Source: Laetmonice hystrix (Eukaryota). From it: a DNA stretch of 64,000 nucleotides. Made by a program: the position numbers and the translations under genes. Of the stretch, positions 1 through 64,000 are shown one piece after another; the stretch's first letter is position 1, and each line of letters opens with the position of its first letter. A model generated the notes under the pieces. The model saw only the letters and a program-made list of their open reading frames with translations, was not told the DNA's origin and ran no database searches. The DNA is taken from the NCBI GenBank assembly GCA_965235115.1, contig OZ249446.1:10664001-10728000 (forward strand), read 5' to 3'.

Positions 1-1560
1 GAGAAAGGTGTTGGGGATGTCAATCAGTGTCACACGGGAAGTTTTCAGACCAAGAGCCTTGAGTCATTTTGAGGGATCGAGGGCGGAGAATACGGTACCA
101 GAACATTGCGTAGTCAACTCCAAGTAAACCAATTCCGTCCCTCCCTATGGAGGATACAATATCGTATTGTTAACCAGTCCGCTCTGACTGAGTGGTTCCG
201 ACCTGAAGATCCTGTCCTTGCCAAATAGAGCTCATCCTCCCGCCAAGGACAGAACTGTGGCGGTTGTGAACGCTATGGACGGATGACCTCGACCCCAAGG
301 ATCATATACACCTGCTGAGAGAACATCTGTTATGACCCAGGCAGGTCTCCACTAAGGGTCTCATCGTAAATATTTTCAAGGCTCTTGCTAACTGGTCCAA
401 AGTGTGCATAATGTTTACGTATTTTAAGTAGCATTAGAGAGTACCTTTTATGGTATAGTTTAGATTTTTTACTGTATCTGCACCAACATCAGAAGCTGTT
501 TGGAAAATGTATAGTCCGTGAGCCAGTCGGGTTGGTTTAGTACTATCGGCTACCATCCACTGTTTGTAGTGATCTTCGCACATTTTCAAACTCTAGACAT
601 TGCTTTCCAAAAATCAGTTTGAGAATAATTGGTTTCGGAAGATGTTTCACCTTCTATTCGACATTCGTCCCTCTGGGATGTTTTGACAGGAGCTCTGGTC
701 TCTTGTAACTAGGCCTATTCCTCCTGAAACCCGGTGTTGTCATCCTCGTTTTCAGCTTGGAAACCTACCCGTGTATCTCATTCAGTTGTTGGCTTTGTTG
801 GATTCGGTTCAGTTGAGCTAGAAATTAGGCAGAGATTTTGGATCCTGTATCACACGACAGGTATGTTGAAATTGCCCCCCCCCCCCCCCCAAACACTTCC
901 GATAATAACGAGTGTATAAACTACTCCTCGGTTCGTGAGGACAGCCCCCAGCATGCAATGCGACAGACCACCCGGTATCTGACGCATGCGTACACGTTCC
1001 ACTTTATTCATGACTCACCACTTGACGTACGTTCGTGTTTACATCTTGTAGTAAATCTATTTTTAAACTTTTTACTTCTTCCACGATTTAAACCGATGGT
1101 TTTGAGAGAGCATTAACTTAACAGAGAGCAATGCCTGGCGTAGCGTTTCAGATTTAGAGAATTGTATCATGTGTTTCTTTATTGCCAAACTTTGCGGGTA
1201 GATTTGCGAGTTTTAAAATCACGTTTGCTGCGAGATGACGCGTGACGTGACGAGCCGTGATATAGGACCAGATTTCATGCTAACTCCTGTTCCACAAAAC
1301 CTGCGTGTCACAGAGGCTTCAACTAATAGCCATAATCAGTCTACAGGTTAAGCGTGAACGTGTAAAATTACCAAAAAGAATGTTAAACCGTCATGCCCTG
1401 TACCCGGCTCACAGAAATCGTCATAAAACGTATCGTTCACCGATTATAACGTTTCTGAAACATTTATTAAATGTTCGTTGCTATCTGGGTACCTGCCTGA
1501 AAGAGATCGCGATGAAGTGATTTAAAAAAATCATGCCATAGCTCCAGCCATGGAAACAGT

Positions 1561-1710
1561 TCGGCTCTCCAGATTTGGATGGCACAAGTCAGCAGGCTGC
1601 CGAATAGTCCGGTGGAAGGACTTCCCTTTCCGTGCTGTGAGAGTGATCCGGCCGGGGCAATTCTATGTATCTTACCCGTTACGTCACGGCAGTTCCCCGA
1701 ATTGAGCCGA
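1561..1710 (-). mobile_element. ~150-bp dispersed non-autonomous element (family A), copy with short TIR TCGGCTC...GAGCCGA
   Basis: Homologous to 11675-11826, 14003-14147 and 63477-63566. 7-bp terminal inverted repeats. Confidence 0.7.
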
Positions 1711-3702
1711 TGAAATTGAACCAGAGGTTTAACCAATCAGGAAACAGAGAATTAACCAATCTTGGTTAAAGTCTGAGTTAACCACGATTTTAACCAACTT
1801 GGTTAACTTTACCATTTTGTTTAAACCGGGGCCTGAAGCCCTCAGACATCTGTGACTCCATATACAGGTAGATGGTGTCTGTGTGACCACCTTGACTGTC
1901 ACCGCAGACCTGCATGAGACACCTGTGATGTCTGTGTGACCACCATGATTGTGACCACCTGGAGACATGTCACACCTGTGACTCCATGCAGGTTGCTAGG
2001 TAACTCAGCCTGGATGCAGAATGTCCACAAATATCAGAGCACAGCTCCCAGTCACACCGATCTTGATCAAATATCTCTATCGCTCCGGCTTTAGAGGTTT
2101 ATCAAGTGGCGCTTGTTGAACGAGATGTAGGCCCCTATAGAAGCGAAGCTAACTCGCTAAGTCAGCCAAGAAATTCCTACAGGTACGGATGGGTGCGGGG
2201 CAGAAACCTGTGCCATACATGAAAGTGTGTTATCATAAATCCATGTGTACCGACCAAATAATCTAAGCCACACTCTGGGACAGTAGAGGTGTCTACAGAA
2301 TGAACCCTCCCTCCCCCCCGACAGTGCTGACAATCAGGGAGGATATACAATTAAACAAGATAAAATCTCAGCTTTATCACCCAGATTTACCACAGATGGT
2401 CACATCGGGTAAGCGTGGAAAGAAGGGGACATTGATAATTGATACATAAATGTTGTAGAAGGGGCAGAGATTCAGAAAAATATAGTTTCCGTCAAGGTAT
2501 GGATCTATAAGAGGGAGACACCAAGGGGGGGGGGGTCATTACAGCGAGGGTTTTGCTGTAGTTTTGTCATTTAGACCAGACTGCATTCCTCCATACAGTT
2601 CTAACACCCACCCCCTCGTAATCCTAAGTCCACAGGCCCTATACTTGCTTGCAAAAACTGTCCAAATCTACACGGTTGGTTTAGTTAAAGAGGCTGATGA
2701 ACATTTTCTCTGTGTGGACAAAGCCACGGTTCACGTGGAGTTCCTATTTCCATCACGTTAGAAGAACGGCATGACTTAGAGCCAGTAGTCGCGTCCCGTT
2801 TACGTATGTACCGAGCGTAGGAATATCACATTCACAGGTCAAAGGTCAAGTAGAAGGTCCCTTAAAGCTGTTATGCGGGCCCAGGGACCTGGAGGTTGGA
2901 ATTATTTGTTCTCCAGTCTGTGAGCAGACCCGGTGACCAGACTGACGGGACGCTAGGGTCTGTCCGTGACATTATTCTGGTTTATGAGATGTCTCCGACA
3001 TGGTGAGAGTATACAATAACGACATGTAAACAACAGCCCTCCAACGACTGCAGTGAGTCAGGACAAAAACTGAGTTCACTATACACAGCCTGAACGGTGC
3101 CAAGTCGGTATCGTTATCCAAGTTAGATCATAGTTTACACTCTATAAACATGAGCCTAATCCGACACGGCGGATTTGTACCTTAAAAAAATAAATCGACT
3201 TGTTGTATTTCAATTTTGTGGATTCCTTTACGTATAACACTGCGCTTTAGGCCGCACAGATATCTGAGGTATGGGGTATGGCATAATTTTGATCATATAA
3301 AATGCCGACAGGTATGATCACTTAATAAATATTGGGAGGACATTGAAAAGAAATTGTGTTACTGCTATTTTTGTCACCAAAAAATGATCCAAGTTCAACG
3401 TTTGCGGAGGAATACATGTGGAGAGAAGTAGTGCACGGAATGAGAAGTTGACAGATTTATGTTCTCAGTATAAATCTATGAGAAACTAATGATGATGGGA
3501 AACGTTTTTTTTCTTTGTGGAATGAAGTCGTAAAGAAGTTGACCACTGACCACAACAATGACCCAATTGTGTTGGTGGCACACACTGAGTGGTGTAAAAG
3601 ATACCCACGGGTGAGGGGCCTGTAGGTCAAGGGAGGGTGGACCCCCATGATAATATTCCCCGAAATTTGGGGGTAAGAACTAAGAAGTCTAGTCCCTATA
3701 TG

Positions 3703-3920
3703 CCTAACCTCAACCCCTAGTCCACATACCTAACCTTAACCCCTAGTCCACATACCTAGCCTTAACCCCTAGTCCCCATACCTAACCTTAACCCCTAGTC
3801 CCCATACCTAACATTAACCCCTAGTCCCCATACCTAACCCTAACCCCTAGTCCACATACCTAACATTAACCCCTAGTCCCCATACCTAACATTAACCCCT
3901 AGTCCCCAGGACTAACCCTA
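3703..3920 (+). repeat. 26-bp tandem repeat containing telomere-like CCTAAC/TTAACCC words (~8 copies)
   Basis: Unit cctaaccttaacccctagtcc(c/a)cata. Confidence 0.9.
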
Positions 3921-4398
3921 TCTCCTACTCCCAGTCCCCAGACCTCCGCCAAACTCTTACCCTCGCCATACCCTGAATATCATGTGCATGTTACCACCAG
4001 GAATGGCCCAGGGAGTGGGTAAAGTCAGTCGATCCACCCCACTCTGAGATGTCACACCGCCCCAAGAATGGAAGGTCCCAATAGATCACAGGCCAATCGA
4101 CCACAATGTATAAATGTATGCTGTAAAGTGTGACACTTGAACCCAGCGGGGGCACGGTATACCCCCAGTGTCCCGTTAAACGGGTCGGTGAGGTTACCCA
4201 CAGCCCAGTGAGGGGGTGGAGAATAGACTTCACAGCCAGGGGTACAGCGGGGTGTGTATAGAGGGTTGTCACGGGACCGGGGGCATGCATGGCCTTGTCC
4301 ACTCATGTGGAGAAAGGTCTCTCAGAGGTATAGCCCGTATATAACCTGTTACCTCATAGCTCTCACCGAACTCGGAATTTGGTGACGGGTACCATGTG

Positions 4399-4712
4399 AG
4401 GCCAAAAGAAAAGTTTCGTTTCTTGTCCTGGCGCGCGTCACCAGAGTGAAAAATCCAACTGCTTCATATTTGTGGTGGGCAGTGTAGCGCTGTGTCCGGA
4501 CGTTGCAATGGTTCTCTGTATGGTGTCTGGTGGAGTGTCAGCTATAAGTTTTTCACTTTCTTTATCACAAATATTGCATTAGTTTTGTTTTCTTCAATAT
4601 TTCTCAATGTATCAAACAGCAATCACATTGTCTGGTTGCATCAATAAAAAAAACGCGTCACCGCACCAACTTTATTTATTTGAAAGGACAAGCAACGAAC
4701 TTTTTGGGGCCT
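4399..4712. mobile_element. ~315-bp MITE with ~30-bp TIR (AGGCC-AAAAAGTT-CGTT-CTTGTCCT)
   Basis: Ends are reverse complements of each other. A ~60-nt homologous end occurs at 37374-37436. Confidence 0.65.
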
Positions 4713-6605
4713 AATGATGACAAATATAGCACAAACTAACACATGCGTGCTCACTGTGTTGTACACTATGTGGGAAGGGTAGTCCACGGTTTATACATAA
4801 TCAATAGCTCGTTTGGAGGAGCCAAATGACGTGTCATAGAAATCTCATTAGTCCCCTCGAGCAAATTAAAGACTTCTCCCCACCATCTGACCACGTGACC
4901 AGGTCACGTGACCATTGCACGCATGCGCACATCGCTAACGAGAAGAGACCCTCGCTAGTTATACAATTACAAGATAGCATGTGATTTAAATTAACATAAA
5001 ATTAATGTTTACATGTTTATTGCATGATTCTAAGGCATGTAAAGTAAAGACATGGCCGCAATGATTGGGTCAGAGATTTCAGAGACGCTAACACCAAGTG
5101 TGGTGTAAAATCTGTGGTTATGCAGCCAGCCGAGCCGTCCTCAGTCAGCGAGTCGAACGGTCCGCAGTCAAGGCCTCGGTTAAGTTTTAAAGACTGCCAA
5201 CAGGGGCGGAAGTGCAACTTGTGGCCAGTCTATAATACGCTACGGGCGCTTGAGGGTATAGACAACCTCTATATGGCCTGGAGGGGGCCATGTGGACACT
5301 GAGCCTGGAGGGGGACAGACGGCCATTGGGCCTGTCGCCTGGACACGTCAGACTAACTTGACATAAAAGGTTTGGAAAGAAAAATGTAAGGGAAGTGACC
5401 CAGAGGGGAAGCGACCAGGATGTTCTGTCATTAACACCAGGGGAACACACACATGAGTGGTGGTGGTGGTGGTGCCTCCAGGTACGGTGTCCTTAAAGTA
5501 CAAATACGGGACTCCAGAAGGAATGTTGGAAGGTGAAGTATGGCGGAAAACTTGATTTACTTCAGGTCAAGTTAGATGACCTGGTGTGGTCTGTCTGCCA
5601 GCTGGGCGTCATTGACATCTGGAATGTTTAAGAGCACCGTGGTTTTCCGCTCGGCGGCTGAGAGCAATACGTTTGTCAAGGAAGACATCAGAACCACACC
5701 ATGTGCACCATTCACACTCTCTCAACGTTGTAAGTTATGAATCACTGCCGCAGTGATGGCTGTTAACTCTCTCAGATCATTCAGACAGTTTACAGTCACA
5801 GATGCCATTCCAGAGTCTGACTAATTGAACTACCTGAGGGCAGAGTTCATCAGCCACTGAAAGCACCTGTCAGGGAGAGTAGCACGAGGTCGGACTGACT
5901 CGAGGTGTGATGAAGGCCATTACACCGCTCGTTCCGGTTCCACCAGAGTGAAATTCTGTGGGGTTGCACTGGAAAATAAGGTATAACCGAAGTGTTCACT
6001 TTGATCTGTGACCCTTTCAAACGTGGTATGCGAGTCCGACTATTGCTGAGGTTCGGAGAGTCCGCACTGTATGATCGGGAACCATGGCCCAGACATGAAC
6101 TACCATTATGTGTTCTATGTCTCGGAAAGACGTTAGGTAACTAAGTGTGGTCCAAACCAGAGTGGTTTATAGATCCATGAACCGTGGCTGTCCTGAAGTC
6201 GGGGTCTCTCAGTACATGGCGAGCTTAAGGACACAAACTTAGACATGTTTCTGTGTAGACAACCTCCATTTTTATACTCTACAGATTGTCCAGGTTTCAG
6301 TATATGCAGTGACGAGTATTTACCGTATATACCATACCTTGCTGCATTAATGATTCCACAACAGCCAATACTTAAACTAAAGTACCTGCCTGTTAACGCA
6401 GTTATCCAAAAGATGTATCTACGCACACATCTAAATTAAGATACAAATTACGTACATTGTAATATGTTGCATTGCAATGAATGGCTTCCATTAACACGAG
6501 GCTTCCCCCTGTCTCTCTCTATCTCTCTGTCTCTGTCTGTCTCTCTCTCTCTCAGATGATATAGTTGCAATGTTGACATAATGTTCTCTGTGTCCGTTCT
6601 GGCAG

Positions 6606-6788
6606 TGTTGTCCTGCCTGCGGAGCGCAACTGGTCCTCTTCAGGGAGAAATTTGGCGGGCGTTCGCCGCGAAGTCCCGGATCTGAAGCTGGCAGCAGTCC
6701 GCCGCAAGGTGGCGTTAGTGGGGTGACGGGAGGCTGGGTGTGTACGAAGTGCGGCATTCATATCGTCCCTACTCCAGATCGGACACAG
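6606..6788 (+). CDS. Exon encoding CCPACGAQLVLF...GGWVCTKCGIHIVPTPDRTQ (CxxC...CxxC zinc-ribbon-like)
   Basis: Acceptor ttctggcag|, donor CAG|GTGAGT. 183 nt, phase 0-0. An in-frame TAA lies 27 nt upstream, so this frame is absent from the ORF track. Confidence 0.7.
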
Positions 6789-8950
6789 GTGAGTTACCAT
6801 GCTTACAGCCTCCCTCAACATGATACCAGATACCAACATGGGTATTCGCTATGGAACGGATACTTCCAGAACGTTAAAATACTATCCTGCTGATGATACC
6901 GGAGATATTAATTATATGGCAATAGGCCTAATAAGATTTTTTTAATTTCTGAAATAAAGACATTGATTTATTTATGCGAAAACAATGAAGAGACAGAGTA
7001 GGTCTAAATATGGTAAGAGGGCAAGTTGTAAACCACCACGGTCCGAAGCAATGTTAGAATCGTTTTACTCCTGACAACTTGACTGTTTAAGTTGTATGTG
7101 GGTTTAAATATATATAATGTCATTTAGATGTCAACAGGAGCATTATATACCTGTCCTTTCTGTCCCGTACCCGAACCAAGAGATGCCAGCAGTGCCCCAA
7201 CCCCTCGTGACCTTTGACCCCCTAGAGTGTGCATGTAATTGTGACGTCTTCCATTGTGACGTTGGCCATTGGTGCGTTTTTTCTTTATGCGTCATGTGGT
7301 TTGTCATTATGGTTGAGGGTACTGCCATGTGGGGTGCGGGGTTAACTCAGGAACCCCCCTGGAGTGACATTGACGAGGTCCACGGGAGTGGTGGACTGAG
7401 GACAAGGGTTCTAGCCGCCCTCCGCCCACATGGGGTGAAACCCTTACTTGTCAGGATATATCATGTTGACCTTGGCCTCCTCCCCAGTCATTATGAGCGT
7501 GTGTTCATAGAAATGTTTTGTACGAAGATCAAGGCGTGTCTGGGCTGTCGTCACCCTCCAGGGGGTGGACATTCGTTCTTTGATCAACCAAATCGAGTTG
7601 TACATGACCTGGCAGTCACGTTCTACCCAACAGTAGGGTGAGGTTTCATTTGTCCCTTCCTTCCAGACATAGGCCTGCATGTGTTTGTCCTTGGTTCAAC
7701 AGGTAATCGTCGATATTATGTTCTCGATACCAGTATATAGTCCCTCATGTGTAAAGATAGGTCTACCGTTACAGAGCTCCGCCCCAACCTCACCCGATGA
7801 CAAAAAACCCAGCGATGACCAGAGCGCAAAGAAATCTTCTAGTAAGCCCAACAGCCGCGAGGCGTCGCCTCATAGGTCTCCTGACCACCAGGGGTCGCCT
7901 GGGTCGCCAGGGAAACAGCCCAATAGCGCCACCTCGCCGACATCGCCCAAGGCTCCTGTAGTTCTGGGTACGTTTATTTCCTCTCACCTAGTAACATTCA
8001 CACCAAATTTAGGGGTATTGGACTTTTAGTGTTGACCACCAAATCTGTTTGATTTAGGAAAGTGAATCTCTGATTCATTTCCTCAGCAGAAATGTTCCTC
8101 ACGCGTAGTTTATCCTGTTGTTTATCCAACGTGAGATACAAATATGCCAATATTTTTCTCTTAGATGACGACTACGAGGTGTGGGAACGCCAGGTAAAGA
8201 ATGCCTTCATGGCGTTCCTGAACCAGATCCGGGGCCGGCTTGGACACAAGGAGACCTCTCTCAAACAATATCAGGTGACGCTGTGTCAGCGCGAGCGGAC
8301 ACTCCGCAGTAACGAGGAGACCATGCAGCAGAGAATTAATAAAATCAAACAGGGGGAGCAGAACTTCCGGACCAAGATGGACCGTCTCAATCTGTACAAG
8401 GAGACAATGATCCATCAGCTGGAAGCTAAAGCCAAACAGTTAACGCAGTACGAGCAGCGCCTGCGCAATATGGACTTCCGTTCGTCGCATACAGACATGC
8501 GCGGGTCGGTGAGGGACATCCGGGTTCCAAGTGTTGATTACAGACAAATGAAAGACGCTTTGAACTCAAGCGTGTCAAGCGCAAGGAATACGAGCGCTGA
8601 TTCTCGTACTGCAAACGGTGACGTTTGGAACGTCAGCGCAGTGAGCGATAATAAAAGAAAAGTAGGTGTGACCTCTCTGAGTGAAGGTCGCCAACAGGTG
8701 CAGAAATCTCCTGAACAGTGGAATCATATTGGAAGTCAGCGCCCGACGAGCAGACCGGAAGTCACCGACGCTCGGCCTGCAGTGGCGCCCCCAGCGGCGG
8801 TTAATGTGCGGGGGTCACACTCCCAGAGTGCAATGGTGAGGGACTTCCTACCAACGGGAGCAACTTCTGCAAATATAAATCAGATTTACACACGGGATGG
8901 CCCTGGTGTATACAGTCGTCCACAACCGCCTCAAAAACCAAAATATAGCC

Positions 8951-8984
<34 letters not shown>

Positions 8985-9657
8985 ACAGCAGCAGCAGCAG
9001 CAGAAACAGCAGCAGCAGCAAAATCAGCAGCAGCAGAAGCAGCAGAAGCACTATATCAATAGCAGTTTTGCAGACAACAGTAATTACATGTACGACAAGA
9101 AACGGTCTCACGCACAAGAAAACGCGGCCGCCCACAAGCCTACCTCGCCAAATGGTTCCGTATTCGAGTTACGCACAAAACAGTCCCCACTGAATCCGGC
9201 GAGTAACGGGTCAGTGTTGGACGTACGAACAAAACTTCCACGCAAAGGACAACCTACTAGTCCCAGCAGAGAAACGTCTTCCCAGCGGTGGTCCACTCAG
9301 GCTAACTTACACGTCGCTAACGGCCCAACCTCCGTTGCTAAGCCGCATGTTGTGACGTCATTTATTGAAAACGACAGCATGAGCCTTTCCAGTTCCTCTC
9401 ATCAGCATCACTCACCCTCCGATAGGGAGCGCTCTACATCCGGGCTCTCTGACCTGTCGCCGACGTATACGACGAGCGGGTACGCGTCTGACAGAGACAC
9501 ATCTGTTAATGGCGGTCGCCGCCAGGGAGACGGCGCTCAGAGAGAGGCTCATAACGTGTCTTTTGATGACGTATTGAGCACGTCAAGCCCTCAGAACACT
9601 GTGGATACGAGGCCACCGTGGATGAAACGACGGTCAAGGAGACTGACCGAGGTGTGA
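6606..9657 (+). CDS. 5'-partial spliced gene: zinc-ribbon / coiled-coil / poly-Q protein ending in -TEV (exons 6606-6788, 7775-7967, 8165-9657; 622 aa visible)
   Basis: All junctions are GT-AG with matching phases (0, then 1). Summed coding length is 1869 nt = 623 codons with no internal stop, ending TGA at 9657. Upstream exons were not found. Confidence 0.75.
7775..7967 (+). CDS. Ser/Pro-rich linker exon (SSAPTSPDDKK...SPKAPVVL)
   Basis: Acceptor ccgttacag|AGC, donor CTGG|GTACGT. Phase 0-1. Lies inside ORF 7679..8029. Confidence 0.75.
8165..9657 (+). CDS. Terminal coding exon: coiled coil (DDDYEVWERQVK...YEQRLRNM), low-complexity region, poly-Q, ends RRSRRLTEV*
   Basis: Acceptor tttttctcttag|AT, phase 1. 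1.49-kb open frame, the longest non-repeat ORF in the window. Confidence 0.88.
8956..9045 (+). repeat. Coding CAG repeat (interrupted poly-glutamine)
   Basis: CAG runs interrupted by AAA/AAG/AAT codons: Q9-K-Q6-K-Q5-N-Q4-K-Q2. Confidence 0.95.
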
Positions 9658-9876
9658 CGAAGAGGTCGACAAGCGCCTTACTATCGGGCAAAACTCTTAG
9701 ATTTTACAATTCTCCATTAAACATTGCACAAATCTTCATGCCAGGGGATTTTATCATGATATTTGTTCAGCGTGGTGAGGTAGGGCCATTGCAACACACG
9801 TTTCAATAGGTCTAGATCTATAGCCTACCTGTCATATTACTATTACTGGAAGGAAGCCCGTATTTTTGCGGAGATA

Positions 9877-9882
9877 AATAAA
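9877..9882 (+). promoter_or_regulatory. Candidate polyadenylation signal of the plus-strand gene
   Basis: AATAAA 220 nt after the stop codon; motif evidence only. Confidence 0.35.
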
Positions 9883-11092
9883 ACTTGTGGTGCACCAGGA
9901 GATTAGTATTTGTCAGTGGAGAGTGAAGTCTCAGTGGCTCAGGGATCACCATGTTCTCATCACGTGATCGGAACACGTCACGTGATGTCACGTGACGTCA
10001 GGAGGGTAGTGCCTTATTATCGCCATGTTGGCCCAAACTTTCGTCTGACTTTCAATAGGTCCGAGCAGAGATTGTGGGAGGACTCTTACAATCTCTGGTC
10101 CGATATTTCGTGGGTATCTTTCGATGTAATTTTCGTGACCTTCTATCCCCTGACTATCTTCAAGAGTACTTTTCCTGACCTCGTTAAAGAGAAAAGTTCC
10201 TAATAATCTCCTATTTTTCTATAAGAAAGAATAAAATCAGAACCACTGCGTCCACCCCTGACATAGGCCTCTTTCCTCTGCATGTGGCCTTCAAATGTTT
10301 TCATTGCACTTTTAACAGGCTGATGATTGTTCATCGTTTGACAACTCACATGAAATATTAGTATATATTTGTTATGTCATTCTATTACACTGTTGGTTCG
10401 CTGGTAAAAAGTTAAGAATACTACGGTTTATCATCTATCCCTAATCTTAACCTCTACGTCCAGTCCCCAGACCTCAACACAAAACCTACCCTTATCCCTA
10501 ACCCTACCGCTAAACTCTAACTTTTAACCCCTAATCACACGCCAGTCCTCGCTGACTCAGGGGGATAGTACTTTCTTTGAATGAAGAACTCTTATCTATT
10601 TGTAGCCTTCATTGAATGATTCCTATAAAATCTCCATCCTGAGTATGTAGTATTTAGGTAGTATACGATTGGTTACTATTATGTTCTTGGCACTATAGAT
10701 GAATGAGTATACAAGCAATGTTGGTTTGAATACATACATAGATCCTAGTGGATGATTGCGGTCGTGAAAGCCAAGTGTAATCGTAATAAATGTATTCCTC
10801 ATCACAAGGCCTAGGTTTTCCTTGATGTTATCGAATATATGTCAAACCTGACAAACTATGAAGTTAAATATTATCAATACTGGGTACAGAATAATGATTG
10901 ACCTAAAACGGCCATCCGATTGATGTACAGGCAGAACTTCAGTTCGATCTATACACACCTGCACTCTGGTGGAAATAGTAGACCCAACCCGAGGGGCGCT
11001 TAGACACCCGCCCTCTGGTGTTAATATAGGAGACCCAGCCCTAGCGGCACATACACACCCGCCCTCTGGTGTTAATATAGGAGACCCAACCC

Positions 11093-11143
11093 TAGCCTGA
11101 TCCCCTGCCACACAGACGTAGTCTAGATCTGAGGACCAGGCTA
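11093..11143. mobile_element. 51-bp TAG...CTA MITE with 9-bp TSD
   Basis: TIR TAGCCTGATC / GACCAGGCTA. Flanks ACCCAACCC / ACCCAACCG. Confidence 0.8.
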
Positions 11144-11208
11144 ACCCAACCGGAGCGGCACATAGGCTACACACCCGTTCTTTTGTGTTAATATAGGAGA
11201 CCCAACCC

Positions 11209-11287
11209 TAGCCTGGTCCCCTGCCACACAAACGTGTCCGCTATGTCTATATTATGTAAACGTAGTCTAGATCTGAGGACCAGGCTA
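11209..11287. mobile_element. 79-bp TAG...CTA MITE with perfect 9-bp TSD
   Basis: TIR TAGCCTGGTCC / GGACCAGGCTA. ACCCAACCC at 11200-11208 and 11288-11296; empty satellite units carry one copy. Confidence 0.85.
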
Positions 11288-11508
11288 ACCCAACCCGACC
11301 GACACATACACGCCCGCCCTCTGGTGTTAATATAGGAGGCCCAACCCGAGCGGCACATACACACCCGCCCTCTGGTGTTAATATAGGAGATCCAACCCGA
11401 GCGGCACATACACGCCTGCCCTCTGGTGTTAATATAGGAGACCCAACCCGAGCGGCACATACACGCCTGCCCTCTGGTGTTAATATAGGAGACCCAGCGG
11501 CCCAGCCC

Positions 11509-11557
11509 TAGCCTGGTCCCCTGCCAAACAGACTATATAGATCTGAGGACCAGGCTA
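11509..11557. mobile_element. 49-bp TAG...CTA MITE, third copy
   Basis: Same TIRs; flanking duplication degenerate. Confidence 0.75.
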
Positions 11558-11674
11558 ACCCAACCAGAGCGACACATACACACCCGCCCTCTGGTGTTAA
11601 TATAGGAGACCCAACCCGAGTGGCACATACACACCCGCCCTCTGGTGCAGATATCGGAGTAGACCCAACCCGAG

Positions 11675-11826
11675 CGGCTCAAGTCAGTGAACTGCCCTGA
11701 CGTCACGGGTAAGAATATAGATACAGATTCCCCAAGGGCCGTATCACTCCCACACCATAGCGTTACGAAAACGGAAGTCCTTCCACCGGACTATTCGGCA
11801 GCCTACTGACTTGTGCCACCCGGGCT
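11675..11826 (+). mobile_element. Family A element inserted in the 51-bp satellite
   Basis: Interrupts a satellite unit between gagcgg and cacat. Shares a 32-nt identical core with the copies at 1594-1625 and 14105-14136. Confidence 0.75.
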
Positions 11827-11980
11827 ACACATACACACCCGCCCTTTGGTGTTAATATAGGAGACCCAACCCCAGCGACACATGTACACACCCGCACTCT
11901 GGTGTAAATTGTGAATTATGTCTTTGGTCTATATTCACAGATGGCAGAGGAAACTCGAGGTTCTTAGATCTCCCTCTTCC

Positions 11981-12371
11981 TCTCTGTCAGCTCTGACAAC
12001 AAACGTTTGCTAGATGCCCACAGTGACGTAGTTTTGTGAACGTTCCTCTCTGTCAGCTCTGACAACAAACGTTTGCTCCATGCCCACAGTGACGTAGTTT
12101 TGTGAACGTTCCTCTCTGTCAGCTCTGACAACAAACGTTTGCTCCATGCCCACAGTGACGTAGTTTTGTGAACGTTCCTCTCTGTCAGCTCTGACAACAA
12201 ACGTTTGCTCCATGCCCACAGTGACGTAATTTTGTGAACTTATCTCGCTGTCAGCTCTGACAACAAACGTTTGCTCCATGCCCACAGTGACGTAGTTTTG
12301 TGAACTTATCTCGCTGTCAGCTCTGACAACAAACGTTTGCTCCATGCCCACAGTGGCGTAGTTTTGTGAAC
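11981..12371 (+). repeat. 66-bp minisatellite (~6 copies)
   Basis: Unit ctgtcagctctgacaacaaacgtttgctccatgcccacagtgacgtagttttgtgaacgttcctct. Confidence 0.95.
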
Positions 12372-14002
12372 TGGCCCGTGTGGTATTTGCCTAAGTATAC
12401 AGAAGATTTTTTCCCACAGTACACCTGTTTAGATCTATGTTGTTCGGGCCGCTTTAGTTTGAAAGAGTGTGGGCTGTAGAGGGTTCATCTTATTGTGGAA
12501 ACGTTTGTGAACTAATATTCAGATGCGCCACTTTCATTGTTTTTGTCCTGCTTGCAGATAATTATAATCCTAAAATTAGCACCGAGGAAACGCTGGAATT
12601 TTGACACTCCGGAATTAAAATGAATGCAAGATTTCGATATCTAGTGCAAACAGTTTGTAACACAATTGGTTTACTATTATGTCCGACATAGGCGTCGTAA
12701 GATATTTACAGTTGCGGGCGTTGGGAGCAAAATGGCCGCCTCCGATGTTAAGATTAAGCCTTTGGGAGGGGGGGCGGGGTCATGCCCCTGGTTTATATGT
12801 GAATATAAAACACAAAACCACATTCTAATAGAAAAAATATGTATTTTTATTGAGTACGTATAATAAGAATACGAAGTGGTCTATCGACAGTTTATTGACA
12901 GTCAGTGCACCATATAAGTAGTAGGGCTGAGAGTATATTGATAGTCTTGTACGCACCATACAAGGTGGGGTAGTCATATACACACTACTGACGTAGACAG
13001 GGCCCCTTGTGCCCCAGGGTAAAAATTGTCCCGTCTCAAGGGTGAGTCAAGAGGTGTGGTAGACGAGTAGAATCTAGATCTTATATTAGTTAGTGCCTAT
13101 TTTGCCCCCCCCCCCCCCCCCACCGGTAAAAACAAAGCGGCCCCCTCCCCCTTCCGATTAGATTACCCAACGTCAACTTTCCGTAGATAAATTAAAGGTG
13201 GAGGAAATAAACGGTAGGCTACTATAGCATTTTGATCCTGTTGTATACCGTCTAATCAAGATATTTATGTAGGCGACTCAAAGTGACTCGATCTGTTCGG
13301 ACTATGAGGTAATCATGAAGTAAGTAAGTATTTACAATACCGAGCTGTATTCACATATCGGCAAATAACAATATCATATGGATTGAAATGAACAACTGTT
13401 ATTTACGTACAAGGCAGGCAAGTGTGTCAATGCAGTAACCAGTCAATCTGCCATTTGCGTGGATATTGAGGACTACAGCGTCCCCAGCAGTCATTATACA
13501 TGTATTAGATTTGCCTCCTGGTGGATCGGTCTTGAACTACAAAATGGGACGGTGATTCGAGGTTAGACACTCGTCTCAAACATTACGGTTGATCAAACTA
13601 GACTTGACGTTAACACAAGATTTGTGTCAAATACAGATCTTTGATCAGGTAGACGTGAAGTTCACGTTTCAGTAGCAGAGTCAGATCAATCACATGAGCA
13701 AGACTTTTTAAGCGGTCACGTGACGTAATACTCAGTTTGTAGATGCGCCGTCCTGTGAGACCATGATCTTCATTGATAACTCTTGCAATCACAGAACGTT
13801 GAGAATACCCGACAGAGGGCCTCACAGTATTTTATATACATGTTTCTGAGACATACACATCCATAGATCTATTAGATGAACGTACGAACAGAATAGACCT
13901 ATGACCTCTCGGGCGACCACAGCGCTGTTGCTAGGCGACGTACCGTGATGACGTCAAGAGTCCAAGCATGCGCGTTACACCTTGACAGCGGTCGAGGCCG
14001 AC

Positions 14003-14147
14003 TAGGCGGGTCAAGGGGAACTGTCGTGACGTCACGGGTATGAATATTATAGGTATAGAATCCCCCACGGCCGTATCACTCCGACACCATAGCGTTACGA
14101 CAGGGGAAGTCCTTCCACCGGACTATTCGGCAGCCTGCTGACTTGTG
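14003..14147 (+). mobile_element. Family A element, 150 nt downstream of the receptor stop codon
   Basis: Same gtgacgtcacgggta...ccgtatcactc...ggaagtccttccaccggactattcggcagcct sequence. Confidence 0.75.
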
Positions 14148-14294
14148 TTTCCAACGCTAGCATCCATAATCCCTTTCATCAAATCAATCCAAACACAATG
14201 ATTTGTAGCCTAGATTGTGACTCAGTTTCGTAGGCAATGGATAGGTGCTCAGTGGCCCAAGGTGCCATAATCTCTACGGACCACAAAAGCCCGA

Positions 14295-14712
14295 CTAGTG
14301 CTCGATAGACGCGACCTCTGGGTCTAACTGAAAGTAGCGCGGGTCCTCCTCTCGTTCCGACAGCGTATGCTCGTTGCTATGGTCCATCCGGGCCAGCGTG
14401 TTGTTGCCATAGCTCTGATCATGCGCAGACGTCGCCGTGGCATACGTCGGCAGGGAGTTGGACCGATACTCGTATCCTCCCGAACCGGTCCCCGTCCTAT
14501 CCAGCGTCCCAGCCGCTTCAGTTCCATTTCGAGGTTGAGGCAACGGCATTTCCCAAATATGGGCATACTCGTTTTTGTCTCGGCCCGGGACCATGCGTTT
14601 ATCAAAGTTTTGCTGGTTGTCCCTCGTTTCATAGTTAGCCTTGTTGTAGGCTTCAACCTCGCTGGCGTTCAGCTGGCATGCTGTAGGAGGGCGACGCTGG
14701 CGCACCTGGCGG
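14295..14712 (-). CDS. Exon 7: cytoplasmic tail with multiple Tyr motifs, ends ...PRYFQLDPEVASIEH*
   Basis: Acceptor actttctttgcag|C in phase 2 matches the TM exon. Lies inside ORF 14295..14741. Confidence 0.85.
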
Positions 14713-17700
14713 CTGCAAAGAAAGTTAATTGCAGGGATCAATCTCTAGTGTTCAATTATCGATCATTCCAGATAAATACAACTCCTGATTGACCTATAAA
14801 TGAGAATACGAACTCTTAGCTTTTGTGTTTGGTCCGATTTCATCTATAGCCTACTAATTAAGGCTCTTATTGCAATACGCAGCTGTCATTAAAACAACTG
14901 TATCTCAGGCCTTGATTAGGAAGCGGATAATGACGGGAGAGCGCTGAGAAAAACCAGTTCTGATCCTAGGATTACATAACTGATTTAAAGACACTAGAAA
15001 GGTTACCTTTTCAATACTATGAGTCCTACGATGAATATGACCAGTCCAATTGTCACGGCCACCGCGAGGATTACAATGATAGACAGTCCTGGATCAAAAG
15101 ACAACGAAAATCATTTAACCGCAATTCGCTAGGTGGCAGCACCTCCACCCGACATCCTCTCGGTATACACGTTCTCCGATACGCCTTTCTAGCGTAGCTC
15201 TCAAAGATCTGAATCCGACCAGGAATACGTGGGTACTCACTTCTTCTAAATGTCTACGGGCCTTAGTGGCAGAGTTTTACTCGTTTTAGTTTTACCAATT
15301 TAATTTTTTATCTCCATCACCGTTTTGAATCTGCTTTCATTTCTTTAAACATGCTTTGTCGTATATTAAGACATACTTCAAAAGGTGTTTGCAATAGATT
15401 TTGTGCAGATGTGAGCAGTCGACTTACCTGAGGGCATATTACTGCCACTGAACACACTCTCCGCGAATATTCCTCCGCTACCTGTGTCAAAGAACAAAAG
15501 ATGTCGATAAAAAAAAACCACACAGAGATAAAGGTGGTAACTACGATATTTGCCATCCATTCTAAGTGACAGACTTGAAATGAATCAATGCCGTTTACTG
15601 AAAAATGACACAGACTTCAAAGGTCAGAAAGAGATAGATGATCAATAGGGCTCGGGACGAGCAGATAGGGTACCTGCCACCCCGGTACGGTAGGAAGGCT
15701 AGCGCCGGTACCCGCCCTGACAGCAGATAGGGTACCAGTGGGTGCCACCCCGGTACGGTAGGAAGGCTAGCGCCGGTACCCGCCCTGACAGCAGATAGGG
15801 TACCAGTGGGTGCTACCCCGGTACGGTAGGAAGGCTAGCGCCGGTACCCGCCCTGACAGCAGATAGGGTACCAGTGGGTGCCACCCCGGTACGGTAGGAA
15901 GGCTAGCGCCGGTACCCGCCCTGACAGCAGATATGGTACCAGTGGGTGCTACCCCGGTACGGTAGGAAGGCTAGTGCCGGTACCCGCCCTGACAGCAGAT
16001 ATAGGGTACCAGTGGGTGCTACCCCGGTACGGTAGGAAGGCTAGCGCCGGTACCCGCCCTGACAGCAGATATAGGGTACCAGTGGGTGCTACCCCGGTAC
16101 GGTAGGAAGGCTAGCGCCGGTACCCGCCCTGACAGCAGATAGGGTACCTGCCACCCCGGTACGGTAGGAAGGCTAGCGCCGGTACCCGCCCTGACAGCAG
16201 ATAGGGTACCAGTGGGTGCTACCCCGGTACGGTAGGAAGGCTAGCGCCGGTACCCGCCCTGACAGCAGATAGGGTACCAGTGGGTGCCACCCCGGTACGG
16301 TAGGAAGGCTAGCGCCGGTACCCGCCCTGACAGCAGATATGGTACCAGTGGGTGCTACCCCGGTACGGTAGGAAGGCTAGTGCCGGTACCCGCCCTGACA
16401 GCAGATATAGGGTACCAGTGGGTGCTACCCCGGTACGGTAGGAAGGCTAGCGCCGGTACCCGCCCTGACAGCAGGTACCAGTGGGTGCTACCCCGGTACG
16501 GTAGGAAGGCTAGCGCCGGTACCCGCCCTGACAGCAGATAGGGTACCAGTGGGTGCTACCCCGGTACGGTAGGAAGGCTAGCGCCGGTACCCGCCCTGAC
16601 AGCAGGTACCAGTGGGTGCTACCCCGGTACGGTAGGAAGGCTAGCGCCGGTACCCGCCCTGACAGCAGATAGGGTACCAGTGGGTGCTACCCCGGTACGG
16701 TAGGAAGGCTAGCGTTGATCACAAGCCAAGGTGTGTTGTGACGAAGTAAGCAGGCACGTGTCACTACCTTTCCGGCGACTGGCAGCTGTTTTTGACTGGC
16801 TTAACACACGCAATTACATCATTCAGGCCATAAAACACGCTCGTTTCTCACAGGAAAAAGATGCAGTAATCTTGTCTTTCTTCTTGGTATTAGAAGCACG
16901 CCAGAAAACACAGCAGCCACTCGGCCACTAGCTAAGCGTCAGACATTAATTCCAGAGGCGCTACAAGCGTCGGCTTGCTGTACACGGGTCTAAGCCTAAG
17001 TCACTTCGGTTGGCGCCATACCAAAGAGCTTTGATGTGGAAGGACTAGATGTTCGTCCATGCATTTTGTGTTTTGGAAATGAAAATTCTACTCGTGCAGA
17101 CAGGAACTGCGCCCCTGGTCAAATTAAATGAACATCAAGAGGCTTTTCAATTAGAGCTTTCCTTTTGAAATGATGACAGCCTTCCCTGTGGTGGGGGCGT
17201 GGCGGGGGAGGGGTTGTTTGTGTGTGCATGGGTAGGGGGTGAGATGGAGAGGCAGGGGTATGGTTTGTTTGTGTGTGCATGGGGAGGGGGTGAGATGGAG
17301 AGGCAGGGGTATGGGTTGTTTGTGTGTGCATGGGGAGGGGGTGAGATGGAGAGGCAGGGGTATGGTTTGTTTGTGTGTGCATGGGGAGGGGGTGAGATGG
17401 AGAGGCAGGGGTATGGTTTGTTTGTGTGTGCATGGGGAGGGGGTGAGATGGAGAGGCAGGGGTAGGGGTTGTTTGTGTGTGCATGAGGAGTGAGAGATAG
17501 ATGTATGTGACTGTATGTGGCTGATAGGAAAGGCATTTTATATTACTCTACAGCGGTAGGTATATACAGTAATGTTTTTGTAAATGAAGCCTGGTAGTGA
17601 ACCATCTATTTCCAACACTCCGTGTTTTGGACCTTACCTGCCGTACAGTTAGTGTTTGCCTTGCCCTGCCAAGTCCCGTCCCGACATTTCAGCTCCCAGC

Positions 17701-20700
17701 GGTCGTCTGACTGGTCACAGCCCAGTAGGACGGTCTGCCCGGAACGCCGGGTCCAGCCGTGGGGCGGCTTCGGGGGGTCAGGGCAACCCAGCGCTGAAAC
17801 AGGGTACAATATCAGGGTTATTACATCTTTTATTATGCTTCCGCAGTTTCCCTCAACAAAATTCTGCACATGGAACCAATGGTGAAAATGATGAAAATAT
17901 ATGGGATGATCAACAAAGATATGACCACATCTTATGGAAATCCACCTAGGCCTAAAAGATCATAGAATGTTTAAAACATATAGGATAGGTATCATCGCAA
18001 ACATCGTACTATTAGTTCTTGCATATATAAAATACACATCTGTATTTTTTTCAGATCTCAGCATTTATCACACGGAATGGGCTCCACTTTGTTAGAGCCT
18101 AAAAATATCCTTTGATTTACACACGTTGGGGTGGGGTGCATGGGGGGTTCCTCTTCTATATTGAGTATGTTATTTATTTCTTAGGTCTATTTTGCCCTGT
18201 TTGGTTTGAGTGTGTGAGTAGAGATCAGACCATGGTGGAAACGATGACAGCGAGGTGGTATGATTGATGGTATTATCCGTACATATCGCGGGCAGTATGA
18301 GACCCTGGCGTGTGTGAGTGTGTGAGTAGAGATCCGTCAGACCATGGTGAAGACGATGACAGCGGGGTGGTATGATTGATGGTATTATCCGAACATATCG
18401 CTGGCAGTATGAGACCCTGGCATGTGTGAGTGTGTGAGTAGAGATCAGTCGTAATCAGACCATGGTGGAGACAGCGAGGTGGTATGATTGATGGTATTAT
18501 CCGTACATATCGCGGGCAGTATGAGACCCTGGCGTGTGTGAGTGTGTGAGTAGAGATCCGTCGGTATGATTGATGGTATTATCCGAACATATCGCGGGCA
18601 GTATGAGACCCTGGCATGATATCAACGCCTTTGGTAATGATAATTATTTTAATATGAAGCTGGCTCCTAACGGCTGACATGGAGGATCCTGGCGCACCTG
18701 CGGCACCCAACCCCACCCCCAACCCACCCCCACAACACCCCAACCCCCTACCCGTCAGTCTCACCCTCCGCTCTGATCGGCACAGGTTCCGTAAACAAAG
18801 TGAGTAGTATATGAAACTCTCCATTGAAGCAGGCCCAGCTGACCGGAGTGAGTATTATGGAAACTCCCCATTGAAGCAGGCCCAGCTAACCGGAGTGAGT
18901 AGTATATGAAAACTCCCCATTGAAGCAGGCCCAGCTGACCGGAGTGAGTATTATGGAAACTCTCCATTGAAGCAGGCCCAGCTGACCGGAGTGAGTATTA
19001 TGGAAACTCCCCATTGAAGCAGGCCCAGCTAACCGGAGTGAGTAGTATATGAAAACTCCCCATTGAAGCAGGCCCAGCTGACCGGAGTGAGTATTATGGA
19101 AACTCCCCATTGAAGCAGGCCCAGCTAACCGGAGTGAGTAGTATATGAAAACTCCCCATTGAAGCAGGCCCAGCTGACCGGAGTGAGTAGTATATGAAAA
19201 CTCCCCATTGAAGCAGGCCCAGCTAACCGGAGTGAGTAGTATATGAAAACTCCCCATTGAAGCAGGCCCAGCTGACCGGAGTGAGTAGTATATGAAACTC
19301 CCCATTAAAGCAGGCCCAGCTAACCGGAGTGAGTAGTATATGAAAACTCCCCATGGAAGCAGGCCCAGCTAACCGGAGTGAGTAGTATATGAAACTCCCC
19401 ATTGAAGCAGGCCCAGCTAACCGGAGTGAGTAGTATATGAAAACTCCCCATTAAAGCAGGCCCAGCTGACCGGAGTGAGTAGTATATGAAAACTCCCCAT
19501 GGAAGCAGGCCCAGCTAACCGGAGTGAGTAGTATATGAAACTCCCCATTGAAGCAGGCCCAGCTGACCGGAGTGAGTAGTATATGAAAACTCCCCATTGA
19601 AGCAGGCCCAGCTAACCGGAGTGAGTAGTATATGAAAACTCCCCATTGAAGCAGGCCCAGCTGACCGGAGTGAGTAGTATATGAAACTCCCCATTGAAGC
19701 AGGCCCAGCTGACCGGAGTGAGTAGTATATGAAAACTCCCCATGGAAGCAGGCCCAGCTAACCGGAGTGAGTAGTATATGAAACTCCCCATTGAAGCAGG
19801 CCCAGCTGACCGGAGTGAGTAGTATATGAAACTCTCCATTGAAGCAGGCCCAGCTGACCGGAGTGAGTAGTATATGAAACTCTCCATTGAAGCAGGCCCA
19901 GCTGACCGGAGTGAGTAGTATATGAAACTCTCCATTGAAGCAGGCCCAGCTGACCGGAGTGAGTAGTATATAACTCTCCATTGAAGCAGGCCCAGCTGAC
20001 CGGAGTGAGTAGTATATGAAACTCCCCATTGAAGCAGGCCCAGCTGACCGGAGTGAGTAGTATATGAAACTCTCCATTGAAGCAGGCCCAGCTAACCGGA
20101 GTGAGTAGTATATGAAACTCTCCATTGAAGCAGGCCCAGCTGACCGGAGTGAGTAGTATATGAAACTCTCCATTGAAGCAGGCCCAGCTGACCGGAGTGA
20201 GTAGTATATGAAACTCTCCATTGAAGCAGGCCCAGCTAACCGGAGTGAGTAGTATATGAAACTCTCCATTGAAGCAGGCCCAGCTGACCGGAGTGAGTAG
20301 TATATGAAACTCTCCATTGAAGCAGGCCCAGCTGACCGGAGTGAGTAGTATATGAAACTCCCCATTGAAGCAGGCCCAGCTGACCGGAGTGAGTAGCATA
20401 TGAAAACTCCCCATTGAAGCAGGCCCAGCTGACCGGAGTGAGTAGCATATGAAAACTCCCCATTGAAGCAGCCAAATTATCCCTGCCTTTCAACCTCTCG
20501 ACCCAGAACGGAATTAGTTGTCTATTCATACATCTTTCCAGATAAAATCTGATGTAGTTGCAAGGCGTGAAAGACTGTGCCGTCGTTAGACAGACTTTCA
20601 CTGGCAGGATGATGACACAAATTACGACTACACTATCGTTGGCAGTGCCAGAGATGGCTCTGTGAATGGGACTAATGTTCCACAAACTGGAGAAAAATGC

Positions 20701-23700
20701 CTTTTCAGAAATGGATGCCGCCAGAATAAAAAGCAGTGTGAAGTCCAAAGTGTCATCGCCAGCCGTAGGTCTCGTCTGGAAGTTGTTCCTTCCGTTCTCA
20801 CGGTTGGTTAATCTCTCCTCCCCTCCCCTCCCCATATCGTACACACTGTCCCTAACCCTCCGCCCGCCGACTTCTAGCTCATCCTTTAGCCGACTGACAC
20901 CCCAACTGTCAGGGCAACGTGATAAATGACGACTTACACTCGTGCGTGAAAATCGATGTGTAATATGGCGTAATTTCCTGCGAACACCCATCTGAAGCGA
21001 CTAGGAACCCCATCTGAGTGATATATGACCTGGCTTGTATTTCCGACTTCCCTTAAATCCGCATCCTCTGAGAAGGTTGGCTACGTTTCCAATATGCCCA
21101 TTTATAGCCAGGGTAATATGCCAGTGGCGCCTCAAACCATGATGTTAAATTCTCAGTAAGTTTCCGCCACATGAGGGCTGGTGTACCGGGGTGTGGAGCC
21201 ATGTTTGGCGGTATGGAAGTGGAGGGCACTTGGGAATGTAATAAGACCGAGTCGGGGTCAAGGGCCGCCGACCGGGTGGTGGCCCGGGGTGGCCCGGGGT
21301 GGTGGCCCGGGGTGGCCCGGAGCTGCCCCCGCCCCCAGGGGGCAATGATGTCATGGCCCGGATTAATTTAGCACCGACACAGATGTCGGCCTGGTTTATC
21401 GGGTACTGGCGTCTGTGGGGTCACGGGGGCATTATCAGATAACACTAGGGCAAACGAGGGGTCATAATGGCGCCAACCCCCGCCCCCTGCCTGCCCCCAC
21501 ATGGAGTGTCAGGGGGTGGGGTAAACGTAGTGCCCTTCTCCCTGTGTTGTCGACAGACATTCTTCTGGAGAAAAGCTTTAAATGTGGCATGATGCCACAC
21601 GCCGCGGAACAATCGGTTCTAACAAACCCAGAGTCTCCGACAACACAGCACTGTTTTAAGTGACAGCCAGGCCAGATGTGAACGATGAACTCTTCATGCT
21701 ACAGACTCCGAGAACAGGGACTTAACGGTTTGGGACTGATTCCCAGAGATAATTACATCTGGAATGATTAAAGACTGAATTGATCAGATCTTACTGCTGC
21801 CAATGTCAAATTAATATGTTTGATGTTTCCGCCATCTCAGTAGAGTCCCATCTCGTTCGAGGTGTTGAGCATGGAAGAAAAGGCTTTATCTAAACGTCGT
21901 TGGTCGAATAATTATTGTCCACCGGGAAACATTTCAGCGATACACTCAGCTATCATGTATCCATTGCCTCGTTCCCACGACAGTCCCCTTTTTAAACCCT
22001 CCTCCCTTTCACCCTCGCCTTGCCTCTCCTTCTCGTTTTTCCACGTCATCACAAAGAAACCACATCGATCTCTCATAATCTCAAGCAGTACAAGATCTTC
22101 CCTCTTTGACAAAAGTGATCTTACGTTACTCCTTATTGTTATAAAATTATACTACCCCAGTGTTAACAACCACTTTTTGTTCAACCTAATCCCACTTTGG
22201 TAGAATTTACAAAACAAAAAATCAGAAAAGGGAAAACTCTTTATTATTAAACACACGAATCTTGAACAGGCAATATCAATCACAGCCCAGAAACAATTCC
22301 CGCGTCTCGTACATAACATAAACACCCAGTCCTTGGTCCCCACACCCGAGCACCAGTCCCCATACCCAGTCCTTGGTCCCCACACCCGAGCACCAGTCCC
22401 CATACCCAGTCCTTGGTCCCCACACCCGAGCACCAGTCCCCATACCCAGTCCTTGGTCCCCACACCCGGCCCCCAGTCCCCATACCCAGCCCCGGTCCCC
22501 ACACCCAGACCCCGGTCCCCATACCCAGCCCCGGTCACCATACACAGTCCCCGGTCCCCACACCCGGCCCCCAGTCCCCATACCCAGCCCCGGTCCGACT
22601 CTGGCCCTCCGTAACCAAGTCACGCAGTACCCACCGTTTTCAGTAGATTGTGGAGTTTTGTTCTACTGCCGGAACACGGGGACTACATGTCTGCCGAGTC
22701 GATCCGCTCCACGCCCACTTCAATGGGCAGACGTGACCGAAATATTGCCTCTTCTGCAAAATTGCCTCCCCATTACTGCACTGATGGGAAACATGGCGTA
22801 CCCTCCCGGTGTGATTTGACCGAAGAGCGACCAAACGGAGCGTAACACCCTTCGGTTATTTTAGGTATTTACTCTGGCCTAAATTACAGACTGCTTTCTC
22901 GGCAGTAAGTGAGGAGAAGATAAATGAACGGCAGATAGATCAGTTGAGCTTAGGACGACCACCAAGCGTGCTGACTCATCGTATATATCTTACAATCTTC
23001 TTATCTTAAAACATATATCATCTAAAGAAGGATGAAAACAATGACGATGATGGTGACATATTAATAATTTTAATTATGAAGAAGTTACTGGGTTCAAGAT
23101 ATTTCAACATGATTATTGCTCTCATTATTTTTAAATTGATGACTATGATTTACATTCCACAGCGTGTATGATTACTTTCATCAGAATCACTGCCGTATTA
23201 ATTAATAAGACCTGGCTCGTCACTCACAGAGGACGACTACCCTTTGACGGGTAGTACACGGTTGTTTGATCTGCCTCCATACACAGCTCTACGTCTCTAG
23301 ATGAGATAATGACTGGTGTTGGAATGGTTCCATGTACACGTGTTCTCTGCCATGTCGTCGGTTGTCAGTTCTATGTTCTTTGTCTGCCGACATCTGCTAA
23401 ATGTGATCAAGAGCCTGTTGATATATCTCTCACACACAGGTAGATCAGGATACTCGGGCCACAGTGTCGTGTCCGATATGGGGTTAGTCAGCAGGTGTTA
23501 GTTATAGTGTAGGTGGCCAGCAGGTGTTAGTTATAGTGTAGGTGGTCAGCAGGTGTTGGTTATAGTGTAGGTGGTCAGCAGGTGCTAGTTATAGTGTAGG
23601 TGGTCAGCAGGTGTTGGTTATAGTGTAGGTGGTCAGCAGGTGTTGGTTATAGTGTAGGTGGTCAGCAGGTGTTGGTTATAGTGTAGGTGGTCAGCAGGTG

Positions 23701-26700
23701 TTGGTTATAGTGTAGGTGGTCAGCAGGTGCTAGTTATAGTGTAGGTGGTCAGCAGGTGTTGGTTATAGTGTAGGTGGTCAGCAGGTGTTGGTTATAGTGT
23801 AGGTGGTCAGCAGGTGCTAGTTATAGTGTAGGTGGTCAGCAGGTGCTAGTTATAGTGTAGGTGGTCAGCAGGTGCTAGTTATAGTGTAGGTGGTCAGCAG
23901 GTGTTAGTTATAGTGTAGGTGGTCAGCAGGTGTTAGTTATAGTGTAGGTGGTCAGCAGGTGTTAGTTATAGTGTAGGTGGTCAGCAGGTGTTAGTTATAG
24001 TGTAGGTGGTCAGTAGGTGGGTTATCATTACATCCTACGATGTTGAATAATTATTTCGAACTCAGTCCCAACGTATTTATCCCCCAACTCTTTCCTTCAT
24101 TCTTTCTATCTCTCTTTCTGTTCCCGTCGCAAGGGTCGCCTCTATACGGCGTCTCTCTACATGTGTCCGTGTGTACTCCCAGAGACACGACAGTTGTAGG
24201 GTCGCCTCTATACGGCGTCTCTCTACATGTGTCCGTGTGTACTCCCAGAGACACGACAGTTGTAGGGTCGCCTCTATACGACGTCTACATGTGTCCGTGT
24301 GTACTCCCAGAGACACGACGTGACGGTTGTAGGGTCGCCTCTATACGACGTCTACATGTGTCCGTGTGTACTCCCAGAGACACGACGTGACGGTTGTAGG
24401 GTCGCCTGGCGTCTACATGTGTCCGTGTGTACTCCCAGAGACACGACGTGACGGTTGTAGGCTCGCCTCTATACGACGTCTACATGTGTCCGTGTGTACT
24501 CCCAGAGACACGACGTGACGGTTGTAGGGTCGCCTCTATACGACGTCTACATGTGTCCGTGTGTACTCCCAGAGACACGACGTGACGGTTGTAGGGTCGC
24601 CTCGCCTCTATACGGCGTCTACATGTGTCCGTGTGTACTCCCAGAGACACGACGTGACGGTTGTAGGGTCGCCTCTATACGGTGTCTACATGTGTCCGTG
24701 TGTACTCCCAGAGACACGACGTGACGGTTGTAGGCTCGCCTCTATACGACGTCTACATGTGTCCGTGTGTACTCCCAGAGACACGACGTGACGGTTGTAG
24801 GGTCGCCTCTATACGACGTCTACATGTGTCCGTGTGTACTCCCAGAGACACGACGTGACGGTTGTAGGGTCGCCTGGCGTCTACATGTGTCCGTGTGTAC
24901 TCCCAGAGACACGACGTGACGGTTGTAGGCTCGCCTCTATACGACGTCTACATGTGTCCGTGTGTACTCCCAGAGACACGACGTGACGGTTGTAGGGTCG
25001 CCTCTATACGACGTCTACATGTGTCCGTGTGTACTCCCAGAGACACGACGTGACGGTTGTAGGGTCGCCTCGCCTCTATACGGCGTCTACATGTGTCCGT
25101 GTGTACTCCCAGAGACACGACGTGACGGTTGTAGGGTCGCCTCTATACGGTGTCTACATGTGTCCGTGTGTACTCCCAGAGACACGACGTGACGGTTGTA
25201 GGGTCGCCTGGCGTCTACATGTGTCCGTGTGTACTCCCAGAGACACGACGTGACGGTTGTAGGGTCGCCTCTATACGACGTCTACATGTGTCCGTGTGTA
25301 CTCCCAGAGACACGACGTGACGGTTGTAGGGTCGCCTCTATACGACGTCTACATGTGTCCGTGTGTACTCCCAGAGACACGACGTGACGGTTGTAGGGTC
25401 GCCTCTATACGGCGTCTACATGTGTCCGTGTGTACATGTGTGTACTCCCACAGACACGACGTGACGGTTGTAGGGTCGCCTCTATACGGCGTCTACATGT
25501 GTCCGTGTGTACTCCCAGAGACACGACGTGACGGTTGTAGGGTCGCCTCTATACGGCGTCTACATGTGTCCGTGTGTACTCCCAGAGACACGACGTGACG
25601 GTTGTAGGGTCGCCTCTATACGACGTCTACATGTGTCCGTGTGTACTCCCAGAGACACGACGTGACGGTTGTAGGGTCGCCTCTATACGGCGTCTACATG
25701 TGTCCGTGTGTACTCCCAGAGACACGACGTGACGGTTGTAGGGTCGCCTCTATACGGCGTCTACATGTGTCCGTGTGTACTCCCAGAGACACGACGTGAC
25801 GGTTGTAGGGTCGCCTCTATACGACGTCTACATGTGTCCGTGTGTACTCCCAGAGACACGACGTGACGGTTGTAGGGTCGCCTCTATACGACGTCTACAT
25901 GTGTCCGTGTGTACTCCCAGAGACGTGACGGTTGTAGGGTCGCCTCTATACGGCGTCTACATGTGTCCGTGTGTACTCCCAGAGACACGACGTGACGGTT
26001 GTAGGGTCGCCTCTATACGGCGTCTACATGTGTCCGTGTGTACTCCCAGAGACACGACGTGACGGTTGTAGGGTCGCCTAGGAAGGAGATTATATATCGA
26101 TGCCACACATGGGGATTCTGCCCAACATTTCCCGTTGGCGACGTCTTTGTTCTTGAAAGGGATGCCTCGGCTTTGTACGGGCCTTCCGCGGATGGCCGCG
26201 GGCGGGGCTGTGTGAAGGGGCCTAACATTGTATCCTGATCGCTGTCGGGGCCACTTCACATATTGTCACCGGTACCCGCACAATGGTGGGCGTTTGGGGC
26301 ACGCCCTCCGGGGGCCCCCAGACCCCACCTCCCTGCCTGCGGCAAACAATACCGCACGGATCCACAAAATGATAATATCATCAACGATGTGCGTTTCAAG
26401 TGGTGGCCAAAAGAATTCTGAAACGCCTGGAACTCATAGAACTACTTTTAGCAGGCAAGCATGCCCCATAATACGTCCGTGAAAATGTTACGTAGTCACA
26501 ACTAGTGTGCCAATGGTGTGTAGAAAATAGTTGGCAATGGTATGCAGAAAATGCCAAGGCATGCAGAAATGGGAGACCAATGCATGGCAATAGAAGCGGA
26601 ACGAGCTCAGTTCTGAATCATGGATATCTTTGTCTTTTAATACTACAAAATACAATGTTTCACTTTCTATCATTTACGGAGTTATTCTTTCCCGGACAAA

Positions 26701-29700
26701 GACGTAGTGAACGACTATCCTTCAGGGGAATTACGGGTACTTGTTGAATAATCTAATTAGTAGCTTGTGGAGAATAGTTTGAATTATGTATATCGTCAGG
26801 TTTTGGTGCTGTTCCAGCACTGCTCTGACAATCTTCGTCTGGCTGTGTATGTTTAAACTCAGGTAACGTTGTTTTTCTATCCCCCCCCCCCCCAACTCCT
26901 CCCAGGAGGATGTATTTCAATGTTCGTTTATCACTGCCGAAATGAGGAAGACTTTATTCTAAAGGGCATCCTTTGAAAAGGGCAACAAGAGCGCTGAGGC
27001 GGCACGGGTGTGAGAGAACCCATTACAACAGTCCCCTGTCGGTTTTCTCTTCCACCTCCGCGTTCTCGGCCCTGACCAACCCCACTCGGCTCATACATCA
27101 GCCGCGTCGCCTCCCTCCCCTGGGACTCGTTCTGCTCGGATTACTGTCCGCTCTGAGCTAAACAACTCGGCGGGGGTCTGCCGCTAAAACCACCCGCTGG
27201 TGGACGGCCAGACGAGAAGGACAGTTCCCGTCTGTCTCGGCATGCTCGACTGGTAAAGTGGGGAGAAATGGACAGAGTCTCGGACAGGAGGCTGGCCTGA
27301 TGGACAGAAGGATGGCATTACGGACAAAAGGCTGGCCTGAAGGACAGGAGGATAGCCTGATGGACAGGATGACCTGATGGGTAGGAGGCTGGCCTGATGG
27401 ACAGAAGGCTGGCCTGACGGACAGGAGGATAGCCTGAAGGACAGGAAGATAGCCTGATGGACAGAAGGGTGACCTGATGGGCAGGAGGCTGGCCTGAGCA
27501 ACATGAGACTTTCCTAACTTTCCGTCCTTTGTCCTAAAGGGAATCAGTCAATGGATGATGTCCAGACAGCCGTATCGGGTTACGGTCGGTGTGTTTCCTT
27601 GTATTGGTCACATCAGTCTGTGTGTGTGTGTGTGGGGGGGGGGGGCAATTCCCCATGGGCGGGGTGTACCGAGAATATGATCACATAACAGACTGTCACC
27701 CCCATGTGAAGCTGAACCTTATCCTGCTAGGTAATTATTAAATATTCCACTTTCCATATGACATCATATGACGGCAGAAACTGCAGACCTCGGTCTCCGC
27801 ACTGTCTGGCAGTCTCTCGTTCTCCTGTCTTACTGCTACAGAAGTAGTCAGCGTTCCTAGTCTCCATCCACAAACCTTTGTGTTCAGCGCCCCCTGTGGT
27901 GTGGGCCGTCACCAAGTACCATGTGAAAGATTCCCACGCTTTACTGTCATTGTGGGATACAAGAACATGTCAACATGCCTGCCGCTGTCTTCAGTATTTG
28001 TCATTAGTCGCCATTTGTTACTTGAAGTCACTTGTCTTTTTCAATACTTTTTATACGAACGACTGAGCCATTGCCACTTAGCCAACCAGGGGTCAAATGC
28101 AAAGACAGTCCTGAAAGGTCTCTCATGGAAAGTATTTCACAAAAGGATTCAAAAAATGCGCTTGGCTCTTAACAGAATAAAAGTAAGTACTGAGAAAACT
28201 TGTGTTTTGCCCTTTTCGGCAGCAACGCATATAAGAAGCGTTAAGGTTAAACAAGATAATATTGTGATTAAAAACCGAACCCAGGACAACGATATCTCCA
28301 ACGTTTTTTAAAGCCTAGTACAACTAGGTTTTTGGGTTTTCTGTCGCAATTTTCCCGGTACTGTTACAGTTTGGAGCAACGCCTGGACTGAGACGCTGTG
28401 GCGTAGAGACGCAGACGTGATAACGTTATGTAAACCGACGTAAGAGTATCAAGTACCCGATCCTGGTATCTATGGCAACGTGACCGCACTCATATAGATT
28501 TCATACAGCAGCGTGGTCTACTTGATGACCAGCATCTCCATTGGATTTGTCCTTTGAAAGACAACGACTACTCCAACGTCTAATATGGTATGCAGTTGGT
28601 GACATTCAAAACGGTTCTTGACAGGGTTCAACCTTCCTTTATGTTGCTACATCTCTGAAGTCATCATAGCTACAGGTTCTATTCCAAACGGACAAAATAT
28701 CTTTGAAGGATAGTTTCCCTCATTGTATGACCCCCGAACCTCTCTAAGAGATCCACCTAATCACTGGTATGAACCTTCCGAGAAATACTGCAGCCATCAG
28801 CGCCAACTCCCGTCCCTTTACTCAGACCTATATCAACTTAGAAGTTTATACACTTAGATGTGGTATATGAAATGCCGTTTAGAGGCACAAACTGGCGACA
28901 TCCAAATTCCTGTTCCGGTCATTTNNNNNNNNNNNNNNNNNNNNNNNNNNNNNNNNNNNNNNNNNNNNNNNNNNNNNNNNNNNNNNNNNNNNNNNNNNNN
29001 NNNNNNNNNNNNNNNNNNNNNNNNNNNNNNNNNNNNNNNNNNNNNNNNNNNNNNNNNNNNNNNNNNNNNNNNNNNNNNNNNNNNNNNNNNNCGACTCACC
29101 TTGATATTGGAGCAGGAAGTGGTCTCTGCCATCCGTGGTAGATGGCTGACCGACTATCCGAATCTCCACCGTGTTTGTCAGGGATGTGTATAGGTGGCGC
29201 TGTCTGCCGTCACCCCCACACACGGTAAAACTCTTTCCGACGCTCTCCTCCTTGACGGTCGCGTACACCCGACATCCGGTCGCTCCCATCATGCTCCGCG
29301 CGAACTGACTCCCGTCGTTTCTCGCGAGAGCGAAGTCTACGAGCGAGATGTTGACGCGTTGTCCCGCTCCGACCTCGATAATCCATGGACAGTCGGGAGT
29401 TCCGCATCCGGTCTCCTCAGCCACCACGCTGGCTATCTTACCGCTAGGGGCGCTCAGTTTTACTCCGTAATTACACATCGAACACACGGTTCGCGTTGTC
29501 GACGACACTGCAAAATTAGACAGCCATAGAAAAGTTAGTTAGTTAGTTCAGTGTTGTAGTATTGACTGTTTTTACTTGATACAACTCAATGTTGAGTCCT
29601 TACTCTCTTTGAATCATCATTCATGAGTTATTTTTTACTATATTATTTATATTAGCAATGCATTTAGACAGACACTGCTGAAGTGTAAATAAGTACAGTT

Positions 29701-32700
29701 CCCTCAGCTTTGACCTTAGAGAGTATACGTTTGGATGGTTTGTAAAGAATCTGCACCTCAGTCATTACTTTATAATAAAATAAATGTCTTCTTCGAATTT
29801 GATTTTCTTTTCCCGCACATCGTAAATCTGAATATAAAGTAGTTAAATTTAGAGTGAATTCGGTAATCCTGACATATAGCATCTACATTATTCAATAGAA
29901 ATATGCTTTATGAAATAAATAATAGAGCATTGGCATGCGTATGACGGGGGTTTAATAGAATGGAGAGATATGCCAAATTACGTCGGTGCCAGTTGCCAGG
30001 AATACCGTCACCATCAAACACAGTATCTCTTTGTTCATTTTTCTTACATAAAAAGAAGCTACTTTCATCCATATAATGAATGTTGTAGGGCGTACAGACA
30101 CGCCAGCTCTCGCTTCAACTATACTATGTTAATATTGCTCACTTCTGCTTTTTTAGGTTACCACAATTTCTCTTAGTACCTGAGGAAAATATCAATTTAT
30201 TCATTTCAAAAGAAATGCATTTGTCATAAGGGCCAACCTGTACATTGTAAGAGAGACAGGGAGTTTTCGAATGGTTTACAACAGAATGCAGCTGTTTCCC
30301 GAAAACCCCGGTTTGTCTTTGTCTTTAAAACCTGATGAGTGGACAAGATAATTAACCATGAATACTGACCCGCCATTTGCCACATCAAGTCAGTCCTGAT
30401 CGAAAGATTACAGGCTGCAATGTCCTGAACTGAAGTCACCAAACCCTGGCTTACTGCCAGCATTGTATCTCAGCAATTGAGGATGGTCCTCGGCCCTGAA
30501 CTGAAGTCACCAAACCCTGGCTCACTGCCAGCATTGTATCTCAGCAATTGAGGATGGTCCTCGACCCTGAACTGAAGTCACCAAACCCTGGCTCACTGCC
30601 AGCATTGTATCTGAGCAATTGAGGATGGTCCTCGGCCCTGAACTGAAGTCACCAAACCCTGGCTCACTGCCAGCATTGTATCTCAGCAATTGAGGATGGT
30701 CCTCGGCCCTGAACTGAAGTCACCAAACCCTGGCTCACTGCCAGCATTGTATCTCAGCAATTGAGGATGGTCCTCGGCCCTGAACTGAAGTCACCAGACC
30801 CTGGCTCACTTCCAGCATTGTATCTCAGCAATTGAGGACGGTCCTCGACAACATGTATCATTCAGTCTCTATCTTGTCTAGCTGTAGGTGGTCTGACAGT
30901 TTACATTTATTGATGGTGAAGTCCTTGTATAACTGTCAGACAACAACACCAGAAGACGGATCTCCCCCCCCCCCCCCACAGTCGTATACTGAAGATTATA
31001 CCCGTCCACCGATCATGTCCGGATGATCCCGATTTATTCTCAATACCAGTTTGATTTTCTTTGTGCAATTTTTTAATCTCATATTGGAGAAGATATTTCT
31101 TCTACTCGCATTTAAAAATTAGAATACCTCCTCACCGCCTCCACAATTGAAGCCGTATTGTTGTGATCACACTAAATAACCAAGGCGGTTCCAGCGATGC
31201 CGGCCAGGCCTCAAACCTGGTAAGGCGTCAGTAAAGTGCGTAATTCAGGGGAATGTTGTCCAAACCAGATTGACTGTGGCGCCCTCTAGCGGGCGAGGCG
31301 TTTATCCAATCAGACCCCAGACATGGACAGACACACTGCGCCCCGACCCCACCGTCTGCTCGTCCTTCTATCCGAGCAATTGCCCAATGATTTGCAATCA
31401 TGATTGCCGCTTTTCAGTCGCTTATTGACCTCGTTCGTCGCCCAGTCAAATTCGCCTTTTATCTGAATAACCCTGTCATATTAGCTGTGCACCTCGAAAG
31501 CCAGCCCCAAATGGCGATAAAATTGAATGTTGATCCCTGCTAATCGAGTCTGTAACCCGGACCAGTGGGTGAGTTGTGTGAGGGTCGTACTGTCAATGAT
31601 CGTCGGCGCCTGCCAATGTCAGCACCGCCCGACCGGGCCTGACGTTATGCGGCTTCAATCACTGTCGGGTCGGGCCGAGGGTGAAAGGTCTACCCATATC
31701 TGACGGGGGAGGGGTGCTATCCAATACCCTACCGGTCTATCACAGACAGTGCAAGGCATGACAATGATTCACCACATCAAGGCTCCTGATAGGGTTCTCA
31801 GTACGACTGGGAAAGAGGGCTTTGAGGCCTTTAACACTATAAGATGGGGTGTATGTGGCTACTTTTATCACTATGAGATATGGGGTATTGCCCTACTTTT
31901 ATCATGATGAGATATGATGTATGGCCCTACTTTTATCATGATGAGATATGATGTATGGCCCTACTTTTATCATGATGAGATATGATGTATGGCCCTACTT
32001 TTATCATGATGAGATATGATGCATGGCCCTACTTTTAATACTTTAAGACGATGGTTTATGGAAGTACCTTTCACACACGTGTAGCTGGCCTCCAGGTACG
32101 ACTTAAGCTCGGTCAAACACGTGCTCGTCCTGTCAAATGCCTCATCCGGGATCCTGATCTTACACTTCCGGCGACCCGAGCACCTCCTGTCGGCCAGATG
32201 AAGAACGTCAGTCGTACATCCCACATATCCCAGGTCAGCCACCACGCATCGCCCCAGGCGCATGCGCCCGTATCGAGCTTCCTGCATGACGATGACTTCT
32301 CCATCCGGGCACTCGGCCTCGAACGTCTCAAACTGACAATACTCGACTACTTCTGAAACAGACAATACCAAGGTCAAAACACGTGTGGAAGCGACATTCA
32401 GCATCGGAGGTGTTTAATTTGAAATACTCGACTACTCTTGCAATACATAACAAGAATATGGGCCTAAATATATACGTGTTTAATCACATTGCTGCTGTAA
32501 GCTAGACAAAGACATAGAATGTCTCAGTATAGAGTTTGCCATTCTTTCAGGTATTTCACCTGCAAGGTCGAAAGGTCATAGCTGCCGTCTGATTTCCGGT
32601 ACGTGACGTCATCAATCGAATATGGGGCGATGTAAAATGAGAGCTTTGCTGTCCTATAGTTGAAGAGTAACTCTGTTAGTTTATGAGGTGCCTTGGGTTA

Positions 32701-35700
32701 TCTTCGTGAAGATGGATTAATAACTATATTATGATGTTATATGATATCGCATTGTCGTCAGGACTGGGAATTAAATACACGTCTCACTTGGTACAATCAC
32801 GTCATATTAATATCATATATGATAAGTATTATGTTTTCAAATCGTCGTGGAAAATTATATCACAGTGCTTTCACGAGCAGAAAATGAATATAGCAGGTCC
32901 TTTAAAATAAGTAATTACGGTTCTCAATACATACGTGTACCGACGGGGGACTAGAATTACGCCAGATTAACAAGTGCCTTTGAGTGTTCGAATCCTTTTA
33001 GATGTTATACCCTCTGGATATGAATTAACACTTCTAGGATGCAGCATACTAAGATATGTCGTTCGGTTCATTATTATTAAAGATGTTTAGTCAGATTCAA
33101 CTGTTGGTTCGTGATGTTTAGTACGCGTGTATCGAATACTTGTGAGGGTGTGGGTGGGTGTGGGTGGGTTTGGGTGTGTCGGAGATGCCACTGAGAACTC
33201 GGAGCTACTACAGGTACATGTCTATACATCCAGAATGCGGGAATGATTTGTAATCCAGAGAATGTGAGATTTGATGTGGCAGAGTCCCCCAGCTGTCGGA
33301 GGATCGACCACCTTCAGACATGTCGGACGTAAGAGGATCAAAGATAGAGGATTCGATGTGTTTGTAGTCGTGAGCCGGCCTTCCCTTGGCACCGTGACAA
33401 CTGCGCATACCAGAATCCCTCAGTAAAGCGCTTTGTCGTTCTGTCATTGCCCAATACCTGAGTCACCATAGTCAATGTCACAAAGGGAAAATACAAATCA
33501 CAGCATCGTGATTTATCGGCTTTTTTCCTGGCCAAAGAGAAAGAAACAGGTGACTGTAAGATTAACGTGTGTTCGTCAACACGGGATCAATTAAATCTTC
33601 GTTTTACCGGAGGCAACACTTGCTTCCGCCAAGCAGAACTAAACTACAACATTAATTGTCACACTTTAAGCACTTGCGTTTGAAGATAAAGTACTGTGCA
33701 TCGTAAATAATATCAGATATGTGAGGAAAACCGGCAGTTGGACGACGGGCCGGATGAAACAGACGGGTATTGTGAAGTGAAGAGTAAATAATCCCCGTTT
33801 TAATTCTCGCAGCTGGAACTGGTGACTTGCATAGATTACGTGAACCGATTACTAGATTCGGCCCTGGTTCACGGCCATTACCCCAGCCTACAGCTACAGC
33901 GGCCTGCTAAGGTTCCTACTGGTCTTCAATTAGCCTTCACAGCCATAGCTTTACTCTGGCAGAGGTAATGGAGGGTTTTCACTTAGACTCGACTAACACA
34001 GCTCGTCTCCAATCCAGGACGACTATTTTTCAGCGGTGGCTCGCGGCGATGTAAGCGCCAGGCCAAGTATTCGGTGGTCCTTTAAATGGAACTATTCAGT
34101 GGAACCGACAGGCGTACTGGGGGTGGGGGGACAACCCCGCCCGCCCACCGTCAGATGTGCTGGGGGTAGGGGGACACATAGGCGTACGAGCCGGGGGGGG
34201 GCAGGGGCGGTTGCCCCCCCCCCCCCCCAATTCGGGCAAAACAGCGGGGCAAAGCAAAAAAATATTTGATAGAGAAATTTCGGGCAAATCAACCCCTCTG
34301 CCCCCCCCCTTATCCAAAGAGTCCCCATACGCCCATAGGGGGGCAGCCCCGCTTGCCGACATGCGTGCCGGGGGGCCGCCCACCCACCTCAGGAGAAACG
34401 GAAGGAGGCGATGCAGAAGAACGGTGGCTTAGGTTCCAATGGCTGTTGTCGACATGGAAGCCTCAGGGACTCCCTAAACCCACCCACCCCCTCCCCAGCC
34501 ACAACACCCCCTCCCCAGCCACCCACCCCCTCCCATCTTTCTTTCACCCAGCGCCGTTCCAGTCCCACAGCGCCCGGGGAGAGCTGGGAAGGATGCCGTA
34601 GATTTCCAAGGGGTGAAAGTGTGTCGCCCACGTGAGGCGGTTCCGGGGGCACCTATCGAGTTGCATCACCGGAACAGGCCGAAATCGGCCGAACAGCGGC
34701 GTAATGGGCGTTCAGTAATGGACGCACAGTTCGGCCATCAATACTTGATGGTCCTTGATGGCAGTCTCAGAGCGTCCTGACGTGCCTGGTCCTGGACGGC
34801 AGGCTCAGGCTCATTAAGTGTCCCAATGATAGAGGCCACCCGCTCTCCGCCGACAAACCCAGCTCTCTCTATGTTCTGACCCGCCGGCTGATCGGCACAG
34901 GTCCGAGTACGGCTGTGTACGGCGGTTCAGGCTGAGGTAATAAGACAGCATGATGAGAACATGCATTAGCCGCAAGCTACACTTGTTCGACGGTATTCTA
35001 TGGCTAACTGCATGCTATTGCACGGGGTATAGTTAATTTGTACAGCAAAGTGCATCAGTCGACAATATGAAGTATGCCCCTTTTATGTGGTGAAAATCCA
35101 CACTCAATGAAAAGAATTTCTTCGGTAAGAAAAATAACTAACGGTAAGGCCTTCACCTTATAAACTCGGCGACTACTCCCGTATCAACTTATGTAAGGAA
35201 GCAAATTTAAATTTCACAAAAATAATTAACTTTATGAAGTTAAACTTATACTCTTGATGTAGCATCTATTCACTTATTTTGGACTTGTGAATCATAATAA
35301 AGATGTGGCACGTGTATTTCTGTACCTGATGGATTATCAGTTAATGGATAAACAAATGAAACTACTGTCCGGTGACACCCTATGATTGGGTGTTTACCCA
35401 CTGCGCCCAGTTAAGGGCAGCCATTACCAACCTTCTGACGAGCATTATGTCGTGCCGACAGTCCCCTGAGGGACATGTTTACCCACTGGCCCCCCAATGA
35501 CGGCCGTCATGGCCACTGTGGCCACGTCTGATAGTGACCACTAATGGCCACTCTCATCCAAACCGCCCGCAGGCATGGTCCGCTCTTCCACGCCATCGAG
35601 TGACCAGCCAGAACAAGAGCCCAATGTCCGGGGCCTTCGTTACTGCCACCATGAAGGTAACCACAGCCCCGGACTGTCTCATTGTCCAGGATACAGCTCT

Positions 35701-36001
35701 GCAAGTTCATGTTTAGTACCCGGCAGCTTTCGTCCACCTCACGTCGCTCTCGCCCACCTAACATTGGTGGTCTTTACCGGCACCTCATCGCCAGTAACGA
35801 CCTCTGTCGGGGGGAATGGGAGTGAGGGTTCATTACCCGGCATGCCGTGCGGAATTCATTACCTCAGAAACACCCCTCAAGACACGAAATTGCTTTCCGT
35901 GGACCCTGAGACACAGCTTGTCTCTCGGGCATTCGGGTGACAACATTCCGTCGCTAATGATGCTTCAACTGGGAGGAAACACCAGCTAGTTGATATAGGC
36001 T

Positions 36002-36049
<48 letters not shown>

Positions 36050-39000
36050 CTACTTTGTTATCCCGCTAGATACATCACAGAATGCGCGTTTCAGCGAGTA
36101 TTCGAGAGAGTGAGATGACAGAGTACTTTGATAAATGCACTCATGGTCATACTCCCTTCGCTGGGGGCCAGTGGGTGTGAAACCAATGGGTATGAAACCA
36201 TTGGATGTGAAACCATTGGGTCTGGAACCAATGGGTCTGGAACCAATGGGTATGAAAACATTGGATGTGAAACCATTGGGTCTGGAACCATTGGGTCTGG
36301 GACCAATGGGTGCGAAACTAATGGGTCTGGAACCAATGAGTGTGAAACCATTGGGTCCGGAACCAATGAGTCTGGAACAAAGGGGTCTGGAACCAATGGG
36401 TCTGAAACCAATGGGTCTGAAACCAATGGGTGTGTGTGGAATGGAAGCAATTTGAGGGGTGTGTGAGTGTTACCACTCTCTGTGTACTGAGTGTAGATCT
36501 ATACACAGAGCCCAGAAATCCTCCGATTCATGGTAAACTGAATGATGACCGTCGATTTACGCAGAGATTGTGAGAGGATCTGATATGTACAGAAACGTCT
36601 TCCTTCTCATTTTCTCATTATGAGAGGATTTCATCCGTCCATGGAAAGTACGTTTTATTTTATAGGTTTCTATTGCCGAAAATAGAATGGAGCTCCTTTT
36701 TACTCTCTCTCTCACTCTCTCGCTCACTCTCTCTCTCTCTCTCCCTCTCCTCTCTCTCTCTCTCTCTCTCTCACTCTCTTTCTCCCTCTCCTCTCTCTTT
36801 CCAACCAAAATAATACGAAAAAACTTCCATTCCGCCCCCCCCCCCATAGTAAATTGATTGGTGATTTTCTGCATGGATGTCGTTATCTCCCAATAATCGA
36901 CCAGCTATTAGATGTTAGAAGTTCCAATTGCCTCTCCAGAAATTACCCGCCTCTTTAGCCTACATTTCCCTTCTTCCTGCGCGACCGGCAAGATCCAGCT
37001 CGGAGGTTAGTGGGTGGTGGACTTAGATGGCTGAGGCCTTGCTGGAAGACGGTGCTTGAAACAACTGTAAAGTAGCGAACCAAATTCCCGCCACTGCTCA
37101 TTAAGGCGCTGCCAGGCCCACTTAGAGCCGATTAACATGACGAAATGACTACGATCCGTCGGCATGGCGACGTGTAGACGCCGCCAGCCGGGGTCAGCTG
37201 GGGGCACGGACGCTGCCGGAAGAGCCGGTAGCAGTTAGATTTTGATTGGATGTTAATTTCATGTCATAATTGGACACTTTGATTGAACGTGTATTTGACG
37301 CTTGAAGATAAAGTCTTGGATGTAATCCGCGATAACCTCCTATCTCCCATTTAGAAACGATGACCCGCGCTGTTAGACCAAAAAAAGTTTCGTTTCTTGT
37401 CCTTTCGGATCTAAAAAAAGTTGGTGCGGTCGCGCGGCTTTTTTCTTTTTCTTTCTTTCTTTTTTCCCCGATACAACCAGACAATGGCCGTGCTGGTGGT
37501 CCCTCAATAACATGCCCTCATTATGACAGGACATTTCTGGCCAGAATTAAGCTTTAGAGCCACCTAGGAACCCATGATGCATGATTGGTTCGAGATGGCC
37601 ATGATGTCCGGTGATGATAGTGCCGTTATGTATATAATATAAGATTATCCGGTGATTATATAATGCCGTTATGTATATAATACAAGATTATCCGGTGATT
37701 ATATAGTGCCGTTATGTATATAATATAAGATGTCCCGTGCCCTCTGATACCCCTGTCGGGAGCACTGGGTGAAAGGACGTCGCAGGGAACAAATTCGGTT
37801 CTCTAACTTAGCTCGACAGGAAGGTATAAATATATATATCATATTGATACAGTGTAGAGAGATATAATAATTGGCTGGAGCACATGCAAACATACACATG
37901 CTTTAGAACTTCCCATTTGTTTCGATTGATTTTATTTGAAAGTGACATAAAAACTGGGACGATATCGTAAAGGTCATCCGTCAATGTCACAACTGATGTC
38001 ATATCGGGTTATTTGGTATCAGCCATGGGCAGGACGTCATTCTCCCACACACCCACACCCACACCCTACAACCCACGTCCACACCCACACCCACACCCAC
38101 ACCCCAAACAGATCCATGACAACATCTGTGAAATCCTATATTGACTTCGATATTCAGAAAAGTGCACTGCAAGAAATATTAAGTTCCGTGTCGGTGTGTC
38201 CGCGTGTGCCTATATAGTCGGCCACACACAACCTATAGATCCATACATATTCTTGGTTCCTACCACGCAGCCTTCATTAGATCCACACATCTATCCCTGA
38301 TTCCGAACATGTACCCCGCCCTAATACCTACTGGCTAATGTTCCACAGTCCCATCTGTCGTACGCGCCTCTCCGGAAATGGAGGTAAGATTTCGTATGTC
38401 AGATAAGCGCGCGACGGGAGGAAGAAGACATAGAAAATGGCCGCTGGCTGCGTCACCGCGCGCGGCATCAGATGTCGTAAAGCTAGTTAATATTGGCTGT
38501 GGCGGGCCAAGGTAAGATTAGGGCGGTAAGATAACGTCCCTCAGTAGGACATGGGCCGCCACACATTCCCTTCAGTGTGTTTCTACCTCTAGCGTCTCTG
38601 AAGGCAGACACGTGGAAATGAAGACTCCAGGTTCTCAGACCACAGCCAAGCTTTCTACCAGACCCCTCCTATCTCCAGAATCTCAGACCACAGCCAAGCT
38701 GTCTACCCGACCCCTCCTATCTCCAGAATCTCAGACCCAGCCAAGCTGTCTACCCGACCCCTCCTATCTCCAGAATCTCAGACCACAGCCAAGCTGTCTA
38801 CCCGACCCCTCCTATCTCCAGAATCTCAGACCACAGCCAAGCTGTCTACCCAACCCCTCCTATCTCCAGAATCTCAGACCACAGCTAAGCTGTCTACCCG
38901 ACCCCTCCTATCAGAATCTCAGACCACAGCCAAGCTGTCTACCCGACCCCTCCTATCTCCAGAATCTCAGACCACAGCCAAGCTGTCTACCCGACCCCTC

Positions 39001-42000
39001 CTATCTCCAGAATCTCAGACCACAGCCAAGCTGTCTACCCGACCCCTCCTATCTCCAGAATCTCAGACCACAGCCAAGCTGTCTACCCGACCCCTCCTAT
39101 CTCCAGAATCTCAGACCACAGCCAAGCTGTCTACCCGACCCCTCCTATCTCCAGAATCTCAGACCACAGCCAAGCTGTCTACTCGACCCCTCCTATCTCC
39201 AGAATCTCAGACCACAGCTAAGCTGTCTACCCGACCCCTCCTATCAGAATCTCAGACCACAGCCAAGCTGTCTACCCGACCCCTCCTATCTCCAGAATCT
39301 CAGACCACAGCCAAGCTGTCTACTCGACCCCTCCTATCTCCAGAATCTCAGACCACAGCCAAGCTGTCTACCCGACCCCTCCTATCTCCAGAATCTCAGA
39401 CCACAGCCAAGCTGTCTACCCGACCCCTCCTATCTCTAGAATCTTCAATTGAAGCCTGAAGGCTGACCTTAAAGACTCACGCATGCGCAGTGTACGTGAG
39501 CTGGGACGAGGGCTGCCTGGTTTAAACTAAAGACGAAAGTCCCATCCATAAATCAACATCATACTCGTGCAATAATGGATCTTCAAATTGGGACGGACCA
39601 AGGACTACCGCTGTCTCATGAATTATTATTTGGACCACCTTCTAGGGCTGTGGGAGATTTAAGTAGGCCTATAAACTGACGGGGTAAGATATATTGGTGG
39701 GCATATTGTTCGTGGCATACCAACATCATCCCATCGACTGCCCCCATATATTTCTAACCCTCGACTCTCATACAGTCATAAGTCATGAGAGAGATATAAC
39801 ACGTGGGTGTTATAACTATAGGTTCTACCTGGAAATTATCACAGTTCCTCGAAGGGTTAAAAACTTAGAACCCCATGACATGGAGTGAAAAAATGGTGGA
39901 CATGGTGGGACATGGACACGCCGCCACAGCAAGGTTGGAGGAAGATGGATGAGAGAAAAGTTGTAATCTGTGTTATGAAGGACAATACACGACCAGGAGG
40001 AACGTTATACCACGTGACTTATCTGGTCATCTCGCCATTTACAAGCAGATCGTGTTTTTAATCAGTCTGATCTCCCCGTCCCCACACGCTCTGATTTCGG
40101 TCCTTTTTGTCGTGATTGAAACTCCGACAGTTGATAATGGGTGGGTCACTGGGACGCTGGCGGGATCACGTTTCCATGGAGACCGTATGAGAGCGAGGCT
40201 GTGGAGCCTCGTCTCGCTGTGATAAACTGGTGATAGATGGACGCCCCACATGCTGGCATTGTCAGGGTTATCTCGCCAAGTGACGTAATATTTCACGGAC
40301 CTTATATCCACCACATGTCAGTCATTGCGCGCCGCCTGCCGGCCGGGGCTGACACAAGAGGAGGATGGCACAAAACAAGGCGACCACGCAGGCGCACTGT
40401 ACCCTTCCTCTATCGTAAAAGAATCATGTCGCTGAATACCCAATGAGTATTCTCTGCACTAGACGGCGCTTCACACAAACCGCCCGCAGTTTCATATCTT
40501 TTAACGTTAAATGAACATTTAGAGTTCATTTCGGGAGCCGGGAGCGGCCTGGTCGGAAACCAGGAGAGATTTCATTGCGTGTAAAGTAATGGAACACGTT
40601 AGAGAGAGAGATGTCTGGGGTGGCAGGATTTGTTTAGGCAGCGATCGTGTCTCCACGAATCAAGGCAGGGTCGGTGGGGACTGAAGGAGGCGCTACACAA
40701 AAACCTGGCGGCTCCTTGCTCCACACGAAGGCTGATGAATTTTTAACGATGATACAATTAATGTTTTACCACCACTTAATGTACTTAACGTCCACTGTGA
40801 GAAGAGTTTTTATTTTCTGCGGAACTGATGTCCTCGGCAGGGCGGGAGTTTGTGTGTGTGTGTGTGGGAGGGGAGGGGGGGGGGGTCGTACGAGGAGGAG
40901 GGAGATCGACGCGCTCACAAAGTGACTTGATAATTATTCCACAAGGGCGGATATGAAAGAAGCTACGATTACAATACTCAGAGAAGCACCTCTCCATTCC
41001 CAAGATTGCTTTTTAATACACACGGAACAGCGAATATGAAACCATTTCCTTTTTTCATATTCATTTCATTCAATTTGATTTGACTGTTTTTATGCAGTAC
41101 GCAGGGTAATGAAGAGAGCAAGCTGAGCCTGCATGGCCGGCGATATATTACTCTTCCATTACATAGATAACCACGCTGTACGTCAGTCACCTTGAAGTCA
41201 AACTAATGTGTATCCATGTATGATATGGAGATAGTGACTACACTTTCCTATCTGACTGCTATACTGTCATTCTCTGCTCTCTCAGTGATCCCATACATTG
41301 AATATTTTAAGACGTCACATCTTAATGAGAATGAGAAGGGAGAGAATAATTGAAGTTGCGAGGATATTATTTTTCCTTTCCTGTTTATTTATTTCCCTTT
41401 ACAATTGAATTCTTCCTTTTTATCCTCACTGAATCGACGATGTTTTCTGCGTCTTAATTAAGGGGGTACTCGAAGAATGTGTTCAGCAGTCTCACGGAGC
41501 ACACAGACTGTCGAGACCAATTATATTAACCGTCAACCGATGGGAAACACTTGAGGGAAATCCCCGTCTAAATAAATCTTTCAGGCTGCGTGAGATTTTC
41601 TTTTTGTATTCTGTACACCGCATATATGATTATCATTAAACTGGACAGGTTTGCTATAATTATATATACTGAACCTTTAACCTGTGACCAAGCGAACTTT
41701 CCCAGCATAGCATTCGGAGAGAGGGAAGAATATCTTCTACAAACAGTAGAGGGAGAAGAATATGTCGTATTACACATAAAATCTTTGTTTCTCTTAACCC
41801 CTCATTTCAGATGTATCGTTATTTTAAAATTCAGTTAAATTAATAATGGCGGAAAGGTGAAAATCGGACAAACGGCTGAATTTTACATAACCTTTCAAAC
41901 TTGTTCAGTGAACTCCCATAAATCATAATATTGGAGTGTTGGGAGGCGGCGCTCACATGAACCCATTGTAGGCCTACACTTCTGCCCAGTTTTCAGTCTC

Positions 42001-45000
42001 ACTGATGTGATCACCAGTGTCTCCATAAAACAACTGCCAGAATGCAGTGGCGGATTTAGGGGGGCCACAGGGCCCCCCTCCCCCGAAATATTTCAAAAGC
42101 AGGGTTTTGCCCTCCCCCCCATACTAAGTGACCCTTGCCCATGTCAGGTAGCTATGGATCCATTCATCCACCCACACACCTGTGCCCCCCCCCCCCCCCG
42201 AAAAAAAATCCTGGATCCAGCCCTGGAATGGAGTTAGAAAATTTACGTCTCCAATCCATGCTTCAGCTTTGAATAGCCGCATTCTGTATGACTGGTGATA
42301 TACATTCAAGTTGAGAGTATTTTCCAAGGTTCAGCCATGCGCCCGGCCCCATCGACTAGCACAAACGAGGTCGCTATAGTCGAGGACAAACTGGTTTAAT
42401 TTAGTCTATGATGTGGGCTGGGATTGTTTGCGCATGCTCCCAGCGCCGGATGGAGTCGACCATTGAGACCATTAAGGACGCACGGCCTGAGTTTATCTAG
42501 TGGAGGGTGGCCGGAAGTGCTGCCCGCCTCCCTGTAATCGACACGCGCATGCTCGAGTTGACTCTGGTGCTGTTAGCGCGAAGGAAGTGACAGGACGGCG
42601 TGAATGTCATTCTGTCTTGACGTGACATAAACTACGTGAGGTTTAGATTCGGCCTCACAAGCAAACTATAGGCGCTGGGTATGTTGGCCTGATGCACACA
42701 AGGAGACAAGGTAGTCACCGATAACGCTTTTACCTAGAACTTGATCTAGATTGACCCATCGAGTTTACACTCTTTTAATATTATCACAACTAGAGGCGTA
42801 AATATGCATTGCATCGCCAAATTATCTATCAAATAATACCGGATTATCCCAGTATGTTAGAAAGTGATCAATATAAGTCTACTCTATATTCAGAAAGTCA
42901 TTGTTCATTAACCATCGTTCCGAGTAAAGTTTCGGGAAAGGAAATGACGGTCGAAATATTATATTCGAAATTATATGTCCTGGGCTGATTCAATAATTCG
43001 TAGACCAAGGTATTTCTAAAGTCACCCCACTGTGTAGAGAAAAGAAAGTTATTAATTTAGATTTCATCGGATTGTCGCCCCCAACAACGTTAGCTCTCGA
43101 TTCTTCCTCTGTTAAATGTGCGTTGTGATGTTTCATTACCAGCCCAGTTGTACACGGCAGCACAGCTCCGTTCGAAGTCACTGAAAGGGTCTACTTGAGC
43201 GATCACAAAGTGTAGGCGAGGCAGCGTACGGAATTTAAAATACAAAAAGCCTCCGTTTCTCCGCGCGATTCTGACCCGCCCCAGTCGGAATAAGTCCCTA
43301 TGGGAGTGCGGCTGAGATTTAGCTAATTCCCATTTCTTTGTGTCGTAGAACTTTACAAGGCTTTATGAGAACGCAGGCGGGCTCATTCCAATTTCAAAGC
43401 GGCAACGCTGCTTTATCAGAGGGGACGCCGAAAATTGCCTCAGTGACGTCTTCCGAGTACAGTGCATGCTGGGAGTCCATTGATGCCGCGCAGAATTTGT
43501 TATTTCAGCCGGTAGGGGGAGCTGGAGGCTTAGAGACCTGGGAGGGTCTCATCTCCTCGGTTGTAGCAACATACACTGGGGTACTTTATTGGTGTGCACT
43601 GGGAGAGAGACGAGATATTGCTTAAAGTCATTCTCCCCGACAGAGTATCATCCCCCGGGCCCCACTGACGGCCGACATGATAAGCCACGCTGTGTCTTTG
43701 TGAACGCTTCACCATTTCAGTGTGGAGACGCCCTGCCGTCCTGCACGCGCGAGGGGGTGGGGGTGGGGGGCTGGGGGAGGGGGGCAGGCAGGACAAAAAA
43801 CTAGGCCACCCCATCATCATCAGTGCATCTCGCATACACCGGTGGGCAACAATGATTTCAAATTATGGTATCCCATTCTGTCCGACACAATGGCCCGCCG
43901 CGAAATGAGTTTTCCCACTCCGCCAAATGAACAGAGATTGGAAAGATCATGGCGCGGTCAGGTATGTCGGAGGTAAACAGAAGAGCCTCCGGTAACTTAA
44001 CGATGTAACGTCATCATACATTCAGCCATTTATTAACTATCCGACACCTGCCGCAAAAGTTTCCACAGACCGATAATGATCTCTCCCGAATATCAAATAA
44101 CGCCAATAAAACTCTAAATGGCTCCCATTGTACGGTGTCCTTTTCAACTGGGTCACGTCAGCGGAGATCACCATTGGCTACCTGTCACGTTCGGAAAGCC
44201 TAACAATAGTTCCGCGCCCATTACGTCACCCAAACAATTGAATTTGTAATTTGGTAATTTGTCGCCGGCTGAGCGACCCGCCTGGAGCGATCGGTTATAG
44301 GAGGGGTTATCGCGCGTCCCCAGGACGACGTACAGCGGCTAGTCACAGCGTCCTGGTAGTATGAGTCGCGCACTCAGCACGACAAACCAACATTAACGTC
44401 TCGATGACGTTAGCTCTCGATACGATACGCCATAATGTCACAAAAATATTGGCAATCAAGGAGACGAGGCGTCATTTAATATCATATCACACAAGCCTGA
44501 AATAATCCCGAGACCTGCTCAGATGTCACTTGTCCGGGATGTGGATGTCGGTCGAGAGCCAAGTTTCTCCTTGTCATCGATCGCGATGTCTTCACATAAA
44601 AAATGTCCAACACACGTCCATGGTGGTGGTGGTGGTGGTGGTGGGGGGGGGGGGGTAGCTACTTTTCTAGGAGGTTGGAAACTAGGGAACCACAGACAAA
44701 AATGGACACTGAACTGGGATGACTTTTAAGAAGATAATGGACAATTTGATACTCATAGGGGCCTATAAGGAATGTTTCCACTCAGGCGATTGTCCTTATT
44801 GCGACGCCCATGCCATTTTGACATCACCATTTTATTTTACAGTGATTTTGAGATTAAAGGATGGAACCCATTTCCAGAAGCAGGGAAGGCCATCCAGGAA
44901 AAAATACAGAGTGACATTCCACCATTAAATCAAAAATCGTCGCAAGGACAATCACCATGTGGAAATCGTCCTTTAGCAGAGACAGTGCATGCACTGTTTT

Positions 45001-46107
45001 TTTTGTTTTTTTTTTATTTTACACATATTTAGCCACGGTACAGGCCTATGTAGGCCTAAGTATGTAGGCTATGTATGTATAAATAGTCTCCATGTGAAAT
45101 ATTCAGAGACCAAAACGTGTAAAATCGACATGACCTCCTACATTATTTACCCATGCCCCCACTGTCAGCGTGTTTCTTAAAGTCAGCCCAGGAGACTGTT
45201 ATCTGAGAGCTGACATATGAGCTAAGAAAACCGTGAAGCACTGGGCTCGTTTATCCGTGTAACTCGACGATTAATTTCTAGCTCTCCTCGATAATCCGTG
45301 CAAAGTGTCATTTCCCCGTTCTTAACTCCCACTTCGTTTATTTACGAGAGGCACTTGTGAAAATTTCCTCTGCACCAATTACCTGCGGTGCTGGCGAAGA
45401 CTTTGACTTTAAAACGCTATCGATTCATGGTTTAAGTCTTTGATTTAATTTCTGTTTGAACTGTTTGCTAGTGTGCCCTCAATTAAACTTTTCTGTCGCC
45501 ACGACAACGTTTTCCCACGCCCTCCATTAGACTAATTAAGTTTTTTTTACAAGCCCTCTAAAGGGTTTCCTAGGGATAAGTGACTTGTCACTGTGCCAGA
45601 GGGAGTCTTTGAACGCGATAGCAGGCAATTAGGCTACATTAGTTTTTAAACCTCGTTTTAATGACATTTCTCGGAAACATTATAGGCGGAAAGCTTGCGG
45701 ACGGCTCCGTCAATGGGACGGCTTGATTGAAGCGGCATGACGGAAGACGTTCAGCAAGCACGCCGTCTCCCCACGACCAGGTCGTTGTCAGGCACAGCAA
45801 ACATCGTGTTTTCAACTTAATACCCGACCATCAGTGACTGAATCACACCCATGTCGAGTTTACCTATACCTCTTGTTACTTTATATCAATTATACTATTA
45901 TATCAACAAAACACAACAGCCTGAAACCAGATTATCGGTGTTGTTCGTAGTGTAACGCTGTGAGTAGATTTTCTTAAAGAAGTCGTGAAATGGCTTACCT
46001 CCCATGGCTGCACTGGTGCGGATCCAGAGAGATAACACAAGAACAGTCATCAGTATGTCCACACAATGTACTCGTCCGAGGGGGTGAAATGGCAAGTGGA
46101 ATTCCAT
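14295..46107 (-). CDS. Spliced gene: type I membrane protein, signal peptide - SUEL lectin - CUB - sushi/CCP-like - linker - TM - Tyr-rich tail (503 aa)
   Basis: Exons 46107-45999, 32352-32068, 29507-29100, 17793-17638, 15481-15428, 15088-15007, 14712-14295. All introns GT-AG, phases 1,1,1,1,1,2 all match. Total 1512 nt = 504 codons ending TAG. Domains recognised from Cys/Trp patterns. Confidence 0.85.
15007..15088 (-). CDS. Exon 6: transmembrane helix (GLSIIVILAVAVTIGLVIFIVGLIVLK)
   Basis: About 24 consecutive hydrophobic or small residues followed by basic residues. Acceptor cttttgatccag|, donor AAAG|GTAACC. Phase 1-2; not in the ORF track. Confidence 0.88.
15428..15481 (-). CDS. Exon 5: 54-nt Gly/Ser juxtamembrane linker (GSGGIFAESVFSGSNMPS)
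   Basis: Acceptor ctttgacacag|, donor TCAG|GTAAGT. Phase 1-1, open frame. Confidence 0.75.
15655..16713 (+). repeat. 68-bp minisatellite rich in GGTACC (~16 copies), intronic
   Basis: Unit gggtaccagtgggtgctaccccggtacggtaggaaggctagcgccggtacccgccctgacagcagata. Confidence 0.95.
17212..17485 (+). repeat. 51-bp G/T-rich minisatellite (~5 copies), intronic
   Basis: Unit ggtgagatggagaggcaggggtatggtttgtttgtgtgtgcatggggaggg. Confidence 0.95.
17638..17793 (-). CDS. Exon 4: short sushi/CCP-like domain (GCPDPPKPPHG...LGC...LKCRDGTW...NC)
   Basis: Four Cys plus Trp in CCP spacing. Acceptor ctgtttcag|, donor GCAG|GTAAGG. 156 nt, phase 1-1. Confidence 0.85.
18207..18617 (+). repeat. ~110-bp degenerate tandem repeat (3-4 copies), intronic
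   Basis: Repeated gtgtgtgagtagagatc...ggtatgattgatggtattatccg.acatatcgc.ggcagtatgagaccctggc. Confidence 0.85.
18803..20471 (+). repeat. 48/49-bp minisatellite (~34 copies), intronic
   Basis: Unit gaaactc(c/t)ccattgaagcaggcccagct(g/a)accggagtgagtagtatat; accounts for the MESFIYYSLRSAGPAS-type ORFs. Confidence 0.97.
22325..22592 (+). repeat. 40-bp C-rich minisatellite, intronic
   Basis: Unit ccccatacccagtccttggtccccacacccgagcaccagt, degenerating toward the 3' end. Confidence 0.9.
23482..24018 (+). repeat. 29-bp minisatellite (~18 copies), intronic
   Basis: Unit gttatagtgtaggtggtcagcaggtg(t/c)t(g/a). Confidence 0.97.
24133..26079 (+). repeat. 67-bp minisatellite (~29 copies), intronic
   Basis: Unit ggtcgcctctatacg(a/g)cgtctacatgtgtccgtgtgtactcccagagacacgacgtgacggttgtag. 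Confidence 0.97.
27285..27500 (+). repeat. Degenerate purine-rich tandem repeat (gatggacagaagg / ctggcct words)
   Basis: Repeated ggcctgatggacag(a/g)agg motifs of irregular length. Confidence 0.65.
28925..29091. other. Assembly gap (167 N)
   Basis: Run of N ending 8 nt from the CUB exon donor. Confidence 1.
29100..29507 (-). CDS. Exon 3: CUB domain
   Basis: SGKIAS...CPWIIEVGAGQRVNISLVDF...C...CG...NTVEIRI...FLLQY pattern. Acceptor aattttgcag|, donor CAAG|GTGAGT. 408 nt, phase 1-1. Confidence 0.9.
30425..30848 (+). repeat. 71-bp minisatellite (6 copies), intronic
   Basis: Unit ctgaactgaagtcaccaaaccctggctcactgccagcattgtatctcagcaattgaggatggtcctcggcc. Confidence 0.96.
31850..32037 (+). repeat. 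34-bp minisatellite (~5 copies) next to the lectin exon donor
   Basis: Unit catgatgagatatgatgtatggccctacttttat. Confidence 0.92.
32068..32352 (-). CDS. Exon 2: SUEL / rhamnose-binding-lectin (Gal_Lectin) type domain
   Basis: Eight Cys in SUEL spacing, ARYGR motif, C-terminal YLEASYTC. Acceptor tgtttcag|, donor AAAG|GTACTT. 285 nt, phase 1-1. Confidence 0.9.
32393..32436 (-). pseudogene. Truncated, diverged copy of the start of a SUEL exon (VVEYFKLNTSDAEC) in the intron just before exon 2
   Basis: Aligns without gaps to the real exon start VVEYCQFETFEAEC. 14 nt are identical (32423-32436 vs 32338-32351). Out of frame with exon 2. Confidence 0.55.
34177..34337. mobile_element. ~160-bp MITE with CATAGGCGTACG-type TIR and G/C homopolymer subtermini
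   Basis: cataggcgtacg vs catacgcccata (3 mismatches to a perfect inverted repeat). A similar left end occurs near 12687. Confidence 0.45.
34545..34900 (-). mobile_element. Degenerate CR1/L2-group LINE, C-terminal region of ORF2
   Basis: Broken frames give AGFV...ASII..LNE..PAVQDQARQDALRL and SSPRALWDWNG, resembling ARFV...SV..ML..L.W..L..RR...RL and SFFPRT..DWN. Stops and frameshifts present. Confidence 0.45.
35420..35780 (-). mobile_element. Degenerate CR1/L2-group LINE reverse-transcriptase fragment
   Basis: In expected order: DESCRVLNMNL (D...V.Y.DF.KAFD position), LRAVWMRVAISGHYQTW, then VPQGTV (35463-35474 encodes VPQG). Confidence 0.55.
36004..36046 (+). repeat. (CT)n microsatellite
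   Basis: Pure CT run. Other CT-rich tracts lie at 6510-6553, 36701-36800, 51514-51582 and 56372-56422. Confidence 0.95.
36165..36432 (+). repeat. 15-bp minisatellite (~17 copies)
   Basis: Unit (g/t)gaacca(a/t)tgggtct with variants. Confidence 0.92.
37374..37436. mobile_element. Terminal fragment of the 4399-4712 MITE family
   Basis: tagaccaaaaaaagtttcgtttcttgtcctttc...aaagttggtgcggt matches the reverse complement of 4655-4713. Confidence 0.6.
37605..37730 (+). repeat. 43-bp tandem repeat (3 copies)
   Basis: tgccgttatgtatataata(t/c)aagattatccggtgatt at 43-nt spacing. Confidence 0.85.
38623..39440 (+). repeat. 48-bp minisatellite (~17 copies)
   Basis: Unit ccagaatctcagaccacagccaagctgtctacccgacccctcctatct. 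Confidence 0.97.
42045..42225. mobile_element. 181-bp MITE with CAG...CTG termini and poly-G/poly-C subterminal tracts
   Basis: TIR cagtggcggatttagg / cctggatccagccctg. Flanked on both sides by GAATG. Confidence 0.65.
45999..46107 (-). CDS. Exon 1: putative signal peptide MEFHLPFHPLGRVHCVDILMTVLVLSLWIRTSAAMG
   Basis: Kozak-like gccgcaATGG, hydrophobic core ILMTVLVLSLWI, small residues SAA, and a strong phase-1 donor GGAG|GTAAGC that matches the phase-1 lectin exon. The link across a 13.6-kb intron is inferred. Confidence 0.7.
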
Positions 46108-46299
46108 TGCGGCTATTTGAGGGGGAAAAGCCGGGCACAATCCCTTTTCTGCTGTCAGTCACACTTGATTCGACGCGGGCCCGATTTGTTGGGCGTGTTT
46201 GGCTTGCCGAGTCTTCCTTGCTTGAGTTCTTGCTCTCTGTGCCCTCAAGGCCAATCCCTGTGTGTGCGTGCGTGCCACTGAATGTCGTCTGCCTTGCCC

Positions 46300-46560
46300 T
46301 CCAATTGTAAAAGTCGTCTGCTGAGCGCGTCCGGTCAGGCGGGGCTGTAACCTCAGTCTGCGTACACGTCTCTGGCGCCTCTAATCAGATGACACTCGCA
46401 TTAAATATTGAGCGTCGGCGCGCGGGACGCTGAGGCTTATTGCGCGCAGACGCGGCACGTGGACTGCCTGCGCGGAACCAAACCAGTTAAACACTTGATT
46501 AGGGACGGGCTCCGTCGACTTGGACCCCAAGGGGGACACCCCTCCACCGCAAACGGGGGG
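46300..46560 (-). promoter_or_regulatory. CpG/GC-rich region, candidate promoter of the lectin-CUB receptor gene
   Basis: Dense CG dinucleotides (gcgtcggcgcgcgggacgc, gcgcgcagacgcggcacg) 200-450 nt upstream of the proposed ATG. No ATG on the minus strand in the ~200 nt before the start. Confidence 0.35.
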
Positions 46561-47164
46561 TGAGGGGGAGGAGCGCCATTACGAGATTCAAACATCGCTT
46601 ATCTGATACACCACAATCATAGAAGAGTCGAGGGTTTAATATACAACATTTCTTTTCGACAGAACCAGTCTATCAGATGTTACGGAAACCGTTACTTGTG
46701 AAAAGTCCACGTGGCTGTAACCGTTGCCTTATGCTGTCGCTGTAACCGTTGCCTTATGAATGGTGTAGATCTATGCCTTTGAACAATACAAAATTATTGA
46801 ATAAACTGCTGAAGCCGCTCTGTATAACTTACGTAATATATAACTATTACAATTATATTACAGATACAATAGCCGTTTATATTTTGTGTAAAATCATTGT
46901 CTGTAAACCGTTATTATTTTATGTAAAATCATTGTCAGAGGCAAGAACAATCACAGTTTCAGGCCTTCTTTATCACGTTTTTTCTGGCCTGGATAGTTTT
47001 CTCGGTTCTTTCCCAATCATTTCTAGAGTTGCCGTGGGGAATTAATAAATTAACAGCCCGGCATCGAGAGATAATTGGCTCCATGATACCCGCGGGTAAT
47101 ATCTCGACGGGAAAGTTTCTAATTCTTTACCTATCGTCATATAACGAATTCATCCCGGGTTCTC

Positions 47165-47335
47165 TTATATATAAGCTAGACCCCTTGTACAGTTATATAA
47201 TCTAGACCCCTTGTACGGTTATTTAAGCTAGACCCCCTTGTACAGTGTTATAATCTAGACCCCTTGTACATTTATATAATCTAGACCCCTTGTAGCTACA
47301 GTTACATAATCTGACCCCCTTGTACAGTTAATATT
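47165..47335 (+). repeat. Degenerate ~27-30-bp AT-rich tandem repeat
   Basis: Repeated tagacccc(c)ttgtacagttatataa(t/g)c. Confidence 0.8.
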
Positions 47336-48022
47336 AGAGAAACGTTGGTTATTATAACCTTATTGTCCTCTCCTATAAAACCGTCTTATTGCGTGACTTA
47401 TATTATTCTATACTGCAGAGAGTAGTGATGTATTACTTAGTATTCCGGCAGCATCCTCTTGTAATCATGTTATCGGTCAGTCGGGCGCTATCTCCCGGGA
47501 GCGGGGGAGGGTGTATGTGGCCGGAGTCTCATGGTGGGACCAGCTATACACGAAGAGGCCCCCCCTCCATACACACACAAATTACCTAATTCAGATGCAG
47601 GGGTTGGGCAGGCAGACATAGTTTAGGATGCTCGGCCATAGCCTTGAGTTGCTTGATGACAAAAACAAGGAGTAGTGGCATACCATATCCAAATATAATT
47701 CTTGCATTAGTTATAAAAATGACATCTAATTGGTTGATTTAATGCAAGCAAACATAATTTAGAAATCTAAGGTCAACACACAATCAAATAAACGCCATCA
47801 TTTGTTCTCGATTGTGTTTGTCGTATACGGCCACCCTAACCTATAGGTCGGCCACCCGCAATGGTCTGAGTGAGGAGGATCGTTCCGGTACCAACCGATA
47901 GATGGCGCACTAGGTCCGGCTTCCGGGCCCAGATTTTACGCCGGTGTAGATATTCGCATAATGAAGTATAGATCTAGGCTTAGGTGTTTATGTGGATCTG
48001 GCTGTCTGGTGAGCCCTAGTTA

Positions 48023-48116
48023 CCAGAGCCCAGTTTCTAAGCTTAGACCAGCCAATCAGAAGGGTTAAGCTTAAGCTTTTAGCAAGATCTTGAAGTTTTT
48101 AAGAACTAGACCCTGG
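48023..48116. mobile_element. Short TIR element with internal CCAATCAG / TTAAGC motifs
   Basis: 18-bp imperfect TIR ccagagcccagtttctaa / ttaagaactagaccctgg. A loosely similar sequence lies at 1721-1832. Confidence 0.4.
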
Positions 48117-48166
48117 TCCCCTGCTCTAAATGCAGGCTCCGCGAAGTGAGTCAGGGGACCAGACTA
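48113..48166. mobile_element. Dispersed relative of the TAG...CTA MITE
   Basis: Perfect 11-bp inverted repeat CTGGTCCCCTG / CAGGGGACCAG ending in ACTA. The left arm matches the 11209 element's left end. Confidence 0.5.
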
Positions 48167-49658
48167 GGCCACATCCAAATACACAAATGTATGGGAAGTA
48201 AGGTCAGGGTGCTGACATCTGGTGGCATCATCCTGCAGATGTCTTTGTGTCCACTCCGTATAGACTATATCCTTGCAGATAGGAGACTGCTGGTCGAGTC
48301 TAGATGTCAGGCTAATAATGGTGGGATGGGCTTGGCGAAGGTATGGTGGTAATGATCTATGTTTTATTTTATAGTATTATGAAATTGTTGTATGGTGTTG
48401 GTTAGGGAGACCAACATTCATTACCTACTACCATATAGCTCGACCTTTGTTTCCAGGCAGACTCTAGAGCCCGTACAACAACAAACTTCATCAGTTTCAG
48501 GCTTCCTTTTTAAAGACGAGGGGGCCGTTGTGAATCAGTAATCTACGGTTCAGACCCATCATCGCATGTTTTCTCACCGATGGGTTCAGATCCCCCGCAA
48601 GCCCCATGGGAGTTTGTCAGTTACGTGCTGTTAGGTCGGTGGTTTTTCCAAATCCAAATGTAAGGTTGAAAATTGTTGTGTTTTGCAGTAAATTATCTTT
48701 GACATCGGTCTCCAAGCACACCCAACGAACGAGACTGAAATCTTTGTTTCTTCAAACCGGTATATTGGCGCGGAGATTTATGCTCCCAGAGCTTTGCATA
48801 CATGTCGGCGTAGGCCTACTGAGACTGATGCCATCAATACATACATTAGTTCTCCATTAGTCAGGATACTCAGATATGGGGGCCTAGAACATGACGGACG
48901 TTAGCTGTAGGTGTCCCTACGTCAAACATCCATTTATTCTCAGTCACGTGATAGGAGGCCGCATTGTCTGCCGGTAGATGGCGCCTTGCCAATCCCACCA
49001 TCCCGGGGCGTGCATACATTGAAAACCGTTCACAATATGTAAATTACAATTAGAAACCTAATCCCTCGGGCTGCTTTCCAACTATAGTCAGAGATAACGA
49101 AAATTTAATGGTGAAGTGATGTATCAAATTACACAAAGTGACGCCAGGGGGCGTTTATTCCCACCCACATATACATGCCTATTTAAGCAGGATTACCCAG
49201 AATGCAGTTCGATTTTATAAAGCTGGTAACATGACTCATTCATATACATTATTATATATTCCCTTCGTATCCTGGTTTACGTCAAAACATCTGCTATGTT
49301 CAATCTGGTCGGCCGACAGTTATGACAAATTAGAAACGTTTTTACAGTCGATGTAGCGGTAGTAGTAGGTGGAGTGTTATGGCTCAGATGATTCATAGCA
49401 AGTTGGCTGCTGGTTTTATTTCGTATACCAATCCACATCAATATGCGGGTCACGTGATGGCTCCAGTAGATGATCTTTCCTTATCATAAATACATCATTT
49501 TGTATATCTAATATATATCTATGAGAGACACGTGTAGAGTAGAATTGTTGGTTGGCAGTGTTTGCACAATGAGTGCTGCTGTATGAAGTGTACCATCTCA
49601 ATGTTTAGGTTCATGGTTCCCTCAATGGTAACTTTGATTGGTAAAAATTTAATTCCAA

Positions 49659-49770
49659 CACACCCACACCCAGCCACACCCCCGCACCCATGCCCACAGC
49701 CACACCCAGACACACACCCACACCCAGCCACACCCCCGCACCCATGCCCACAGCCACATACGCACCCACA
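49659..49770 (+). repeat. 54-bp tandem duplication (CA-rich)
   Basis: Two copies of cacacccacacccagccacacccccgcacccatgcccacagccaca. Confidence 0.85.
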
Positions 49771-51507
49771 CACTTCCCCAAGTTATAAAACATTACAAGA
49801 ATAGGTTCATTCTCCTTTCTGATCGTACTTTTCACATCATTTCGTGTTGTCAGAGAAGTTGATATTGGACTATAGAAGTTTCTCCTAATGTACACAAAGT
49901 ACGATAATTGTAAGTCCATCTATTATAGGTGTGCTTGCAGGCATTTATTATCCTACTAAGTACCAAACATTATGCCCGTCAGAAAGGAAGGCAATCATAT
50001 CATTTCTACTCGGAGCATGACTAACCTTTTAGTTCCCTTTTATCGACAATCAGATAGGCGATAACCATGGCAGACCCAATGGTCGTATCTTGAAACGGAT
50101 GACAGTAGTCACATAGAATACGATCATTCGTAGACTTTTTCACATTATTGAGCTTTTACCTTTCCTATATTCGATCTTATCTTATCATTGTGATAATTCT
50201 TTAAAATTAAGAGGTTAATGTCCTCAGGAGTGAGTGAGTGAGTCGAAGTCCACGGCAGAAAAAAAGTCCCGGGTCCAAAAGGGAAGATGTCCGCAAAAAG
50301 CCGAAAAATACACTTGTCTTCTTCTTGTAAGTAGTATAGGAAAAGAGGAATATGTTGCAGGCGATAGCGTCAAGTAGTATACACAAACGGATATTTTCTC
50401 GGGCACTTCCTTTTATGGAGAGATGATTCGGTTAAAATATATCCTTAAACACCTTTAAAGACGATAGACACTTTGGGAGATTGGTGAAGAATAGGCCAAG
50501 TAGTGGTTGAAGAATCTCATGCAGACTTGGCAATAGAAAGAAACCCCCCGGTCTCCAGGTCTAGGGTGTTACCCCCTGGGGGTGGAGATCAATGCTGTGG
50601 CAGTGCCGTAAACCCATCCCCGATGGCTACTTTTCTCCGTGAGGTCCTGCCCCGGTTGTGACTCACTCGATCTCCGGAAACTAAACCGGTGACCCGAAGA
50701 TTACGGGGTGCCGACCTCGGGTCGCCGGGCAGGCCGGCTGGGGATTGGGCGGCGAGGGGGGGTTGTGGGGAGGCAGTGTGCGGTTGGCGGGGGGGGGGGG
50801 GGGAATGGGACGACCGGGAGAGGTTGGGAGGGGGTTGAGTTTACCGGGCATGCGGTAGGGGAGTCCGGGTCTGCCCGCCACCCTCTCGACAGTAATTGAC
50901 ATCACACCAGCTCTAACTATTCCGGCCCAGACCTCCCTGACCCGGTGTCCATATGGTCAGAAAGGTTAACGTCATCCTCGCGCCCAGATGAACAGATCGG
51001 GGCGCCCCCTCACGGTGGCGATCAGAACCTTTTGGTGTCACGTGGTGTGTGTAATAAGGTCGACCTCCAACCAATGATACCAGCTTATTTACGTTCGCCA
51101 GTAATGGCCGCTGGGGCGCCTCGGGTACTGCGGCCAATATGAAAGCTACTTTGGCGAATTACAGACATTATTATCCCGATATATTATTATGATCTTCAAC
51201 ATTATCACCAATGTTATTGGCCTGACCTTCCCAGCCTACTGTCAAAGGTCAATAAGGAACGCTGTAAACAGATGGACTGGATGGGTATCGGTGTATTGTA
51301 GGGCTGCTGGGGGCAGGAGGGAACAAATAGTTGTATAGCGTTAGCAGGCAATGTCTTTTATTGTCTTCATCAGGAGTGGCAGAAGTTATAGTAGTAGTAG
51401 TACAAAATGTAGTAGTATACTGGTGGAAGTAGTAGAAGTAGAAGAAACAAAGTGGTGACTGTGTAGGCAGGAGATATCAACCCCATTTCTCTTGGTCTTC
51501 CCCCCCC

Positions 51508-51585
<78 letters not shown>

Positions 51586-51949
51586 GCCTCTCAATCTCTC
51601 TCACTCACTCGTTCTCTTAGTAATCTCAGGTACAATCGTGCTTGGGTTTTTTAATTAATCGCTGATGTTTCCGCCTTCAATTAAGCAAATTAATCGATCC
51701 ACTTTTTATGAGTTCTAATAATTTACCCTCGACCACACGTCTCATATCCAATGATAGGGTCTGTATTTGTCCTTGACATTGCAAACGTTACTAGAAGTCG
51801 CGCGATATGGCCAGTCGCGCGATATTACTAGTAGTCGCGCGATACAATCGCACACTCTATCCCCATCCCTACTACAGAATCACGTCCTATTCGTTACAAC
51901 AAGAGATAGGATGATAGTTGGCACGCCTCCAACCATTCAATATTTCATC

Positions 51950-52263
51950 AGCTATGTCATCGGTGAAAACATGCCCCGCAATGACATGAAGGTTTCCCCT
52001 TTTTGCTCCCATTTTTTTACAGATAGGCACAGCTCATTTCTGAACCGGATTCGGAAAACGCCATCATCCCTAATGAACCCACGGATCCGTTGTAACCTTT
52101 TTTTATCACCCAGCCGGGCGCGGTACACACTAAACTCAGCAGTGCCTCGATCAAACAAACCTACCTTACTTCTGGCCGTCATTAACGGGAGGCAATAACT
52201 GCTAACTAATCTCAGAACGAGGCTGTAATCTATTATCATCACCAAGGCCTCCATCCCGCTCAT
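51950..52263 (-). mobile_element. Degenerate RTE-clade LINE fragment
   Basis: KKRLQRIRGFIRDDGVFRIRFRNEL resembles the post-RT RTE segment ERKILRRIFGP...G.WRIR.N.EL; recognised by eye only. Confidence 0.4.
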
Positions 52264-55064
52264 AGCACCAACATTAGTTGATCAAAATTATCTTTTTCTT
52301 ATTATAACTAATCTTATTATTATAATATAATTATTACCGTCATGATCATCATGGCAGCAGTGGTGTTCATGCCTTGACCCCCGCAGACCCCCACTTCTTG
52401 TTTACTATTCACCCCCTCCCATCCCTTTATAACCACCTCCCCCTCCCCATTCCTTTATAACCCCCCCCCCCCTCCCCATCACTTATAACCCCCCGTCGCT
52501 ATACCCCAAAACATTCCAATTTCAAATGGCCAGCCCGACATCCCGATACGTGTCCTATCAGTGTATATTGAATTACGTCCATAGCGCGTTCCGTGCGCGT
52601 GCCGTGCGCGTGCCGTGCGCGTGTCGTCCCACAATAGTTGTCGATAAGAACTGAAATGATGAGTCCAAGTTTGTCACCTCTCCAGGTTCACATGACAACA
52701 TCGCAGATCTAGGTTGACATGAATTTTTTTAAGCGGCGACCAGCGACCTCGAAGCCGACGATAGGCCTGTCTATCGTGCTGTAACTGAGCAGCCCAAGGT
52801 TTATGGAATCTCTCTCCATCCAAACCGTCCTTATCGGTCGACACCTGGCCTTAATTTCCTGTGATATATGGCAGGCCGGGTTCTATGACGGGTCTCTCTG
52901 TTTGCACAGACATCAGCAGCACGTTTTTAGGGAGCCGTCACCGAAAGCTCTCCCGCTTGCCAAGGTCGGCCAATCGTCCGTAAGAGGTTTCTCGAGAAGC
53001 TTTTTCACTCGGCACTTTTTCCTGTAATACCGGCGCGGAAGAAAACGTTTTGTGCAGAAAAATCCTTGCGCGCTCTACACCGCCGTTGGAGCATGCGCGG
53101 TGCGGGCCAGCGGTCAGGGGGACTTATGTCGGTAATGCTATCAATTTGGACGGCTGATTTGACAGTAAGTACATTCTAATGACGCGCGCTCTGCCGAATG
53201 AGGCGCCCTTAAGCTTGGCCGCTAGAAGGGGTAGAGAAACTATGACAGCCACACAAAACCCGGCCAGCACAATGCCCGTTGTATAGATAGAGCAATTAAT
53301 ATGCATGGCTGCCTTGTGTCCATCACGACTGGTGGGCAGACGCGGTGTAGATGGGTTTATTTGGCTATTTCCATGGTAATATGATCGCTAGGGTCCGCCA
53401 TACCAAACGGAAGTTACAGGAAATCGGCCGCCTGGCCGGATTGGTCTGACGAAATCATCTAGAGGGAGAATGGAGAACCAGTGACGTGTATCATAACATT
53501 ATAATATACTTGGTACCTTTGGCCTGTACCAACCATACCACAATTGTGTCGATGCAAGCCTGTATCAAATCTTCAGATACGTCTCGATGTGCGTACTTGT
53601 GCGTACAACACATGCACAGTGAAACACGCACACGCATGGACGTGAATAACGACAGAAATAAAGCTACTTTTGATACCGTTCGCGAATAGAGCCTGCCATT
53701 GAAAAACAGCAATAAATAATATATCATGTAGGACCAACATCCCATTCATGGCGCCAATTCTATTCTAAATGTGTTCAATTCAAAGTGCCAAAGGCGGAAC
53801 AGTCAATGTTTCTCCGAAGAATATGTAATGAGGGACCGATTCAAAATGATATGTCATTCCTCATTTAATGCCTTTGGGGCCACAAAATAGTGGCCAGCAA
53901 AGTGGGAATATGGACATAGTGGGTCTCGCCATTAATTCTGTGTCTGTCTTGTTCTATCAAGATGAACAATTAAAGGGCAAAGAACGAGATGTTTAAGTTA
54001 TACATGGATATCGTTTCCTCTGGTCGATATGCTTGCATGCATAAAAAAATAGCGTAAGTGAAAGGAACACGGGCAAAGATGGATAGCTTCTAATGACATA
54101 TGCATGTTAATGAATATTCTGTCGTTAATATATGCCCCATTCACTTCTCCAATTTAATCTCTTGGCGGATAGAATTCTACGTGTAAATCATCTAGTGATC
54201 AATTTATCATACAACACGGGATGTACTTACCCTCGGGACACAAGTCTGCATGCCTCGGGCACACCCATCCCTGAGCCCCCCCCCCCCCCCACCCTCAACG
54301 TGCACATCAATAAACAAAACGGCCTGACTTGCTCGCCTGAACACCTATATACCGTCAGATGGCGCTGTGATCAAACGTTAACAATCAGGACCATTGTCAC
54401 GTCGAAACGCTGCGATCTGAAAAGAACGCCTTTTTTTCTTTGCGTCCCTATGTCTGGGACTAAGGAAGTCTCTGTCACAGACATGACAGCCACGCGTGCG
54501 ACTTTCACCGTCCGCTGAGCGAAATGCACCCACTCCGAAAGTCAGCCTTCTCTGATAAAAGCCAACTAACAATAGGGCAGCACGAAATATCGTGCCTTTT
54601 TGTGGAGGCCTTTTAACGGCTCTCGCTCAAAGAAACTAACATCAGTGTCGTACATTGATTAAGCAAGGCAACAGAACGTTTGTTTGCTTTATTCGTTGTG
54701 ACTAGTAGAGGGAAAAGTTCACGCCATTTTGCAGTCAGCCTCGACTCGACTAAAATCAAGTAGCTATCGCCGATGGTGGGGCGTGGTCGCCTCATTACCA
54801 TTCAATTAATGCGGCTTTAAAACACGGACAAACAGTAAATTAAACCCTTTCAAAATGTGGTGGGAAAGTATGATTATCAGTGGACCTGTCCGGTGGAGGT
54901 TTGCAGCCGGCGTGCAACGATGTCGAAATGTTCAGAAATAGTAATAGCCCATTGTTTCTCCGAGCAGGTTTGGTGATTTGAAACAACCTCGTCCTATCAT
55001 AAGGAATTACATGCATTTAAAACACCAGTGGGTGATTGCTGTTAGAGCAAACAGCGCCAGCGAT

Positions 55065-56345
55065 TAGGATAATCTACTGCAATAATCTGAAACACATCAA
55101 GATAAACTACTGCAATAATCTGAAACACATCAAGATAAACTACTGCAATAATCTGAAACACATCAAGATAAACTACTGCAATGATCTGAAACACATCAAG
55201 ATAAACTACTGCAATAATCTGAAACACATCAGGATAAACTACTGCAATGATCTGAAACACATCAAGATAAACTACTGCAATGATCTGAACCACATCAAGA
55301 TAAACTACTGCAATGATCTGGAACACATCAAGATAAACTACTGCAATAATCTGAAACACATCAAGATAAACTACTGCAATAATCTGAAACACATCAAGAT
55401 AAACTACTGCAATAATCTGAAACACATCAAGATAAACTACTGCAATAATCTGAAACACATCAAGATAAACTACTGCAATAATCTGAAACACATCAAGATA
55501 AACTACTGCAATGATCTGAAACACATCAAGATAAACTACTGCAATACTCTGAAACACATCAGGATAAACTACTGCAATGATCTGAAACACATCAAGATAA
55601 ACTACTGCAATGATCTGAAACACATCAAGATAAACTACTGCAATGATCTGGAACACATCAAGATAAACTACTGCAATAATCTGAAACACATCAAGATAAA
55701 CTACTGCAATAATCTGAAACACATCAAGATAAACTACTGCAATAATCTGAAACACATCAAGATAAACTACTGCAATGATCTGAAACACATCAAGATAAAC
55801 TACTGCAATAATCTGAAACACATCAAGATAAGCTACTGCAATGATCTGAAACACATCAAGATAAACTACTGCAATGATCTGAAACACATCAAGATAAACT
55901 ACTGCAATGATCTGAAACACATCAAGATAAACTACTGCAATGATCTTAAACACATCAAGATAAACTACTGCAATGATCTGGAACACATCAAGATAAACTA
56001 CTGCAATAATCTGAAACACATCAAGATAAACTACTGCAATAATCTGAAACACATCAAGATAAACTACTGCAATAATCTGAAACACATCAAGATAAACTAC
56101 TGCAATAATCTGAAACACATCAAGATAAACTACTGCAATAATCTGAAACACATCAAGATAAACTACTGCAATAATCTGAAACACATCAAGATAAACTACT
56201 GCAATAATCTGAAACACATCAAGATAAACTACTGCAATAATCTGAAACACATCAAGATAAACTACTGCAATAATCTGAAACACATCAAGATAAACTACTG
56301 CAATAATCTGAAACACATCAGGGTAAACTACTGCAATAATCTGAA
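55065..56345 (+). repeat. 33-bp minisatellite (~39 copies), open in frame on both strands
   Basis: Unit aataatctgaaacacatcaagataaactactgc; no indels. Confidence 0.97.
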
Positions 56346-56363
56346 GGGGTATGACCATGTCCC

Positions 56364-56424
<61 letters not shown>

Positions 56425-56426
<2 letters not shown>

Positions 56427-56600
56427 CACCGATCTCTTTAGGAATGACGTCCAGATAAGGTTGACCTCTAACCCATTGCCCCTCGCCAATTTCGTGAGAA
56501 GGGGCGTCATGGTAACAGGTGCTGATTTGACCAGACTTGTAAATGACTTCTGATTGCCTTTGTTATGTAGTTCAGACGTCAGGCGATTGGTAGACAATCC
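56425..56600 (-). mobile_element. Possible CR1-like RT remnant
   Basis: LLTKLARGNGLEVNLIWTSFLKR resembles LL.KL..YGI.G..L.W..SFL..R; short and cut by a (GA)n tract. Confidence 0.3.
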
Positions 56601-58478
56601 AGGGTTGCAGACCCTGGCGCTGGGAGACCTTCACACAGGTGTGACATGTGTATAATTACGACTATCACGGTCTATACCGAATCAATTCTCTTCTCAGGCA
56701 CTGTTTTCTTTCAGTTTGATATGTTGATGCCCAGTCAAGGTTACAACGAGTAGGCCTAATTCACCATTCTGAAAAGGTGCGATTGTCAGTTTCTTGTTAA
56801 ACTTTAATATAAACTTTTCTGCTCATCGCCATTGTCCTATGACCATTTTTATCCAGCAATCAAAACACAATGTAAAAGTTGACCAAGACGTCCCCAGTAG
56901 AAATCAAATGAGTCAGATTTCTTTCTGTAATTTAAAAGGGATCGAATGTACAATGCAAATGGCTATTCTGTATCATCCATAAGAAAATGGAGGTAGTAAT
57001 TACTAGAACGTAAGCACCATTGTCACATATCCGCCGGTATCGCTAACACTGACCGTCAAAAAACAACATGAGGAGATTTAGAAGTGTATCACACCGCGTA
57101 ATTTCTGACGTTGTTTAATTGGCGTACTTCACATCAGCACAAAGACTCCATTTTTGGCAGCGCGAGTAGGGGATGTGTGTGGCGTTACTTCTGCTTCATC
57201 CCCAACCTTTCATCATGCGTTGATGACTCACTTATAATTGGGAACTTGAACGCGGCGCGCGGTGGGGGGACTACACCTAGAGAGCTACGCGATGCTATCG
57301 TCGACAACCAAACGCTGTTCATCCGAGTATATGCCCCAAATATCGCCCAGCCGTCACTTGTGACGACACAATTACCTCTTTTGCGTGTTGTAAATGCCGT
57401 ATGGGGGAGCCACAGGTACCCAAAAGTAAGGTTGCAGTAAGCACTGAGTCGACTTCCAAAAAATAGGCCGAAACTGAAACTGACCACCTGAGAACGGGTT
57501 CAAGTTCCCCCGGCCTGGCGAGGCCTGCGTCTCATGCTGACGTCACGGCAGTGAAATAAACAATTATCAAACCTGGCATCGTTTTTAGACCCCCGTATTT
57601 CCACCAGTAACGACAGTTGCCCAAGACTAAGTCGTATTTGCACAACGCCTGCTTCCCATTACAATCCTTTTTTAGGCCTAAATTGCCCCAAGGTCACGAA
57701 ATTGAAGAAGTCCCATATTGGCTGTGTTATACTTTTGTTAAGTAGAGTGAGCTGCTTCACCTGATGGTGAGAAACTGTCATGTTATTATCAATAAAGTCA
57801 CTAGATGCACGGAAAACACGCAATCGATTAAACCCCTGGCCATGCGAACACGTACTTTCCATTTCAACACTCAAATTACTCTAAAAGGGAAAAGCACATG
57901 TGGGAATCGTAGTGTATTATTAATGTGCACTTTCTTAAGACATTTAAGACAGACCATAATCGTATGCCGCCTTTCCTGCACTGCGCAACCTGATGCGAAC
58001 ATCTGCCTGGACCATAACAATTTATCCATGCAGAATAGTTCTCAAAATGGCCGGTAGGGAGTATCCAACCGGTGACATTCATGGCCTGATTACGTTGGAC
58101 GTCCGCCAATTACGCGTGCGCACTGGGATGCTATTACTCAGCCTCTTGCCTCCTCCAAGCGTCCTTTTTGTGTGGATAACTCAAGTTAATTGTTTACTGC
58201 ATCCATTTATCGACCGATGGCATTCTGGCGAGTCTGTCATCGAAAGAAATAGCACAAAATTAACTAGCAAATACTCCATGAAAAAAAGATGTATAAAAAA
58301 TACTACCGACTTCATTGTATATTGGTGACTGTTGACATTGACCCCTTAATGTCGAGTCAGGGGGGCGGGGGGTCCAGGGGTCAGCGACTCGGAGTAAAAC
58401 ATGTGTGACAGTTACGAGGACGTTATGACTGATGGAGCCAATGAATTCCTTCTAACTGAAGAAAATGTTTCCTTGCGA

Positions 58479-59240
58479 TCCTCCACCACATCATTCCGAC
58501 CCTCCACCACATCATTCCGACCCTCCACCACATCATTCCGACCCTCCACCACATCATTCAGACCCTCCACCACATCATTCAGACCCTCCACCACATCATT
58601 CAGACCCTCCACCACATCATTCAGACCCTCCACCACATCATTCAGACCCTCCACCACATCATTCAGACCCTCCACCACATCATTCAGACCCTCCACCACA
58701 TCATTCAGACCCTCCACCACATCATTCAGACCCTCCACCACATCATTCAGACCCTCCACCACATCATTCAGACCCCACCACATCATTCAGACCCTCCACC
58801 ACATCATTCAGACCCTCCACCACATCATTCAGACCCTCCACTACATCATTCAGACCCCACCACATCATTCAGACCCTCCACCACATCATCCCGACCATCC
58901 ACCACATCATTCAGACCCTCCACCACATCATTCAGACCCTCCACCACATCATTCAGACCCTCCACCACATCATTCAGACCCTCCACCACACCATTCAGAC
59001 CCTCCACCACATCATTCAGACCCTCCACCACATCATTCAGACCCCACCACATCATTCAGACCCTCCACCACATCATTCAGACCCCACCACATCATTCAGA
59101 CCCTCCACCACATCATTCAGACCCTCCACCACATCATTCAGACCCGCCACCACATCATTCAGACCCTCCACCACATCATTCAGACCCTCCACCACATCAT
59201 TCAGACCCTCCACCACATCATCCCGAAACTCCACCACATC
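58479..59240 (+). repeat. 21-bp minisatellite (~36 copies) with occasional 19-bp units
   Basis: Unit tcagaccctccaccacatcat. Confidence 0.97.
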
Positions 59241-59242
59241 AT

Positions 59243-59408
59243 GCTAAGTCGTAATTACGAGATAGCTAAGTCATCATTACGAGATAGCTAAGTCGTAATT
59301 ACGAGATGTTATGTCCTAATTACGAGATGCTAAGTCGTAATTACGAGATGTTATGTCGTAATTACGAGATAAAAAAGTAATTTCTCGTGGCACTAATCGG
59401 CTTCCGTA
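59243..59408 (+). repeat. 21-22-bp repeat of the palindrome TCGTAATTACGA, ending in a probable element terminus (...gtggcactaatcggcttccgta)
   Basis: Six units of (c/t)ta(a/t)gtcgtaattacgagat(a)g. Confidence 0.75.
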
Positions 59409-60341
59409 GGAACATTTACTTTTAGGAGAACAAATTTCTTCTTTCCGGTCGTTACGCTGGAAATGAACCACTTTGCTGATGAATAAAAATATACATAAAA
59501 AACAAACATAGCCACAGTGAATGAAGTTAAAAGGAGACCACTAAGTTTCTTCTAATACCGAGCCGCTTACACGGGTCGGACTATCGAGGGTCGTATTATA
59601 CAACCTCAATCTTACCGGTTTTTATGACGTCGATCTGACATCATTTCGTTAATCATTACCTCCGTCTAAGAGCCCCTAGCTGTAATGTTCTGTCCATGGA
59701 GATATCCTGTCACCCTCAGTTATTGGCTGTAACTGCCCATTTGTCGACATCCCCGACATCGGTCAAATCCAACTTAACGAGGGCCTAGGGGATTGGGGCG
59801 TGGCCCGCGACGCGAGGCGACGGGTCGCCCTCCGAGCGACCACTAAAACGACGCGATTCTCGTCATGTTTTCAGCCTGACGAACCTTGAGAATTTACATC
59901 CTGACCTTTCGCATGCAGCGCGACCTGGCGGTCATTTACGGGGTCAGAGCTGGGGTCATGGGTCGGCCGCCCGGCTGTCATCAATTTCCGATGAGGTCAA
60001 AATGGGCGGGGAAGGTGAGGTAGGCACAGTTAATGCTGTCTGCAGTCATTGACATGCTGCACACGACACGCGCTTTCCGCCTGCCTGAGTTCTGGGGTGA
60101 GTCCTATTGACACCATTTCTCCTCTGGGACTCTGGCCAGATTACAAACGGCAGACGCACATATTCACAGACTCTTCCTCCTTTTTGTTTCTCTACGTATG
60201 ACCGGCAACTATATCCAACACTCCTCTGATATCGCTGTCGAGGACACATCTGCAGAAGCCAAACTATTATTTAAAAGACTTATTTTTAAAAGGTCATCTT
60301 GTCCGTAAGGTTGTTACAATATAAACAATCGTCAAGTCATT

Positions 60342-60975
60342 ATTTCTTGGACGTGTTCCTGCCACGTCATGGTTTCTATAGAACGCTTCATTATGACGTG
60401 TTCCCGTTACGTCATGGTTTCTATAGAACGCCTCATTATGACGTGTTCTCGTTACGTCATGGTTTCTATAGAACGCTTCATTATGACGTGTTCCCGTTAC
60501 GTCATGGTTTCTATAGAACGCCTCATTATGACGTGTTCTCGTTACGTCATGGTTTCTATAGAACGCTTCATTATGACGTGTTCCCGTTACGTCATGGTTT
60601 CTATAGAACGCCTCATTATGACGTGTTCTCGTTACGTCATGGTTTCTATAGAACGCCTCATTATGACGTGTTCTCGTTACGTCATGGTTTCTATAGAACG
60701 CTTCATTATGACGTGTTCCCGTTATGTCATGGTTTCTATAGAACGCCTCATTACGACGTGTTCCCGTTACGTCATGGTTTCTATGGAACGCCTCATTATG
60801 ACGTGTTCTCGTTACGTCATGGTTTCTATAGAACGCCTCATTATGACGTGTTCCTGTGATGTATTGGTTTTTATAGAACGCCTTATCATGACGTGTTTTC
60901 GTCACGTCTTGGTTTCTCTAGAACGCCTCATTATGACGTGTTCCTGTGACGTCATGGTTTCTCTAGAACGCCTCT
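60342..60975 (+). repeat. 45-bp minisatellite (~14 copies)
   Basis: Unit acgtgttc(c/t)cgttacgtcatggtttctatagaacgc(t/c)tcattatg. Confidence 0.96.

Positions 60976-64000: not shown

Follow-up and report, generated by a model that had tools for sequence, protein, structure and literature searches.

In the genome of Laetmonice hystrix, a minus-strand locus probably represents an intact gene encoding a type I membrane protein of 503 aa from the annelid Gal-binding/CUB receptor family, and this gene is a new copy in a family that had already been named and deposited in GenBank. The DNA analyzed (assembly GCA_965235115.1, contig OZ249446.1, 10,664,001-10,728,000) comprised 64,000 nt and is hereafter called the window; all positions are given within it. 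The predicted protein consists, in order, of a signal peptide, a SUEL/rhamnose-lectin-type domain, a divergent CUB domain, a short CCP (sushi) module, an 18-aa stalk, a transmembrane (TM) helix, and a 140-aa tail.

Gene structure and splice model

The gene extends from 46107 to 14295 in seven exons, with AG acceptors and GT donors throughout (Table 1). The spliced exons sum to 1512 nt, which corresponds to 503 codons and a stop codon, and the splice sites were intact in all seven. Accordingly, the seven-exon, 503-aa frame proposed in a previous sequence-only reading was reproduced, as was its remark that the TM exon was absent from the open reading frame (ORF) track; with 82 nt, that exon is too short to be listed there. 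The introns were long and minisatellite-rich, the first measuring 13,646 nt.

Table 1. Exons of the receptor gene and the neighboring assembly gap, in positions of the window.
Feature	Position	Strand	Length (nt)	Content	Phase
Exon 1	45999..46107	-	109	start codon (46107-46105) and predicted signal peptide	ends in phase 1
Exon 2	32068..32352	-	285	SUEL / rhamnose-binding-lectin-type domain	1-1
Exon 3	29100..29507	-	408	divergent CUB domain	1-1
Assembly gap	28925..29091	.		inside intron 3	
Exon 4	17638..17793	-	156	short CCP (sushi) module	1-1
Exon 5	15428..15481	-	54	18-aa juxtamembrane stalk	1-1
Exon 6	15007..15088	-	82	transmembrane helix	1 to 2
Exon 7	14295..14712	-		cytoplasmic tail and stop codon (14297-14295)	

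In the case of the 5' end, exon 1 and its junction from 45999 to 32352 were predicted by sequence logic. A search of sequencing runs for this locus gave three DNA-type runs from one study and no RNA run. The ATG is surrounded by G at both -3 and +4, a hydrophobic core follows, and the exon closes on the donor GTAAGC; the signal peptide was called from hydropathy. It is rather unlikely that the real first exon lies elsewhere and that 46107-45999 is a chance ORF resembling a signal peptide. On the second orthologous contig, the 15.8 kb upstream of the SUEL exon yielded no convincing orthologue of exon 1, and an intron of 13.6 kb is long for the family, both of which favor a misplaced start. Against it, the start context is good, and this exon was the sole signal-peptide-like exon ending in phase 1 between 32353 and 50000, no other phase-compatible candidate with a good donor being present in those 17.6 kb upstream. 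Moreover, joining exons 1 and 2 yields the family-typical spacing of a signal peptide followed by EYC; when aligned with the Arenicola marina and Capitella proteins, the signal peptide stands directly before a single SUEL domain at equal spacing.

The assembly gap lies close to the end of the CUB exon. This exon ends at 29100, its donor GTGAGT occupies 29099-29094, and the run of N starts at 29091. As the gap begins 8 nt past the donor G (GTGAGTCG, then N), it falls inside intron 3 and leaves the reading frame intact. A hidden exon within the gap is unlikely to judge from the sequences compared, because the CUB exon of the orthologue has the same end codon and the same phase, and family cDNAs join CUB directly to sushi with no additional residues between them. 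In the sushi-TM intron, the stalk exon was the only conserved stretch in a cross-species tblastx comparison. Its AG/GT sites and phase were retained in two other loci (L014, 54 nt; L011, 51 nt), and family cDNAs carry a stalk at the same position; its inclusion in the transcript is thus predicted.

Extracellular domains

Exon 2 matched the Pfam SUEL profile (PF02140) above the cutoff (E 3.2e-10). Its relatives in the PDB included the rhamnose-binding lectin 5h4s (E 2e-13), CSL3, and the latrophilin lectin domains (E 1e-5). Eight conserved cysteines and a YGR motif define the carbohydrate-recognition domain of rhamnose-binding/SUEL lectins (PMC10817417), and the window domain contains eight Cys at residues 42-129 together with ARYGR. 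The DPC and KYL motifs (DPCxGTxKYL) were absent, the window protein reading TSTC...ELKSYLE where the solved lectins read DPC.GTYKYLE. In the orthologue, TKYLE is present and DPC is likewise missing. Since the domain lacks DPC and has KSYL in place of KYL, sugar binding by it appears doubtful. Compared with the rhamnose-binding lectins 5h4s and CSL3 (2zx0), the domain belongs to the same fold family, with the eight cysteines and the YGR motif in common. However, those lectins are secreted, consist of one to three lectin domains, and possess both DPC and KYL, whereas the window protein combines a single SUEL domain without DPC with CUB, a putative CCP, and a TM helix.

The window protein resembles EVA-1/EVA1C and the latrophilins (ADGRL) in being a membrane protein that begins with a SUEL domain. 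EVA-1 has two SUEL domains and neither CUB nor CCP, whereas here one SUEL domain is followed by both, and membership of the EVA-1 family was rejected on this difference in architecture. Latrophilins carry olfactomedin, GAIN, and seven-TM regions; the window protein has a single hydrophobic span and no such Pfam matches. With neither a GAIN domain nor seven TM helices, assignment to the latrophilins was also rejected.

The CUB domain in exon 3 is divergent, its match to Pfam PF00431 (E 0.013, 16.2 bits) remaining below the gathering score of 21.4. A CUB profile built from the family matched CUB domains of cubilin (E 3.5e-5) and PCPE-1. The AlphaFold2 model of the domain had a pLDDT of 85.7, and the 50 PDB matches listed by Foldseek were mostly CUB domains (probability 1.0, TM-score about 0.5), including those of NETO2 and neuropilin. 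These models support a CUB beta-sandwich fold for exon 3. Among the listed PDB matches, rank 36 was a collagenase PPC domain.

In the putative sushi module of exon 4, four Cys and two Trp were conserved without exception in the 23 family members compared. Its Pfam Sushi match (E 0.03, 15.1 bits) was below the cutoff of 20.7, and the family CCP profile gave no match among PDB sequences. The AlphaFold2 model (pLDDT 85.6) had CCPs as its best Foldseek matches, namely, modules of MASP-1/3, C6, beta2-GPI, and factor H, with probabilities up to 0.97 and a TM-score of 0.65, at an E-value of only 0.25. The window protein, with its putative CCP adjacent to CUB, resembles SEZ6/CSMD-type membrane proteins, and the group of SEZ6, CSMD, NETO, DCBLD, and neuropilin also has the CUB fold, a single TM helix, and a tail that would have to act via partners. 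Unlike the window protein, none of these has a SUEL domain; domain numbers and tail motifs differ, and orthology is undetectable by sequence. SEZ6/CSMD membership was rejected on architecture.

Transmembrane helix and cytoplasmic tail

The TM exon encodes a 25-residue hydrophobic span followed by KSRQVRQRR, in agreement with the positive-inside rule. This was the one hydrophobic span, and both the single-pass topology and the domain order previously proposed were corroborated. The helix carries the conserved G-L-x-I-x-x-x-G-L pattern of the family. The tail, earlier described as non-catalytic and Tyr-rich, comprised 8 Tyr in 140 aa and no Pfam domain.

Two tyrosine motifs of the tail, NEYAHIWEMPLP and DPRYFQLDP, were invariant; N-x-YAHIWEMPLP and DPRYFQLDP were kept in seven orthologous tail exons of other assemblies (eight sequences in all). 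An ITAM consists of two YxxL/I motifs spaced by 6-12 residues. Because 77 residues separate Tyr 414 in YAHI from Tyr 491 in YFQL, the tail motifs do not form an ITAM, and an ITAM-bearing immunoreceptor was rejected. Within its own genome, the tail exon had one weak paralogue match only. The motif HIWE(T/M)PL was common to the window protein and some family members, including Capitella ELU09978.1 and the transcript-like sequence P0106, whereas other members have EHIYESPK-type motifs, the tail of the window orthogroup being its own.

A family already named in annelids

A phmmer search against 1.84 billion proteins gave 1662 matches, among them UCK81578.1 (CUB, E 3e-18) and UCK81577.1 (CUB, E 2.5e-17) from A. 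marina, which are named "Gal-binding and CUB domains containing receptor 2/15" in GenBank. The same domain order was present in full length in both and in the hypothetical proteins ELT96203.1 and ELU09978.1 of Capitella teleta. The protein, earlier called an orphan, is thus not one. In the literature, no functional paper was found for the GenBank name, the domain architecture, or the accessions of the assemblies; an apparent match, PMC13094222, owed its place to "j.cub" DOIs and was discarded. The top matches in the AlphaFold Database were SUEL-type lectin proteins (TM-score up to 0.81), which by their accession prefixes are presumably from Capitella, Dimorphilus, and Helobdella; in the case of the CUB model, TM-scores of 0.77-0.81 were obtained to entries with Capitella-type prefixes. 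The nearest Atlas clusters were mostly Annelida.

The window protein shares with the Arenicola and Capitella receptors a signal peptide, one SUEL domain followed by the family-type CUB, a short CCP, a stalk, the glycine-spaced TM pattern, and a non-catalytic tail, while the identity of the CUB domains is only 30-46%. The earlier guess of an expanded, lineage-specific family was confirmed by exon matches in the same genome (CUB 56, SUEL 58, and sushi 43, on three contigs), where at least 55 loci, arranged in tandem clusters, belong to the family. In contrast to these clustered members, the window copy is solitary.

Orthologues and selection

The window gene forms an orthogroup of its own, and four or more further assemblies contain a one-to-one relative. 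In a CUB tree, it grouped with P0001, L016, L011, and P0003 with starred support, separately from the nine nearest paralogues. At an orthologous locus in another assembly, exons 2-7 occurred in the same order and with the same splice phases. The SUEL exon and its orthologue (L017:7213-7494) were 80% identical (dN/dS 0.086), the CUB exons 77% (0.116), and the TM exons 92% (0.036). The closest orthologue was P0001 and P0158 (ENA contig), and the exon comparison used the second orthologous contig.

The overall dN/dS against this locus was about 0.10, with dS saturated; at the level of codon comparison, the gene was under strong purifying selection. A silent or decaying copy is highly improbable, as each of the seven exons has an open frame and undamaged splice sites, and a pseudogene was rejected on dN/dS. 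Given this dN/dS and the one-to-one orthologues, the gene is no less compatible with a conserved housekeeping or developmental role than with a fast-evolving immune role.

Possible functions

The architecture suggests a ligand-binding receptor that may couple to adaptors or endocytosis. Tentatively, and with somewhat less than even confidence in each step, the ectodomain would capture a ligand outside the cell, be it a glycan or a protein; the tail motifs YAHI (in NEYAHIWEMPLP) and the [D]PxYxxL-type DPRYFQL would, once phosphorylated, recruit SH2/PTB-type adaptors or, alternatively, engage clathrin adaptors for uptake; and the conserved glycine-spaced TM helix may associate with itself or with a partner. 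To our knowledge, none of the family members has been linked to a kinase, adaptor, or ligand.

The SUEL domains of latrophilin and EVA-1 bind proteins. By analogy, the window protein could serve as a conserved co-receptor for developmental or neuronal adhesion or guidance, with a SUEL domain that binds a protein rather than a sugar. Such a role would accord with the missing canonical DPC sugar-site motif, with a solitary gene that has one-to-one orthologues and a dN/dS of 0.1, and with the invariant TM helix and tail motifs. The remaining family, however, resembles a clustered, expanded repertoire, and the role is judged somewhat unlikely. An innate-immune or symbiont pattern-recognition receptor, i.e., a membrane-anchored counterpart of the secreted rhamnose-binding lectins with a signaling tail, would accord with the size of the family, which has at least 55 tandemly clustered loci. 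LPS binding and a part in invertebrate immunity have been described for rhamnose-binding lectins (PMC10817417; PMC5117596), which would favor this analogy, but the window copy evolves slowly and is represented once per species, and its sugar-site motifs are degenerate. An immune or symbiont receptor is considered unlikely.

A narrower proposal, regarded as quite improbable, is that the orthogroup is a conserved annelid-specific signaling or phagocytic receptor, the tail of which would act through the acidic-prefixed [D]PxYxxL and a YxxI-proline motif. Its candidate likeness to hemITAM C-type lectin receptors and to NPxY-type engulfment receptors (CED-1/Draper, LRP1) lies in the mode of the tail, whereas the SUEL-CUB-CCP ectodomain is wholly different. 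If true, a lectin-type pathway from receptor to adaptor would have evolved independently in Lophotrochozoa.

Genome annotation gains a complete seven-exon model of a gene that ORF-based callers split into pieces. Cell-surface recognition in annelids is poorly known, and no function was found for the present family, which comprises more than 50 single-pass receptors under a GenBank name. The window copy is apt for a first functional study, as it is single-copy, conserved across species, and equipped with short invariant tail motifs, which provide concrete, testable predictions on its partners.

Gene structure and predicted exons

Seven minus-strand exons, predicted to be spliced through AG acceptors and GT donors, formed a single open frame of 503 codons plus stop, as the sequence-only reading had proposed, and the 54-nt stalk exon was included in this frame. 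Exons 2–5 exhibited phase 1-1 symmetry with a single module per exon, and the lengths of introns 1 to 6 were 13,646, 2,560, 11,306, 2,156, 339, and 294 nt, respectively. On comparison with two orthologous loci, the stalk exon was the only conserved stretch in the sushi–TM intron, and its splice sites and phase were preserved in both. The weak point of the predicted gene model is exon 1. Within the 17.6 kb that precede exon 2, no other candidate exon combined a signal-peptide-like sequence with a compatible phase and a good donor, and joining exon 1 to exon 2 gave the usual spacing ahead of the SUEL 'EYC' start in the family protein alignment. An orthologue of exon 1 was not found within 15.8 kb upstream in the locus of the other species.

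An assembly gap was located next to the CUB exon. The exon ended at 29100 and was followed by the donor GTGAGT (29099–29094), two further bases, and a run of N from 29091. As the exon end and donor preceded the N run, the gap was assigned to intron 3. The CUB exon of the orthologue ended with the identical codon and phase, and in full-length family proteins the CUB domain ran straight into the CCP with zero extra residues between them. No coding sequence appears to be missing at the gap, which is harmless to the gene.

The long introns were filled with minisatellites, including a 48-bp unit in 34.7 copies, a 67-bp unit in 29, and a 68-bp unit in 15, and many spurious long ORFs arose from them on both strands. 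Similarly, the tandem-repeat arrays upstream of the gene yielded repeat ORFs of 200–500 aa on both strands. The 521-aa plus-strand frame had no Pfam match and probably represents one large exon of a neighboring gene on that strand, downstream of the receptor 3' end.

Table. Features of the receptor gene and its surroundings, with the amino-acid identity of each exon to the orthologue on contig ctg39097
Feature	Position in window	Strand	Length	Content	Identity
Exon 1	46107-45999	-	109 nt	ATG + signal peptide	
Exon 2	32352-32068	-	285 nt	SUEL domain	80%
Exon 3	29507-29100	-	408 nt	CUB domain	77%
Exon 4	17793-17638	-	156 nt	CCP (sushi), moderate confidence	53%
Exon 5	15481-15428	-	54 nt	stalk	65%
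Exon 6	15088-15007	-	82 nt	TM helix	92%
Exon 7	14712-14295	-	418 nt	tail + stop	61%
Intron minisatellite	15675-16714				
Intron minisatellite	17214-17490				
Intron minisatellite	18799-20471				
Intron minisatellite	23487-24019				
Intron minisatellite	24132-26079				
Intron minisatellite	30424-30847				
Intron minisatellite	38625-39444				
Long tandem-repeat array	55036-56553			upstream of receptor gene	
Long tandem-repeat array	58401-59291			upstream of receptor gene	
Long tandem-repeat array	60294-60992			upstream of receptor gene	
Open frame	8092-9657	+	521 aa	coiled-coil-like N-terminal part + long poly-Q/K run	

Domain assignment

The SUEL domain gave a clean Pfam match (E 3.2e-10) and matched both the lectin domains of latrophilins and rhamnose-binding lectins of known structure. 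Judged by the motif definition of rhamnose-binding lectins (PMC10817417), it retained eight cysteines and the YGR motif, lacked DPC, and had KSYL where KYL was expected. The CUB domain scored under the Pfam cutoff, and a family profile of 74 sequences matched the CUB domains of cubilin, PCPE-1, and TSG-6. Its AlphaFold2 model had a pLDDT of 85.7, and CUB domains dominated the Foldseek PDB list. The CCP was weak by sequence, with a Pfam E of 0.03, a match in only 2 of 23 family members, and no match of its profile to the PDB. In the family alignment, four Cys and two Trp were invariant, and the best Foldseek matches of the model (pLDDT 85.6) were CCP modules of MASP-1/3, C6, beta2-glycoprotein I, and factor H, with a probability up to 0.97 and TM 0.65 but an E of only 0.25. 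Exon 4 was thus assigned, with moderate confidence, to a short CCP. The TM span consisted of 25 hydrophobic residues followed by KSRQVRQRR, and no Pfam domain was detected in the cytoplasmic tail.

Family membership and orthologues

With the CUB exon as query, HMMER searched 1.84 billion representatives and returned 1662 matches, most of which were single-exon ORFs, and the full-length matches had an architecture identical to that of the window receptor. Two of them were Capitella teleta hypothetical proteins, and two from Arenicola marina, UCK81578.1 and UCK81577.1, were named 'Gal-binding and CUB domains containing receptor' 15 and 2, respectively. Since GenBank already names the family, the receptor is not an orphan, as had been supposed, and the window gene is an additional member of a named, functionally uncharacterized family. 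Several further full-length matches were uninterrupted on Logan contigs of 2–2.7 kb, which are probably transcript assemblies; if so, the receptor architecture is expressed in other worms. AlphaFold DB matches at TM 0.77–0.81 were SUEL-type lectin proteins, with accession prefixes that we take to denote Capitella, Dimorphilus, and Helobdella entries, and the nearest Atlas clusters were mostly from Annelida.

The suggested expanded, lineage-specific family was borne out by 56 CUB, 58 SUEL, and 43 CCP exon matches in the own genome, which were distributed over three contigs, mostly in tandem clusters. The best identity of these family members to UCK81578.1 was 45–54%, too low for the genome to be that of A. 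marina. Most of the nine closest paralogous CUB exons (L002–L010) had a near-identical database counterpart, such as P0027 for L003 and P0067 for L004; thus, much of the family expansion is older than the split from a sister species. With a family expanded in this manner, the receptor might serve immunity.

The tail exon had seven relatives in other assemblies. At one of these loci (ENA ERZ25767047, contig ctg39097), the SUEL, CUB, CCP, stalk, TM, and tail exons were recovered with order and splice phases identical to those of the window gene. The dN/dS values against this orthologue, for which synonymous sites were saturated, were 0.09 for SUEL, 0.12 for CUB, 0.26 for CCP, and 0.036 for TM, and 0.10 overall. 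The TM helix was the most conserved segment of the protein, and its glycine-spaced pattern, G-L-x-I-x-x-x-G-L, was common to the whole family in the alignment, which hints at helix–helix association within the membrane. On the more distant contig L011 (GCA_022702875.1), CUB, CCP, stalk, TM, and tail were found inside 5.8 kb. The CUB match there (L011:1143-1418) began only at exon residue 44; possible reasons are an extra intron within the domain and an incomplete contig. Judging from these sequence comparisons, the window locus is a real receptor-type gene.

Distinctive features of this copy and proposed function

The window gene was solitary, with the nearest family members approximately 1.25 and 1.6 Mb distant. 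In the CUB-domain tree, it clustered, with starred support, with the database proteins P0001 (89% identity) and P0003 and the orthologous sequences L016 and L011, and was placed apart from its nine most similar paralogues. The tail had a single weak paralogue in its own genome, yet was conserved between species. This sole paralogue with a similar tail (G000:C12:22797033-22810342; 38% over 96 aa, E 2.4e-6) is possibly the sister gene of the orthogroup. SUEL and split CUB matches were located just upstream of it. As an alternative to immunity, the slow evolution of this copy suggests that it may have a conserved function in development or in the nervous system.

As the receptor has no catalytic domain, it must act via partners. 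The ectodomain, with three binding modules, would capture a ligand. Because DPC is absent from the SUEL domain and KYL is replaced by KSYL, classical rhamnose or galactose binding is uncertain. The SUEL domains of latrophilin and EVA-1 have protein ligands, and by analogy the ligand here could possibly be a protein. Across eight orthologous tails, N-x-YAHIWEMPLP, DPRYFQLDP, and a Y-x-Y were invariant, while the remainder drifted. Two of these motifs each included a YxxI/L; an ITAM was rejected, the two being 77 residues apart. The C-terminal motif, EEDPRYFQL, presumably resembles NPxYxxL-type sorting/PTB motifs and acidic-prefixed hemITAMs. The invariant motifs would recruit SH2/PTB adaptors or drive internalization, and the best reading of the predicted protein is that of a ligand-binding receptor that may act through such adaptors or be internalized through its tail. 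The conserved tail motifs are the most useful new lead to this receptor.
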